In this document: positions 1 through 64,000 of the stretch, one piece after another
Layout of the letters: each line of letters opens with the position of its first letter
How positions within the stretch are numbered: position 1 is the first letter of the stretch
Source of the DNA: a virus
Virus record (IMG/VR): IMGVR_UViG_3300037149_000105
Coordinates: 32,001-96,000 of that record
Strand: one strand, 5' to 3'
DNA: 64,000 bases
The notes under the pieces: generated by a model
Told to the model about the DNA's origin: nothing
The model's input: the letters and a program-made list of their open reading frames with translations, nothing else
Database searches by the model: none
Position numbers and translations under genes: made by a program

Positions 1-2568
1 TGAGGCTGCCCCGGAGGCTGAATGATTTGGATTTGACCAATTCGGAATGGCAAAACTGGTCTCCGTCACCCCCATATCACTGGCTGAGTAGGCAAGTTCA
101 AAATAAGGAACATTAGTTTTATCAAACTTCTGAATCGGGAAATCCTGAGTAATCAGTGTGTCTCCATTTGGTAAATTAGCCTTAACTTTGGGAGTGGAAT
201 TATTGGCTAAAAGCTCTGTTGCTGCATTTGATGAATTAAGATGAGTGGTCAGACCAGCAGTCAAAAATGCTGACACTGTAAAATTAGCGGGTGAAGATGA
301 AGAGGCGGAAGAATCAGTGGCTGATGATGGCCATGCATCTGTAGTGAAAGTGATTAGTGCATCAGTTAAGGTGGCGTAACGACCCCAAGGAAATGGGGAA
401 ATCACTTCGTAACCTTTCTCATTTGTGTAAGGCTGTACCATGGTAGTGCGGTCAATATAATTCCCATCTGCCACTTTTGCTTTAGAAAAAACTGTTCCAG
501 TTGCCACATCCAACCCACCATTATACCATGTGCCCGTTCCATCAGGAGGGGTTTCGTTCCCAAAGGGAACTTTAGTGCCATCAAGACCATATGCCCCATC
601 TCCCCCATCATTCTGGATTCTCCATGTAGAAATATTAGCACCAACAGGCATATCATTACGAGTTTCGTATATACTTCCCATTATTTGAGCCAAATATTCT
701 CTCACTGCTACCTGATCTGGGCTGCGAGTTTCAGTAGCAACCAGAGGAACTGAGGAGATAACTCCAGCCTTAGCAAGGACATTCCCACTTTGAGAATCAT
801 ATTGAGTCGCAGAGGAAGAAGTAAAAGCGTGAACTAGATTTGGTTGGGCGGCATATATTTGAACTGATTGAGAAACATCTTGTCCATTAATGTTCTGTGT
901 TATGTTTTGTGGTTGAAGGAAGAGAGGACGTTTTCTCACAAAATTACAGGTGAGACTAGTCGTCGCCTGTCCTCCCACATTATAGCTGTGTGCGATGCCC
1001 GTGATATAAGCATACATATCTTTGTGAGGCATATAAACAGTAAACCCAAGTCTAAGCTCAGGACGAAGTGGAATAGATGCAGAGTACGTTGTAAAACCTA
1101 TATTGGCCCTAGCCAACTCAGCAGCACAAAATCCATAAGCAGCCCGTAAGTCGTTATAGAGAAATCCACAGGGTTTGGCTTGTTCTTGGCGAACCCCAAA
1201 CTTCCTAACTAGATTGACATCAGTAAATCTGACAATTTTGTTAAGTTCTGTAGGGGGAATTATTTGAAATCCACCAGGGGCACAGAAATTGGTGGCAATC
1301 AGCATAGAGGTTTTTCGAATGGCTGATTCCTCTTCCTGGTAGTTTTCGGACAAGATTTCCGACATATTGATGATATATGGGTTAGTTTGTGGAGTAAGGT
1401 TCACCTCTGATAGCCCTGAAGAGGAAAGAGCGGGTGAGTTTGAATTACTTACAATAGTGCAGTCCAGGTTGTATAGGGGTGGTTTGATAATGATTAAACC
1501 ATCAACATCCTGATAACTTTCAAATCCCATGATATCAACCAAGTGTCTTATTCTCTCCAATCTGGTGACCAATTGATTGCCAAATAATTTAACCCCAGAA
1601 AGAACCATGTCAAAAGCATATTCTCGAAGAAGACTTGATATCCCGGCATTTTCTTTACACATATCTGTTTGGGTGAATAATGGTGGGGGTTTTTCCCCAG
1701 CTTTAGCCGCAACAGGAGAATTGTGTTTGGCCACCTTTGTGCTTTCAGCAATTGGGGAAGAAATTGCCTTATTATTTGATGACCATCCAAATAACCGCAC
1801 ATCTCTACATAAATCTTGAAGTCTGGTGGTCCATTTGGTGCAATATTCTTGATTAATTGCTTCCTTATCCCTATCAGATGCCAAGAAGTTTTGCTGGTAC
1901 GCCTCATGAGTAAACTCACTGAAGTCCAATGCCTTATGAAAGGTGTCGTATACGGCAGCATAAATGTTAAAATCGGATTGATTGGTCCTCATGATAGTAA
2001 ATGTGGAATCGGAGTTACCTATGAGAGCTTTATTCAATTCAATTTGAGTCATCTCTAGGAGACGACAGATTCCTGCAATTCCTATGGTGATCTCTAAACT
2101 GGTGGGAGTCTCATTAAGAGCCACAGAAGTAATAAGACCGTTAAATATACGCCGGAAAATGGTATTGCCAGCAGCAGAGAAGAAGTAACCCTTGGCATAA
2201 ATACGAATGGCACTCATAATATCAATTATAATGCTACCCCCAGGAGCCATAAATAACTGCTTAGAACCATTAGGCACAGAAAGATTGATAGTCCCAGAGG
2301 GGATCATAGAGTTAATATTGTAGGAGGTGGTGATTGCGGTAATATAATCGTTAAAATTAACTGCTACAAGACTTGTATATCCTTGACTTAGATAGGGGTT
2401 ATTAAGAAAAGGCAAGGAATCAATATACACCACCATATCAGGGGCCGTTTTAATAATTTCACGTTCCTGTGCGGTCTGTATGATATTGCGAATCTTCGCG
2501 GAAGGCTGCGGGGGGGTAGGGGGAACAGGATTTATTGAAATAGGTTGAGGATTAGAGGGGGTTAACAT
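1..2568 (-). CDS. Baseplate hub-like virion structural protein (partial, runs off window start)
   Basis: Missing from ORF track, consistent with no stop inside the window. ATG at 2568 abuts the stop of the 2569-3513 gene; reads MLTPSNPQPISINPVP...IRIYAKGYF...DVDGLIIIKPPLYNLDC; lies downstream of the tape measure gene. Confidence 0.6.
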   Translation of the reverse strand, partial: MLTPSNPQPISINPVPPTPPQPSAKIRNIIQTAQEREIIKTAPDMVVYIDSLPFLNNPYLSQGYTSLVAVNFNDYITAITTSYNINSMIPSGTINLSVPNGSKQLFMAPGGSIIIDIMSAIRIYAKGYFFSAAGNTIFRRIFNGLITSVALNETPTSLEITIGIAGICRLLEMTQIELNKALIGNSDSTFTIMRTNQSDFNIYAAVYDTFHKALDFSEFTHEAYQQNFLASDRDKEAINQEYCTKWTTRLQDLCRDVRLFGWSSNNKAISSPIAESTKVAKHNSPVAAKAGEKPPPLFTQTDMCKENAGISSLLREYAFDMVLSGVKLFGNQLVTRLERIRHLVDIMGFESYQDVDGLIIIKPPLYNLDCTIVSNSNSPALSSSGLSEVNLTPQTNPYIINMSEILSENYQEEESAIRKTSMLIATNFCAPGGFQIIPPTELNKIVRFTDVNLVRKFGVRQEQAKPCGFLYNDLRAAYGFCAAELARANIGFTTYSASIPLRPELRLGFTVYMPHKDMYAYITGIAHSYNVGGQATTSLTCNFVRKRPLFLQPQNITQNINGQDVSQSVQIYAAQPNLVHAFTSSSATQYDSQSGNVLAKAGVISSVPLVATETRSPDQVAVREYLAQIMGSIYETRNDMPVGANISTWRIQNDGGDGAYGLDGTKVPFGNETPPDGTGTWYNGGLDVATGTVFSKAKVADGNYIDRTTMVQPYTNEKGYEVISPFPWGRYATLTDALITFTTDAWPSSATDSSASSSSPANFTVSAFLTAGLTTHLNSSNAATELLANNSTPKVKANLPNGDTLITQDFPIQKFDKTNVPYFELAYSASDMGVTETSFAIPNWSNPNHSASGAAS

Positions 2569-3513
2569 TTAGGCTGACTCCACAATCTTCAGAACACTGG
2601 GGGCAATGGGAGTGTAATCTGAGGGGGTGAGGGTGGTTGAAGTGGAACCAATTGGGGTTTGAGTTTGGGTTACCGAGGACTGAGGAGAAGTGGGGGTGGC
2701 AAGAAGCACTTCTTTGGAGTGACCCCTGTAGATATTGCTTCGAATTGAGGAGAGCCAAGGAGAGCCTGAAACAAATCGCTCCTTCCACGCAATGAAGCCA
2801 ATATCAAATGTATTATAAAATGGATTTTCAGCGGACTGAACAAGAGTCATATTAGTAAACATTCCACTCCACATGAAATTTCCCACTGAGATTACAACAT
2901 CGCCATGACTTTTAATCCGCTTTCGCATATAGTCAGGGGCATTCCATGCGGGGTTAACCTCCTCCCCCTCAAACCAATAACCATTATTCAGGACTATATT
3001 CTCCAATTCCATCACATTACGATAACTAAGACTATACTCTTCCCATTGATCTGTGAGCCCATTCTGGAAATAGCCCCCTGCCGTCATTCCTGACATATGA
3101 AGTTCCACTACATCTTCACCCCAAATACCAAATTGCCACCCACCCCGAGTCATACTTTGACTATCGGCAGTTTGGTGAGTAACACTTAAGGTATGTGGAT
3201 TAATCAAAAAACGAAAGGTGAAATCCGGCTCGTAGTAGTCAGTTTTGGAGGAGTTACGTGATGGAATGCTCACAGTCATGTAATCAGTGAAGGTAGATTT
3301 TGCGAATGAGATGGCTTCATAAGCTGTGGGGACTTGTGAAGAATCATCTTCCCCGGAAACAGTAAGTTGGGGAGCAGGAGCCACTGAAGAAGCCAGCATG
3401 GGAACAGGTACAAGTCTGGTTTCTCCACGCACGGGCAGCATCCCAACTTTGGTGACAGAAGTTAAGTCAAAGGAGGGGGTGTTCCAAATAGGATTTAGGG
3501 AGTCGTCTGACAT
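2569..3513 (-). CDS. Tail/baseplate structural protein (tube-initiator-like)
   Basis: 314 aa; FLINP...TRGGW..WGED motif; paralogous to 3527-4591; tail module position. Confidence 0.55.
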   Translation of the reverse strand: MSDDSLNPIWNTPSFDLTSVTKVGMLPVRGETRLVPVPMLASSVAPAPQLTVSGEDDSSQVPTAYEAISFAKSTFTDYMTVSIPSRNSSKTDYYEPDFTFRFLINPHTLSVTHQTADSQSMTRGGWQFGIWGEDVVELHMSGMTAGGYFQNGLTDQWEEYSLSYRNVMELENIVLNNGYWFEGEEVNPAWNAPDYMRKRIKSHGDVVISVGNFMWSGMFTNMTLVQSAENPFYNTFDIGFIAWKERFVSGSPWLSSIRSNIYRGHSKEVLLATPTSPQSSVTQTQTPIGSTSTTLTPSDYTPIAPSVLKIVESA

Positions 3514-3526
3514 TTACTTTTCCTGG

Positions 3527-4591
3527 TTATAACCCATTTGCTTGGAATGGGTTAGCTGCGTAGTTGGCAGCCTGAGCCGCATTTGAAGCCGCCTGAGCCG
3601 CAGCCGTGCTTTGTGTATAAAATACGTAGTTGATAGTGCGTTGAACCTGGAAAATGAAATCAAACTTCCACTGATAGGGTGAATTGGCATCCATCGTCCA
3701 AGTAAAGGACTTGAAATACCCTTGGTACACATTCCCTTTGAAATTCATAATAACCTGCCCCTTTACCATAACATCATTATTCCTAGCATTTCTCTGGAAG
3801 GTATTGGCTCCAAACTGAGCAGACCATATGGTCGGAGATAATTGGGTTCGGTTGTTAAAAGGAGAATCTAAGTCAGAGGAGACAAATCGGGTTATTCCAT
3901 TATTTTTAAACAAACTTAACAACTCAATGAATGCGTCTTGTGCGGCAACCCTAAATCGATGTTGAGGGTACATTCCACGTAGTTTTGCTAGAGCTACCGG
4001 AGATGCATCTGGCCCAGTGTAGGGCTGGCCATAAGCACCTAGGGAAGACTGGCCGTAAGCTGATTGGTCAATAGTTTGCTCCAAGAAATCTGTGTCATTC
4101 TCCAAAGACATAATTTCTGTGATGCCATATCGATTCATGAAGAGACCGGTAGAGCCTGAACCAGTGATGAGGTCGGGTTCCATGCCCCAAAAGGTCAGAT
4201 GTAGGCCAGATCTGGTATTGGCTTTATTGATAATGTGTTTCATCTGATGCGAGACCTGAGTAAGACTGCAATTGAGTCTTACGGTTAAGGGCTGACCAAC
4301 CTGAGCGCCTGGAAGCATGACTGTGGGCTGTTTCTCATCAAGACAAACTTGAAAAGTAACAGGAGACTTTAGACGTTTCAGAGTGGGGTTTCCGGTAAAA
4401 CCAATCTTCCACCAAGGAGCATTTTGCAAATTGGTATAATCAACTAAACTAGTCAAAGCCTGACCCACTGCCGTGGTGGCCTGAGCAGAAGTAACAGAAG
4501 ATTGCACGGGCTGCGTCTGCGATAGTGTGGGTAGGGTAACGAGACCTAGATCAGCGTTGGGATTAATGGGGCTGCTCATTGATTTGTCCAA
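3527..4591 (-). CDS. Tail/baseplate structural protein
   Basis: 354 aa; TRSG..FWG and YQGYFKSF..DANSPY motifs shared with neighbour; follows tape measure. Confidence 0.55.
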   Translation of the reverse strand: MDKSMSSPINPNADLGLVTLPTLSQTQPVQSSVTSAQATTAVGQALTSLVDYTNLQNAPWWKIGFTGNPTLKRLKSPVTFQVCLDEKQPTVMLPGAQVGQPLTVRLNCSLTQVSHQMKHIINKANTRSGLHLTFWGMEPDLITGSGSTGLFMNRYGITEIMSLENDTDFLEQTIDQSAYGQSSLGAYGQPYTGPDASPVALAKLRGMYPQHRFRVAAQDAFIELLSLFKNNGITRFVSSDLDSPFNNRTQLSPTIWSAQFGANTFQRNARNNDVMVKGQVIMNFKGNVYQGYFKSFTWTMDANSPYQWKFDFIFQVQRTINYVFYTQSTAAAQAASNAAQAANYAANPFQANGL

Positions 4592-7500
4592 GGGCTATAG
4601 GGTCGAGCGTGAGCGGGAGCGGGTGCAGTTTCTCCTGCATGTCCAGGAAGTGGGTTACCTTGATTTGTGTTTGCAGCTATTTCAACGCTGTTATTGGTTG
4701 TAGTAATATGATAGGTGTTGCCAGGAAGCACTTTGTTCAATTCACTTTGCACCATTGAGAGATTTCCATGTTTAGCAAGAGTCGGATCTGTGGCTGCTTC
4801 AGTCAGCCAATCCTGATGTTTATCTCTAGCGGACGCCAAAACTGCGTCCATTTTAGTCCCACCTTCAGCATAGGAAGCAAGCTCATAAGCAGTTTTATGC
4901 GGCCCATGTGTGTAGTTTGACTGCCCCTCTATTTCATCTAAATAGGCACTCGCAAGTTGCCTTTGGTAGGCAATTGATTCTGCGGGGGAGTGTCCAACTC
5001 CTAAAAATAAATTTTTATCAAATGAGTGCCCACCCACCTGATACTGATTACCCAGCTTTTCAGCAACATTAGGCATCATTTGATACGCCCCATAAGCTTG
5101 TGATGCTGGTCTATCCTTTGTAACAACATTCTTTTTATTATAGGCTTGATCATCCGTTAATCCTCTTGTCTCACCCTGGCGTATAGTGTCCAACATATCT
5201 TTTCGAAATGGTGGGGCATCAGTGTCATTTGAATCATAGGACGTAGTAGTTTCCCCAGAAAATATTTTTTGATCTTTTTTAATAGAGTCAGCTTGAGTAG
5301 CCTTGGCATATCCCATTTTTAGTCTTAAATCTTCAAGAGTCGTATTAGATGGTACTATTGCCAAGGCATGAATGTCCTGTGCAAGAGTATTGTGAATTTC
5401 CCCCTGAAGAGCATTACCTTCTTGCGTACCAGTGAATCTGCTTTTGGCCACTGTTTGTGCCTCTTCAACTGTGTCAGCTACCTCTGTTAAATTTTTCTTC
5501 TCTTCTGGAGTTCTAGCATTGGATGCTGCATCCCTAATTTTATCTATGGGGCCTTGTTCTGCGGATGGCCCGAAAGCTGCATATTTGTCCGCTCTATCCT
5601 TTTGTTCCTGTAGGGTTTGTTTATCAGTTTTGAACAAAGTAAGATTAAAGAAGTTAACACATTCTTCAAGCAAGGTAACTATGTGTTCTACTAATGCCTT
5701 TAAAGCCTTTTTAATGTAATCCAATGGTCCGGTTATATAACTTTGATTCTCTTCTGCGGTTTTTTTAGCAGCTTTCACATCGGCATCAGAAATAACATCC
5801 GATAATCTCTGAGAAAATAAGTTATTAATTGTATCTTGAACTGGTTTCATTTCTGTAATATCTTTACCAGTATCCAAATTTTTATTAATATCTTTCCATC
5901 CCTTTGAATTTATATTTGAAAACTGTGCTCTAGCTGCCTTTCCTTCTTCAGTATCAGGATTCATTCGTGCAGCCTCTGTAATGCCTGCCAAAATTTGATG
6001 ACCCGCTTGCCCCAAATGTGTAGTAAGATCTTCTGGATGAAGATTGAGATTCTTTCCAACTTCTAAGAATTCCCCAGTCTTTGACAAGGATTGAACTCTG
6101 TTTCTAGCTGAATCAGAAGCTTGAATAAAATCTGAAAGCTTAGCATTTCCATGCATAGCTACTTTTAGTAGGGAAAGTTGTTTAGCTATTTTGCTTTCAG
6201 GAGTTTCACCGGTCAGAGCCTCTTGAGTGGCCAAACCAATTGGTGAGTGATCCTTTATTGCAAGTTTACCTTGATTTCGTTGCTTAAGAAACATTTCCAT
6301 TGCTGCGGTTTCTTCAGGATGACCAGGAGTTACCTTATTTCTTAATGCCTCATCCGTAGCCTTCTCCATTTCTTCTGCCGTGGTGTTTTTTATTGTACCA
6401 TCAGCAAGTAACTTAGCCCCTGTTGCTCTATACTTAGCCTGCTTACTCTCTGCAAACCCTAGACGCCCCTTATCACCCATCTGGATATAAGCAAAAATAC
6501 TCTGTTCGTACGTCTTTTTATCCCCTTCAAGACCCTTGACCATTTTTGAGATATCATCTGTAGTATAAGTAGCATTTTTACCTAAAAGCAGCATTAGTCC
6601 GCAGGTAAAGTTTAGAGATTTATTTAATTTATCAAACTCACTCGTAACATCATCAAGTAGTTTTAAATAAGATACAACGCTAATCCCAGTAGACTGAACA
6701 GCTTTCCCAATATGGACAAACATATCTTCCACTTCACCCATGGAAAGGCTAAATTCATGCAGTAATTTCATAGTTAGTTGGGTAGATTCAGTGGTGTCTA
6801 ACCCAATATTTTTTCCAAACATCGCGCCATTTCGAACTACACCACTATATATATTTGAGGCTCTAGAGGCACCAATGGCGTCATCCGGAGTCATCCCGTC
6901 ATTGACCTTGCCATACTTAGTTTGCACAGCTTGCCCGGACTCAACTACAGTTTTCATCATATCTGACATTTTTTCAAAATCAAGGTCATAGTATCGAGCT
7001 GCCCCCTTCCCCTGGCCACCCATGCCGTAACCTCCTGGTTCTAAAGCCCTACTCCATTCGTTATAATTTGCTCCCATTTTGCCCCCACCCTGAACAATTC
7101 CACCTTTGCCAAGTTTTGAGTATATATCCTTATTTCTATCAAATCCTTGCTGAAAAAGTTGTAAAATACCATAAAGGGCGGCGGCTGGACCAGCAATGGC
7201 TCCCATGGCTCCACCTAACATTGAACCACCCCCTTCTGACATCAGCCCCATTCCCATTTTTCCGAGCATTCCTCCACCACCGGAAGCGGTGGATTTTAGA
7301 GCCCTACCCATAAGGGCACGATCCAACATCCCTGCTACACCAGTTTTTCCTGAAAGTTGGCGAACCACAGCGGATCTGTCCCCCTCACTCATCCCCTTGG
7401 CACTATATACACCCTGAAGTTTGGCAAATCCTGCTGCTCGTTTATCTGCATTAAAGCTAAGTAAGTCAGCATGTCCTTTTTTTACAGCAGTATTCTCCCC

Positions 7501-8208
7501 CGAACGTTTCTTATCAAATAAATCCTGTTTCATTCGTTCCTTGCCAGAACTTATAGTTTCAGCTTTAAGCCGCTTGACCTGAGCCTGCATATTAGCAAGA
7601 TTTCCAAACAACCCCTTGAACCCAAAGTTGTCCAAAACCTTGAAGGCTCTGATTGCCCCACCAATAGAGTCATCGAAAGCCTTACCTACCCCCTTTGCTT
7701 CAGCCACCTGTTTGCTAAATGAAATATCCTCTATAACCCCTTTGGCCTCCTCTACACTTTCAGTTACTCCTTCAATTGCCTTAGTAAAATCATCAGCATT
7801 TTTAATATTTGCTTTCATTGCCTTACCAATAGCCTCTTGAACTTTTTCAATTTTCTTCAATTCTACTTCATCTTTTTCATGAAATTTCTTTGCTTTTTCA
7901 TATTCTTTGTTCAATTTTCCTAAATAACTCACAACTTTTTCTCGTTCTTTTGCATCTGAAACATCTATTCGATGTAATTTAGTTGTGAGAGTCAAAATTT
8001 CTTTGTAATTATTAATTCCCTCCTCTGTTGAAAAAATTATATCATGCAAACTATCGCTCCACCGTTTGAGGGACTTATTACCCTCTTCAATAGGTTTCCC
8101 CATCCCCGCTAATGCTGTTGTCAGGGAACCAACAGTAGTGGTGAGTGAACCCATCAAGGTCTGCATACCTTGAAGAGTTTTAAGGGTTTCTTTTTGACTT
8201 GATGCCAT
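4576..8208 (-). CDS. Tape measure protein with C-terminal lysozyme/transglycosylase-like domain
   Basis: 1210 aa, Ala/Gly/Lys-rich, helical; C-terminal IRQGETRG...AYGAYQMMP...LASY lysozyme-like motifs. Confidence 0.75.
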   Translation of the reverse strand: MASSQKETLKTLQGMQTLMGSLTTTVGSLTTALAGMGKPIEEGNKSLKRWSDSLHDIIFSTEEGINNYKEILTLTTKLHRIDVSDAKEREKVVSYLGKLNKEYEKAKKFHEKDEVELKKIEKVQEAIGKAMKANIKNADDFTKAIEGVTESVEEAKGVIEDISFSKQVAEAKGVGKAFDDSIGGAIRAFKVLDNFGFKGLFGNLANMQAQVKRLKAETISSGKERMKQDLFDKKRSGENTAVKKGHADLLSFNADKRAAGFAKLQGVYSAKGMSEGDRSAVVRQLSGKTGVAGMLDRALMGRALKSTASGGGGMLGKMGMGLMSEGGGSMLGGAMGAIAGPAAALYGILQLFQQGFDRNKDIYSKLGKGGIVQGGGKMGANYNEWSRALEPGGYGMGGQGKGAARYYDLDFEKMSDMMKTVVESGQAVQTKYGKVNDGMTPDDAIGASRASNIYSGVVRNGAMFGKNIGLDTTESTQLTMKLLHEFSLSMGEVEDMFVHIGKAVQSTGISVVSYLKLLDDVTSEFDKLNKSLNFTCGLMLLLGKNATYTTDDISKMVKGLEGDKKTYEQSIFAYIQMGDKGRLGFAESKQAKYRATGAKLLADGTIKNTTAEEMEKATDEALRNKVTPGHPEETAAMEMFLKQRNQGKLAIKDHSPIGLATQEALTGETPESKIAKQLSLLKVAMHGNAKLSDFIQASDSARNRVQSLSKTGEFLEVGKNLNLHPEDLTTHLGQAGHQILAGITEAARMNPDTEEGKAARAQFSNINSKGWKDINKNLDTGKDITEMKPVQDTINNLFSQRLSDVISDADVKAAKKTAEENQSYITGPLDYIKKALKALVEHIVTLLEECVNFFNLTLFKTDKQTLQEQKDRADKYAAFGPSAEQGPIDKIRDAASNARTPEEKKNLTEVADTVEEAQTVAKSRFTGTQEGNALQGEIHNTLAQDIHALAIVPSNTTLEDLRLKMGYAKATQADSIKKDQKIFSGETTTSYDSNDTDAPPFRKDMLDTIRQGETRGLTDDQAYNKKNVVTKDRPASQAYGAYQMMPNVAEKLGNQYQVGGHSFDKNLFLGVGHSPAESIAYQRQLASAYLDEIEGQSNYTHGPHKTAYELASYAEGGTKMDAVLASARDKHQDWLTEAATDPTLAKHGNLSMVQSELNKVLPGNTYHITTTNNSVEIAANTNQGNPLPGHAGETAPAPAHARPYSPWTNQ

Positions 8209-8819
8209 TAAATGTCCTCATTAGGATTTACAATTTCCTTGATTGCATCCTTGTAAACGGTCTGCTGGGCTTCCTCAATTTCTTTCAGTGCCTGACCAAT
8301 AAATCTTTTTTCTACCTCGGTCATAACCTGATTGTCAGGGAGGGACTCAAACAGGCGATCTTCAATCTTCTGGCAGTGGACCATAAGGATTTTCCACAAA
8401 ACATTGACTACCTCTTGCCCCCATCCCATGATAAGGTTGCGAATCACCACCCTAAGAGTTGACTCCTTATGAGTTGTGGGATCCAGGATAAACTCATCTT
8501 TTCTATCCTTTAAATCTATCCCATTGACCCAACTGATCGCACGAGAGAGAATTTCTGCCTTGATTCTTGAGACCCAGGCATGACCCTTATACTCCTCAAC
8601 TGCTAAGAGGGTTTCAATTTCTTCCTCTGTAGGAATGTTAGCGAGTCTGAGCTGTATTTGTTTGCCACCAGCCCCAAAGCTGATGAGTTCTGAAGTTTCC
8701 TCAATTCCAAATCCTTTCAAATCCGCAATGATTGTCTCAAGAGAGGGTTGAGGAAGAGACTGAATTTCAACCGGGGCCTTTTTAGCCTCACTGGTATGGT
8801 TAGTATATTTCCGAGTCAT
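8208..8819 (-). CDS. Probable tail assembly chaperone
   Basis: 203 aa acidic protein directly upstream of tape measure. Confidence 0.45.
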   Translation of the reverse strand: MTRKYTNHTSEAKKAPVEIQSLPQPSLETIIADLKGFGIEETSELISFGAGGKQIQLRLANIPTEEEIETLLAVEEYKGHAWVSRIKAEILSRAISWVNGIDLKDRKDEFILDPTTHKESTLRVVIRNLIMGWGQEVVNVLWKILMVHCQKIEDRLFESLPDNQVMTEVEKRFIGQALKEIEEAQQTVYKDAIKEIVNPNEDI

Positions 8820-8849
8820 TGAAGCTCCTGGTCTACATCAGAGGGACAG

Positions 8850-9956
8850 CTACCCTTCTCTTTCAAAATACTTTGTGATTCTTTCTGAACTTGAGGGCAT
8901 TTCATCTGATTGATTTGCTAGTTCAGTGATAGATTGTTGCACCAATCCTTGAGACCTAGCTCGAATTTCCCGTTCTCTCCGTTTCACTTCTGCATCCGTC
9001 ACCACCACCAGAGTGTTGCTATCTTCTAAAGTGGCAAGTTCAATTCTACGTTTCTGTACGCGAATTTGAAGCTCTCGCTCCTTCTCTTGGGCTTCACTCA
9101 CTTGTTTATTATAAAATTGTTGCATAAGCTGCTCATGTTTATCCCCGTGTATCATTCCATCCATCTCTCTGAGCAGACCCTGCACGGTGTTATCTTCATG
9201 AGAATGCCCAAACCCATCATCAAAATGGGGGGCATCGGACTGAAGCTTAACGTAATCTACAATTTCTGTCCATGGCTCAATCTGATCCATCTTAAGAGAA
9301 TTAAGCTCTCTGATAAGTTCTTTTACATATTTATCTGCGTTCTTTCCTACATGAGCACGAACAATTGCACTGAGATTTAGACTTTCTTCCAATCTCATAA
9401 TGGATCGATTTCGAATAGAAGTAAGTAAAGCCCACAGGTTAAGATGACTGGAAGGAGCAAATAACTTCATCTCTTTTCCATCAGGAAGGAGAATAGACTT
9501 CTGCTCAAACATATGGTCATATTTAGACTCCCATAGAAGTTGACTGGTTTGAGTAGAGCAAAAGGCTGAAATGTAAGGAAATAGGGAGATGTCAGCAACG
9601 TTGGCAGAATAGAGTCTATGAAGTATTGAGTTAATTTCATAAATATCTAGATTATTTATCTCATCTTCAGAAAAAGTGGTGCAGTGGGTTAATATTAATA
9701 CAATTCGTTCATCATTATCTTCTATCATTCTATCCAAAATTTTACGCTCGGATGAAGCTAGGGGTCTAATCCACCCCACTCTTTTACCACTTAATTTGAG
9801 AGGGCGGACCCTGGCTCCTATGGTGATAATTTCTTCCATTGCGGAAGAAACCTCTTTTTTAACCTCAAGGGCAATATTTGATTGTTGATATTTCAGTTCA
9901 CCAAGGTTGATTTGATTCATCATATCAACCCCAGAAGTTGAGGGACTCATTGCCAC
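8850..9956 (-). CDS. Hypothetical protein (tail module)
   Basis: 368 aa ORF coupled to upstream gene. Confidence 0.6.
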   Translation of the reverse strand: MAMSPSTSGVDMMNQINLGELKYQQSNIALEVKKEVSSAMEEIITIGARVRPLKLSGKRVGWIRPLASSERKILDRMIEDNDERIVLILTHCTTFSEDEINNLDIYEINSILHRLYSANVADISLFPYISAFCSTQTSQLLWESKYDHMFEQKSILLPDGKEMKLFAPSSHLNLWALLTSIRNRSIMRLEESLNLSAIVRAHVGKNADKYVKELIRELNSLKMDQIEPWTEIVDYVKLQSDAPHFDDGFGHSHEDNTVQGLLREMDGMIHGDKHEQLMQQFYNKQVSEAQEKERELQIRVQKRRIELATLEDSNTLVVVTDAEVKRREREIRARSQGLVQQSITELANQSDEMPSSSERITKYFEREG

Positions 9957-10495
9957 TCCTCCTTATCCACACGACTTTGTTTGGCTTTGAGCATAAAGTC
10001 TTCTTCCATCTTCAGGGCTCCTGCATAACCAGTTCCCGCTACAATTTTTTGAGCTAATGCTTTTTCTTCCTCAACTGCCTGCCTGCCAAATTTCTGAGTT
10101 AGGAGTTCTTCCACCTCATCCATTTTTTCGTCAGTCTCTGCCCCCTCCTCATCTAGCTCTTGACGGTAAGTGGCAGCGTCCGGGGCTTTCCACCAGGGAG
10201 ACACCTCGAACATCCGATGAGGGTCAAGACTACCTTTGTAAAACTTGTAGACCGTCTCCAGAGCACCCCGAGGAATTGAGGTCAGAACTTTCAACGCCTC
10301 CTCCGGAGTCACATCCTTCCCAGAAATATCATAGAGGGCGTGAGCGGTGATGGCGAGGCGGTCAGCCATTTTATGTTTTTCAACCCACTCGCTCACCGGA
10401 GGCATATCCTTCCAGGTGAGTCGGCGGAAATGAAACACATGGTTCAAAACCTTCATCTCTAGCTCATTCTTAACTTCAGGTAGGGTGGACATCAT
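9947..10495 (-). CDS. Hypothetical protein (tail module)
   Basis: ORF 9947-10561; likely start MMSTLPEV after AGAGG. Confidence 0.55.
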   Translation of the reverse strand: MMSTLPEVKNELEMKVLNHVFHFRRLTWKDMPPVSEWVEKHKMADRLAITAHALYDISGKDVTPEEALKVLTSIPRGALETVYKFYKGSLDPHRMFEVSPWWKAPDAATYRQELDEEGAETDEKMDEVEELLTQKFGRQAVEEEKALAQKIVAGTGYAGALKMEEDFMLKAKQSRVDKEEWQ

Positions 10496-10752
10496 AGCCT
10501 CTAACAGGGGGTGGAAAAGCTGGGGACTTGGAATGACCTGAGAAGACCAAAAATGAATCAAACGGGAAAAGTTCCAGTTTTATGTGTTTTCGAGTAGTCT
10601 CAAATATGAAGAACCGCATGAACACTCAATTCCTTGTTTCACTGACCCTAAAATTCCCTATATAACTCCAGTAAAAAGAAGAAGAGAATGTATATATAAT
10701 ATTATTGTACTCTTTATCTCTAAAAGGATTTTGAAAAAGGAAGGAGGAAATT

Positions 10753-12135
10753 TTGTTCAGAAAATCTTCGAAGGGAGTGGACTTCCGGTATCAACCTAAG
10801 ATGAAGAAAATTTCCAGGACTGTCCTTTTGACCTCCCCAGGTAGTTTTCCGGCACTGCCGGAGCCTGCCGGGTACTTCCGCAAGGGGGAGAAGTGGTTCT
10901 GGTACCAATCTGCTTCGACCGGAATCAAATGCGAGGGTGATTGGATGCATGATCGCCGCAGTAATGCGCTTCGCAGCACTGGCTCTGGTGGCATCTTTCA
11001 GGAACTTCGCCAGGAGACAGACTATCAGGATGAGGGGGGCAGCATCGTCTTCCAAGCACCCTTTGATGAGTCGGACTACTCTGAACGGACTCTGCGGTTG
11101 AGAGAAGTGATCAGGCTGCCCCTGGGGGCTTCGAGAGCCCTCTACCATTATTTTGACACCTATCAGGATGTATGGAATTGCTTGGTTCATCTAGACCGTT
11201 CGGGAGTCCTCATCAAAGCTAATACCGGAGACCCCTCAGAGAGAAAGATTCGTCGGGATTACGTCAACCGCCGCAGTCAATCCACTCACCCACTTCGTCT
11301 GAAAAAGCAATCCAGGGTGGGGTCCATTCCCATCAGTTCTGAAATTCGAACGGAACTTAAGCAGATGGTGGGTTTAGATTGGCGGTGCGTCATATCCATG
11401 CGGCTTCTTCGATGGGGGAAGAGGGTAATCTTAGCCTACACCCATAAAGAAACTAGGATTCATGAGGTCAACTTGGAACACCGCAGTATTAATTCCTGCC
11501 GTGACCCACGCTTATGTGATATGGGTATATGTTTCAGCCCCAATGGGATGACTGTGCAGATTCAGAATCCCACTGAAGACCGGCAGGGGAGCTTTGTTCC
11601 CAAAGCCAAACTCACCAAGCAATATATCAATCAACTTGTAGCTCAAATGGTTGGAAAGATAAGGGTTGTAGCAATAGACCCAATCTGCCCTAGCGGTTTG
11701 AACGACATTAAGACTTACCTAACACGTAAGCTCAGGGCTCTACAGGCGGAAGGTGCCATGGAGTTCCGATCACCCAAGCTGGTCTCGTTGGGTGCGAAGT
11801 ACAAAGACCATCCTCAGCATCATCCGCTGCACTTACATGTGTGGCAGAGGAATCTGATGAAGGAATGGTTTGACTACTCGTTAATCTTGGGACTAACTGG
11901 AAGGCCCGTTCTGGTTCGGGAGGTAAATGGAACTCTGATTGGAGGAGACAGCCAACAGGTTATAAATCCGCTTACCCGAGCGAATCACGCCATCCAAACG
12001 GCTTTGGCTAAGATGGACTTGTGGCACGGTGCCACATTCCTACGTAGCAGAAGCTGGCAAAGAGTGCGATCAGCGTTCAACCGTCAACTATGTAAACTCC
12101 AGTCAAAAGAAGAAAATAATCATGAGGATAAGTAG
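10753..12135 (+). CDS. Highly diverged TnpB-like protein, predicted nuclease-dead
   Basis: 460 aa basic protein; TTG start after AAGGAGG; TnpB-like segments (YFDTYQDVWN, DMGICFS, VVAIDP, VLVREVN, RANHAIQTAL); followed by right-end-like hairpin. Confidence 0.45.
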   Translation: MFRKSSKGVDFRYQPKMKKISRTVLLTSPGSFPALPEPAGYFRKGEKWFWYQSASTGIKCEGDWMHDRRSNALRSTGSGGIFQELRQETDYQDEGGSIVFQAPFDESDYSERTLRLREVIRLPLGASRALYHYFDTYQDVWNCLVHLDRSGVLIKANTGDPSERKIRRDYVNRRSQSTHPLRLKKQSRVGSIPISSEIRTELKQMVGLDWRCVISMRLLRWGKRVILAYTHKETRIHEVNLEHRSINSCRDPRLCDMGICFSPNGMTVQIQNPTEDRQGSFVPKAKLTKQYINQLVAQMVGKIRVVAIDPICPSGLNDIKTYLTRKLRALQAEGAMEFRSPKLVSLGAKYKDHPQHHPLHLHVWQRNLMKEWFDYSLILGLTGRPVLVREVNGTLIGGDSQQVINPLTRANHAIQTALAKMDLWHGATFLRSRSWQRVRSAFNRQLCKLQSKEENNHEDK

Positions 12136-12283
12136 CCCCGTTCCTCTCGCAGAGTGTTACCGTATCCCCTTCCGGGGGTAACACCGCATCCCAACTCGGA
12201 CTTGCAGCCCAGTCTAGCTATGAAAAGGCCGCTCATTACCACGTAACACCCGCAACACTTACCGTAACGTTCGAAGAAATGCT

Positions 12284-12313
12284 GAAACCCCTCCTTTAAA
12301 GGAGGGTAGAATG
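12284..12313 (+). other. IS200/IS605 right-end / omegaRNA 3' hairpin homolog
   Basis: GAAACCCCTCCTTTAAAGGAGGGTAGAATG aligns with the right end of the TnpB at 23.6 kb (GAATCCCCTCCGTTTAGGGAGGGGAGGATG). Confidence 0.6.
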
Positions 12314-12327
12314 AGTATTATCTAGGT

Positions 12328-13131
12328 ATGCCACAAGACCTGAACTTAGAATGCAACGAGAAAATCCGAATCAACACGGATATGCTGAAGGACTACAACT
12401 TCTTCCACTTTCGGGATCTCGTCGCACTCCCCAAGATGAACGACCTGATATTTCGGAGTCGGTTGTTCAACACCTCTTGGCTCTCCCGCAAAGAGGCCCT
12501 ACAGAGGCTACAAAAGTTTTTTCTTGAGGGAAATCAATTCAGCCAAACTTTGAGTAAGAAAGAACTATCTCTGGAACGAGATTATCATATCTTGTTTGAT
12601 CCGAAGGAACAACTGGATTTGATACTAGCCGAAGAGGCAGACTTCCTTCCACAAAACCAGACGCACAAAGCACATGAGGATTATGCCCTACTGGCCGAAC
12701 TATCCCGACTTCAGGTCAGGGATGCACTCCCAGAGGATGGGGAGGCTATGTTCAAGGCAATCAACCTTACCCTTAGTAGGAAACTTGTAAAAGTTTCTCC
12801 AACTTGGCTCCCCTGTTATCTACAAATGGATGATGGAACCCTGGTTGGCCCCCAATTTTTTGCCCCTACGGCGGATGCGGCTGAGTCATTTGCTAAGATT
12901 GTTGATGATGCCTTATCCCAAGAATCTCCTTTGACTGAAAAAAAGACAGTTGGGCTGTATGCCCTTGGATTCCTCCCACCCGACCCCACTCTTCTGACTC
13001 AAAAAGTCATTGATGAAGAGTTTCAGATGGTTGAGAAAATTATTATCACAAAACGAGCCCGAGAAGTTCGGAGTGAAGAGCTTAACGAGCCTAGTTGGAA
13101 TCCTGAAAACATTACAACCGACGAACTGTGA
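12328..13131 (+). CDS. Hypothetical protein
   Basis: 267 aa ORF after GAGTATTA motif. Confidence 0.65.
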   Translation: MPQDLNLECNEKIRINTDMLKDYNFFHFRDLVALPKMNDLIFRSRLFNTSWLSRKEALQRLQKFFLEGNQFSQTLSKKELSLERDYHILFDPKEQLDLILAEEADFLPQNQTHKAHEDYALLAELSRLQVRDALPEDGEAMFKAINLTLSRKLVKVSPTWLPCYLQMDDGTLVGPQFFAPTADAAESFAKIVDDALSQESPLTEKKTVGLYALGFLPPDPTLLTQKVIDEEFQMVEKIIITKRAREVRSEELNEPSWNPENITTDEL

Positions 13132-13199
13132 CGTAGGGAATGTTTTTGCATTTCTTCATCACTGGCGGAAATCCAGTATTTGTAATTTAGGAGTAAGGC

Positions 13200-15815
13200 G
13201 TGATTGACAAAGTTTTGACCTATGAGGAACTCTATGACGACTACATCACAAGCAAAGGATTTGATGTAAGTAGTGCATCTGACTCAATTAAGAGTGAAGC
13301 GAATGCTTATGCCAAGTGTTATGATTGGTATATTGAGAAGATGAAGGTTTTACCAGAAAATGCAACTTTGGCATCTCATATTTGGGTAGATAAATATGCG
13401 CTTCACACACAATCTGGGGTTTGTTGCGAGCAAACTCCTGTTGAAATGTGGGATAGGATTTCTATCGTTTTAGCAAATGAAGAAATGAAAAGTTCCTCCA
13501 ATACCAAGGAATTCTCCTATTGGAAGGACAAGTTTTATGGTATCCTGGATGGTTGGAAATACTCACCACAGGGCTCAGGGCTGTTCGCCTTGGGAAACCC
13601 CTATGTGAAGGCCAGCAGCTCTAATTGCTTCACCCTACCCCCACCAGAGGACAACCTGGAATCCATTTTTGATACGGCCAAGAACATGGCTCGTATTTTT
13701 GCTTTTCGTGGCGGGGAGGGTCACGATATCAGTAATCTTCGCCCCCGTGGAGCCGCAACAAACAATGCAGCCCGGTCTTCCACCGGAGCGGCTAGCTTCA
13801 TGGACTTCTTCTCTTATACGACTGGGATGATTGGGCAGTCCGGTCGGAGAGGAGCTAATCTCCTGACTTTGCGAATCAACCATCCGGATATTGAGCTTTT
13901 CATTGAAGAAAAATCTGATATGAAGAAGCAACCCTTTTTTGATGAGTTGGCTTCGGTTGGGATCAACATCAACGATTACAAGTGGGCTGCGGTCGCGGAT
14001 CGTCTCAAGTCCACTTCTCACTCCAATGTCTCGGTTCGGATCAACGACCAGTTTATGAAGGCGGTCAAGGAAGATGGGGAGTATGAGCTTTGGTTTGAGT
14101 TCAGGGATAACGCCTACTCTCGAATTTCAAGAATGATTAAGGCCCGAGTCCTGTGGGACAAGTTGATGTACCATGCGTGGAGTTCGGCTGAACCGGGAAT
14201 TCTCAACTGGGACCACATCATCCGAGAGTCCCCAGCAGACCAATACACTAATCTTCCAGAGATTGAGTTCACCGATCCTGCAACCGGTGAGACCAAATGG
14301 GTCACCTATTCATTTGAAACCGTTGGACTTAATCCCTGCGCGGAGGAAGTATTAAGCGCTTATGACTCCTGCAACCTGGGTCTCTTTCTCCTCCCCACTT
14401 TTGTGAAGAATCCATACACTCCAGAGGCAAGCTTTGACTTCCAGGCTTATGCTGAAGTCGTTGCCATGGGGGTGAGAGCACAGGACAATATCAAATCATG
14501 GGATCTCCCGATTCTCCCACTTGAAGGTAATCGTATCGCTGGGGTGTTGGGTCGTCGCATCTCCGTAGGTAACACTGGATTGGCTGATGCGCTGGCCATG
14601 CTGGGTCTTCGTTATGATACGGATGAAGCAATACAAATGGCCGAGTCCATCTATGATTTCTTGGCCAATACTGCTTATCAAACTTCTGCTCTGTTGGCCG
14701 AGGAGAAGGGCAGCTTCCAGATTTTTGACTGGGAGCGTCATAAGAAATGCCCCTTCATTCAACGTCTGAGTAAAGAAACTCAGAAGATGATCCGGACCAA
14801 AGGTCTGCGAAATATTGGGTTACTCACTCAGTCCCCTGCGGGTTCCTTGAGCATTCTTATGCGAAACTGCACCTCTGGAATTGAGCCGCTTTTCTTGGCA
14901 GCAATGAATCGTAGCGTGAAAGTTCCCGGATCTGGAGATACGGTTCAATACATCGTCTATCACCAGGGAATCCAAGATGCGTTGAACATCAACCCCAATT
15001 TCGATATGTCTGTCTATGTGGAGGCCAACTCTATCGATTACCACAAGCGAATCAAGATGCAAGCAGCTATTCAGCAACACATTGACCATAGCATTAGTTC
15101 CACCGTTAATCTCCCAAATGATGCCACCGTTGAAGATGTGAGCCAGCTTTACATGGAAGCATATGATAACGGACTGAAAGGAATAACTGTTTATCGAGAT
15201 GGATGCCGTTCGGGAGTGCTAAATAGCATCAAGAAGGAAGTTGTAGACCCGATTGTTCGAAGAGAACGGCCTAAAACCACTGATATCAAGATTCACAAGG
15301 TCAAATACAAGGATAAACCCTGGTCCGTGCTGGTGGGGCTGGTTAATGGCACCCCCATTGAAGTATTTGCTGGAGTAGAAGAGGACACTCCCCTTCCCAA
15401 CAAATACTATAAGGCAGAACTTGTTAAAAAGTCACGAGGCCATTACTCTCTCACTGTATGGCTTAGCGAGGATGAAGAAAGTGATATTGTAAAAATTAGT
15501 AATATTGGCGCTCGTTTCCCTTCCCCGGAGGGTTTAGCACTTACTCGGTTTATCTCATTATCTCTTAGGAATGGCGTGATGGTTTCAGATATTTGTGAAC
15601 AGCTTCAAAAATCTTCAAACTCCCTTTTTGATTACCCCAGTGTGTTAAATCGAGTACTAAAAAACTACGTTCCTGATGAAGAGGCTATAGCTAAAGAACT
15701 AGCTAAAGGAGAAGTGTGTCCGCTTTGTGGGGCGGAGCTAGTGTTTAAACGAGAGAGTGGGTGTTTAGTTAAACTCTGTAGTTCTTGCAATTTTATGGAT
15801 TCTAAGTGTGGGTAG
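13200..15815 (+). CDS. nrdJ: Class II (B12-dependent) ribonucleotide reductase with C-terminal Zn-ribbon
   Basis: SNCF, GRRGA, NPCAE, SCNLG, TSGIEP, SISSTVN, KGITVYRDG motifs; no NrdB adjacent; C-terminal CPLC..CSSC. Confidence 0.9.
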   Translation: MIDKVLTYEELYDDYITSKGFDVSSASDSIKSEANAYAKCYDWYIEKMKVLPENATLASHIWVDKYALHTQSGVCCEQTPVEMWDRISIVLANEEMKSSSNTKEFSYWKDKFYGILDGWKYSPQGSGLFALGNPYVKASSSNCFTLPPPEDNLESIFDTAKNMARIFAFRGGEGHDISNLRPRGAATNNAARSSTGAASFMDFFSYTTGMIGQSGRRGANLLTLRINHPDIELFIEEKSDMKKQPFFDELASVGININDYKWAAVADRLKSTSHSNVSVRINDQFMKAVKEDGEYELWFEFRDNAYSRISRMIKARVLWDKLMYHAWSSAEPGILNWDHIIRESPADQYTNLPEIEFTDPATGETKWVTYSFETVGLNPCAEEVLSAYDSCNLGLFLLPTFVKNPYTPEASFDFQAYAEVVAMGVRAQDNIKSWDLPILPLEGNRIAGVLGRRISVGNTGLADALAMLGLRYDTDEAIQMAESIYDFLANTAYQTSALLAEEKGSFQIFDWERHKKCPFIQRLSKETQKMIRTKGLRNIGLLTQSPAGSLSILMRNCTSGIEPLFLAAMNRSVKVPGSGDTVQYIVYHQGIQDALNINPNFDMSVYVEANSIDYHKRIKMQAAIQQHIDHSISSTVNLPNDATVEDVSQLYMEAYDNGLKGITVYRDGCRSGVLNSIKKEVVDPIVRRERPKTTDIKIHKVKYKDKPWSVLVGLVNGTPIEVFAGVEEDTPLPNKYYKAELVKKSRGHYSLTVWLSEDEESDIVKISNIGARFPSPEGLALTRFISLSLRNGVMVSDICEQLQKSSNSLFDYPSVLNRVLKNYVPDEEAIAKELAKGEVCPLCGAELVFKRESGCLVKLCSSCNFMDSKCG

Positions 15816-15816
15816 G

Positions 15817-16533
15817 ATGAAAAGTGGGATTAGAGACCTAACAGGGTTAATAGTGGGAAAACTGACGGTGGTATCCCCATCTTCACGAAGGAGTAAAAAT
15901 GGTAGCTGCTACTGGGTATGTCAATGTTCCTGTGGTAATCAAGTAGAGATTCAGAGCCAGCGGCTTACTTACTCTGGGAGAAAGACATCTTCTTGTGGGT
16001 GCTCACGAGTAGCCCCCTTAGAAGGAAAAACATTCGGAAGGCTCACAGTCTTGGAACGAGCATCTAAAGTAGGAGGGAGGGACACCTTTTGGAAATGTAT
16101 GTGCTCCTGTGGTAACGAGGTCGTTGTCTCAACCTCTCATTTAAAAGCTAGCACTGCTTCGTGTGGTTGCTTACAGAGGGATTGTGTAAGAGATTATTTT
16201 AGACACTACAGAAAATCTTCTGGCAGAGATGAGAATACCCTTCTCACTTCAATTGATGAGCAGCTAAGGGGGGTGATAAAATCTTCTGGAGTTAAACGTA
16301 AAGTCTTACTACGAGATGGGTTTAAATGTCAAATTTGTGGGGACCATTATAATTTAAGAGTCCATCACATTATCCCCTTAAGTAAAGATAACACAAAGGC
16401 CATTCTTATGTCTAATTTGATAACTTTGTGCCATTACTGTCACAAAATATCTGCACATGATGGGCACAACCATAAACTAAATCCTTTTGTTCAGAAATTC
16501 TTTATATCAATTACCACGAAGGAGAAGTTATGA
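15817..16533 (+). CDS. HNH homing endonuclease with CxCxCG repeats
   Basis: Two GKLTV/GRLTV...WxCxCSCG repeats, RDGFKCQIC..VHHI..NLITLCHYCH; AT-rich, next to nrdJ. Confidence 0.85.
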   Translation: MKSGIRDLTGLIVGKLTVVSPSSRRSKNGSCYWVCQCSCGNQVEIQSQRLTYSGRKTSSCGCSRVAPLEGKTFGRLTVLERASKVGGRDTFWKCMCSCGNEVVVSTSHLKASTASCGCLQRDCVRDYFRHYRKSSGRDENTLLTSIDEQLRGVIKSSGVKRKVLLRDGFKCQICGDHYNLRVHHIIPLSKDNTKAILMSNLITLCHYCHKISAHDGHNHKLNPFVQKFFISITTKEKL

Positions 16534-16964
16534 ATGAAGCATTGCGTGTTTTTCGATCCGCCCCTACGGCTAAGTTGCCCTCCAAGGCAAATTTTACAGA
16601 TACAGGTTACGATTTGTTTGTGAACCAGGAATGTCTTGTAACCGAGGCCCCCCATGCCTACCCAACAGGTATCAAGCTCCTCATTCCTCCTGGATATTGG
16701 GTCAAGTTTCTTGAAAAAAGTGGTAAAGCCCTGAAGGGATTGAAGATTCACGGAGGGGTAATTGATAATGAGTATACGGGAGAACTCAAGGTCATTGCCT
16801 CCGCTTACCCCCCACTTCATCTTCAGGCCGGTGATGCTATTTGCCAGTTTAGTCTTGAGCAGCTTACGCTTATGCCCTTGACTGAGATATCCGAAGAAGA
16901 ATTTTTAGAGGGGCAGGAGAAGAGCCAACGCAAGGATGCTGGCTTTGGTTCCACGGGTCGCTGA
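16530..16964 (+). CDS. dut: dUTPase
   Basis: GYDL, KSG, GVIDNEYTGE, RKDAGFGSTG motifs. Confidence 0.93.
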   Translation: MNEALRVFRSAPTAKLPSKANFTDTGYDLFVNQECLVTEAPHAYPTGIKLLIPPGYWVKFLEKSGKALKGLKIHGGVIDNEYTGELKVIASAYPPLHLQAGDAICQFSLEQLTLMPLTEISEEEFLEGQEKSQRKDAGFGSTGR

Positions 16965-16973
16965 AAGTTTTTG

Positions 16974-17003
16974 TATACAGATTCTCCTGCCAACCGGTAT
17001 CAT
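16974..17003 (+). promoter_or_regulatory. Sigma70-like phage promoter (TATACA-N18-TATCAT)
   Basis: Member of the recurring TATACA-N17/18-TATAMT family. Confidence 0.6.
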
Positions 17004-17019
17004 AGGGTAGGAGGCTCTG

Positions 17020-17367
17020 ATGAGCAACGAGCAGACTCACCATGAAGGCGGATTTTGGGGTGGCATCACACTCGTCAGCATTCTATGGACTGTGCTGACG
17101 TTTGCTGTTTTCTTCATCTGCTTTAGCCTCATCTACTTTCTGGTGGTCTTCACGGTCTATGCAATTTGGTACTACTGCGAAGAGTTTGCAGGATGCCCTA
17201 AACAGTTATTACAATCTTATAACCCAGAGACCGGAAAACTCCATGAAATTATGGTTGATCGCAACCCGGCTGATATTATTTCAGTTTTCAACTTCTTTGC
17301 TGGAGTAATTTATTCAGTCATTGGGCTTTTTCTGCTTTGGCTTTTTCTCAAAGCCCTGACTATGTAA
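17020..17367 (+). CDS. Small membrane protein
   Basis: 115 aa, hydrophobic segments, GGAGG RBS. Confidence 0.7.
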   Translation: MSNEQTHHEGGFWGGITLVSILWTVLTFAVFFICFSLIYFLVVFTVYAIWYYCEEFAGCPKQLLQSYNPETGKLHEIMVDRNPADIISVFNFFAGVIYSVIGLFLLWLFLKALTM

Positions 17368-17398
17368 TACCTACCCACAGCCCTAAAGGAGGGGTCAT

Positions 17399-17719
17399 AT
17401 GAGTCAAGAAACATTTTTCATCGGTTCCGCTCCCTATGAGGAGGACTGCGCCCAAACCACAGACCCAAACTTCACTCAGCAAAATATGCTTGAGTGTCGG
17501 GTCTACATGGAGCAACTTCTTCGTGTGTTTGGGGTTTGTTCCGCCAAAGCCTTCCTGGCCATCAAGGCACAGAGCCATGACTTCGGAACTTACCGAGAAG
17601 TGGTAGTCAACTTCAACCCGGATGACCCGGATGCTGAGAAATACGCCATAGAGGTTGAGGGTGGCATCCCCAAGTGGGACGAGACCGCCCTGGAACAACT
17701 CAAGGGCGAAAAAAATTAA
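17399..17719 (+). CDS. Hypothetical phage protein
   Basis: 106 aa, AAGGAGG RBS; PYEEDCAQ..HDFGTY motif. Confidence 0.75.
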   Translation: MSQETFFIGSAPYEEDCAQTTDPNFTQQNMLECRVYMEQLLRVFGVCSAKAFLAIKAQSHDFGTYREVVVNFNPDDPDAEKYAIEVEGGIPKWDETALEQLKGEKN

Positions 17720-17728
17720 AACTTCTCC

Positions 17729-17758
17729 TATACAAAACCCTAGTCAGTGCGATATACT
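17729..17758 (+). promoter_or_regulatory. Phage promoter TATACA-N18-TATACT
   Basis: Directly upstream of the rIIA RBS. Confidence 0.65.
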
Positions 17759-17776
17759 GATTGTGGAGGAGAAAAC

Positions 17777-19927
17777 ATGAAACTGCAAGAAACCCAGAGT
17801 GCGGTGATGACTGGTGGGCTGGAAAATGCCCCTCATAAGTTCACCATTCAGGCAACGGCCAAGGCGTTTCAGATCCTGTCGAGTGGGCTCTACACCCACA
17901 AGATCAAGGCAGTGATCCGTGAACTGTCTTGCAATGCCTATGATGCCCACGTGGCGGTCGGATGTGTGGACAAGCCGTTCGACATTCATCTCCCTAACCA
18001 GTTTGAGCCCTTCTTCCGGGTCACCGACTATGGTCCTGGTTTGTCCGAAAAAGATATTTATGATATCTACGTCAGCTTTTTCACTTCCACAAAAATAGAA
18101 TCCAACGATTACATCGGTGCGCTGGGCTTGGGCTCGAAGTCCCCATTCTCCTACACCCAGACCTTCACCGTCACCAGCCGTTTTGACGGGATGAAGAAAA
18201 TCTACACCGCCTTCCTGACCGATGAGGGAATGCCCAGCATCGTCAAGATGTCGGAAGAGGCTTATGACGGTCCAACCGGTCTGGATGTCCAGGTGGCAGT
18301 CAAGTCCAACGACTTCTATACCTTCCAGACGGATGCGGCCATTACCTTCGTCTATTTCCCCGTCACCCCCAATTTCACCGGAGCCAAGGTCCGGATCGAG
18401 AAGCCAGTCTACTCAACCAAGGGGACCGGTTGGGCTATTCGTAAGGATGCCTACGGGGATGGTGGGGCCAGGGCCATCCAGGGAGTGGTCGCCTATCCGG
18501 TTCCCCACACGAACGATGCTCAGGCCGATGAGCTGCTTCGCTTGGGTGTGGATATGTTCTTCCAGATTGGTGAACTTGAAGTTTCGGCTTCCCGCGAGTC
18601 CCTGTCGATGAACAAAGCCACCTCCAAGAATCTGGCCGACCGGATCAAGATGGTCGCCACCGAAATTGGTGCGGAAGTCAGCAAGACCATCGCCAACGCT
18701 CCCACTCTGTGGGAAGCGGTCACGCTTTACAACGAACTGATGAAGAACAACTCCATCCGCTACGCCCTCAAAAACGTGGACATCATGTGGAATGGCCAGA
18801 AGGTTCCGGACTACATCGAAGTCAAGCCCCAGGACCACCCCACCCTGTCCCTGTATGCCTGTGAGAAGCGGGGTTATCGGCACGGTGTGAAGGAGACGAG
18901 CAACCAATTTGTCAAACCCCAGACTCATATTCTGATCCGGAACGACCTCACCAGGGGTTCCAAGGGTGTGCTGACCCGCTGGATCAAGCAGTTTGGCCAG
19001 GGTGGTCAAGGCACGGTCTGGTACCTGATCGGCCCTGGCTTCGGTCAGAAATTTGAAGCCGTGCAGGAAGACATCAATGAGTTCATTTCCAGTGTGTTGG
19101 GTGGACCGACTGAAATCAAACTCCTGAGCACGATGAAGGCCGAACTGCCTAAGATTGTTCGGACCGCCTCTGGCAAGCTCAAGAACTCTTTTCAGGTGTT
19201 CCAGATGACTGCTACGGCCTGGAAGGGCGCATGGGCTGAAGTGGACGAAGATGAAGACTTCAGTGGTGATCAATACTTCTACATCCGCACTTTCAAGAAC
19301 CAGCCCGGTCTCAAGGATGGCATGTCCTGCCCTGAAGACCACATTTCAGAGCCCCGCAGCCTGTATGGTCTCTGCAAGCTGATGGTTCAGTTGGGTCACA
19401 TGACTGCCGATGACCAAATCTTCAGCGGTAGCCCTCGCTTCATGGCCGAACTGAACCGGATGGACCCTGAGGAGCGGGAAAAATGGGTGGACCTGACCGA
19501 GGTGGCCATGAAGGCTTTGGCTTTCACTCCCACTGAACTGGAAGAACTGAAGCAAGCCACCACCGTCTCGTTCTACGATACCGGCCTGAAGACTCCTCGC
19601 CATAACCTGGAGGACACTCTTCAGTCGGTCGGCATCAACGATGACAATCGGACCATTCCGGCCATCGCTGACATCGAGAAAGCCTACAAGACTCACTTCA
19701 TCGCTGAAAAGATTGTTTCCTCCCATAAGGTTCGTCTCGAACTGGCCAGGGTGTTTGGCAAGAGCCCAATCAGTCAGAGCGGCAAGGCCATCGAGATGCC
19801 CAACCTCTCCAAAGCTACAGAGAAGTTTGGTCTTCTGGCCAGCGCCTTCACTCACTATGCTGAGTGGAGTCAGTTGAAGGAAGCGGTCAGTCTGATTGAA
19901 GCCCTGTTCCTTACCGAAAAAATCTGA
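17777..19927 (+). CDS. rIIA: rIIA-like protein (GHKL ATPase N-terminus)
   Basis: AFQILSSGLY..IRELSCNAYDAH, DYGPGL, STK..SND.IGALGLGSKSPF; followed by rIIB. Confidence 0.9.
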   Translation: MKLQETQSAVMTGGLENAPHKFTIQATAKAFQILSSGLYTHKIKAVIRELSCNAYDAHVAVGCVDKPFDIHLPNQFEPFFRVTDYGPGLSEKDIYDIYVSFFTSTKIESNDYIGALGLGSKSPFSYTQTFTVTSRFDGMKKIYTAFLTDEGMPSIVKMSEEAYDGPTGLDVQVAVKSNDFYTFQTDAAITFVYFPVTPNFTGAKVRIEKPVYSTKGTGWAIRKDAYGDGGARAIQGVVAYPVPHTNDAQADELLRLGVDMFFQIGELEVSASRESLSMNKATSKNLADRIKMVATEIGAEVSKTIANAPTLWEAVTLYNELMKNNSIRYALKNVDIMWNGQKVPDYIEVKPQDHPTLSLYACEKRGYRHGVKETSNQFVKPQTHILIRNDLTRGSKGVLTRWIKQFGQGGQGTVWYLIGPGFGQKFEAVQEDINEFISSVLGGPTEIKLLSTMKAELPKIVRTASGKLKNSFQVFQMTATAWKGAWAEVDEDEDFSGDQYFYIRTFKNQPGLKDGMSCPEDHISEPRSLYGLCKLMVQLGHMTADDQIFSGSPRFMAELNRMDPEEREKWVDLTEVAMKALAFTPTELEELKQATTVSFYDTGLKTPRHNLEDTLQSVGINDDNRTIPAIADIEKAYKTHFIAEKIVSSHKVRLELARVFGKSPISQSGKAIEMPNLSKATEKFGLLASAFTHYAEWSQLKEAVSLIEALFLTEKI

Positions 19928-19985
19928 AGTTTTCCTATGTAGTTCCACCCAATAGTGGGTATAATATTCTGAGGAGAGAACTCAC

Positions 19986-21098
19986 ATGACCGCAGCACTC
20001 GCAAGCCCCAAGACCGGTGCTTTCATCATTGCCGGTGATTCCCTGGTCGTCGTGATCGGTGGGGTCAACTACACTATCAGCAAGACCAGTTGCCTTTACC
20101 AGCAAGTTAAGAACTGCGTGGTCCGTGGCAACTGGGAACTGGCGGCTTCCTACCTCGAACAGGCCGTCAATCTCAAGGGCGAGATTTGGTGGAACACTGA
20201 GGAGTTCATGGTCTACTACGGCCTGGAGCCCTTGCATCACAGTCTCGCTGACCGGCTCCCCCGGATGTTCGCTGAGGGGTTTGATACGACCCCCATGCTT
20301 AACTTCCTGAAGAATCTCTTTGCCAACCCGGCTGTTCATGCGATCAACGAACTCTATGAGTTCCTGGAGAAGAATGGGCTGCCCATCACCGAAGATGGCT
20401 GTTTCCTGGCCTACAAGAAGGTGCGGGAGGACTATCTGGACTGCTACAGCCAGAGCATCAGCAACAAGGTCGGTGAGAAGCCCAGCATGGATAGGGACAC
20501 CTGTGATCCTATCCGGACCAATCACTGCTCCACCGGCTACCATTTCTGCGGCCTGTCCTATCTGACTTGCTTCAATGGGGAGCGGGTGATGGTCGTGAAG
20601 ATCAACCCCAAGGATGTGACCTCCATCCCCAACGACTACAACTTCGCCAAGGGTCGCTGCTGCACCTACGAGGTGATTGACGAGTACGGCGGGACCGATG
20701 TCCAGCGGTACGAAGCTTTCTCCACCTCCGTGGCTCCGGGTGAGTTTGAGGAAGAGGAGTTCCAGGAAGGCGAGGATGAATTCTACTGCTCCGAATGTGG
20801 GGCTGAACACTCCGAGTGCTGCACCTGTGAACAGGATCAGGATGAAGCCGCTGGCCAGGAAGAGGTGGAGGAGCCCAACCTGTTCTCCGCTCCCAAAGAG
20901 ACGGACCTCTCTCCCATTCATAACCCCATCACCAAGGCTCGTGTGCTTCGGGGTCTGACCCAGGAACAGGTCGCTTCGGCCCTGGACATGCCCCTCCGGA
21001 TTTATGCGGAACGGGTTGAGGTTGAGGGTCGCCCTTTCAAGCCCTCTACTGTGGGTCGCATCCTCCAGGTCATCGAAACCCTGGCCGGGGAAGAGTAA
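19986..21098 (+). CDS. rIIB: rIIB-like protein with acidic linker and C-terminal HTH
   Basis: LPITEDGCFLAYK, CSTGYH, VKINPKDVTSIP.DY..KGRCCTYEV; C-terminal ARVLRGLTQEQVA. Confidence 0.88.
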   Translation: MTAALASPKTGAFIIAGDSLVVVIGGVNYTISKTSCLYQQVKNCVVRGNWELAASYLEQAVNLKGEIWWNTEEFMVYYGLEPLHHSLADRLPRMFAEGFDTTPMLNFLKNLFANPAVHAINELYEFLEKNGLPITEDGCFLAYKKVREDYLDCYSQSISNKVGEKPSMDRDTCDPIRTNHCSTGYHFCGLSYLTCFNGERVMVVKINPKDVTSIPNDYNFAKGRCCTYEVIDEYGGTDVQRYEAFSTSVAPGEFEEEEFQEGEDEFYCSECGAEHSECCTCEQDQDEAAGQEEVEEPNLFSAPKETDLSPIHNPITKARVLRGLTQEQVASALDMPLRIYAERVEVEGRPFKPSTVGRILQVIETLAGEE

Positions 21099-21125
21099 GC
21101 GTCCCTCCTCCTAAGAAAGAGATGC

Positions 21126-21162
21126 GGGGGCCGGTAAATATCTGGTCCCCATTTTTCTTTTT
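21126..21162 (+). terminator. Intrinsic terminator after rIIB
   Basis: GGGGGCCGG...CTGGTCCCC hairpin plus U-tract. Confidence 0.7.
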
Positions 21163-21243
21163 GTCTCCCCCATGGGTGAGTGGATTGAAACTGTTATGGT
21201 TAGACAAGTCTCAGAAGCATCACCCTTCTGAGTGGATTGAAAC
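21163..21243 (+). CRISPR. Two type I-C repeat-like units (21163-21191, 21208-21243) 16 nt apart; not a canonical array
   Basis: GTCTCCCCCATGGGTGAGTGGATTGAAAC and GTCTCAGAAGCATCACCCTTCTGAGTGGATTGAAAC. Confidence 0.7.
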
Positions 21244-21259
21244 TAAGAAAGAGGCTGCT

Positions 21260-21451
21260 TTGCTCATACCACTTCCTCACCACAGTTTAAATCGTGAAAC
21301 TTCCGAACGTCTCCTTAAGCTCAGGGCATTGCTGCTCAAGATCCTTCAGGAGGCCCCCGATTCAGTTAGAGAAGAGGTATCCGAAAAGGCCCTCGCCATT
21401 TATTCCGCAATTCAGCAAGAAATTTTCAAGGAGCAATCAAATGGAACGTAA
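21260..21451 (+). CDS. Small helical hypothetical protein (63 aa)
   Basis: TTG start after AAAGAGG inside ORF 21122-21451; overlaps ligase start. Confidence 0.5.
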   Translation: MLIPLPHHSLNRETSERLLKLRALLLKILQEAPDSVREEVSEKALAIYSAIQQEIFKEQSNGT

Positions 21452-22517
21452 ACTGGCTAGTATCCAACGCATCCTCGCTCTGGACCCCATCGAAGGGGCC
21501 GATAGGATTGAGGTGGCCACCATTCAGGGATGGAAGGTGGTAGTGCAGAAAGGACTCCACAAAGTAAGCGATCTCGTGGCATATTTCGAGATAGATTCAT
21601 GGGTGCCGACTGAAGTTGCCCCTTTTCTCACCAAGGTTGGACAGGAACCTCGTGAATACGAAGGGGTTCGGGGTGAACGACTCCGCACGGTAAAACTGAA
21701 GGGGCAGGTATCTCAAGGGATTATTCTTCCCCTCAGCGATTTTGCAAATCTTCCTCTCCCTCCCTACGATTTTCTCATGGGAAAATGGAATCAGGAGGGA
21801 CTGGACATCACCGAGCAACTGGGCGTCATCAAATATGAACCCCCAATCCCTGCTTGCCTCGCCGGTCAGGTCAAAGGTATGTTCCCCAGCTTCATCCGCA
21901 AGACCGATCAGGAACGAATCCAGACCCTTCCCGAGTTCTTCGAGGAATATAAGGATATGGGCTTCGAAGTCACGATCAAACTTGATGGTTCGAGCATGAC
22001 CGTCTACCACCGGAATGGAGATACCGGAGTTTGCAGCCATAATCTAGATCTCAAAGAGGACCAGAACAACTCCTTCTGGAAGATTGTCAACCGTCTGAAC
22101 CTTGTTGAACTCCTGAATCACCTGGGACTCAACGTAGCTATCCAAGGGGAATTGATTGGAGAGGGAATCCAAGGAAATCATGAGAAACTCAAGGGTCAGG
22201 AACTCTTTGTCTTCGATATTTGGGACATTGATGCCCACCGCTACATGACCCGCCAGGAGCGTCAGGATGTCCTCCAGGCTCTCGAAGCTCTCCTCCCCAA
22301 GGGGGAGCACATCTATTCCGTCCCTGTCGTCCACGAGGACATGAAGGTCTTCCAGACCTACCCAACAATGGAAACCATCCTCGTCTTTGCTGGAGCAGGC
22401 CCAAGTCTCAACGCTCAGATTAGAGAGGGGCTGGTTTTTAAATCCACCTCTCTGGTTAACGGCGAAACGGTAAGTTTTAAAGTTATAAATAATAAATATC
22501 TCCTGAAAGAAAAATAA
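21441..22517 (+). CDS. RNA ligase (DRB0094/Rnl5-like)
   Basis: MERKLASIQ..PIEGADRIE N-terminal OB domain; KTDQERIQ, KLDGSS, QGELIG, FVFDI, REGLVFK, FKVINNKYLL. Confidence 0.92.
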   Translation: MERKLASIQRILALDPIEGADRIEVATIQGWKVVVQKGLHKVSDLVAYFEIDSWVPTEVAPFLTKVGQEPREYEGVRGERLRTVKLKGQVSQGIILPLSDFANLPLPPYDFLMGKWNQEGLDITEQLGVIKYEPPIPACLAGQVKGMFPSFIRKTDQERIQTLPEFFEEYKDMGFEVTIKLDGSSMTVYHRNGDTGVCSHNLDLKEDQNNSFWKIVNRLNLVELLNHLGLNVAIQGELIGEGIQGNHEKLKGQELFVFDIWDIDAHRYMTRQERQDVLQALEALLPKGEHIYSVPVVHEDMKVFQTYPTMETILVFAGAGPSLNAQIREGLVFKSTSLVNGETVSFKVINNKYLLKEK

Positions 22518-22538
22518 ATATCAAACACTCCTACAAAG

Positions 22539-22567
22539 GTCTCTCCCACGGGAGAGTGGATTGAAAC
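22539..22567 (+). CRISPR. Solitary type I-C repeat-like unit
   Basis: GT-CTCTCC-CACG-GGAGAG-TGGATTGAAAC, 17 nt upstream of the HNH ATG. Confidence 0.7.
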
Positions 22568-22584
22568 AAACCAAAGGTGCAGCC

Positions 22585-23142
22585 ATGACGAGTGGTAGTA
22601 AAAAATTTCACAAGAAGGCACTGGGGGATCAGGTGATCGCCGTCGATATGCACTTTATGCCAATGATGGCAGTTAGTCGTCGTCATGCTCTCAAGGCTCT
22701 GGCCACTGAGAGGGCTGAAGCTCTAGATCTGGAGACCTGGACTCGCAAGGCTCTCTATGAGATCACCGACATCCACGATTTTGCCTGTATTCTCTATCCA
22801 GGTGTGCAAGCGATCAAGGATACGAAGCTGAAACTCGGAAAGGGTTACAGGGGCATCCTTGAACGGGATGAGCACATCTGCCAGTACTGTGGTAAGAAGG
22901 CCAATACTGTTGACCATGTGATGCCCAAGTCAAGAGGTGGGGGCTCTGCTCCTAACAACCTTGTAGCTGCCTGCCTCGCTTGCAATCAAAAGAAGGCTGA
23001 TCGAACTCCAACAGAGGCCGGAATGCCTTTAATTCACGCGATTCATGCAACCCGGTGGAAACTGATGGAGCAGTTCCATGAACTGACCGTTAGCTGGTCA
23101 TATCGCAGAAAGAAGATGGACGAAGATGTCAAGATTGCCTAA
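22585..23142 (+). CDS. HNH endonuclease (McrA-like)
   Basis: RDEHICQYCG..TVDHVMPKSRGG..NLVAACLACNQKK. Confidence 0.88.
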   Translation: MTSGSKKFHKKALGDQVIAVDMHFMPMMAVSRRHALKALATERAEALDLETWTRKALYEITDIHDFACILYPGVQAIKDTKLKLGKGYRGILERDEHICQYCGKKANTVDHVMPKSRGGGSAPNNLVAACLACNQKKADRTPTEAGMPLIHAIHATRWKLMEQFHELTVSWSYRRKKMDEDVKIA

Positions 23143-23635
23143 CTTTACTGCCTCCCTGCTTCATCATATAGCCTATGGGCTAGATATTGGCGGGGAGGTT
23201 CATGATTTTGAACCACAAAATGCCAAAGATCTCCGCTATCGGAACAGCCCCGATGGCGGATTTAACGGTGGGAGCCCCAATCCACAGCAGTATACGCAGG
23301 GGCCAGAGGCCCAAACCCTCCCCCCTGATGCTCCGTTGTATCATGGCACTACCTTGAATGATTGGAATGAGGGTGGGGCCACCAAACTTAGAGTTTCCAC
23401 CAATATTGAAGAGGCAAAAGCTGATGCAAAAACCGCTGCTGAAGGTGAAAATGCCCCAATTGTGGTTATGATCAAGTTTGGAGACCTGGGTGAGTATGAA
23501 TTGGAGCCTGATTCAACCCATTCGGAGGTTCATGAAGGGGTCTCCTGGCAGGAGTGCCTGAAGGATACAGGGGTATTTTGTATCGTCGGAGACATTGACT
23601 CCTTGAAACCCAATTTTAAACTGGTCAACGGTTGA
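23126..23635 (+). CDS. Hypothetical protein
   Basis: 169 aa; LYHGT motif; stop codon supplied by the TnpB element right end. Confidence 0.6.
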   Translation: MSRLPNFTASLLHHIAYGLDIGGEVHDFEPQNAKDLRYRNSPDGGFNGGSPNPQQYTQGPEAQTLPPDAPLYHGTTLNDWNEGGATKLRVSTNIEEAKADAKTAAEGENAPIVVMIKFGDLGEYELEPDSTHSEVHEGVSWQECLKDTGVFCIVGDIDSLKPNFKLVNG

Positions 23636-24698
23636 CATCCTCCCCTCCCTAAACGGAGGGGATTCCTAGCCGTAGAGTCTGATGTCCCAGACCGAGACGG
23701 AGTATATTTTGAGCAGCGTTTACATCTCTATTATGAGACGCTCCGCATTCAGAGCATACCCAATCTCTTACCGACAGCCCACTTAGTCCTTTCGGGCCGG
23801 TGAGGGCGGCACAGCCGCCACACCGCTGGGTTGTCCAAGCTTCATTAACGATTCGGACTACCTTGCCAAGCTTAATAGCTTTATAAGACAAGAAGTTCAG
23901 AACCATACTGATACCCGCATCCAAGGTAGATTTGCAAGCTTTCAAATGTAAATCCCCAACTATGATTAAATCATAGGAATTAATCAGATTTGTGGTCAAT
24001 TTGTGCAAATAATCTTTGCGTTGATTTTTGATTCGGGCGTGAATAGATTTTGTTTGATTCTTATGTTTAGCTCTCTGAGCGGTTGCAAGCCTAGCTTGCG
24101 ATTTGTAATAAAACTTTTCATTAGAATAACTGATCGAATCAGAGCTAGTCGCTATGGATTTCAAACCTAAATCAACTCCTACTTGAGTTTTAAACTCTAC
24201 CAGTTGGGAGACTTTCCCAATCTCAACTTGCAAGTTTATGAACCAATTCCCCTTGGAATCCTGATTAAAACTACCAGTCCTGATATCAGCTTCGCTGAGA
24301 TTAATGGCGTTATAATGAGAATCGAAGAATTTAAACTTATGTTTACAATAGATGAACAAGTTATTTTTAAATCTCAAGGCGGAAGCTTTGAATGGTATCC
24401 ACCCGAGAACGCATTTATAGCTCCGCCAGCGAAGCTTTTGTTTCTTGAATTGTTTGCGCCTAGTAATATATTCTTTACATATGGATTGGACGGTTGTAGA
24501 GTTCAAACCCAATTCGCCCGCACAGCCAGCCGTCTGGTTGTCAAGTTCATACTCGCTGGCCCATTTCGAATACTTCTTGAGTTGGTTATAACTCTGTTCA
24601 TTACAATAGTTCCATACCAGATTGACCGCAGAACTCATCCGAATCAAGATTTTTCTTGAAACGGAGTCCTTGAGTCTGTAATGGAGAGTAATAATCAT
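23632..24698 (-). mobile_element. IS200/IS605-family tnpB-only element (IS1341-like)
   Basis: Right end ...CCCCTCCGTTTAGGGAGGGGAGGATGTCAA on minus strand; no tnpA; left end not identified. Confidence 0.75.
23649..24698 (-). CDS. tnpB: TnpB RNA-guided nuclease
   Basis: VNLVWN, VGVDLG, IIVGDL, VNEAWTTQRC..C, WVCSECG..NRDVNAAQNIL. Confidence 0.93.
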   Translation of the reverse strand: MIITLHYRLKDSVSRKILIRMSSAVNLVWNYCNEQSYNQLKKYSKWASEYELDNQTAGCAGELGLNSTTVQSICKEYITRRKQFKKQKLRWRSYKCVLGWIPFKASALRFKNNLFIYCKHKFKFFDSHYNAINLSEADIRTGSFNQDSKGNWFINLQVEIGKVSQLVEFKTQVGVDLGLKSIATSSDSISYSNEKFYYKSQARLATAQRAKHKNQTKSIHARIKNQRKDYLHKLTTNLINSYDLIIVGDLHLKACKSTLDAGISMVLNFLSYKAIKLGKVVRIVNEAWTTQRCGGCAALTGPKGLSGLSVRDWVCSECGASHNRDVNAAQNILRLGLGHQTLRLGIPSV

Positions 24699-24793
24699 GT
24701 GTGTATCTATTTAATACTCAGAAAGTTTGATTTTGCTCATGGCACAAAGTATCCGGTAATACATCTTCTGAATCCCTTATGTGAGGGTTTCAG

Positions 24794-27172
<2,379 letters not shown>

Positions 27173-27199
27173 GTCCGAGTAATAGATAGGGGAGGCCGT

Positions 27200-27838
27200 A
27201 TGGTCCGATCTATCATCAGCTACAACAAAGATTTTTATGATGTTCTTGCAGAGCTAAAACGAAAGGGAGAAGAGTTTACTCCTTTGACTCTGCAAGAACT
27301 TCAGTATGACCAGCTTATTCTTGCTGCATCTGGGAATGCAGGGGCATGCCGCTGCTCATTATCTGAGGTTATAAATGAAAAGAGGGAACGACGAGCCCTC
27401 TTGCTTGCCCTACCAAAAGAAAAGTTTGAAACGTTCAAGTTAGATGATGTGCTGGCTGGAGATTTACAGGAAGACCGGCTCGTGATTGACAACAAATTGC
27501 CCTCGTGGAACGATTTATCCCCCATAGGTAAGTTGTATTTCAAACTGGCCTGTTTGGAAAACCACCCCCATGATGCCATGAGCCGACTAACCGAAGTGGT
27601 GGGCCTTTTGCACGAGGTGGAGGGTTCTATCCCTCAGCAAATCGCGTTCAGCTTGAGGTTGGAGTTTCAATCAGCCCTCCTTTCCAAACCCTCCGAGGAT
27701 TGGGTTGGGGATGCCTGCACGAAAGCCAGTAACATGTTGTATGGGTACGTGACCGGCCCAGAGGTAGACATAATCGACAGGCTAGAGCTTTTGGATTATG
27801 TTTGCACTGCTGGCTGCTTCTACCCATTGAGTGAATAG
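27200..27838 (+). CDS. Hypothetical protein
   Basis: 212 aa, GGAGG RBS. Confidence 0.7.
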   Translation: MVRSIISYNKDFYDVLAELKRKGEEFTPLTLQELQYDQLILAASGNAGACRCSLSEVINEKRERRALLLALPKEKFETFKLDDVLAGDLQEDRLVIDNKLPSWNDLSPIGKLYFKLACLENHPHDAMSRLTEVVGLLHEVEGSIPQQIAFSLRLEFQSALLSKPSEDWVGDACTKASNMLYGYVTGPEVDIIDRLELLDYVCTAGCFYPLSE

Positions 27839-27845
27839 GAGAGGT

Positions 27846-29423
27846 ATGGAGTTTGAGGAACTAGAGGGGTTCTTCCCCTTTGATGAGATGCGTCCGAGCC
27901 AGAGGCAAGCGTTACAAAAGTTTGTTGATACGACAAACAAGGGGCGGAAGTTTACCATCCTTGAGCTTCCCACAGGGATTGGAAAATCGGGCGTGGCGGT
28001 TGACTTGGGCCGTTGGGCTCAGAATGGTGGAGCCTACCTACTTACAATTCAGAAAATATTGCAAAAACAGTACCTGTCTGAGTTCTCTGACCTTGTGGAG
28101 ATCAAAGGTGGCAGCAATTACCGCTGTGGGAATTACCCGGTCAGTTGCGATGAAGGTGCAAAGATTGCTAAGGCTCTGGGTGAAGGCCCATGCAAATGCG
28201 TCTGCCCATATAAGGAAGCGAAAGAAATCTTTCTCAACACTCCCTTTGGCCTCACCAATTTTTCCTATTTCCTCACTGTTATGACCTATCAGAAGGGCCT
28301 GTTCCCAAATCGAAAGCTACTCATTATTGACGAGGCACATAACACCGAGTCCGCCCTGATCAATCACTCCAATATTGAAGTGACGTTCAACCGACTTAAG
28401 GAGCTTGGGATTGATTTCCCGAAGCCTCCGCTAGGTCCAAAAGAGCTTGGAAGGGCCAAAAAATGGTTAGCTGATGCGGTGTTCCCAGCTTGTTCGGTGG
28501 CCAGGACTGGAATCAACGAAGCATTGATTAAGGCCCGAGCTCAGGTGAATAATGAGAGGGAAGTGATGGATATTCTCAAACAAGAAGGGTCTTTGGACCA
28601 ATTTGAAAGAAAACTGGAAATGTTTGCTCAGTCCCCTTCGAATATGTGGTTCATCGGACAAACTGAGAAATTGGAAATTAAGCCGCTTCAGGGAGACCTG
28701 TTCTCTGAAGACCTTTTATTCAGCAAAGCCGATCATGTCATCTTCCTATCCGCAACCATCTTGGACCCCCGAACTTTTGTTCGCAATCTGGGAATACAGC
28801 CTAGACAGTGCGGCTATCTGGGTCTCCCATCTGAGTTTCCAAAAGAGAACCGCCGCATCATTTTCACCCCGGCTGGCTCCATGTCATACAAAAATTATGA
28901 TACGACTCTCCCTAAATTGCTCAAAAAGATTGATCGCATCCTGACAAAACATGTTGCAGACAAGGGAATCATTCATTGTCAATCATTTAAAACAATGAAG
29001 CATATTATGGACTACTTTAGAAGCTCCCCTCATGCGTGGAGGCTCTTGAGTCACGACTCTAGTTCTCATTCCAAGAATGGGGCCATCGCTGCTCATATGA
29101 CTCGTGATGAGCCAACTGTTCTGCTTAGCCCTTCAATGACTGAAGGCTTGGACCTCCGTGATGACTTGAGTCGATTTCAAATCGTAGCAAAGGTTCCGTA
29201 TGCCAGTCTGGCTGACCCATATGTAAAAACGAGAATGGAACTGGACCCCGATTGGTATCAACTTCAGACCGCTCTGACTTTGGTTCAGGCTCTCGGACGT
29301 TCGGTTCGTTCGAAGGACGATCATGCTATTTCCTACATAATTGATGGGGATTTTGCTCGTTTTATGTCTCAAGCGCAGTCAATACTTCCCGACTGGTGGC
29401 TTGACTCAATCGAGATCAAGTAG
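27846..29423 (+). CDS. DinG/XPD-family SF2 helicase
   Basis: RPSQ, PTGIGKS, IIDEAH, LSAT, EGLD, QALGRSVR; Cys cluster. Confidence 0.9.
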   Translation: MEFEELEGFFPFDEMRPSQRQALQKFVDTTNKGRKFTILELPTGIGKSGVAVDLGRWAQNGGAYLLTIQKILQKQYLSEFSDLVEIKGGSNYRCGNYPVSCDEGAKIAKALGEGPCKCVCPYKEAKEIFLNTPFGLTNFSYFLTVMTYQKGLFPNRKLLIIDEAHNTESALINHSNIEVTFNRLKELGIDFPKPPLGPKELGRAKKWLADAVFPACSVARTGINEALIKARAQVNNEREVMDILKQEGSLDQFERKLEMFAQSPSNMWFIGQTEKLEIKPLQGDLFSEDLLFSKADHVIFLSATILDPRTFVRNLGIQPRQCGYLGLPSEFPKENRRIIFTPAGSMSYKNYDTTLPKLLKKIDRILTKHVADKGIIHCQSFKTMKHIMDYFRSSPHAWRLLSHDSSSHSKNGAIAAHMTRDEPTVLLSPSMTEGLDLRDDLSRFQIVAKVPYASLADPYVKTRMELDPDWYQLQTALTLVQALGRSVRSKDDHAISYIIDGDFARFMSQAQSILPDWWLDSIEIK

Positions 29424-29455
29424 AGTATTAGAGAGATGGAGGCACTAGGTAATAT

Positions 29456-30958
29456 ATGAGTTTTTGGCGTATTTTTCACAATCTGATCCGGCATGATGAC
29501 ACTCCGGACGAGGTTCAAAGGGCTACGTATGCCTGTGAATGGCTATCAGAGAACGGTATACGACTAAGGAAAATCTGTTCGCCGCAGCAGACTGAGATTA
29601 TTTCTTGCATCGGTCAGTTTTGGTTTAAGCAGAAGACCGCCCCGTCTTATAAGATCCTTCGAGAAACCTTAGAGCGAAACTCTATAGTTATGGGAGTGGT
29701 CGATGTAATTGCCGAATATGAATCTGAAGAGGGTCTTCAGCTTCACGGACTGAGCGATTTGGGTCAACTTCTCACCGACTTCCAGGAGGAATGGAAGCGG
29801 GAACGACTCGCTGGGGTAATTAAAACCGTCAGAGCTATAAACAATAGTTCGTGGACGGACCCAACTTCTAAGAAGGTGCATTCTGGAGCCTCAGATGCCC
29901 TAAAATATCTTTTACAACAGATTGAGACTGGGGTCATCATGACCAACAACCAGTCTCTCAGTGGGGCTCTGAACGACATGGCTGGGGAGATCATGAGTAT
30001 TTACGAAAAAAATAAGGCGGATCGCATGGCAGGAAGCATCAGAATTATGACCGGCATCGCCGCAATCGATATTTGTGTGCCCATCAAACGTGGTGATTGC
30101 GTGGGGGTGCTGGGGTACGCAGGACAGCGCAAGTCTACCCTTTGCCGCACCTTCGCTTACAATGCAGCCGTGCAAGGGTTTAACGTTCTACACGTGACGC
30201 TTGAGCAGACTTATGATGAGGAACGGATCATTTATGCGTTGATCCATTCGGCTGACAAGAGGTTTGCCAGCTATGGTATCCAGCCCACAAAAAAGAGGTT
30301 TGATGACGGGTTGCTTACCACAGAAGAAGAAAAGTTCTTAAAGGAAGTGGTGCTGCCAGATTTGGAGCAAAACCTCCTGGGGCGGCTCATCATCCGTCAG
30401 CCCACCGATGGAAGTTCCTGGAGCAACATCAAGATGATGGCCGAAATGACCAATCAGACCACTCCTCTGGACATGCTTTTCGTGGATTACTTGACTATCA
30501 CAGCCACGGCTTCAACTTATGATTCCAAAGCGGAAATGGAGATGAACATCAAGGATGCAAAACAGACAGCCCTGCAATTTGATAATGGGCGCAGCATCGT
30601 CTTCCTCACTCCAATTCAAGGAAACCGTAAAGGGTACGACGAAGCCAAGGATACGGGGGGTGTGTGGGACATTACTGGTATCAACCAATACTCTGAGTTT
30701 GACAAATCTTTCGACACCATCTTTACCACATTTCTCGGTGATGCCCTCCCAGGCGATGTGGGAAATCAGATGGCCGTATCGACCGTCAAGACCCGCAGAT
30801 GCCCCCCTATGCCCCTTACCAACCTCGCAGTCGATGTCGATGTGGGTCGGGTGGGGGATATGGAGGGTTCGAGTGGTGAGGGTTCGACCTATGATGAGTT
30901 GGCAACAATCAAAGAACAGCACCTCCGCACAGAGGAAAATGCGGTTCCATTTGATTAA
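29456..30958 (+). CDS. DnaB-like replicative helicase
   Basis: TGI..ID, variant Walker A GYAGQRKST, TLEQ, FVDYL, PIQGNR. Confidence 0.8.
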   Translation: MSFWRIFHNLIRHDDTPDEVQRATYACEWLSENGIRLRKICSPQQTEIISCIGQFWFKQKTAPSYKILRETLERNSIVMGVVDVIAEYESEEGLQLHGLSDLGQLLTDFQEEWKRERLAGVIKTVRAINNSSWTDPTSKKVHSGASDALKYLLQQIETGVIMTNNQSLSGALNDMAGEIMSIYEKNKADRMAGSIRIMTGIAAIDICVPIKRGDCVGVLGYAGQRKSTLCRTFAYNAAVQGFNVLHVTLEQTYDEERIIYALIHSADKRFASYGIQPTKKRFDDGLLTTEEEKFLKEVVLPDLEQNLLGRLIIRQPTDGSSWSNIKMMAEMTNQTTPLDMLFVDYLTITATASTYDSKAEMEMNIKDAKQTALQFDNGRSIVFLTPIQGNRKGYDEAKDTGGVWDITGINQYSEFDKSFDTIFTTFLGDALPGDVGNQMAVSTVKTRRCPPMPLTNLAVDVDVGRVGDMEGSSGEGSTYDELATIKEQHLRTEENAVPFD

Positions 30959-30966
30959 GGGGTAAA

Positions 30967-31239
30967 ATGTCAAGAAAGGTCCGAGAACAGGATGTTCTAT
31001 ATGTCATGCAACTCTTGGAAGAGGGCCTAACCTTCGATGAGTCTCCTAAGCTATCAATCAGAGTAAACAATCAGTTCAGACAATGCATACGCTGTGAGGC
31101 GCAGACGCAAGGAAAGGAATGGACACTGGATATTTATGGCAAGCACTTCTTCTACCTGATGATTCCCCCATCCGCCCCTTGTGTGCAAGACAATGTTCGA
31201 TCCTTGCTGTTACATATGCAAGCTCACCTGTTGAGGTAA
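30967..31239 (+). CDS. Hypothetical protein
   Basis: 90 aa, RBS, operon position. Confidence 0.6.
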   Translation: MSRKVREQDVLYVMQLLEEGLTFDESPKLSIRVNNQFRQCIRCEAQTQGKEWTLDIYGKHFFYLMIPPSAPCVQDNVRSLLLHMQAHLLR

Positions 31240-31241
31240 CG

Positions 31242-31997
31242 ATGACACTCCTACAAGTTCAGACCCTAGACGATCTTATGAAGCTGATGGCCAAGCAAAA
31301 GACCGTCAGCACTAAGGCTGTACGTGACCTCAACCATGAAGTGGAGAGCGTGGCGTTTATCTATAAGCCTGATCATACGTTGTCAGAGATGAGCAATCTG
31401 GATCTCTCCCGCAAGATCACTACTCTCTTGGCAAAGTATACGGAGCAGCCCACCCTGTCTGAATTCTACCAGCACCCTTCTTGGGACAGCGGATTCGTCT
31501 ATGGGGGGAGCTTTGGGGTCAGTGCGGTGGTTGGAACGGTCTTCATGAAAAGTTGGTCTGAAATATTTCCAGAGTTTTCAAAAATCATGCGGTCGGTCAT
31601 GATGCGGGTGCTGGAAGAGCAAAGCAAGGAAGCTTTCAGCGATGAGCCAGCAAATGAAATGTCAATGATAGACCGAATCCTGCCAGCGATGAAATTCACC
31701 ATCAGGGATCAGAATGGTATTGAGATTCTTGGCAAGCAGCGGGACAAGATGATGTATGACCGAGTAGCCAGTCTGCTCCAGCTTATGGCCCAATCGTTCC
31801 TCACTTATGGGGTGCTGGAACTGCCTGAGTCTACAAAACTGGAGCCTGGGCAGCAAATTGCAGCCCGTCTGACTCCTATGGGAAACCGAGCTTACCTCCA
31901 CCTTCGAGACGTTGAAATATATATTTCCGAGGTGGCGGAACTCTACCCACGGCTAACAAAAATCAAACTTGAATCGGAATCTAAAACTCCCCAGTAA
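31242..31997 (+). CDS. Hypothetical protein
   Basis: ATG after GAGGT inside ORF 31119-31997. Confidence 0.65.
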   Translation: MTLLQVQTLDDLMKLMAKQKTVSTKAVRDLNHEVESVAFIYKPDHTLSEMSNLDLSRKITTLLAKYTEQPTLSEFYQHPSWDSGFVYGGSFGVSAVVGTVFMKSWSEIFPEFSKIMRSVMMRVLEEQSKEAFSDEPANEMSMIDRILPAMKFTIRDQNGIEILGKQRDKMMYDRVASLLQLMAQSFLTYGVLELPESTKLEPGQQIAARLTPMGNRAYLHLRDVEIYISEVAELYPRLTKIKLESESKTPQ

Positions 31998-32016
31998 TAC
32001 ATAACATGGAGGTTTT

Positions 32017-32943
32017 GTGTTCCGGACCAAAAAAGTAGCCGTCATTTTTGATTTTGATAAAACGTTGTCCCCTGACTACATGCAGAGGGTGGTGTTTGAG
32101 CGGTATGACATTGATGAAAATAAGTTTTGGGGGGATTGCCAGGAATGGTCTGAAGAAAATCTCCGTAATCTTGGCTCCAATCACCCAGAATTAAGCTACA
32201 TGAACATGTTTCTTCAGTATGTTGAGGACGGTCGGATGCCCGGTCTGAACAACAAAAAGATGAAGGAACTGGGGGATCACATCCGTCTTTACCCTGGAGT
32301 AGAGTCCCTCTTGAACACGCTATTCTACATGGGAGCAGAAATATACATCGTGTCTTCAGGTATCCGAGCCCTATTGGGTGGCCTCCAGGAACGAATCCGT
32401 CTCTGCACGAAAAACCCCAATTTCAAAATCCAAAAGATATATGGTGGGGATTTTCGTGAACGAAATGGATTGATTCATGCTGTCGCCTCTGTGATGAGTC
32501 CATCAGATAAACTCCGAGCCATTTATGAGATCAGCAAGGGCTGTGACTTTTATGGCTTTGACTTCACTGTCAGCCTTCCAAAAGAGAATGGACGGAGGGT
32601 GCCGCTGGAACGGATGTGCTACATTGGTGATGGGCAGTCGGACGTTCCGTGCTTCAACCTCATCAAAGATTCGGGCGGGTTCACTCTTGGGGTATTCAAT
32701 CCTGCCGAACCAAAACAGTTCGAGCAGATTGAGCAGATCAGGCAAGGTGGCCGACTCAGCACCATTGCGGTCACAGATTACTCCCCAGGCAGCACCGCTG
32801 AGGCCGTTCTAGTGAGCAAGGCCAAGGAGTTCCTATACAAAGTTTCCGAGAACTATGAGTTCAGGCAAACGCTGGATGAGCTTAAGGGGAACAGGCCGGT
32901 GCCGATTCACCCTTGGACCGCCCAACCAGACTTTTCTGAGTAA
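32017..32943 (+). CDS. HAD-family hydrolase
   Basis: FDFDKTL, IVSSG, YIGDGQSD. Confidence 0.88.
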   Translation: MFRTKKVAVIFDFDKTLSPDYMQRVVFERYDIDENKFWGDCQEWSEENLRNLGSNHPELSYMNMFLQYVEDGRMPGLNNKKMKELGDHIRLYPGVESLLNTLFYMGAEIYIVSSGIRALLGGLQERIRLCTKNPNFKIQKIYGGDFRERNGLIHAVASVMSPSDKLRAIYEISKGCDFYGFDFTVSLPKENGRRVPLERMCYIGDGQSDVPCFNLIKDSGGFTLGVFNPAEPKQFEQIEQIRQGGRLSTIAVTDYSPGSTAEAVLVSKAKEFLYKVSENYEFRQTLDELKGNRPVPIHPWTAQPDFSE

Positions 32944-32963
32944 TATCATCTAAGGAGATATCA

Positions 32964-33206
32964 ATGGCCAAATCGAAACACAACAAAACCGGTAATGGAA
33001 CTCATAGGGAGAGAACCCGAGCGGCTCGTGAAGCCCTTGAACTCAGCCGTAAGATGGCTGAACTTCAGGAGCTTCAGGACAAGTTGCAGAAGCAGCTACA
33101 GCAGACCAAAGTAGCAGTTGGAGAGGCGAAGGAGATGGTCAACACCCTCACCAGCGAAATGCCAATCATGCCTGTCATGGCGGAAGAAGAAGTTGCTGCT
33201 GAATGA
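32964..33206 (+). CDS. Small coiled-coil protein
   Basis: 80 aa, AAGGAG RBS. Confidence 0.7.
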   Translation: MAKSKHNKTGNGTHRERTRAAREALELSRKMAELQELQDKLQKQLQQTKVAVGEAKEMVNTLTSEMPIMPVMAEEEVAAE

Positions 33207-33904
33207 GTGAGGCTCCGTGGGCTGTAGCTATTTTGCTGGGAAAGCGCAAGCCAAAATCCAGAAATGTGCTGCTCGGTTCCGATAGAGCCATCATCAAAGC
33301 CCTGGAGCGATCCTACAATATCAAAATTAACCCCTTTGATATGGAGGACCCCCAGGTGTTTTCCGTGGTGGATCAGGAGTCCCAAGTCCCACTAGCAGAG
33401 CAAGCGAGCTGCACATTTTGGAGGAACCCTCCGATAACTCGTAATGAGATTCTGCTCACTTATATCGTGTCCTCGCTAGCCCCAGACCTAAAAGAGTCCG
33501 AACAGAAGCCCATTATAAAGAGTTTTATGTATGATGTGGAATCAGTCAGAGACTTTAATGTTTTGTATTGGAGAGTCAAGACTGCTATGACTAACAAAGT
33601 TCTAGGCGTCTGGGACAAACAGCCTTGGGAATCCCCTTTTGGTTGGTTCGGAACCACAGATTTGGCTCCCCGCCTCTCTCGCTTATACCACGATTTACGC
33701 TCTTATGTATATGTCAAATTGGGTAACAAATCAGAAATCAAAACTTTAGGGCTCTCATCGGGGAAGATAAAGTATTTGAATGGGTTGAATCTGAGTAATA
33801 AAAGAATAGCTGATACGCTTAGTATATTGGCCCAATGGCGGTATCAATTTCTAAGCGACCAACAAGCTGCTTTTTTGGTGTCAACCAAGTGGAGTAACAA
33901 ATGA
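33203..33904 (+). CDS. Hypothetical protein
   Basis: 233 aa, coupled to upstream gene. Confidence 0.65.
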   Translation: MSEAPWAVAILLGKRKPKSRNVLLGSDRAIIKALERSYNIKINPFDMEDPQVFSVVDQESQVPLAEQASCTFWRNPPITRNEILLTYIVSSLAPDLKESEQKPIIKSFMYDVESVRDFNVLYWRVKTAMTNKVLGVWDKQPWESPFGWFGTTDLAPRLSRLYHDLRSYVYVKLGNKSEIKTLGLSSGKIKYLNGLNLSNKRIADTLSILAQWRYQFLSDQQAAFLVSTKWSNK

Positions 33905-34077
33905 CATATCCAGAAACCTCGCCAACCCGCAGAGCCCTTCAAGAAATCCAAGGTCCGGATAGCGAAGAAGTCTCTCGTCGCCGCGAAATCTTAGCACAGG
34001 ACGACAAAGAACTTGACGCCCAGCTAGCCGAAGAGGCTCTACTGATACAACAAATGATGTGCAAGAGGGCTCAATAA
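33901..34077 (+). CDS. Small hypothetical protein (58 aa)
   Basis: MTYPETSPTRR...; GGAG RBS; ATGA and TAATG overlaps with both neighbours; below ORF-track cutoff. Confidence 0.6.
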   Translation: MTYPETSPTRRALQEIQGPDSEEVSRRREILAQDDKELDAQLAEEALLIQQMMCKRAQ

Positions 34078-34355
34078 TGCTGAAGTCCGGGAGTAAAAAC
34101 ATCGCTTGGTGGCATCCACAGCCCAATGTAGTGATTGACGTTCGGGACATCTCTGGGTTCACCGTCTCCACTGAACAGTATTTTGATCCAGACGGGACTG
34201 CATCAATTATTGGACTTCGCTACACCCTTCTTGTCAGCTTCTCGAATAAGAGCAAGACAGACAGTGTGGCGTTTACCTACAACTCTCTCGATGAGTTAAA
34301 TGAGGTGTTATCCCCCTTCGAACTCTCTTGGATTCCGGATGAGGTGAAGGCATGA
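34077..34355 (+). CDS. Hypothetical protein
   Basis: Coupled start, MLKSGSKN... Confidence 0.6.
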   Translation: MLKSGSKNIAWWHPQPNVVIDVRDISGFTVSTEQYFDPDGTASIIGLRYTLLVSFSNKSKTDSVAFTYNSLDELNEVLSPFELSWIPDEVKA

Positions 34356-35575
34356 GCTTGGAAATTAAAACCCTACTGGGCCTCAGAGATACAGAAAAGC
34401 GGATGTACGTCATCAATACTGATGAGGTTACCGAGTCAGAATATGAGTATTGCCAAGTCCTGTGCAACGTGTTGTGGGGAGATAAAGGGCTAGTTGAGTC
34501 TCTCGGACCCACTTGGAGCATGGTTCACGATGCCAGATTTGAGAATCTGGAGAGTAAGTTTGTGGTGAATCGTCCAGCCGTATTCGGTGGAGATGCTCGT
34601 CTGGGCAAGCAGTATATTGACGGAGATGGGCTCCTCAGCCACTCAATGGTTGAACTGGAATCCTATGCGGAAATCCTGGGTGAGGGTCGCCATTTCCATG
34701 AGATTGTCAAGGCAGATGGCTTAGACCCCAGAGAGTTTTATGGGATGTCCGATGATATTTTGTGGAAATACATCAAGCAGGAATGCCCTAACTACTTTGA
34801 CAACAAGGGCGGAGCCCCCAACACACGAGCCAATAGACTTTGGTTGTTGTTCCGTGGGGACCTCCTAGGGTTGATCGAAGATTACAGTGAAGTCCCGCTC
34901 CTTCAGGATTGGATCAAGCTGTCCTCTGGGGATCAGGCTGAAGAGTACGACTTCCTCCATGTTGCAGAAGAGCCGGTGGTCTGGGCTGAAGTCGATTATT
35001 TGGAACGTGCGCTCACGCTCAGAGCTTCGCTCAGAGTCTCAGCCGTCAAGGTGCTCCAGCGTTCCGGCCTCATGGCCCTGCTCCAAGAGAAGTATGAGTT
35101 CACCGATCAAGAGATTGACGAAGTGCTGAAACTGGTGTATCAGACTCCTTACGAGAAGTTGTATGAAGTTCCGGCGAAGGTCGTCAACTATGCCAATCAG
35201 GTCCGTCAGACAACCGCTGATACGACAAAGCGTATGCTCAGTCAGTGTAAGGCCAACTCCAAGGCTAGTAAGGAGATTGTTGCTAAGCTTCAAGCCGGAG
35301 ATATCAAGCCAATCAACACCACTGATGAAGAAGTCGAACGCGACTTGTCTCCAGAGGAGAAGCAGGTTCTTGCAATCCAGGGGAACCCTTATCGGTTGGA
35401 GCTTTTCCTCATGTTCGTTGAGGCAGAGCAGATGGGAGACTTGAAGACTCAGGATATCATCAAGCCCATTCTGGAAGACACTGACCTGATGGTAGACTCT
35501 TACACGGTCTTAGAGGTCCGAGAGAAGACCCTAACAAATCGCACTAGCAGTGCGGTTAGGGATGCTCTCTCTTGA
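34352..35575 (+). CDS. Hypothetical protein
   Basis: 407 aa, GAGGTG RBS. Confidence 0.7.
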   Translation: MSLEIKTLLGLRDTEKRMYVINTDEVTESEYEYCQVLCNVLWGDKGLVESLGPTWSMVHDARFENLESKFVVNRPAVFGGDARLGKQYIDGDGLLSHSMVELESYAEILGEGRHFHEIVKADGLDPREFYGMSDDILWKYIKQECPNYFDNKGGAPNTRANRLWLLFRGDLLGLIEDYSEVPLLQDWIKLSSGDQAEEYDFLHVAEEPVVWAEVDYLERALTLRASLRVSAVKVLQRSGLMALLQEKYEFTDQEIDEVLKLVYQTPYEKLYEVPAKVVNYANQVRQTTADTTKRMLSQCKANSKASKEIVAKLQAGDIKPINTTDEEVERDLSPEEKQVLAIQGNPYRLELFLMFVEAEQMGDLKTQDIIKPILEDTDLMVDSYTVLEVREKTLTNRTSSAVRDALS

Positions 35576-35847
35576 ACTACACCACCCCTCACCCAATAGT
35601 GCTCGAAACACCATTGCAGTGGAAAGATATGACAGCAGAAGAGCAGGAATGGATTATCACTGGGATTCGAACTAATACTTTAGCAGATGCTGCAAAGAAG
35701 TTTGACCCAGTGATGCCCATGCTTTTAACTGTCCAATTCCCGCTGTCTTTGGTTGACCCGCGCCATCCTGCGGGGGCATTCGGGCAAGCACAAATCTTAA
35801 TAGAGCCCCGCGCTTCCAATGATGATGCGGGTTTGGAAAAGTTGTAG
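35572..35847 (+). CDS. Hypothetical protein
   Basis: 91 aa, overlaps upstream stop. Confidence 0.5.
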   Translation: MNYTTPHPIVLETPLQWKDMTAEEQEWIITGIRTNTLADAAKKFDPVMPMLLTVQFPLSLVDPRHPAGAFGQAQILIEPRASNDDAGLEKL

Positions 35848-35948
35848 TTCCACGATAGTTACACGGCGTCAGGAAAAACTGAGTATCAGGTATAGTGGCG
35901 CGGTATCTCGACTATCCCACGCTGTAATGAAACATCCTAGGAGAATCA

Positions 35949-37082
35949 ATGGCAATCACTAAAGAACCTCGTAAAACACAGAGAGCCGAAGCAATTCTCT
36001 CTGAATCTACAAAGAAGTATGACCCTAATGCCACCATCGAACAGTTGGTTGCAGACCTACGGCGAGTCCAGGAATCAAACCCTGAGACATTTATCTCTCG
36101 AAATTTTTATCGGATTCATGGTAGGTACTCAGAGAAGACTTGGAATAGCCTCTTTGGTACCATGTTGGAATTCAGGCGGCAAGCTGGCTTAGAATTGTCT
36201 CGGAATCAGGCCCAGCTTGAAAAACATATTGCAAAACATGCCAGTCTTGATGTTTATCGAGAGTTCCAAGAGGCAGAAATTTCTCCGTGGGTGGGTAAAT
36301 ACACAAAGCCCAATGATGGAGGAAGAACTAAAACTATTCTGGTTGCCAGTGACTTCCATGACAAGGAGGTAGATCCTTTCGTCCTCTCCGTGTTCATTGA
36401 TACGGCCAAGCGAGTTCAGCCTGATATCATCGTCCTAAATGGCGACATCTTTGACCTCTATGAGTTTTCTAGATTTGATAAGGATCCCAGACTTGCAGAT
36501 CTAAAGGGCCGGTTCGATTTTGTTCGAGAGAGTATCTTCCAGCCGCTTCGTGATGCTTGCCCTAATTCCCAGATTGACTTCACTCTCGGAAATCACGAAC
36601 AGAGATTGCTGAAGCATCTGGCAGACAAGACCCCGTTTATGAAAGTCCTAATGGATCTATGCGGTAGCACTCTAGCCTCTTTGTTTGGTTTGGATGAGTT
36701 CAAGATTAATCTGGTTACCAAATGGGATTTGACAGCTTGGAAGCCAGGAGAACTCAGGGATCAGGCTAAGAAGAACTATATCGTTTATTACAACTGCTTC
36801 GTTTGTAACCACACTGGCAACGAGGGCTTTGGGCTTTCAGGAACCTCTGGTCATGTTCATCGCCCTGATGTGAAAACATCAGCCAATGTCAATGGTCCAC
36901 TGGTTTGGACAACTACTGGTTGTATGTGTCGCACCAATGCAGAGTACACGACTACCATGGAGAAGTGGCACAACAGCTTCCTCCTCGTTCATGTGGACAC
37001 TTGGAAGAAGCAAGTCGTCCCCGAGCACATCCTTTTCACCGACTTTATGACTTGTGTCGGAGGCAAGTATTACTTTAGATAA
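35949..37082 (+). CDS. Calcineurin-like metallophosphoesterase
   Basis: SDFH, NGDIFD, GNHE, GHVH. Confidence 0.85.
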   Translation: MAITKEPRKTQRAEAILSESTKKYDPNATIEQLVADLRRVQESNPETFISRNFYRIHGRYSEKTWNSLFGTMLEFRRQAGLELSRNQAQLEKHIAKHASLDVYREFQEAEISPWVGKYTKPNDGGRTKTILVASDFHDKEVDPFVLSVFIDTAKRVQPDIIVLNGDIFDLYEFSRFDKDPRLADLKGRFDFVRESIFQPLRDACPNSQIDFTLGNHEQRLLKHLADKTPFMKVLMDLCGSTLASLFGLDEFKINLVTKWDLTAWKPGELRDQAKKNYIVYYNCFVCNHTGNEGFGLSGTSGHVHRPDVKTSANVNGPLVWTTTGCMCRTNAEYTTTMEKWHNSFLLVHVDTWKKQVVPEHILFTDFMTCVGGKYYFR

Positions 37083-37093
37083 GGGATGGATTG

Positions 37094-37654
37094 ATGACTT
37101 GTGTGGTAGGACTTAGCGCAAAGGGAAAAATCTGGATCGGCGGAGACGCCGCTGGGTTTGATACTGAAACTTACAGATGCGTGGCGATGCGGGATACCAA
37201 GGTATTCAAACTTGGAACTGAGTATTTGGTTGGGTTTGCAGGATCCTATCGGTTTGGCCAATTGCTTAGATACAAATTTGTCCCCCCAGAGAAACCCGAA
37301 GGTCAGGATGACTATGAATTTTTGGTCACAGATTTCATGGATTTGTTGAGAAACACCATGAAAGACGAAGGCATTGTCAAGATTGAAAACTCAATAGAAA
37401 GTCTTGATGAGGCCGGTGCCCTCGTTGGTTTCAATGGGAAGCTCTACAACATTGAGGAGGATTTTCAAATAGGGGAGATGGTTCTTCCCTACTGCGCGAT
37501 AGGCAGCGGAGCAGATTATTCCTATGGAAGTTTGGACACCTCTTTCAAGATATCAAAACGGATGGCCCCTCGTAAGCGAGTTCTGATGGCCCTAGAAGCA
37601 GCCTCTGCTTTCTCCTCTGCGGTGCGTCCTCCTTTTACAATCATGTCCTCGTAG
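37094..37654 (+). CDS. Ntn-hydrolase (HslV/proteasome-beta-like) protease
   Basis: MTCVVG N-terminal Thr, GGD, KVF, GFAG, AIGSG. Confidence 0.8.
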   Translation: MTCVVGLSAKGKIWIGGDAAGFDTETYRCVAMRDTKVFKLGTEYLVGFAGSYRFGQLLRYKFVPPEKPEGQDDYEFLVTDFMDLLRNTMKDEGIVKIENSIESLDEAGALVGFNGKLYNIEEDFQIGEMVLPYCAIGSGADYSYGSLDTSFKISKRMAPRKRVLMALEAASAFSSAVRPPFTIMSS

Positions 37655-37683
37655 GACTTCCTATCCCTCTCGTAGAGGTACGA

Positions 37684-38172
37684 ATGGGAACTTCACAGGT
37701 AATAGGGTTCATGCAAGCTGAGGCCGAGGCCCAAACCGGGGATTTGGCTTTTTTTGATGGGTCAACACTTATAGATGACATTATCAAATGGGACACTAGC
37801 TCACCCTGGTGCCACGTTGGAATTATTATTGAATTTGGTGGTCGGAAATGGCTGGATGAGTCCCTCCCCTCAAAAGGTCCACATCTTGTTCTCCTTGCCG
37901 AGCGGACCCCACAGATGATTGTGAATCGTCACTCATCTCTCTCTGAAGATGCACTGAATTACGCTTTTTCAAAATTTGACCTAGACTATAGTTACGAGAA
38001 CGCCATCCTAGCGGGCTTGGGGATGAAGACGGTTAATGGCGGGATGATGTGCTCAGAGTATGTAGGAGATGTGTTAGAGCGGGATGGGGTCAGGGGAATC
38101 CCAAGCAAAGGTTTGACTCCTGGAGCTTTGTTTGCTGTGTTCCAGAATTGTGACCAGACTCTTATTTCATAG
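37684..38172 (+). CDS. Permuted papain-like (YiiX/NlpC-P60) enzyme
   Basis: GDL.FF, SPWCHVGI, MCSEYV, TPG. Confidence 0.8.
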   Translation: MGTSQVIGFMQAEAEAQTGDLAFFDGSTLIDDIIKWDTSSPWCHVGIIIEFGGRKWLDESLPSKGPHLVLLAERTPQMIVNRHSSLSEDALNYAFSKFDLDYSYENAILAGLGMKTVNGGMMCSEYVGDVLERDGVRGIPSKGLTPGALFAVFQNCDQTLIS

Positions 38173-38179
38173 GTGACAT

Positions 38180-39406
38180 ATGGCTCTGTTGGATCGTGAT
38201 CATGTTTTCGCTGCGCTTGAGGCGGTGAATGAGGTATTAAAACATAAATACCAAAAAGAAACCGTCATGGTTACCGGGGGAGCTGCTCTAATGTTCCTAT
38301 TTGACGATTTTTATCGCCCCGTGAAGGACATAGATGCCTGCGGGATGAGCCAAAATCTCGCCAAAGCGATTGAAGAGATTACTTGGGAGAAGGATTTACC
38401 AGGAAATTGGTTTAACGATGAGGCGAGTGAGTATTATTACCCCCGAGAGACGGCGGAAGGCCCCAAGTTTTCAAATTTGAGCATTCAATGCCCCTCTAAG
38501 ATGTATCTTTTGTGCCTTAAGATTCATTCCAAACGTTCTGCGGAGCAATCCCACGACCCTCAGGACGTAGAATTCATGATCGAACGGATGCCTGAAGTCC
38601 AGACTGACCAGGATTGGCAACTTTGCTATAAAAAATGGTTTGGAAAGACCGATTGGAGCAGTTTTTGTGCCGAGTCTGTTCACCAAGCACTAGCAAAACG
38701 CTCTCCCAAGGTAGCAGCAGAGGCTCCACACACCGATAAACCCCCTGAACCCCTGATGATTGCCCTCATTAACCAAAGTGAGTGGAAGAAGAATCCATCC
38801 GGAGATGGGAAGGTACATATTTTCACTGAGGAACCTGAAGAGCCCCAAGATTCCAACAGCCCCTTTCGTGTCAGAGCGTCTGGAGAAGACTTGGTTGAGA
38901 AAGCGATCGAGTTTGCAACAGAAAAACACAAGGATCAGAGACGAAAATGGACCGGAGAGAGCTACATTGTCCATCCAGAGGCCGTAGCGGATACCATCAG
39001 AGCCATCGGGGGCTCCACGGAGATGGTTTGTGCTGCGTGGCTTCATGATACGATTGAAGATCAGGGGGTTCGACCGGAGGAATTGACTGAACTTTTTGGG
39101 CCAAAAGTGTCTAAATTGGTCGTGGAATTGTCCGAAATCTCCAAATTAGAAGACGGAAACCGCAAAACTAGGAAGGAAATTGACCGAAAACACTACAGCA
39201 ATGCCTCTCCAGAGGGTCAGACGATAAAGTTGGCTGACATGCTGAATAATGGTTATGATATTGTAGAATCCAACCCAGGATTTGCCAGAACTTACATTCC
39301 AGAACTTGAGGCACTATTTGAGGTTCTCACCAAAGGTAACCCCACCTTGAGAAACAAGGTAGCAGAGATGATAGCGATCTCAAAACGAAAGTTGGGTCTG
39401 AACTGA
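38180..39406 (+). CDS. Nucleotidyltransferase (DUF6036/AbiEii-like) fused to HD hydrolase (Mesh1/SpoT-like)
   Basis: N-terminal GGAAL..R..KDID, WFND, K..S.R..D..D; C-terminal FATEKH.DQRRK..YIVHP, WLHDTIED, KLADMLNN. Confidence 0.8.
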   Translation: MALLDRDHVFAALEAVNEVLKHKYQKETVMVTGGAALMFLFDDFYRPVKDIDACGMSQNLAKAIEEITWEKDLPGNWFNDEASEYYYPRETAEGPKFSNLSIQCPSKMYLLCLKIHSKRSAEQSHDPQDVEFMIERMPEVQTDQDWQLCYKKWFGKTDWSSFCAESVHQALAKRSPKVAAEAPHTDKPPEPLMIALINQSEWKKNPSGDGKVHIFTEEPEEPQDSNSPFRVRASGEDLVEKAIEFATEKHKDQRRKWTGESYIVHPEAVADTIRAIGGSTEMVCAAWLHDTIEDQGVRPEELTELFGPKVSKLVVELSEISKLEDGNRKTRKEIDRKHYSNASPEGQTIKLADMLNNGYDIVESNPGFARTYIPELEALFEVLTKGNPTLRNKVAEMIAISKRKLGLN

Positions 39407-39441
39407 CATATTGGCTTTCGCTCTCTAAGTGAGAGGGTAGG

Positions 39442-39807
39442 ATGCTCACGAAACGTATGGTAGAGGTTTTAACGTCCCACAAGCTATTGAGTCCTCAGAT
39501 TAAGGATTTAATCAAATCTAATGCGTTAAATAACCCAAAAACGGCTTATTTTTATGCAAGATATGTCCTTAACGGGCCTTTTTCAGAGGGGGAAGCAGCT
39601 ATTTCCCAGAGTCCCAAGTTTAGTTACTACTATGCTAAGGAGGTTCTTCACCATAGGTTTGAGGCCGGGGAACCTGTTCTGGCACACTCTAGTGGATGGT
39701 GGTTTGATTACTGGATTGATATTCTTGATGGTAAATGGCCAAAAGAAATGTCTCAAGCTCTATTAGAAGCCCGAGTCCTATGGGGCAAATCTGGTGGTGG
39801 AAGGTAG
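39442..39807 (+). CDS. Hypothetical phage protein with AY.YA..VL...F..GE repeats
   Basis: 121 aa. Confidence 0.65.
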   Translation: MLTKRMVEVLTSHKLLSPQIKDLIKSNALNNPKTAYFYARYVLNGPFSEGEAAISQSPKFSYYYAKEVLHHRFEAGEPVLAHSSGWWFDYWIDILDGKWPKEMSQALLEARVLWGKSGGGR

Positions 39808-39809
39808 CA

Positions 39810-40232
39810 ATGGCAATTCGTAAAAGGTACACGTTCGATCTGACAGAGTTCGAAGTTGAGGCCAAACGAGGGCATGTGGACTGCGCGGCGGAGGAAGGTG
39901 ACTCTGAATGGGTATGCGATATTATCCCTAAGCTGGACATGGACCTCCCAGCCAGTGTAGTGAAGGCTATCATCACAGAGGCGAGGAAGCAATTTGAGGA
40001 AGACCTCAAGCGGGAATATGCAGCCCAGTCATTCCACTGGAAGGGGGATAGGCGGTCCCCTTTGCTTCGATTTGTCAAAGGGGACCACGTGACCTTCAAG
40101 GGTGGCGAGGGCGAGGTGGTCTATGCGATTCCTGAACAAAAAAAGTTCGGAGTAAAGACTACAGATGGTAAGGTTCTCAATTTCGATCTGAAATCTTTTG
40201 AACATTTCCTATTCAAGAAGGTGACTTCCTAG
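39810..40232 (+). CDS. Hypothetical protein
   Basis: ATG 2 nt after upstream stop. Confidence 0.6.
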   Translation: MAIRKRYTFDLTEFEVEAKRGHVDCAAEEGDSEWVCDIIPKLDMDLPASVVKAIITEARKQFEEDLKREYAAQSFHWKGDRRSPLLRFVKGDHVTFKGGEGEVVYAIPEQKKFGVKTTDGKVLNFDLKSFEHFLFKKVTS

Positions 40233-40254
40233 TACTAGATTATAGGAGTTCACG

Positions 40255-41094
40255 ATGCCACAAACCCGCACACCTTGGGGGTTAGATGATACAAAAAAGC
40301 TAGTAATGCTTTACCCCGTAGGGACTAAGGGTGAAATTACAGCAGCATTCCCCAATCGTGCTTGGAATACCATAAAAGGTAAGGCGAGGAGGCTCAACCT
40401 CAAGTTGTCTCGCGCTTGCTACAAATGTGATTTATCTATACTTTTAGACAAGTCAGATGTTTCCTTTTATTGGCTAGGGTTCCTCTGTGCGGACGCTAAC
40501 TTCACTGAACATACTGTGGGGCTTGAAATATCAGAAAAGGACGTTGTGCATCTTAATACTTTTTGCAATTACATTAATTACCCTGAAACTGGTTTATTCC
40601 GAAGAAGTCGTAAGATATTTGGGAAACAGCAGAACGCGACCCTATGTGCCTATGCAAATCATAAAGAGGTAGTTCAAAAGTTAAGAAACACTTACTCCAT
40701 ATCTAACAATAAGATGAAAAATCCCATTGACATTTCTAGTATGTTGGACTTAGAGCTTATGTGTTTTTTCATTGGGTTTATTGATGGAGACGGCTCTATC
40801 TGTTTTCGTAAGAATGGATCCATTGTAGTCAGTATTGAGATAGACAAATCTTGGTTCTCCATATTAAAATCCTTTGAACTTCTTCTTCCTAGATTAAATA
40901 TAATCACTTCAGTTAGAGCATTGCTCTATACTAGATCTGATACTCGGCAAACTTTCGCTCGTTGGCAGACTTCTAGTAGACCTGTTTTTTATCAATTTCG
41001 GCAATTTGCCGTGGAGCACCATCTCCCAATTATGCATAGAAAGTGGTTTTCCAGAGATTCTTCTTGCACGATTTTCTCAAAACCAGTAATATGA
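40255..41094 (+). CDS. LAGLIDADG-family homing endonuclease
   Basis: YWLGFLCADA and FFIGFIDGDG motifs; AT-rich. Confidence 0.85.
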   Translation: MPQTRTPWGLDDTKKLVMLYPVGTKGEITAAFPNRAWNTIKGKARRLNLKLSRACYKCDLSILLDKSDVSFYWLGFLCADANFTEHTVGLEISEKDVVHLNTFCNYINYPETGLFRRSRKIFGKQQNATLCAYANHKEVVQKLRNTYSISNNKMKNPIDISSMLDLELMCFFIGFIDGDGSICFRKNGSIVVSIEIDKSWFSILKSFELLLPRLNIITSVRALLYTRSDTRQTFARWQTSSRPVFYQFRQFAVEHHLPIMHRKWFSRDSSCTIFSKPVI

Positions 41095-41109
41095 TAAAGG
41101 GAGGCTCTC

Positions 41110-41748
41110 GTGAACATGTGGTTTACAGCAGACCAGCATTTTTCACATGAAAGAATTATAGAGATGACTGGTAGGCCATTCGCCTCTGTAGAGGAGATGA
41201 ATAGTGTCCTGGTAGCTAACTATAATGCTCTAGTTCAGCCGGAGGATGTGGTTTACTTTCTCGGAGACGTTTGCATGGGCAAATTAACCGAATCTCTCTC
41301 GCTTCTCTCTCAACTAAAAGGTCACAAGATTTTGGCTGCGCTGGGTAACCATGATCGCCCATCCCACCTCTACCATCATAAGACGGAAGAAAAGCGGCAA
41401 GAATGGCTAGCAAAATATCAAGAATATTTTGAAGCCATCCATGAAAGTCTCAAGATGGAACTGTGCGTCCCCCGAGTAGGGATGCAACCCACAGCTAGAC
41501 TCGATGTGATGCCAGTCCTCCTACACCACCTCCCCTATCTGGATGACACCTTTGTGGATCATGCCTATGAGGGTCGATACAGGGAGTTTCAGCCCGTCAA
41601 CGATGGCAAGACCATCTTGATTCATGGTCATGTCCACGGAGCATGGAAGCAAAAGGGTCGTCAAATCAATGTTGGTGTGGATGTCTGGGACTACAAACCA
41701 GTCAGCCTCCACCAGCTTTCCCAACTCGTTTTACCCCCAACAGTCTAA
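41110..41748 (+). CDS. Metallophosphoesterase
   Basis: ADQHFSH, LGD, GNHD, HGHVH, INVGVD. Confidence 0.9.
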   Translation: MNMWFTADQHFSHERIIEMTGRPFASVEEMNSVLVANYNALVQPEDVVYFLGDVCMGKLTESLSLLSQLKGHKILAALGNHDRPSHLYHHKTEEKRQEWLAKYQEYFEAIHESLKMELCVPRVGMQPTARLDVMPVLLHHLPYLDDTFVDHAYEGRYREFQPVNDGKTILIHGHVHGAWKQKGRQINVGVDVWDYKPVSLHQLSQLVLPPTV

Positions 41749-41759
41749 AGGAGACACAG

Positions 41760-42083
41760 ATGGATAATATCATCGCAAGTTGCAGTGCTCACGTTTCTTA
41801 CCTCTATAATAGCAAGGTTAACGCCTTGCTTCCCATGATTCATGCGGAAGTCGAAGTTGTTAAGGGCCGGGGCAATCAGCCCACCGAGACCCTGAACTTC
41901 TGTGCCACTCCCGCTGGGATGAATCAGTTGATGGCGTCTATTCAGGACGCAATCCAGACTACTGAGATGGCCAAGAATTCCAAGCCTCAGTTCATGACTG
42001 AGGGAGAGTGGTTTCAGTTCTTGAAAAACCACCCGGAAGATGCTGTCATCAATGGAGACGATCAGCCCCCAGTTGAGGGTTAA
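41760..42083 (+). CDS. Hypothetical protein
   Basis: ATG after AAGGAG. Confidence 0.6.
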   Translation: MDNIIASCSAHVSYLYNSKVNALLPMIHAEVEVVKGRGNQPTETLNFCATPAGMNQLMASIQDAIQTTEMAKNSKPQFMTEGEWFQFLKNHPEDAVINGDDQPPVEG

Positions 42084-42149
42084 TGATTCCAGCAGCGATT
42101 GGTAAGTTTTGTATATACAAATCGCTAACTTTCTGGGTATACTAACTAC

Positions 42150-42785
42150 ATGAAGACTGTGTTTCTTTCCGACACCCACAATTACGAGGTCGCCGTCCCC
42201 GAAGGCGATCTCGTAGTTCATTGTGGTGATGCCACCGAACGGGGCACCATCCAAGAGGTTTCGAAGTTCGCAGAGTGGTTTGGTAAGCTGCCCCACCGTC
42301 ATAAATTGTTCATAGCCGGTAACCACGACTTCCTTTTCGAGCAGAACCCCACGGTGGCCCGTCTGATCCTCAAAGACAACGGAATCGCCTATCTGGAGGA
42401 TGACTACCTGGAGTTGGAGGGTCTGAGAATCTATGGGACTCCCCAGCAGCCCTACTTCCATGGCTGGGCGTTCAACCGGGAAGAGGAAGACCTGATGCAA
42501 ATCTATGAGAGGATCCCTGAGGGACTGGATATTCTCATCACCCATTGCCCTCCTCGTGGCATCCTGGATGAGGTCGCTCAGGAATTCAAGATTCGTTACA
42601 TCGGGGACTTCGACCTACTGCAAAGAGTGAGTCGTGCGAAACCCAAGTTTCATTGCTTCGGCCACTGCCACGCAGGATACGGGGCCAAAACCGTCATCGA
42701 TACCTTCTTCATCAACGCATCAATCTGCAATGAAAGGCAGCTTCCGGTTAATAAACCGTGGACATTCGAGGTGGAACCGTGTTAA
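42150..42785 (+). CDS. Metallophosphoesterase (probably leaderless mRNA)
   Basis: SDTH, HCGD, GNHD, THCPP, FGHCH; ATG 6 nt after the -10 box of promoter 42114-42143. Confidence 0.9.
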   Translation: MKTVFLSDTHNYEVAVPEGDLVVHCGDATERGTIQEVSKFAEWFGKLPHRHKLFIAGNHDFLFEQNPTVARLILKDNGIAYLEDDYLELEGLRIYGTPQQPYFHGWAFNREEEDLMQIYERIPEGLDILITHCPPRGILDEVAQEFKIRYIGDFDLLQRVSRAKPKFHCFGHCHAGYGAKTVIDTFFINASICNERQLPVNKPWTFEVEPC

Positions 42786-42994
42786 ACTATTCACTGGCCC
42801 TCTGGGGTGCGCTTTCGGCTGGGACTTTTCTCTTCATAGGGCTCCTCGCTATCAGTGCCTTCTTTCAGAGTGGAGTGGCTGGGTTTAAGGAGTTCAAAGT
42901 AAGTTACCTGACCCTTATTCTAACTCTCATCTTCGCCAGTGTGTTTTTCCCCATCGCATGGACAATGATCCATAGCATGATAAAGGAGCGGTGA
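42779..42994 (+). CDS. Small membrane protein
   Basis: Two hydrophobic helices; GAGGTGG RBS. Confidence 0.6.
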   Translation: MLNYSLALWGALSAGTFLFIGLLAISAFFQSGVAGFKEFKVSYLTLILTLIFASVFFPIAWTMIHSMIKER

Positions 42995-43055
42995 GGCAAT
43001 TTTTTTTTGTAGACAGAACCCGCGCAATCGAGTATAATAAATTATGGAGGTTAGA

Positions 43056-43481
43056 ATGGAAAAGCGTGTCACCATCCTGGTCGGACCTTCCGGCTGTGGC
43101 AAGTCCACCTGGATCAAGGAGCAGGAAAAGTGCGGAGAGTGGGAGGTGTGCTCTGCGGATCACTACTTCCTCCAGGCGGATGGAAGCTACCAGTTCAACC
43201 CCAGTCTGCTGGGCAAGGCTCACGGTGCCTGCTTGGAGAAGTTCAAGCAATGCCTCGCTTGTGGCTTGTTCACCATCTTCGTGGACAACACCAGCACCCG
43301 TGAGTGGGAGCGCAAGGAATACGTGGAATTGGCCAAGAGGGCTGGCTACGAAGTGTGGCTGAAGGTCTTCCAGGTGGATCCGGAGGTCTGTGCGGCCCGT
43401 AACCTCCATGGTGTGCCGGTCGAATCCGTCCGTAAGATGGCGGAGCGGATCGATGTTCCAGAAGGATTTTATCCCGTATGA
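43056..43481 (+). CDS. P-loop kinase (AAA_33 / polynucleotide-kinase-like)
   Basis: GPSGCGKST, SAD, VDNT, RNLHGVP. Confidence 0.85.
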   Translation: MEKRVTILVGPSGCGKSTWIKEQEKCGEWEVCSADHYFLQADGSYQFNPSLLGKAHGACLEKFKQCLACGLFTIFVDNTSTREWERKEYVELAKRAGYEVWLKVFQVDPEVCAARNLHGVPVESVRKMAERIDVPEGFYPV

Positions 43482-43807
43482 GCATTCAGGAGCAGTATCC
43501 CCGCATGTTCATCCCTCAGTTCTGGGGGATTGAGGTCGGTGACGGCTGGAAACCACTGGTGGATGAAGTAGTCACCCGGCTGGCCCAGCTTCCCGATCCT
43601 CCTCAGATCACCCAGGTGAAGGAGAAGTTTGGGAACCTCACCATCTATCTCACCTCTTACAGCCCCGATGCACAGGACATTTTGGATGAAGTTGAGGAAA
43701 GGGCTTCCCTTATTTGCGAATACTGCGGAGCCCCTGGAGAGGAACGTGATACCGGGTGGATAAAAGTCCTCTGTGATGCGTGTGAAGAAAAGCGGAGTAA
43801 TAGGTAG
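43478..43807 (+). CDS. Conserved phage hypothetical protein
   Basis: GDGW, QVKEKFG, CEYCG..W...LC. Confidence 0.75.
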   Translation: MSIQEQYPRMFIPQFWGIEVGDGWKPLVDEVVTRLAQLPDPPQITQVKEKFGNLTIYLTSYSPDAQDILDEVEERASLICEYCGAPGEERDTGWIKVLCDACEEKRSNR

Positions 43808-43808
43808 T

Positions 43809-44273
43809 ATGAGCATGAAGTTCGAATACACCCGAAACCCCATTCTGACTCACTGGGATGCAGACTATGTTGTGTCCTTTGACAGAGTCAGGACCATTCT
43901 CTCTCGTCAGGGCAGGCCAGCCAAGGTTGGTGAGGCGGATGGCTGGGCGTTTGAAGTCCCCGCTACTGAGGACATCCCCTGGCTTACTTCTCTGCTGCGT
44001 CATTTTTTCACGCAAGCTATTGAAAAGGCTTGCTTTCCCACCGGTCACAATGTTCTTTTGATTCAGCTTCCCGAATGGGCTCCAACCAGAGTATTAGTCT
44101 CTGTCTGGGGAGATCTTGCCAAACGAAAAGTCTGGGAAGACTATGATTGGCACAACTGCAACAAGGAAATACCCCCAGGTCACAAGTCTTTGATGAACAT
44201 CCGGCTACTTTGCCCCAACGAAGAAGTCTTCAACGGGATGGCTGCCTTCTTCCAAGGAACCTGGGAGTTGTAG
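43809..44273 (+). CDS. Hypothetical protein
   Basis: ORF following upstream stop. Confidence 0.6.
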   Translation: MSMKFEYTRNPILTHWDADYVVSFDRVRTILSRQGRPAKVGEADGWAFEVPATEDIPWLTSLLRHFFTQAIEKACFPTGHNVLLIQLPEWAPTRVLVSVWGDLAKRKVWEDYDWHNCNKEIPPGHKSLMNIRLLCPNEEVFNGMAAFFQGTWEL

Positions 44274-44301
44274 GAAGTCTGAAACTTTTTGAAGAAAAAG
44301 G

Positions 44302-52560: not shown

Positions 52561-52905
52561 ATGCTTAGTGATGCTATTGATGATCATCAGAATATTCGAG
52601 ACAGATTGGTCAAGTTCATAAGTAAAGAGCCCTTCAATGCTATGGACTTGTTCTCCGTTCGAAGAGACTATAACTGTGATCTGGGCTCCTGGCTTTGGAA
52701 GCATCGAAATGCGGAAATAGCCGACAAAAAAGAGTATCAGGAACTCGTGGGGATTCATCATAATTTTCATGAGATTGCTTATAAAGCTCTAATGCTGGGA
52801 TCTGATAATAAACCAGAAGAGGCTTTCGCGGTTTTGGTTGGCCCCTACGCAGTAATAGAGAAGCAACTGATCGAAGCTATCGTCAACCTTGGAGATGTCG
52901 AATGA
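52561..52905 (+). CDS. Stand-alone CZB (chemoreceptor zinc-binding) domain protein
   Basis: AIDDH, CDLGSWL, HHNFH: 3 His + 1 Cys pattern. Confidence 0.8.
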   Translation: MLSDAIDDHQNIRDRLVKFISKEPFNAMDLFSVRRDYNCDLGSWLWKHRNAEIADKKEYQELVGIHHNFHEIAYKALMLGSDNKPEEAFAVLVGPYAVIEKQLIEAIVNLGDVE

Positions 52906-53486
52906 AGAAACAAATGCATTATTCCCTTGGCCTCTACCCTCTGCGGAGTAGTGGCTATCGGGCTTTCGTCGGCTTCCGCCCCGTGTGGAGGTTCTGGGGC
53001 CATTGGATCAACCCACAGACCTATTGGAGAGCCGTCAAATACTTCTGTCAGCGTGGCTACAGGGGATACGCAGATTGCGATCACTGGGACATGGATAGCT
53101 ACCTCGAAAACGTGATGTTGGGTCTGTTCCGCGATCTCAAGAAGCATACGCAAGGCTACCCAAGCGGTATGGGTGATCGGATCATTGACACGGAAGGAAC
53201 TGATACTGGTTTCGAAAAATGGCAGGCTACCCTCACCGAGATCATTGAAGGTCTGGAAGCTTCCCAGGAACTCAAAGATGAGTTTACGGTTCCGGAGGGA
53301 ACCTATAGCAAGGAGCCTATCTATTGGGAGCCGGTCGAGGGCCATGAGGATTGCTTTCGAATGAAGGAAACTGAGACTCCTCGTTTCAATAAGGAGCTTC
53401 ACGATCAATGGTCTGCTCCGTTGAAAAGGAAGTGCCTGAGAGCTAAGACTTTAATGGCTCGTTATTGGGGTTGCTTCTGGGACTAA
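52902..53486 (+). CDS. Conserved phage hypothetical protein
   Basis: QRGYRGY.D.D.W motif; ends FWD. Confidence 0.7.
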   Translation: MKKQMHYSLGLYPLRSSGYRAFVGFRPVWRFWGHWINPQTYWRAVKYFCQRGYRGYADCDHWDMDSYLENVMLGLFRDLKKHTQGYPSGMGDRIIDTEGTDTGFEKWQATLTEIIEGLEASQELKDEFTVPEGTYSKEPIYWEPVEGHEDCFRMKETETPRFNKELHDQWSAPLKRKCLRAKTLMARYWGCFWD

Positions 53487-53491
53487 AAACA

Positions 53492-53576
53492 CCCCGAATG
53501 GCGGAAGTGGCGAGACGCGCGAGACTTAAAATCTCGCATCCGTAAGGGTATGAGGGTTCGAATCCCTCTTCGGGGA
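53492..53576 (+). tRNA. tRNA-Leu(UAA)
   Basis: CGAGA-CTTAAAA-TCTCG; long variable arm; no encoded CCA. Confidence 0.9.
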
Positions 53577-54200
53577 CAGGTGATGCCTAATAGCATTATC
53601 AGACACTCCTAATTCTCTGGCTAACACAGAAAAGTTGGAAGTAGCAAGACGCGCAAGTAGTTCTTCATGCGAAGGCCACTCTATTTTTGTCGGTTGTGGT
53701 TTTATAGACTTCTTTTCTTTAGGAGGGGAGGGTGACTTTGAGATATTTTTACCTCGATAGGTATCAGTTTGTGCATGGCAATTAGGGCAAATTACTCTAA
53801 GATTACTTAGGGTATTATCCATATGATTACCATTGATATGGTCCAATTCTAGGGGGATCGAGAGCTTGTTCCATTTAACTAACCCACATATACCACATTG
53901 TTTTATGAATACCCCCTCTGAAAAGAGCTTTTGTTTCAGTTTTGCTGATTGAATAGGGAAGCGGTTGTTTAAATAATCATCCAGGTCTCGTCTTGGCGGG
54001 AGTTTCACCCCTTTGCTCCAGCTTTTCCCCACAAAGTGCTTAGTGCTAACTGGCCATTTTTTGAGCGTTTGATAAAATTGCCGGTAGTTTCCTCCCTCAG
54101 CAACAATGTTGAGTTTGGTTAACACCTCCCGCACACAAGTGGAGCCTAACACTGCTTCTTTGAAAATTTCCTCAGTATAAGTTCGTTCAATCCGTTTCAT
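53526..54200 (-). CDS. HNH homing endonuclease, paralog of 51614-52291
   Basis: LELDHING..DNTLSNLRVICPNCHAQT; ORF ends antisense inside tRNA-Leu. Confidence 0.88.
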   Translation of the reverse strand: MKRIERTYTEEIFKEAVLGSTCVREVLTKLNIVAEGGNYRQFYQTLKKWPVSTKHFVGKSWSKGVKLPPRRDLDDYLNNRFPIQSAKLKQKLFSEGVFIKQCGICGLVKWNKLSIPLELDHINGNHMDNTLSNLRVICPNCHAQTDTYRGKNISKSPSPPKEKKSIKPQPTKIEWPSHEELLARLATSNFSVLARELGVSDNAIRHHLSPKRDSNPHTLTDARF

Positions 54201-54240
54201 TGGCAGCCTCTAAAGAAGGGCTGCATATTCCATTTCCTCC

Positions 54241-54328
54241 GGAAGATCGGTGTAGTTGGAGGGGCACACTAGTCTTGAAAACTAGGGTCCGAAAGGGCCA
54301 GCGGGTTCGAATCCCACATCTTCCGCCA
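54241..54328 (+). tRNA. tRNA-Ser(UGA)
   Basis: CTAGT-CTTGAAA-ACTAG; long variable arm; GCCA. Confidence 0.9.
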
Positions 54329-54329
54329 T

Positions 54330-54403
54330 GCCAATGTAGTTCAGTGGTAGAACCCGAGCCTTGTAAACTCGCCACGACAGTTCGATTCTGTCCCTTGGCT
54401 CCA
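54330..54403 (+). tRNA. tRNA-Thr(UGU)
   Basis: CGAG.-CTTGTAA-.CTCG; CCA. Confidence 0.85.
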
Positions 54404-54466
54404 ACACCCCCTTTCTCTGCTTTACCCTTACCTGATAGCAGAGCAGGTTCGCCTTAAGGAGGCAAT

Positions 54467-55378
54467 GTGATTATGCACAACAACAACACCGTAGTATCCC
54501 TTTACGCCCTGAATGGTAGCCGAAAGACCCCGCTCAGAGAATACGATCACAAGCGTGGGGTTCTTGAATCTGAAGTTAGGGTTCCATTGAAATTTGATTC
54601 TGAGTATGGAATCGGTTTCAAGTTTCAGGACATCGGTCGTCGTCGCCTTGAACTCTGGATTGACGGAGCGATGGTGACGGACAATCTCATTCTCGATGGA
54701 GAGAGCTTCCTGGAGCGATTCATGGATTCTGACAAGAGATTCCGTTTCGTTGAAGCAAGCAATGCTGCCGTGGCTGATCCGACCAGTCCCTCCAATGGGG
54801 GAGTCATGGTGAAGCTATGGCGTGAACAGCCTGATCTCCAGATGTTCAAACTGGCCCCGGATTACGGCAAGCAGTGGCCGCAGCCCCCAGTAGCCCCTTG
54901 GCAGCCCTGGACTCCTCCAGTAGTGTGGGGCCGCTCTGATTGCCCAGGAGATCCTTCGCGGTCCTTGGATGTCATGTGTGGGGGCGCTACGTCATCTTCC
55001 TCACCCTCCGGTCCTCAAGGTCCGGTTGGTCAGCAAGGAGCCGTTGGAGTGCGAGGAATTGGGTATGGTGACAACATCGGAGAGTGTAATCTCTTCTGTT
55101 CATCCGCTCAGTCTCCCAGCCTCGCTGATGGATTCTGTTCGACGGAGATGTCCAACCTATCCCTCTTCGATAAGCTGAAGGGAGCGACAGTTGAAGGATC
55201 CACCTCCAAGCAGACCTTCAATGATACGGTTTGGCTGGGTGACTTTGGTAGCCCCTTGGTTTTCAAGTTCCAGCTTCACGGAATCGAAGAAGCCACACCG
55301 GGCAATTTCTGCCCAGGTTGTGGGATTAAACGCAAGAATCCCACTAACTTCTGCCCCAATTGTGGAGCAAAGCAATAG
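54467..55378 (+). CDS. Hypothetical protein with C-terminal double Zn ribbon
   Basis: 303 aa; FCPGCG...FCPNCG; AAGGAGG RBS. Confidence 0.75.
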   Translation: MIMHNNNTVVSLYALNGSRKTPLREYDHKRGVLESEVRVPLKFDSEYGIGFKFQDIGRRRLELWIDGAMVTDNLILDGESFLERFMDSDKRFRFVEASNAAVADPTSPSNGGVMVKLWREQPDLQMFKLAPDYGKQWPQPPVAPWQPWTPPVVWGRSDCPGDPSRSLDVMCGGATSSSSPSGPQGPVGQQGAVGVRGIGYGDNIGECNLFCSSAQSPSLADGFCSTEMSNLSLFDKLKGATVEGSTSKQTFNDTVWLGDFGSPLVFKFQLHGIEEATPGNFCPGCGIKRKNPTNFCPNCGAKQ

Positions 55379-55462
55379 TGGACCGAACCTTCAAAGTTAC
55401 CCCACCCTATGGTGGGTATCCCTACTGCTTCCATGGTTCAGCATAGGGCACTCTTTGAAGTA

Positions 55463-55532
55463 GCATGGGGACTATAATCCCGGTGGTAAAGCCTCCACAA
55501 GGGGCCTGGACGGTTCGACTCCGCCCCATGCG
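55463..55532 (+). pseudogene. Degenerate tRNA-like element
   Basis: GCATGGG/CCCATGC stem and GGTTCGACTCC T arm; non-canonical D and anticodon arms. Confidence 0.45.
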
Positions 55533-55538
55533 ATTAAT

Positions 55539-55628
55539 GGAAGTGTAAGCAAAGCAGGCAAGCTAGACTGTCTCGAAAACAGTTGGCCGATTTTCGGCCT
55601 AGGCGTTCGACCCGCCTCACTTCCGCCA
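55539..55628 (+). tRNA. tRNA-Ser(CGA)
   Basis: ACTGT-CTCGAAA-ACAGT; long variable arm; GCCA. Confidence 0.9.
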
Positions 55629-55669
55629 TCATATTTGTGTGAGTCTTTAAAATAGACTAATGTCAAACT

Positions 55670-55745
55670 TGGACTGTAACTTCAGAGGCAGAAGGCTGCT
55701 TTTACACGGCAGAGGTCGAGATTTCGAAATTCTCCAGTCCAACCA
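55670..55745 (+). tRNA. tRNA-Val(UAC)
   Basis: CTGCT-TTTACAC-GGCAG; CCA. Confidence 0.88.
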
Positions 55746-55814
55746 ATCCTCATCTTTCCGAACTACCGAGTATTATCATTGTAGGACAGTGTGAGTCTGA
55801 AACCCAGACTGACG

Positions 55815-55835
55815 ACACACACACACACACACACA
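55815..55835 (+). repeat. (AC)10 microsatellite
   Basis: Directly visible. Confidence 0.9.
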
Positions 55836-56444
55836 GGAAGCAGTTCATTGAAAATGGTCTCAGCAGTCCGACACACGCTTAGGCCACCAAGGGGAGAACG
55901 AGATTAGCTCATGGAGAGCATCGGTTCTTTAGGCGTAGGGGATACCCTCACCACCGTGTGAAACGTTCGATTCGACTTCTCAGACTCCCCGATTATATGC
56001 CACAGTAGTAAGTGTGGGCCTACAAAATAGGCTAATGACACGGTTAAGAGGTCTGAGTCGGTCACTGCCTTAGCCGGGGAACCGGATCCAGGTTCCCCGG
56101 ATTTATACAAATCGTTGAAGCCCCTCAAGGTCCTTGGGGCTCCGATATGGCGGCAACCAGATGAATGGTTGACAAAAGCAAGAGGCCGCTCTTCAAGGCA
56201 GAGCGAGTTCAGTTACGGCAACAACGGAGTCGATTCTCCATAGCGGGCTACCGCAAATCGCTTTGAAAGACTGAGCCCCCCGGCTCTCCGAAGACAGGAA
56301 TCGTGAAACGGAGAGTGGAAGAAGTCCGAACCACTGGGGAGGAAAAGTTGCCGATGTGGGTAAGGTACGAAAGTATTGAATCCCACCCACCATGCACACG
56401 CCCCTGAACCAAACCTTCAGGGGCGTTCCATTTCAGGAGAGAAA

Positions 56445-57167
56445 ATGTTTGAGCCAAAAAAACTGAGTCCAGCGGAATTGTGCTTATGCCAGAACACCAT
56501 CAGCCCCAATACATTCTACATGTTGGTTGGGGATGCGCTGGTATCTGGTAAACCCCTCTCGGTAGTTCGAATGGGGGATGGGGAACGAGCCCTCTATGAC
56601 TACTGTCTGGGGAAACAGCTACCCAATATCATGGATGCGGATTGGATGCAACGACTCGGAGCCGATGGTATCGCAACGGATGAACTCCGGTATCGCCTGA
56701 TTCGTGCCGCCACCCACTGCACCCACTTCGCTCCTTCCATTTCAGGAATTCAATTGGACAGTTTCGAACTCTACTCCCTATTCCCAGCCCGAGCCCGTTA
56801 CGTTGATAACTTTTTTGTCAACGCCTGGACGGAGGAGATGAAGATTCAACTTTTCAAAACTGCTGGCCATGTTCTCTTTATCCATCGGAACACTTCCACC
56901 GCAGATGCGATGCAGATCAGAGCCAAATGGGGTCTAGGAGTCAAGGTGACCTATCTGAAGCTAGCTAGTTGGCGGGATTCGGAGTCAGTGATTGAGAAGG
57001 CCAAGAGCATAGATGCTCCGCTAGTGCTGTTCAGTGCTGGTCCCGCTAGCAAATACATCGGTCCTGAAATTTCAACGAGTGGTTTGATTCCTCGTGTCAC
57101 TTTGGATATCGGCAATGTGGCAGACTATTGGACCCTCACGAGTCTGAAAGATGTTCAAAGAATTTAA
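56445..57167 (+). CDS. GT-D fold (DUF1792-like) glycosyltransferase
   Basis: SVVRMGDGE, SAGP..K, LDIGN; AGGAG RBS. Confidence 0.7.
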   Translation: MFEPKKLSPAELCLCQNTISPNTFYMLVGDALVSGKPLSVVRMGDGERALYDYCLGKQLPNIMDADWMQRLGADGIATDELRYRLIRAATHCTHFAPSISGIQLDSFELYSLFPARARYVDNFFVNAWTEEMKIQLFKTAGHVLFIHRNTSTADAMQIRAKWGLGVKVTYLKLASWRDSESVIEKAKSIDAPLVLFSAGPASKYIGPEISTSGLIPRVTLDIGNVADYWTLTSLKDVQRI

Positions 57168-57206
57168 AAAATTGTATACGGATTTGCCAAAACTATGGTA
57201 TAATAT

Positions 57207-57487
57207 AGGTGTAGGGCAGATCATTGACAAGAAGCTCCAACGACGAGAGAACACAGAGGTAAGCCTCGTCGCTGTAGGGTTTGCAATCTAGCTTGGGGCA
57301 TCGAAAGATGCGAACTTGATTCTTCGGAATCAACGGCACAACACAGGATGTGTTTCACCAAGCTTTATGTCGAGATTAGGGAAGCGCACCCAGAACGCTT
57401 CTTAACCAAAGTCCCGATACCACCCCAGTTGCATCCTCCACCTTCTAATGACTGCGACAAGAGCCCCGAAAGGGGCTCAAGTTTTTT
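57207..57487 (+). ncRNA. Stand-alone ~280 nt small RNA
   Basis: Own promoter (57175-57204), boxA-like ATCATTGACAA, terminator GAGCCCC-GAAA-GGGGCTC plus U-tract; no ORF. Confidence 0.55.
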
Positions 57488-58085
57488 AATTTTCCAGTAA
57501 ATCCGGATGAGTTTTTGTTAATCTGAGGTAGGCAGCGTGTTGTACAGGCCCTCCGTTAAACGCCGACACAACACTGGATGGGTTTCGCGCCTCTAAAATC
57601 ACACGCCAGCCATCCCAACTGGCTATTCGTTTACCCCCAGAATCCTCAACTTTGCTGCAATGAGACAGCACTAGGGGTATCATGCGAAGCATATCAACCC
57701 CGGAGGAGAGTGGGTTCTCCTCCCCTGGGAACGCCTCAGCGTAAAGTTGCCTCAGTCTATCCCTCTTAGTCACAGTGTGATGCAACCCCATTCGCTCATC
57801 CCCCTTAATGAAATCTATCCAATCAGGAATGCTACCTATGTAGGTGGCTCCAAGCACATCGAGTCCGGTCTCCAAGTACTTGCTCATCGCTTCTTGACCC
57901 ATTGTTAACCGATCACCCACATGAGTCTCTATTAGCTTCGGAGGGGTTCCAGGACCAGCCTTAATCTCTATTAATTTCCCATTTTTTATTCTTCGCCAAT
58001 GAGCCCGATGACCCATCAGGACCACATCCCTAGCGGATGCTTCTTTTAGCAATCTGGCTGCAAACTTGAATTTGAACCTGAACAT
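57486..58085 (-). CDS. Hypothetical protein
   Basis: 199 aa, GAGG RBS. Confidence 0.65.
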   Translation of the reverse strand: MFRFKFKFAARLLKEASARDVVLMGHRAHWRRIKNGKLIEIKAGPGTPPKLIETHVGDRLTMGQEAMSKYLETGLDVLGATYIGSIPDWIDFIKGDERMGLHHTVTKRDRLRQLYAEAFPGEENPLSSGVDMLRMIPLVLSHCSKVEDSGGKRIASWDGWRVILEARNPSSVVSAFNGGPVQHAAYLRLTKTHPDLLEN

Positions 58086-58195
58086 CGTCGCCTCAACAAA
58101 GAGTTGCAGATTCTGAAAATTTTTCTATACAAACCCCTTCGAAACAGGGTATACTAGTTAGGTAGGGGACGAAGAGCCCTTCAAAGGAGAAACAC

Positions 58196-58564
58196 ATGGA
58201 AGGCAAGCGTTTCAGCATCAACGGAATCAAGGTCACGGCAACCCATCTGGGTGGGGGCCTCTATGTCGGCATCCCCGACAACCTGGGTGAAGCCCTCAAG
58301 GCCCTCAAGACTCTCCTGAGTGGTGCACTGTTCGAGCCCCGTGACATCCAGCTTCTGCCCGATGAGCCCAAGGGCACCCCGCAGGGTCACTACACCGCCC
58401 CCAAGGCTCCCGCCGCCCCCAAGCCCGACTTCTCCAACGAGACGGTCCTGGAGCACTGCAAGCGCAAGGGCTACAGCCAGCGGGACTTCGCTGACCTGAT
58501 CGGCAAGCATCACAAGACCGTGTGGCGGTGGCAGCAGGAAGGCAAGAAGATGTCCGAGGTCTAA
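58196..58564 (+). CDS. HTH DNA-binding protein
   Basis: YSQRDFADLIGKHHKTVWRWQ; promoter 58126-58155. Confidence 0.8.
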   Translation: MEGKRFSINGIKVTATHLGGGLYVGIPDNLGEALKALKTLLSGALFEPRDIQLLPDEPKGTPQGHYTAPKAPAAPKPDFSNETVLEHCKRKGYSQRDFADLIGKHHKTVWRWQQEGKKMSEV

Positions 58565-58704
58565 CCGGCTGGAGTGCCGGGGAGCTTAGGAATGTCAGAG
58601 ACCCCCGATACGTAGATCCGGCAGAATGGGCTGAACGTAGTAGGTTGGCCCCTCCAGCGTCAACGCATAGCCCCGAAAGGGGCTTTGGTGGTAGAGGGGG
58701 CTAT

Positions 58705-58947
58705 ATGAAGTTCACCACTGGTGGTCACTATGGCATAGAGGCTAAGGATCTGGAAGACAATACGGTGAGTGTCGTGGCCGAGGATGGCCGAGTGATGTTT
58801 GCAGTCATCTTGGGTGAGGATGGCCACTCCATCGAAGTCCGGAGTTCCGCAACCTGCAAGGTTGGGGGAGTCCTTTATGATTCGCGCCTCTTGGTTCAGC
58901 CCGAAGCATCCAATTCCATTTTCATCAAGGCTCGTTCCTATGAGTAA
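58705..58947 (+). CDS. Hypothetical protein
   Basis: ATG after GAGGGG. Confidence 0.6.
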   Translation: MKFTTGGHYGIEAKDLEDNTVSVVAEDGRVMFAVILGEDGHSIEVRSSATCKVGGVLYDSRLLVQPEASNSIFIKARSYE

Positions 58948-59101
58948 ATGGAAATATTACAACTGCCCCCAATGCGGGGCCATCTTGGAGCGAAGATGCT
59001 GGGCTCCTCTGGGAGAGAAACGAGTTAGGTTTCTCTTCTGCCGTGAGTGCCGGGTCCGCTACACGACCAAGGACATGGTTCTTAATAAGGAGTTCAAATG
59101 A
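58940..59101 (+). CDS. Small Zn-ribbon protein
   Basis: CPQC...CREC. Confidence 0.55.
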   Translation: MSKWKYYNCPQCGAILERRCWAPLGEKRVRFLFCRECRVRYTTKDMVLNKEFK

Positions 59102-59325
59102 GCAAACTGTGCGTTTTTTGTGAACATATGGAGTTCGATCACGAGGATGCTCATGGCGGAGGCTGTGAAACCTGCGGCTATGGGGCAGATGAGGGCCGAA
59201 ACGATATGGTCTGTCAGAAGGGCCACTGGAAGACCGGAATTGAGTGGGGCCTGACCAGTTACCGTGAGAAAATCTGTGCCGCTGAAACCTGCACTGATTA
59301 CGAACAGGCCGAGGACGAAGATTAG
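59098..59325 (+). CDS. Small Cys-rich protein
   Basis: 75 aa, AAGGAG RBS. Confidence 0.65.
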   Translation: MSKLCVFCEHMEFDHEDAHGGGCETCGYGADEGRNDMVCQKGHWKTGIEWGLTSYREKICAAETCTDYEQAEDED

Positions 59326-59393
59326 CTATACAAACTCTCCGGTCTGAGGTATACTAATTGGGAAGGGGCCGAAACCCCACTGAGGAGAATCGC

Positions 59394-59663
59394 ATGGCTC
59401 TCGAACGTCAGGACATCCGTATCTCGAACCGGATATACCTTCTGCTCAACCCGGAGGATTCGGACACCCCGGCCCTGGTCCATACCAAGGACTGGAAGGC
59501 TTCGGCCACCTACACCTGTGTGATGGGTGAGGGAGTCCTCATGTCCAATCGAGATGAGGATGTGGAACTCACGCCCCAGGAACTGAAGACCCTTGACAAG
59601 TATGAGGATCTGGAATGCCAGTATAACGAGGAAGCTCGTAAGGACTGTCCTGAATACCAGTAG
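59394..59663 (+). CDS. Hypothetical early protein
   Basis: ATG after GAGGAG; promoter 59327-59355. Confidence 0.7.
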   Translation: MALERQDIRISNRIYLLLNPEDSDTPALVHTKDWKASATYTCVMGEGVLMSNRDEDVELTPQELKTLDKYEDLECQYNEEARKDCPEYQ

Positions 59664-59704
59664 CCCTCCATGAACGCAATTTCCATCCCACTGAGGAGAA
59701 TCGC

Positions 59705-60028
59705 ATGGCCAAGAAAATCACTCTCGCAACGCTTAAGTCCTTTGTCAGAAAGAACCTCCCCGTTATGTTCATCTGCAAAAGAGCTAGTTTTGACGGGATG
59801 ACGGACTGTGTGGAATACGACAGCAACGCGACTTTTCAACCGGCAAAAGAGGGCGCATCCTATCCTGAAAACACCTTAGGGATTGCGGGCGTCTGGCTGG
59901 TTGGAAGTTCACGTGACCGTATTAGTCGCTATGAAGCCCCAGGCTGGGAAGGATTCGAAGTCTATAATTGCTGTGGGACGTTTGTGGTGGCGGTGAAGGT
60001 AGCCATCCCCATGGAACCGAAACTGTAA
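59705..60028 (+). CDS. Hypothetical early protein
   Basis: 107 aa, same leader as the previous gene. Confidence 0.75.
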   Translation: MAKKITLATLKSFVRKNLPVMFICKRASFDGMTDCVEYDSNATFQPAKEGASYPENTLGIAGVWLVGSSRDRISRYEAPGWEGFEVYNCCGTFVVAVKVAIPMEPKL

Positions 60029-60067
60029 TTCCCGCCCCTCTGAAGAGGGGCATTCTTTGGAGCCATC

Positions 60068-60460
60068 ATGTCCATAGCTAGCCAGTATCTCGCGTTCGAA
60101 CTTTCAGGGGCTAGTCGTGTCTTTTTGTGGACGCAGTTCAAGCCGCACTTCAAGAAAGTGATGTGCCAGCACATTACCGTCCAGTTCAATCTGACCGAGG
60201 AGTCGGCTGTGCTGCTCCAGGAGCAACTGGCTAACGCTAACCTTCAGGTCGTAGGGTTCCAGATCGGAGACGGGGTGGAGTGTCTGGTGGTGGAGGTGAA
60301 CGGTTCGTCTCGTCGTCCCGATGGGGGCTGCTACCACATCACCCTCAGTCTGGCCGATGGGCATAAGCCGGTCGAGTCCAACCAGCTTATCAAACAGCAG
60401 GGGTTCCAGACTTGTGTCCCAGTCGGAATCGAGGCGGAGCTAAAACTCCTCAACAAATGA
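60068..60460 (+). CDS. 2H phosphoesterase
   Basis: HITV and HITL motifs. Confidence 0.75.
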   Translation: MSIASQYLAFELSGASRVFLWTQFKPHFKKVMCQHITVQFNLTEESAVLLQEQLANANLQVVGFQIGDGVECLVVEVNGSSRRPDGGCYHITLSLADGHKPVESNQLIKQQGFQTCVPVGIEAELKLLNK

Positions 60461-60487
60461 GGCCATCACACAGTAATATGTATTATA

Positions 60488-60811
60488 ATGCCCAATCACT
60501 ACGCCACTTCATGGATGCCCCGAGAGGACTTGGTTATCTCCCTATCCGATGAGACTGCGGCGGAGCGGACTCAAGAGGAACGAGACCAAATGTTCCTAGA
60601 GCTTCGTGAGGTGGTGAAACAGCATGGCTTTGACCTCAACGCCTGGGGCTCTGATGCTTCGTTTAGAAAATATTATCAGGCACCATTGAAGAAAGAATGT
60701 GAAGGTTTCTTTGACGTATGGGACTCATACTGGCTGGCCAATACGTTGGGTGGCCCAACCTTCGACCAATTGAGCGAGGCAGCGGAGCGGATTCGCAAAT
60801 TCATCATTTGA
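60488..60811 (+). CDS. Hypothetical protein
   Basis: 107 aa. Confidence 0.6.
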   Translation: MPNHYATSWMPREDLVISLSDETAAERTQEERDQMFLELREVVKQHGFDLNAWGSDASFRKYYQAPLKKECEGFFDVWDSYWLANTLGGPTFDQLSEAAERIRKFII

Positions 60812-60848
60812 CATCTTCCCTGAAATTTGATATGCTGTAAGGGAGGAT

Positions 60849-61259
60849 GTGATGATAAAACTCACTGGCAAGCTTCATTACGACCACACTCCCGAGTACG
60901 GATATCGGCTCGTGCTGGAAATCTGCCCCGGTATTCCCATGTTCTACCGGTGGCTCATCCCCAAGTGGTATCAAGTGAATGGACTGAGGGCCAAGGCTCA
61001 CATCACCGTGATCCGGAGGGAGAAGCCTGCTAACCTTAAGGCATGGGGTAAGTATGAAGGGGAGGTTGTGGAGTATGAGTATGATCCTGAGTCTCTTCAG
61101 ACTGATGGCAAGCTGTACTGGTGGTTAAACTGTTTCAGCCACCGGCTCGAAGCGGTTGCTGAGGAGTTGGGTATGCCCTTTGTCAACTACATCAAACCCG
61201 CCGAAGGTTACCGGAAGGTTTGGCACACCACTGTAGCAAACATGAAACAAACGAATTAA
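60849..61259 (+). CDS. 2H phosphoesterase
   Basis: AHITVI and WHTTV motifs; TTGACA-N17-TATGCT promoter. Confidence 0.75.
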   Translation: MMIKLTGKLHYDHTPEYGYRLVLEICPGIPMFYRWLIPKWYQVNGLRAKAHITVIRREKPANLKAWGKYEGEVVEYEYDPESLQTDGKLYWWLNCFSHRLEAVAEELGMPFVNYIKPAEGYRKVWHTTVANMKQTN

Positions 61260-61313
61260 TTTCTATATACAAATCTGACCGAAAGTGGGTATACTAGTCT
61301 AAAGGAGTCACAT

Positions 61314-61442
61314 ATGAACCGTCTCGTTCGTCTCGCCCTTCGCGCACAGCGGAATCTTCGCAATCCCCTGGTCTGGTATGTGGCCGGGATGGTTGACCTG
61401 ACCCTCATCCTGCTGGTCTGCAACCACTTCAAGTGGATCTGA
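61314..61442 (+). CDS. Small membrane peptide (42 aa)
   Basis: Own promoter 61266-61295, AAGGAG RBS, terminator hairpin near 61460-61484. Confidence 0.6.
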   Translation: MNRLVRLALRAQRNLRNPLVWYVAGMVDLTLILLVCNHFKWI

Positions 61443-61513
61443 TACACAGAAAAGAAATGAAACGCCTCCGAACGGGGGCGTTTCAAGTATTAGCTAGTAA
61501 AGGAGTAGTTCAA

Positions 61514-62239
61514 ATGAAAGAAGGATACACTCACATCTCTGCCATTATCGACCGTTCAGGTTCGATGTTCGGCATCAAAACCGATACCGAGGGCGGGTAT
61601 AACACCTTCCTGAAGGATCAGAAAGAACTGCCAGGGGAGGCTACGATCAGCCTCACTACATTTGACGACCGGATTGAACTCGAATACGGAATGATCGCCA
61701 TCAAGGATGCCCCCGCCTTCACCCTCCAGCCCCATGGTATGACTGCCATGCTGGATGCCATTGGTGTGACCATCAAGAACCTGGGAGCCAAGCTGGCAGC
61801 CATGGATGAAGCCGACCGTCCCGAGAAGGTTCTGGTTGTGATTCTCACTGATGGCGAGGAGAACAGCAGCAAGGAATACACCTATCAGACCATCAAGGCC
61901 ATGATCACCGAACAAACCGAAGTTTACTCCTGGGAGTTCCTGTTCCTAGGAGCCAACCAGGATGCGGTTCTGGCCGGGAGTCAGATTGGCATCTCCGCTG
62001 GCAAGAGCATGAGCTATGCGGCCAACGGAGCCAGTGTGGGCAACACTTTCACAACCATATCCAAATCCAGTTCTGCTTATCGGATGTCGGCCCGAGGGGT
62101 CGCTGCCCCTGATTTCACCAATCAGGATCGCGCTGATTCCATGATTCTGGATCCGAGTGCAGCAACCAGTGTTTCGGCTGGGGTTCCTAACGTTCAGACG
62201 TTCAACCCACCTCCGGTTCCCCCAGCAGATCCTAAGTAA
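61514..62239 (+). CDS. vWA domain protein
   Basis: DRSGSM MIDAS, TAMLDAIG, ILTDGEENSS, FLGAN. Confidence 0.9.
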   Translation: MKEGYTHISAIIDRSGSMFGIKTDTEGGYNTFLKDQKELPGEATISLTTFDDRIELEYGMIAIKDAPAFTLQPHGMTAMLDAIGVTIKNLGAKLAAMDEADRPEKVLVVILTDGEENSSKEYTYQTIKAMITEQTEVYSWEFLFLGANQDAVLAGSQIGISAGKSMSYAANGASVGNTFTTISKSSSAYRMSARGVAAPDFTNQDRADSMILDPSAATSVSAGVPNVQTFNPPPVPPADPK

Positions 62240-62306
62240 GCTCAGCGACTAGCCGCTTCTAATGTGTGAACCTACAAAATAGGCTAATGACACGGGAGGA
62301 GCCATA

Positions 62307-62780
62307 ATGTCCATCTTAACCGAGTGGGTCTCTACCCTAGAAGCCACCACTTATCCCTGGACTGATCAGTATTTACATACGCCTAATGGGTTCGACCCAT
62401 TAGGCGTTTTGTGTGAAATGTATCGTCTCACGTTCTCCGCTCAGCCGATTCAGGATCAACCAACTTGGGTTTTGGGCCCTACTGGCACCTTTTACATCTT
62501 CACCGATCCTGGGGCTACTGACGGCATCAGCAACAAGCTCCCTGAGTCGGTTCAGCGATGGGCTGATTTGTTGGAAGCGGATCCAATCATGGTTCTGACC
62601 GATAGCAATGTAGACATTGGCTATCCGGTCTACATCCCTCTGAATGAAGTGGTGGATGGATTGGTTCTGAAGGTGGATACCACCATCCCCCCGGTTTTCG
62701 GGGTGCAGCAGCGGCCTTATTCAAATACTGAAATTATAGCTCTTATCGCTGCATTCGTCGCTTCCTACAATCCTGATTAA
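62307..62780 (+). CDS. Hypothetical protein
   Basis: 157 aa, GGAGGAG RBS. Confidence 0.7.
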   Translation: MSILTEWVSTLEATTYPWTDQYLHTPNGFDPLGVLCEMYRLTFSAQPIQDQPTWVLGPTGTFYIFTDPGATDGISNKLPESVQRWADLLEADPIMVLTDSNVDIGYPVYIPLNEVVDGLVLKVDTTIPPVFGVQQRPYSNTEIIALIAAFVASYNPD

Positions 62781-62834
62781 ACTTTTTTGAAAAAAGACTA
62801 ACCAAAAATCAAAACTCGCGGTATTATCTCTAGG

Positions 62835-62884
62835 TAGACGCTAACAGCAATCTCATCCCCTGTAACGGAACGAAACTGCGTCTA
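62835..62884 (+). ncRNA. AGAC-N5-CAGCAA family RNA, copy 4 (leader of the TROVE-like gene)
   Basis: TAGACGC/GCGTCTA stem, CTGTAAC loop, followed by U-tract. Confidence 0.6.
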
Positions 62885-62892
62885 GTGTTTTT

Positions 62893-62924
62893 GTCTCATG
62901 GCCGTGCCATGAGTGGATTGAAAC
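62893..62924 (+). CRISPR. Solitary 32-nt type I-C repeat-like unit
   Basis: GT-CTCATGGC-CGT-GCCATGAG-TGGATTGAAAC. Confidence 0.75.
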
Positions 62925-62939
62925 AAATAGGAGATCGTC

Positions 62940-64000
62940 GTGTCCAACCTGCTTAACGCCATCACCCGCACTCAGAACTACACCCGTACCGAGAATGGTG
63001 CGCTGACGCATCAGTCCACGCTGGACGGTGTGCTTGACTTCTATTACCACGCTCCCGCTCGTCGGGGTCAGGACAACACTGCCCTCTTCTTGAAGGCATT
63101 TGGCGAGGACCGTCTGACGGCCATCCGCTGCCTTTTCTACATCCGTGACATCCGTGGGGGTCAGGGGGAGCGTGAGACCTTCCGTCAGGGTCTGCGCGAA
63201 CTGTACAAGAACTTCCGTGAGGTGTTCGACCACATCCTCTCCTATGTGCCGGTCTACGGTCGTTGGGACGACATCGTGGAGTACGTCTCCGATCAGAAGG
63301 TCGTGTCGGTCATCCATGAGCAGCTAAACCTGGATCTCGGATCCGAAGAGGGTGTGAGCCTCCTGGCGAAGTGGATGCCCTCCATCAACACCTCTTCCAA
63401 GGAGACGGTCGCCCTGGCGCACCGATGGGTGAAGGCTCTGGGTTGGACTCCCGTCCAGTACCGCAAGAATCTCTCTACCCTCCGTGGCCGCATCAAGCTG
63501 GTCGAGACCGCCATGTCCCAGAACCAGTGGGACTCCATCTCTTACGGCCAGATTCCATCCCGTGCGGGTCTGCTCTACAAGGATGCGTTCAAGCGTCATG
63601 ATGGTGCTCGTTACGACGAGTTCCTGGCGGCGGTTGTGCGGGGTGAGGAGAAAATCAACTCCGGCACCCTCTACCCCTACGAACTGGTGGCCAAGTCCAT
63701 CGGCCAGAAGGACCAGACCGCCGAGGCGATGTGGAAGTGCCTGCCGAACTATGCGGATACCGACGACAACGCTCTGGTTGTCGCAGATGTTTCGGGCTCG
63801 ATGTGTGGGGCTCGTGGGCCAAGCAACATCGCCCCGATCACCGTGTGCATCAGCCTCGCCATCTATCTGGCTGAGCGGAACAAGGGGATCTTCCACAACA
63901 AGTTCATCACCTTCAGTGAGACCCCGGCTGTCCAGTCTCTCAAGGGGGACACCCTCTACGAGAAGGTCAGCAACCTCTCCAGGGCAACCTGGGGCATGAA
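62940..64000 (+). CDS. DUF2828 / TROVE(Ro60)-like protein with vWA domain (partial)
   Basis: Missing from ORF track (runs off window end). GTG after AGGAG; TENGA...ST, RDIRGGQGER, YGRWDD, LLAKWMP, LYPYE, VVADVSGSM. Confidence 0.85.
   Translation, partial: MSNLLNAITRTQNYTRTENGALTHQSTLDGVLDFYYHAPARRGQDNTALFLKAFGEDRLTAIRCLFYIRDIRGGQGERETFRQGLRELYKNFREVFDHILSYVPVYGRWDDIVEYVSDQKVVSVIHEQLNLDLGSEEGVSLLAKWMPSINTSSKETVALAHRWVKALGWTPVQYRKNLSTLRGRIKLVETAMSQNQWDSISYGQIPSRAGLLYKDAFKRHDGARYDEFLAAVVRGEEKINSGTLYPYELVAKSIGQKDQTAEAMWKCLPNYADTDDNALVVADVSGSMCGARGPSNIAPITVCISLAIYLAERNKGIFHNKFITFSETPAVQSLKGDTLYEKVSNLSRATWGM

Follow-up and report, generated by a model that had tools for sequence, protein, structure and literature searches.

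Four dispersed type I-C repeat-like units in a phage genome, candidate RNA decoys for host Cas5c

Four short units resembling the repeats of type I-C CRISPR arrays are dispersed in a viral genome (record IMGVR_UViG_3300037149_000105, 147,410 nt), all within the stretch of 64,000 nt analysed here and hereafter called the window. Most likely, they join the known viral class of solitary repeat units (SRUs) and RNA anti-CRISPRs (Racrs), of which they would be a multi-copy layout, the trick itself being a published one among phages. Indeed, they are intergenic, repeat-like and carried by a mobile element with no cas gene or array nearby, with the qualification that units 1 and 2, being 16 nt apart, are not strictly solitary. 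Our best explanation, which we hold with somewhat better than even confidence, is that the units were copied from, or mimic, I-C repeats and would serve as Racr-type decoys for the Cas5c and Cas7 proteins of the host.

All four units are on the + strand. Unit 1 (21163-21191, 29 nt) has the weakest hairpin. Unit 2 (21208-21243, 36 nt) has a perfect 8-bp stem and a 7-nt loop, unit 3 (22539-22567, 29 nt) occupies the intergenic region between an RNA ligase gene and an HNH gene, and unit 4 (62893-62924, 32 nt) has a perfect 8-bp stem and a 3-nt loop. Direct inspection of the record returned the positions and sequences given in a preliminary description of this DNA. The units have the arrangement GT-CTC...GAG-TGGATTGAAAC in common. 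In the 147,410 nt of the record, the 14-mer GAGTGGATTGAAAC has exactly four matches, which without exception lie in the window and on the + strand; the genome-wide motif scan proposed in that description was run and disclosed no further copy. By arithmetic, chance alone would give about 0.001 exact copies, and a reversed-pattern control gave no match in the same 147,410 nt. When the 11-mer was searched with up to two mismatches, 21 sites were found against 25 expected; as this is the chance level, exact copies alone were counted.

The geometry of the units is that of a canonical I-C repeat, namely a 2-nt 5' overhang, a stem, a loop and an 11-nt 3' overhang, UGGAUUGAAAC, which unit 1 can adopt only with a bulge. 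This geometry includes the Cas5c cut site at the stem's base. Recognition by Cas5c depends on the stem base and on U22-G23-G24, and on neither loop nor 5' overhang; in type I-C systems, the enzyme remains on the 5' handle (PMC8524198). The positions conserved among the units are those read by Cas5c, and the varying inner stem and loop those that it ignores. Natural arrays with GTCTC...GAGTGGATTGAAAC were found across many phyla; Cas5d is encoded in four of five genomes carrying such arrays, and its contig number is that of the array contig in at least two. The type I-C mimicry proposed earlier is therefore supported by the positions read by Cas5c (PMC8524198) and by the arrays of Cas5d-bearing genomes. 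Natural repeats extracted from arrays measure 32-37 nt, and units 1 and 3 are shorter, at 29 nt. Among the Rfam CRISPR-DR models, CRISPR-DR9 scores 13-16.5 bits for a cut-off of 45 bits, the handle alone being aligned. The units do not form an array, in which repeats would alternate with spacers of about 33-35 nt: there are four copies, and the only two that are close together are separated by 16 nt.

The stems that start from the handle have 8 contiguous pairs in unit 2, 6 in unit 3 and 8 in unit 4, a pairing equalled by 0.05, 4 and 1.3% of inner-sequence shuffles, respectively. In unit 1, a C.T mismatch occurs at pair 4, folding needs a bulge, and the hairpin is missing from the MFE fold of its leader. 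Hence, the earlier statement that the inner hairpins differ and still pair stands for units 2, 3 and 4, with their contiguous stems, and for unit 1 only if a bulge is allowed. Stems range from 6 to 8 bp among the units and loops from 3 to 7 nt. The same pattern is seen on a larger scale when solitary units of four phage lineages, 18 in all, are compared. Almost no variation occurs at pairs 1-3, mostly C-G, T-A and C-G; pairs 4-8 vary among AT, TA, CG and GC yet remain paired, and the loops differ. The handle carries 0-2 substitutions and is exact in 13 of these 18 units.

The units are surrounded by rIIA/rIIB, an RNA ligase gene, a tRNA array and a gene for a Ro-like protein. Unit 1 abuts an intrinsic terminator (21126..21162, + strand; a 9-pair stem and a T-run) detected by a terminator scan 3' of rIIB and kept in relative L013; rIIA and rIIB, upstream of it, were assigned by PHROGs. 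The 16 nt separating units 1 and 2 (21192..21207, + strand) hold an extended -10-like box, TGTTATGGT, at 21192-21200, 7 nt before unit 2. Similar spacing between a -10 box and a repeat is found at the promoter-driven solitary unit of an unrelated phage locus (L010) and, as judged by eye, in L011, L015 and L016. Racr candidates are expected to have a promoter within 250 bp; a two-hexamer promoter scan gave no + strand site near any unit, and the promoter-like box precedes unit 2 alone among the four. The operon mRNA probably begins at unit 2 or near it. The operon begins with a 63-aa ORF (21260..21451, + strand; TTG start) that overlaps the start of the RNA ligase gene. This ORF has 87-90% amino-acid identity in three relatives and is missing from distant ligase loci; neither it (Pfam, PHROGs) nor a 169-aa neighbour matched a family. 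Genes of the acr type often, though not necessarily, lie near viral solitary repeats. Its conservation indicates a real, lineage-specific small protein. The RNA ligase of 358 aa (21441..22517, + strand; PF09414 and PF21189, phrog_968) and, beyond unit 3, the HNH endonuclease of 185 aa (22585..23142, + strand; PF01844, PHROGs) follow. Unit 4 abuts copy D of a small-RNA gene (62836..62892, + strand; AGAC-N5-CAGCAA ... GCGTCTAG and a T-run), which folds into a stem closed by AGACGC/GCGTCT, and it precedes the gene of a DUF2828/DUF7788 Ro-like RNA-binding protein (62940..64000, + strand), which extends beyond the window end and encodes 478 aa in the record. The RNA ligase (PF09414), HNH (PF01844) and DUF2828/Ro-like genes are thus those previously named downstream of the units. 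Units 1 and 4 lie directly behind terminators. The orientation of the units matches that of the flanking genes in all four cases here and, by our own count, in 17 of 18 overall.

Unit 1 ends 16 nt before unit 2, which itself ends 16 nt before the TTG of the 63-aa ORF. Unit 3 starts 21 nt past the ligase stop and ends 17 nt before the HNH ATG, and unit 4 ends 15 nt before the GTG of the DUF2828 gene. All these gaps had been reported before and were reproduced; what did not survive is the idea that a fixed distance to start codons is a general rule. When the terminator or small RNA occupying each gap is counted, the probability of a gap of at most 17 nt is 0.95, 0.46 and 0.78, and the 15-17 nt spacing, which follows from the small free intergenic space, does not exceed what chance gives. 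In other phages, the next start may be as close as 0 nt or as far off as about 140 nt, and a gene of 1,323 aa contains one unit in antisense orientation. Two units of the phage G003 each take up all of the space between genes, a stop lying 8-16 nt before the unit and a start 0-4 nt after it.

Searches for Cas5d, Cas7, Cas8c and Cas6 found none in this record, whose estimated completeness of 51% means that it may be half a genome, and none in the huge phages G002 (95% complete) and G003 (92% complete), which carry three and seven similar dispersed units. Nor is there a CRISPR array anywhere in the 147-kb record. The lack of cas genes and arrays previously noticed in the window thus holds for the entire record, including the phage-encoded cas5d, cas6 and cas7 genes whose search had been recommended. 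As no such genes were found in the record, G002 and G003, the partner of the units is probably a host-encoded protein. The source is a large uncultured phage, of which no close cultured relative was found when one was looked for. None of 787 spacers from natural arrays matches the phages.

Comparison of related phages shows that the units are recent, lineage-specific gains. The close relatives L013 and L217 have no units 1 and 2, and a TATAAT promoter, TGGGTATAAT, is found at the place where unit 2 sits. The unit 3 ortholog of L013 has lost one T-A pair from both sides of the stem and has two changed loop bases with an unchanged handle. Contig L012, 99.8% identical, has the very same unit 4. 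G001 and L253 lack it and carry, in its place, a further copy of the small RNA together with an SD-pairing hairpin. The sister phage G001 carries three units, at other sites. Outside the lineage, no unit was found at 45 RNA-ligase loci or 73 DUF2828 loci. By this distribution, the units behave as accessory, arms-race elements.

As decoys, the units would be transcribed within the phage's own mRNAs, with unit 2 at the 5' end of the 63-aa/RNA-ligase/HNH operon or close to it and unit 3 between ligase and HNH. The stem base, the cut site and the handle would be the features by which host Cas5c (Cas5d) recognises a unit; after cleavage at the hairpin's 3' base, the protein would remain attached to the handle. 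Handle-bound Cas5c would then seed Cas7 on a non-guide RNA, and the diversion of Cas5c and Cas7 from real crRNAs would amount to an RNA anti-CRISPR effect. This reading, one of the two options put forward in the preliminary description, draws support from the sequence and has a precedent in RacrIC1 (PMC10651486). SD-bound ribosomes next to the units could compete with Cas7 and make them poor decoys, which counts against it. Other features that speak against decoys are the 29-nt length of units 1 and 3, the imperfect stem of unit 1 and the promoter-like box at unit 2 alone, as well as the terminators ahead of units 1 and 4 and CRISPR-DR scores far below threshold. Since the record may cover only half of the genome, this phage might also encode a partner of its own.

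The other option was a Cas5c/Cascade-responsive leader, in which the contact is the same and the selected effect is on phage genes; we consider it unlikely. Cas5c might cut between cistrons, so that the upstream RNA ends in a 3' hairpin and the downstream one begins with a 5'-OH handle; alternatively, Cas5c-Cas7 might coat the SD and start and, in I-C-positive cells, silence RNA ligase, HNH and the Ro-like protein. As the 5' handle stays with Cas5c, the coated RNA would be the downstream SD and the start 15-17 nt away, and the two G003 units that fill entire intergenic gaps also suit a role in leaders. Moreover, the SD-pairing hairpin that replaces a unit in some relatives leads us to read the spot as a possible translational-control site. 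However, the same operons work without units in the closest relatives, the 15-17 nt spacing is what free space allows, and the wide range of next-start distances and the antisense unit do not fit a leader element. There is also no obvious benefit for a phage in genes depending on a host defence protein. With units gained lineage-specifically and absent from the same operons of the closest relatives, the comparison lends the proposed mRNA switch no support. A fuller version appears more doubtful still: Cas5c modules ahead of or between genes would let the host I-C nuclease process the mRNAs and Cas5c-Cas7 occupy the RBS, the leader sensing I-C activity, adjusting the RNA-repair and nuclease genes and titrating Cas. 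A small chance may also be given to a Cas-independent element, whether a hairpin module in leaders or next to terminators for an unrecognised phage protein, a recombination-shuffled 5' or 3' stabiliser, or a neutral scar of a host array. By our own count, about 7 of the 18 units directly follow a T-run, and units swap as modules with other leader hairpins or promoters; furthermore, the record is only 51% complete by estimate and Pfam models can miss divergent RAMP proteins. However, scars would not retain compensatory stems, and an I-C handle exact in 13 of 18 units, together with GT-CTC and GAG kept in unrelated phages and in bacterial arrays, is hard to explain without Cas5c contact.

Two further readings make the units guides. 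That units 1 and 2 form a Cracr-type crRNA-like RNA steering host I-C Cascade onto a cas or creT promoter, thereby silencing it, is quite improbable. Two pseudo-repeats around a short pseudo-spacer, with a gap of 16 nt, fit this architecture, for which a PAM-proximal match of at least 9 bp to such a promoter would be expected; however, the 16-mer TGTTATGGTTAGACAA has no match with a TTC PAM and seed in 0.85 Mb of I-C-bearing loci, which may not include those of the host, or in phage records. The 16-mer is more simply the -10 box of unit 2, unit 1 is the weakest hairpin, and units 3 and 4 would be left unexplained. We give hardly any credence to a one-guide weapon, in which the handle and downstream leader would act as a crRNA against insert-less siblings, the phage's own copy being shielded by a repeat in place of the PAM. 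Viral mini-arrays do act in this way (review PMC11656645), and the tail of unit C of G001 agrees with G000 in 35 of 36 positions, including the whole seed. However, TTA, CTT or TCC, not TTC, precedes the match at unit-free alleles, the remaining pairs show 3-8 mismatches in the seed or do not align in register, and no second repeat sets the 3' end. Among the relatives compared, no match to a related virus beside a functional PAM, of the kind that a mini-array would have, was seen.

If the units are decoys, one phage can bear several Racr-type I-C units whose stems have drifted and whose Cas5c contacts are fixed. Since Cas5c is retained on the 5' handle, the phage RBS would come to lie under the Cas7 filament if I-C decoys sit in leaders, and leader placement possibly lets RNA anti-CRISPRs double as gene regulators. 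The presence or absence of units among close relatives provides natural controls. Should the responsive leader be true, a host Cas RNase would for the first time be seen to serve phage mRNA processing or translational control.

Dispersed hairpins that determine mRNA ends or move about as modules are familiar from the RNase III sites between T7 cistrons and from T4-type promoter/stem-loop cassettes. These elements, which either are recognised by RNase III or function as promoters, lack a CRISPR handle, and they offer an analogy for mRNA processing by Cas5c. Canonical I-C repeats of S. mutans, S. pyogenes, B. halodurans and X. oryzae have a uniform 7-bp stem and a 5-nt loop (PMC8524198), whereas the units lie outside arrays and vary in stem and loop length. 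The mini-arrays borne by SPV1 and SPV2, involved in inter-virus conflict (review PMC11656645), are likewise repeats in a cas-less virus, with dependence on host Cas presumed here; in contrast to them, the units have no real spacer, and their downstream sequences fail a PAM/seed test against relatives. In type I-F Cracrs, pseudo-spacers are mostly 17-21 nt between two repeat-like units, and I-C Cracrs and stacked arrays have been reported (Liu et al., bioRxiv 10.1101/2024.10.29.618823). Units 1 and 2 similarly flank a spacer-like stretch, which differs in having no target match, in falling just under the I-F range with 16 nt and in resembling a -10 box.

The catalogue of viral SRUs holds 2,103 entries (PMC10651486), and the four units are not among the rows listed of its SRU table. 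SRUFinder rejects units with a partial repeat within 100 bp and requires a bit score of at least 41.1, and it would probably miss these units. Since such units escape SRU searches based on similarity, their true number, particularly in large phages, is probably higher than the catalogue indicates. The closest precedent is RacrIC1, from a prophage of Bifidobacterium pseudocatenulatum: this solitary I-C repeat, transcribed together with a protein gene, inhibits I-C interference (Camara-Wilpert et al., 2023, PMC10651486). Like RacrIC1, each unit is a single I-C mimic, intergenic and on the sense strand of a mobile element without cas genes, the expected partner being host Cas5c/Cascade. Unlike RacrIC1, four copies with four different stems share one genome, two of them only 16 nt apart, and while RacrIC1 lies 11 nt downstream of acrIC5, the units described here lie upstream of genes and adjoin the SD.

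The 14-mer GAGTGGATTGAAAC occurs four times in the 147,410-nt record, of which the window covers bases 32001-96000, always on the + strand and within the window (units 1 to 4, at 21163-21191, 21208-21243, 22539-22567, and 62893-62924). It is absent from the rest of the record and from a reversed-sequence control. GT, CTC, a variable hairpin, and GAG precede it in all four copies. With RNAfold, the units form 6 to 8 pairs (-5.9 to -11.8 kcal/mol). Eight contiguous pairs are anchored at the handle in unit 2, six in unit 3, and eight in unit 4, and shuffling of the inner bases matched this pairing in 0.05, 4, and 1.3% of trials, respectively. In unit 1, the stem is interrupted at pair 4 by a C.T mismatch. 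Minimum free energy folds of the leaders contain the hairpins of units 2, 3, and 4 and lack that of unit 1. The coordinates, gaps, and downstream genes of the preliminary description all agree with the re-checked sequence. A scan of the record for further units (motif with up to two mismatches, plus a hairpin) gave as many hits as reversed-sequence controls, and because these controls were equally rich, looser hits were not counted as units.

In the canonical type I-C repeat, a 7-bp stem with a 5-nt loop is flanked by overhangs of 2 nt (5′) and 11 nt (3′); Cas5c (also named Cas5d) cuts after the last stem base and recognizes the base of the stem, the cut site, and U22-G23-G24, the loop and 5′ overhang not being read (PMC8524198). 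Across the 18 solitary units compared, which represent four phage lineages, there is almost no variation at pairs 1-3 (usually C-G, T-A, and C-G), and 13 units have the exact handle, the other five differing from it by one or two changes. At pairs 4-8, AT, TA, CG, and GC replace one another, and the loop sequences show no relationship. Hence, the conserved part corresponds to the part read by Cas5c. Genuine arrays with GTCTC...GAGTGGATTGAAAC are found in Acidobacteria, Anaerolineales, Myxococcota, Methylomonas, Planctomycetes, Clostridia, and others. One Cas5d is encoded in four of five genomes with such arrays, and in at least two of them Cas5d and array share a contig number. The stem of unit 3 is identical to that of a 33-nt repeat in Methylomonas and Chloroflexi arrays, with a shorter loop in unit 3. 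Rfam CRISPR-DR models score 13-16.5 bits, below their 45-bit cut-off. Judged by sequence, that is by geometry, Cas5c-read bases, and natural arrays, the units are type I-C repeat mimics, as had been proposed.

Units 1-3 belong to a locus that starts with rIIA (17747-19927), rIIB (19986-21098), and a terminator detected by a terminator scan (21126-21150 plus a T-run). Unit 1, a 16-nt gap, and unit 2 follow, then a 63-aa ORF whose end overlaps the start of the RNA ligase gene (21441-22517), unit 3, the HNH gene (22585-23142), and a 169-aa ORF. No terminator was found between the ligase and HNH genes, so unit 3 lies between two genes of a single operon. The 16-nt gap carries an extended -10-like box, TGTTATGGT, 7 nt upstream of unit 2. 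A comparable -10-to-repeat spacing is seen at promoter-driven solitary units of unrelated phages (locus L010 and, by eye, L011, L015, and L016), and transcription probably starts at unit 2. The handle TTGAAA was also considered as a -35 box and rejected by eye: no -10 box lies 16-18 nt downstream, the start codon being there instead.

Unit 4 begins 8 nt past the closing stem GCGTCTAG of a small-RNA gene, these 8 nt being its T-run, and ends 15 nt before the gene of a Ro-like DUF2828 protein. This small-RNA family is defined by AGAC-N5-CAGCAA, a closing stem such as GCGTCTAG or GGGTCTTG, and a T-run. It has four copies here (44600-44689, 49952-50050, 52424-52525, and 62836-62892) and five in the sister phage G001 (at 2487, 6946, 8706, 18444, and 18513). 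I-C-like units, where present, are directly behind the small-RNA genes. At unit-free sites (window 50045-50069 and G001 ~18630-18660), a small hairpin, TTCCTTCGAAAGGAG here and TTCCTTCAAGGAG in G001, pairs by eye the ribosome-binding site (SD) with the preceding T/C-rich stretch; units and SD-pairing hairpins look like alternative leader modules. The phage also encodes a tmRNA at 51135-51538 (Rfam 95.9 bits), whose predicted tag is unusual and ends in AEVA. The stretch 45393-45468, which scores as a tRNA in Rfam (52.7 bits), is given a four-base anticodon (aaaa) by ARAGORN and may be a frameshift-suppressor-like tRNA or a mis-call, and a 98-nt Rfam tRNA match at 48167-48264 (44.8 bits, no ARAGORN call) may contain an intron or a long insertion.

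Close relatives at the ligase locus document the turnover of the units. L013/L216 is syntenic across window 14.4-25.4 kb with 80-82% DNA identity. It lacks units 1 and 2 and has TAGACA-18 nt-TATAAT instead, with the same SD and 63-aa ORF; a second relative, L217, has the same TGGGTATAAT at this position. Thus, units 1-2 are derived and took the place of a sigma-70-type promoter. Unit 3 is present in L013, where one T-A pair is gone from both sides of the stem and two loop bases are altered, GTCTC, GAG, and the handle being unchanged within ~81% identical flanks. Unit 4 is missing from the sister phage (91% identity between the DUF2828 proteins), which carries units behind three other copies of the small-RNA family, at which this phage has none. 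Outside the lineage, 45 loci with an RNA ligase gene and 73 with a DUF2828 gene yielded no unit. The units are thus recent, lineage-specific gains and losses, and this patchiness is the pattern expected of arms-race accessories rather than of a conserved operon control element.

Insertions are also found in this region. An intact TnpB gene (IS605 OrfB; 23649-24698, - strand) is a recent insertion here, since window 23631 is joined straight to 24755 in L013/L216; homologues of this TnpB are 59-89% identical. A second, longer TnpB-like ORF lies at 10753-12135. In L013, ~925 nt resembling an ORF on the - strand, which might encode a homing endonuclease, are inserted between the RNA ligase gene and unit 3 (7805-8728), and mobile genes may insert preferentially at the ligase-HNH junction. 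A 792-aa collagen-repeat protein is encoded at 24794-27172; 45-nt periodic repeats outside the window (record positions 1-270 and 8673-8880), considered as CRISPR arrays, proved to be collagen-like Gly-X-Y coding repeats.

A fixed distance to start codons, as first described, does not hold. In other phages, the handle is 0, 4, 22, 34, 56, 75, or 142 nt from the next start, and one unit of the huge phage G003 is antisense within a 1,323-aa gene. Locally, the gaps are explained by free space: 99 nt remain free after the terminator, 67 nt after the ligase stop, and 54 nt after the small RNA, of which units take 81, 29, and 32 nt, giving probabilities of 0.95, 0.46, and 0.78 for a gap of at most 17 nt. 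The spacing is the room needed by the SD and its spacer, not a signal. Two G003 units fill entire intergenic gaps (stop codon 8-16 nt before, start 0-4 nt after), which leaves a processing role conceivable. Unit arrangement varies further: two units are 105 nt apart at G003 279835-279968 (- strand), two with different stems and similar tails are ~35 nt apart at L011 1498-1567 (- strand), and an (AAAC)n run follows a unit at 252198-252220 of G002, another huge phage.

As with the window, in which no cas gene had been noted, five records (this one, G001, G002, G003, and G004) gave no match to Pfam models of Cas5d, Cas7, Cas8c, or Cas6. G002 (279 kb, 95% complete) has three credible units and G003 (485 kb, 92% complete) seven, each with its own distinct stem. 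As these near-complete genomes bear units and no cas match, a phage-encoded partner enzyme is unlikely in them and, by extension, in this phage; host Cas5c is the natural candidate. Among 787 spacers of fetched I-C arrays, none matches this phage, and two 20-nt near-matches, both to G002, are taken as chance-level. A 1,210-aa ORF, used to look for cultured relatives, has no match. The best rIIA matches (~30% identical) are in Alphaproteobacteria phages of 147-150 kb (Rhodobacter, Ruegeria, and Erythrobacter hosts), which carry no I-C-like unit. CheckV rates the record 51% complete, which may be too low given its 147,410 nt versus 147.7-150 kb for these cultured phages.

Two functions had been put forward, an RNA anti-CRISPR (Racr) decoy and a Cas5c-responsive switch. 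We consider it somewhat probable, from sequence comparison, that the units act as Racr decoys for host type I-C proteins. Phage transcripts would carry the units, host Cas5c would bind and cut them, leaving an RNA 5′ end at the U of UGGAUUGAAAC, and Cas5c, together with Cas7, would be tied up on RNA that is no guide. As a precedent, the solitary I-C repeat RacrIC1, which shares a transcript with acrIC5, restores plaquing against an I-C system, and 2,103 viral solitary repeat units (SRUs) have been catalogued (PMC10651486). In type I-F, Cas6f stays on the hairpin, and it is therefore the RNA upstream of the cut that inhibits. In contrast, Cas5c holds the 5′ handle, so that in type I-C the downstream RNA, here with the SD and start codon, would be coated. 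A switch at these two sites is thus physically plausible, but such control of these operons is not favored by the comparative data. A Cracr-type guide made from units 1-2 was also considered, but a search of 0.85 Mb of I-C-bearing loci and of the phage records found no target for it. A guide directed at sibling phages was rejected on PAM and seed. A Cas-independent module would leave the handle unexplained.

In relation to known systems, the units add new members to the SRU/Racr class already described. Viral contigs with more than one SRU are present in a table of the Racr paper, and neither the present contigs nor this repeat subclass is among the entries examined in its supplements (PMC10651486). 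Such units are likely to be missed by similarity searches. Noteworthy are the four unrelated stems within one genome, the replacement of promoter and leader hairpins by units, and the recurrence of units in three unrelated large-phage lineages.

Follow-up and report, generated by a model that had tools for sequence, protein, structure and literature searches.

The question raised by this locus is whether the short elements crowded in front of one phage gene form a single regulatory device, or whether they are separate pieces that have come to stand side by side. The window, by which we mean the whole analysed stretch of 64,000 nucleotides, comprises bases 32001-96000 of a 147-kb IMG/VR virus record. 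Because this record is rated 51% complete at 147 kb, the phage genome is large. It carries 16 tRNA genes and one tmRNA gene, and megablast of 60000-64000 against GenBank phages returned no match. The leader in question fills a 159-nt intergenic gap (62781-62939) between a 157-aa ORF ending at 62780 and a GTG start at 62940, the start being common to the homologues of the gene. A preliminary description had reported a promoter box, a CAGCAA RNA, a U-tract, a 32-nt CRISPR repeat, AGGAG and the GTG start stacked in this order, and had read the whole as autogenous attenuation by a TROVE-like protein, with repeat cleavage serving as the signal for small RNA maturation. Direct reading of the sequence confirms each part of the stack and its position:

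62822-62827, + strand: -10-like hexamer TATTAT, within GGTATTAT (62820-62827), 7 nt 5' of the helix of the CAGCAA RNA
62835-62885, + strand: CAGCAA RNA copy 4 (covariance model R1, 49.2 bits, E 1.6e-9)
62885-62892, + strand: U-rich tail GTGTTTTT, 3' of the CAGCAA RNA; T-rich but different in sister lineages
62893-62924, + strand: solitary type I-C CRISPR repeat mimic (unit 4), 32 nt
62929-62933, + strand: Shine-Dalgarno sequence AGGAG, with the start codon 6 nt downstream
62940-64000, + strand: 5' part of a DUF2828/DUF7788 gene (478 aa), which continues beyond the window (full gene L004:1530-2966)

The interpretation is a different matter. We suggest, with somewhat better than even confidence, that 62781-62939 is not an attenuator and instead represents a two-cassette RNA locus co-transcribed with the DUF2828 gene, one cassette encoding a partner RNA of the gene product and the other a decoy.

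The complete leader folds no better than shuffled sequence (z 0.03), and one integrated leader structure was rejected as a candidate on this ground. The signals for its transcription are likewise of mixed quality. The hexamer TATTAT is a possible promoter of the CAGCAA small RNA and is identical in the related loci L025 and L159; its -35 element is poor. A consensus scan of 62600-63050 called neither a sigma-70 promoter nor an intrinsic terminator; these elements are weaker than had been described.

The first cassette is best understood as a member of a family. In copy 4, a 7-bp clamp helix joins 62835-62841 with 62878-62884, CAGCAA lies single-stranded at 62845-62850, the interior is variable and a single G trails the helix. 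The window holds four copies, of which the other three lie in the tRNA island:

44599-44689, + strand: CAGCAA RNA copy 1
49951-50040, + strand: CAGCAA RNA copy 2 (R1, E 0.1)
52423-52519, + strand: CAGCAA RNA copy 3 (R1, E 0.3)

Relatives whose DUF2828 proteins are 34-91% identical have 1-5 such RNAs upstream of the gene and on its strand, and some copies begin directly at tRNA 3' ends. The family members in relatives share the 5' register (U/A)AG(A/G)CNC, followed after about three letters by CAGCAA, and all of them end in GNG(U/C)CU(A/U)G. The clamp is upheld by covariation. In an alignment of 13 short members the 7-bp helix is 97.8% paired, four of its seven pairs are changed on both sides and one pair is seen in all four Watson-Crick types; among 23 distinct sequences, six of the seven pairs are changed on both sides. 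Pairing across the two sets amounts to 97.8-98.8%, and it falls to only 14-53% when the clamp partner is slid by 1-3 columns as a control.

Covariance model R1, built from the alignment of the 13 short members, found 33 matches in viral DUF2828 loci, all on the strand of the gene and all but one at most about 660 nt upstream of it; in 16 loci devoid of a DUF2828 gene it found none. Of 52 metagenome loci collected independently, 23 contributed another 54 matches, which were likewise confined to the strand of the gene. Counted by distinct viral loci, the RNA stands beside the DUF2828 gene and on its strand in 9 of 11. Rfam gave no match at gathering score anywhere in the window, and at E 10 none for the CAGCAA RNA in 62700-63000; its Y RNA and YrlA models were among those that failed to match in both searches. 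The CAGCAA RNA is thus a widespread family, absent from Rfam, which travels with DUF2828 genes, and its link to the Ro-like gene is real and conserved. Neither Rfam nor the literature searched contains the association of this RNA family with a DUF2828 Ro-like protein.

What kind of protein is it that the RNA accompanies? The 478-aa product, encoded at L004:1530-2963, matches Pfam PF11443 and PF25043 (DUF2828 and DUF7788) and also PHROG 850, annotated as "RNA-binding protein" (E 7e-144). An AlphaFold model was built on an 11-sequence alignment (mean pLDDT 81.9) and compared with the PDB by Foldseek. The top match was Ro60 of Thermus phage phiLo (E 6.5e-8, TM 0.54-0.56 over about 495 columns), followed by Deinococcus Rsr and by Xenopus and human Ro60. 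Ro60 proteins of phage, bacterial and animal origin took ranks 1-13 (12 of these listed, each with probability 1.00) in whole-length alignment, and below them stood isolated vWA domains only. A Ro60-like ring fold, i.e. a HEAT-repeat toroid with a vWA domain, is therefore predicted for the DUF2828 protein. At the level of sequence the relation disappears: TROVE (PF05731) has no match anywhere in the record at E 0.1, and a profile search of PDB sequences retrieved no Ro60, so that the fold search alone linked the protein to Ro60. For these two reasons "TROVE-like", as the gene product had been named, is right for the fold and wrong for family membership.

Since the RNA family travels with DUF2828 genes and the protein has the predicted Ro60 ring fold, the CAGCAA RNA most likely serves the DUF2828 protein as a Y-RNA-like partner; association and fold are what the data provide, and binding would follow from them by analogy. 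The analogy is close in several respects. Thermus phage phiLo has two Y-like RNAs (Yrl1 and Yrl2) upstream of its Ro60 gene, which bind the Ro60 protein (PMC12135203), and the rsr gene of Mycobacterium smegmatis is preceded by YrlA and YrlB, both of which derive from one precursor (PMC4201824). As in these systems, a ring-shaped HEAT-repeat and vWA protein is here preceded just upstream, on the same strand, by one to five small RNAs, which are probably processed from a shared precursor; their ends are joined by a conserved helix, and some of their interiors resemble parts of tRNA. There are also differences. The protein belongs to Pfam DUF2828/DUF7788 rather than to TROVE, the RNA lies outside the Rfam models mentioned above, and the conserved CAGCAA next to its helix differs from the letters of the Ro-binding helix. 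Another RNA of comparable design is found in dictyostelid amoebae, whose class I RNAs are about 60 nt long and combine a short stem of the 5' and 3' ends with a conserved single-stranded motif (PMC7919456). The two families share the end-joining stem, the position of the single-stranded motif beside the 5' arm and the variability of the remainder (PMC7919456). The dictyostelid RNAs differ in being eukaryotic and in having no known Ro-like partner. The letters of their single-stranded motif may match CAGCAA, which would be a lead.

At most other DUF2828 loci only 3-37 nt separate the final CAGCAA RNA from the Shine-Dalgarno sequence, too little to accommodate a separate promoter; in the window the distance is 44 nt. 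Assembled contigs from peat and permafrost RNA libraries, which may include DNA and in which rare forms are dropped, add to this picture. In three runs, contigs starting at 62845 cover 62845-63147 (one unbroken in X4, two adjoining pieces in each of X1 and X2), and in each of these runs the contig that starts at 62845 reaches the gene with no break at the U-run, the repeat or the ribosome-binding site. Contig coverage in a fourth run extends over 62900-63168. None of the contigs ends at the U-run or at the cut predicted for the CRISPR nuclease Cas5c, and none covers 62821-62844. The start at 62845 and the end at 63147 recur in three runs and may mark either real ends or a fragment shared by libraries of a single campaign. 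Uncut read-through molecules thus exist, as far as contigs with possible DNA carry-over can show it; cut ones may exist as well, since rare forms are lost from contigs. Given the short spacing at other loci and the contigs that bridge the leader, the CAGCAA RNA and the DUF2828 gene probably form one transcription unit.

One transcription unit invites the idea of autoregulation in which CRISPR plays no part: the partner RNA in the leader would be an operator, bound by the Ro-like protein so as to lower translation or stability of the mRNA, and the repeat would be a passenger. With the RNA so near to the Shine-Dalgarno sequence in most loci, the mRNA does carry a probable binding site. We nevertheless regard this explanation as unlikely. 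The distance to the ribosome-binding site is variable, 3-37 nt elsewhere and 44 nt in the window. The remaining copies, in the tRNA island at a distance of 10-18 kb, would act in trans. A weak hint in the same direction comes from the contigs of the three runs, whose start at 62845 raises the possibility that the 5' arm of the clamp is missing from the long transcript. Further, we know of no precedent for autoregulation by Ro60.

Attenuation, as proposed in the preliminary description, comprises two steps: termination at the U-tract upon binding of the Ro-like protein, and separation of small RNA from mRNA by host Cas5c. As regards the first step, the U-run is preceded by a single helix, the 7-bp clamp, which closes a 36-nt interior, and three letters other than U stand between helix and U-run; a canonical terminator, with a G+C-rich hairpin, a short loop and a U-run directly behind it, was not found in 62600-63050. 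In the window and in L159, two of the three close lineages, folding predicts that the 5' arm can pair instead with the U-rich tail; in L025 this alternative is missing, so the switch is not a conserved one. The RNA contigs, as already said, have no ends at the U-tract, and the claim of autogenous attenuation finds no support. The second step depends on the nature of the repeat and on its conservation, to which we turn now.

The 32-nt element belongs to a set of four dispersed + strand units with the layout GTCTC-[hairpin]-GAGTGGATTGAAAC, and the 147-kb record contains no further one. Besides unit 4 these are:

21163-21243, + strand: type I-C repeat mimics 1 (21163-21191) and 2 (21208-21243), 16 nt apart, directly 3' of a terminator
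22539-22567, + strand: type I-C repeat mimic 3, 17 nt 5' of the ATG of an HNH gene

It had also been pointed out that the repeat at 21163 directly follows the U-tract of a terminator, which is true. Unit 4 consists of 2 nt, an 8-bp stem, a 3-nt loop and then the 11-nt handle UGGAUUGAAAC. By comparison with shuffles, 0 matches to the repeat 62893-62924 are expected by chance, and its hairpin (-11.8 kcal/mol) has a z of -3.0. The stems of the four units differ but are compensated. The class can be assigned to type I-C because an array with the same repeat ends (L114) adjoins cas3, cas5d, csd1, cas7, cas4 and cas1 in the same orientation; the Rfam CRISPR-DR models gave sub-threshold matches only. 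The substrate repeat of Cas5c has a 2-nt overhang, a stem-loop and an 11-nt overhang, and the enzyme reads the base of the stem and the UGG just after the cut while ignoring the loop and the 5' overhang (PMC8524198). In all four phage units the features read by Cas5c are intact, and variation is confined to places where Cas5c is indifferent. The predicted cut in unit 4 falls between 62913 and 62914. The repeat 62893-62924 is accordingly a genuine type I-C repeat mimic.

The record (about 51% complete at 147 kb) has no match to Cas5d, the genome contigs searched have none to the hairpin or to the exact repeat of unit 4, and of 1060 spacers from collected arrays none matches the 147-kb record, the best reaching 22 of 35 letters, which is the level of chance. 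Naming a host from the general repeat pattern was rejected, as the array repeats listed with these ends already come from many phyla. Mimicry of the array leader was rejected as well: real arrays often have TTGCT before their first repeat, and the phage units have T-runs instead.

In the synteny comparison, a leader with the repeat is confined to near-identical DNA, namely L158 and L012/L022, L012 being 99.8% identical at the DNA level. At 91% protein identity there are two sister lineages, L023/L025 and L159, in which the -10 box and the first CAGCAA RNA are retained, as is AGGAGATCG beyond the exchanged cassette; in these, a 115-nt second CAGCAA RNA occupies the slot of the repeat. None of the roughly 70 other DUF2828 loci examined has a repeat in the same slot. 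Because more distant relatives have 2-5 CAGCAA RNAs and no repeat, the repeat would most simply be a recent replacement of the second CAGCAA RNA in this lineage. That the U-tract had arrived with the repeat cassette was considered and rejected, since L159 has a similar T-rich tail in a leader that lacks the repeat. A pattern scan of viral contigs for the 3' end of the CAGCAA RNA followed by a type I-C repeat returned 51 stretches, of which the only genuine one comes from a relative of this phage; the pattern is known to pass over short units such as the one in L017.

In the light of this comparison, the arrangement expected to be conserved in related phages is not, and the proposal that cleavage of a CRISPR repeat serves as a maturation signal is left unsupported. 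Attenuation combined with CRISPR maturation appears distinctly improbable to us. Its merits are that the parts stand in the order described, that small RNA and gene are probably co-transcribed and hence require some processing step, that Cas5c, if present, would cut the repeat, and that the alternative pairing is predicted in most of the close lineages. Against these, the relatives that have no repeat in the slot need no CRISPR site to separate RNA from mRNA, and these include the sisters of 91% identity and every other DUF2828 locus examined. Nor can a phage depend on a host enzyme that is absent from many hosts. Finally, the canonical terminator is lacking, L025 is without the alternative fold, and the RNA-library contigs cross both the U-tract and the uncut repeat. 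By these comparisons of sequence, the stack is a lineage-specific juxtaposition and not a conserved regulatory unit.

The repeats themselves have a wider distribution. The sister phage that has none at this place (L025) does have one elsewhere on its contig (L017): flanked by RNA genes and away from any start codon, it lies 37 nt downstream of the homologue of copy 1 and replaces 131 nt of the window. The place of units 1-2 is taken in L013 by a promoter-like TGGGTATAAT, and the L013 orthologue of unit 3, at about 81% DNA identity, has a different stem that is still paired and lies 15 nt before the start codon. Unrelated phages provide further examples: in L005 a unit of the same class follows a tRNA-Met gene after 7 nt, and in L010, L015 and L016 units stand directly behind a -10 box and before a terminator. 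The repeats thus act as mobile small-RNA cassettes which lodge in RNA units with good expression. Their patchy, lineage-specific distribution among close relatives would also be expected of inert remnants of recombination with a CRISPR array. We consider this very unlikely, as all four copies are in transcribed orientation, their Cas5c determinants are intact and their stems compensated, and the orthologous unit has been kept at about 81% DNA identity with its stem re-paired.

The repeat has published counterparts, and unit 4 is most likely an RNA anti-CRISPR decoy of the Racr type. RacrIC1 is a solitary type I-C repeat which is co-transcribed with a neighbouring gene (acrIC5) and inhibits type I-C interference (PMC10651486). 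Like the Racr RNAs, each of the present units is a single repeat assignable to one subtype and located between phage genes, with no cas genes nearby and with hairpin and handle kept; the probable co-transcription with the neighbouring gene would be shared with RacrIC1 in particular. The phage described here differs by having four units with four different hairpins and no recognised acr gene in the neighbourhood. Unit 4 further stands apart in that a structured small RNA immediately precedes it and that it belongs to the 5' leader of a Ro60-like gene.

A second group, the Cracr RNAs, are viral crRNA-like regulatory RNAs which load host Cas proteins and sometimes form small arrays (bioRxiv 10.1101/2024.10.29.618823). 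Unit 4 would likewise be a repeat-derived phage RNA. However, a Cracr has two repeats, the second of them degenerate, on either side of a short spacer that matches the promoter of a cas or toxin gene, whereas no second repeat follows 62924; what follows is a conserved ribosome-binding site and the coding start. Since relatives without the repeat also have this sequence, it is not a dedicated spacer.

The third counterpart is man-made. Engineered Csy4/Cas6f sites are used as 5'-UTR insulators in synthetic operons, where cleavage uncouples the mRNA from upstream RNA. They resemble our leader in placing a CRISPR repeat just before the ribosome-binding site; in contrast to it, they are an artificial design with the nuclease supplied, and cleavage in the phage leader is only predicted.

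The spacing behind the units deserves a separate remark. Three of the four end 15-17 nt before a start codon or the next unit, a regularity that a pure decoy has no need of. A sensor of host CRISPR, in which Cas5c cuts and stays on the 11-nt handle while Cas7 loads on the next 15 nt, within which the ribosome-binding site lies, so that the Ro-like, HNH and ligase genes are tuned by the type I-C status of the host, would agree with the ends of repeats 15 nt (unit 4) and 17 nt (unit 3) before start codons in the window and 15 nt in L013 and with the retention of the 5' handle by Cas5c in type I-C (PMC8524198), but it is scarcely credible given a sister-phage repeat placed among RNA genes (L017), units in other phages that stand alone between promoter and terminator, and the lack of any experimental precedent.

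We therefore return to the two-cassette locus and outline how it might work. Cassette 1 (62835-62885) would supply the Y-RNA-like partner of the DUF2828 protein. Cassette 2 (62893-62924), having replaced a second CAGCAA RNA in this lineage, would supply an RNA anti-CRISPR decoy, which would owe its expression to the stable-RNA/mRNA unit that carries it. Where the host has type I-C, the cut by Cas5c at 62913/62914 would occur as a by-product, freeing the upstream RNA and leaving Cas5c on the handle-tagged mRNA. A bolder variant can be imagined, in which host Cas5c is a conditional input to RNA processing: its cut would free the Y-like RNA and leave an mRNA that has a 5'-OH end and bears the crRNA handle, and Cas5c and Cas7, once loaded, would tie up Cascade subunits and at the same time tune synthesis of the Ro-like protein. 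The ribosome-binding site lies only 4 nt beyond the 11-nt handle. We give this variant little credence. If it were true, the leader would be a natural counterpart of the engineered CRISPR-repeat insulators and would link a Ro-like particle to anti-CRISPR action; it would also give the first example in nature of a phage that has its transcripts processed by a CRISPR nuclease of the host.

Taken together, this leader teaches some caution, because a tidy row of motifs is not necessarily one regulatory device. It joins two kinds of phage small RNA which are only now being recognised, the probable partner RNAs of a Ro60-like protein and a probable CRISPR-repeat decoy. The comparison of sister phages presents such decoys as exchangeable cassettes in stable-RNA operons, placed behind a tRNA, behind a CAGCAA RNA or in its stead. 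These cassette slots suggest how decoys may reach high expression and where more of them may be sought.

Solitary type I-C CRISPR repeats (repeat mimics) occur beside stable RNAs in other phages as well. In L017, a contig of a sister phage, such a mimic lies 37 nt past the homologue of copy 1 of the CAGCAA RNA, the small RNA family found beside DUF2828 genes (L017:1340-1470), whereas the window carries an unrelated 131 nt at the corresponding position (window 44650-44840). The difference is a second cassette swap adjoining the CAGCAA RNA family. In L005, an unrelated 50-kb viral contig, 7 nt separate a tRNA-Met gene from a downstream mimic of the same class, both in the same orientation (L005:6070-6184).

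The ligase/HNH block of the window, which bears repeat units 1-3, was compared with L013, a relative at about 83% DNA identity. At the site of units 1 and 2 (L013:6480-6600 versus window 21110-21290), L013 has a promoter-like TGGGTATAAT, preceded by the same terminator that precedes the two units in the window. The 16-nt spacer between units 1 and 2, TGTTATGGT, resembles an extended -10 box. Further along, L013 contains about 930 additional bases (L013:7796-8729) in the interval that separates the RNA ligase gene from the repeat unit preceding the HNH gene. Just downstream of the block in the window lies the following gene.

23649-24698, minus strand: TnpB-type ORF with OrfB_IS605 and a Cas12f1-like TNB domain

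Repeat mimics were also present in further viral contigs. L011 carries two type I-C repeats on its minus strand (9740-9900). The stretches of about 35 nt behind them, which start with ATAATTGGGATT and ATAATTAGTGGG, are similar to one another, and the arrangement resembles a short array of crRNA-like RNAs. Two large viral contigs, L009 and L021 (129 and 279 kb), have a 36-nt mimic followed directly by five AAAC copies.

At the DUF2828 leader, contigs from three peat/permafrost RNA-library runs share a left end at 62845, the C of CAGCAA, and a right end at 63147. This interval is a single contig in X4 and two adjoining pieces in each of X1 and X2, and no RNA-library contig covers window 62821-62844. 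Position 62845 may mark a genuine 5´ end within the CAGCAA RNA; alternatively, the common ends could reflect a single fragment present across libraries from one sampling campaign. Upstream of this leader is a gene whose product matches PHROG 7371 (unknown function) and no Pfam family.

61433-62239, two genes upstream of the DUF2828 gene: 268-aa protein with vWA-like DxSGS and TDGEEN motifs

The window also has the following predicted tRNA.

45393-45468: tRNA with a four-letter anticodon (aaaa), called by ARAGORN and also scored as tRNA by Rfam

In other phages (L026:2440-2550 and L034:2290-2770), CAGCAA RNA starts directly abut tRNA 3´ ends, a juxtaposition which suggests that tRNA-processing enzymes release these CAGCAA RNAs.
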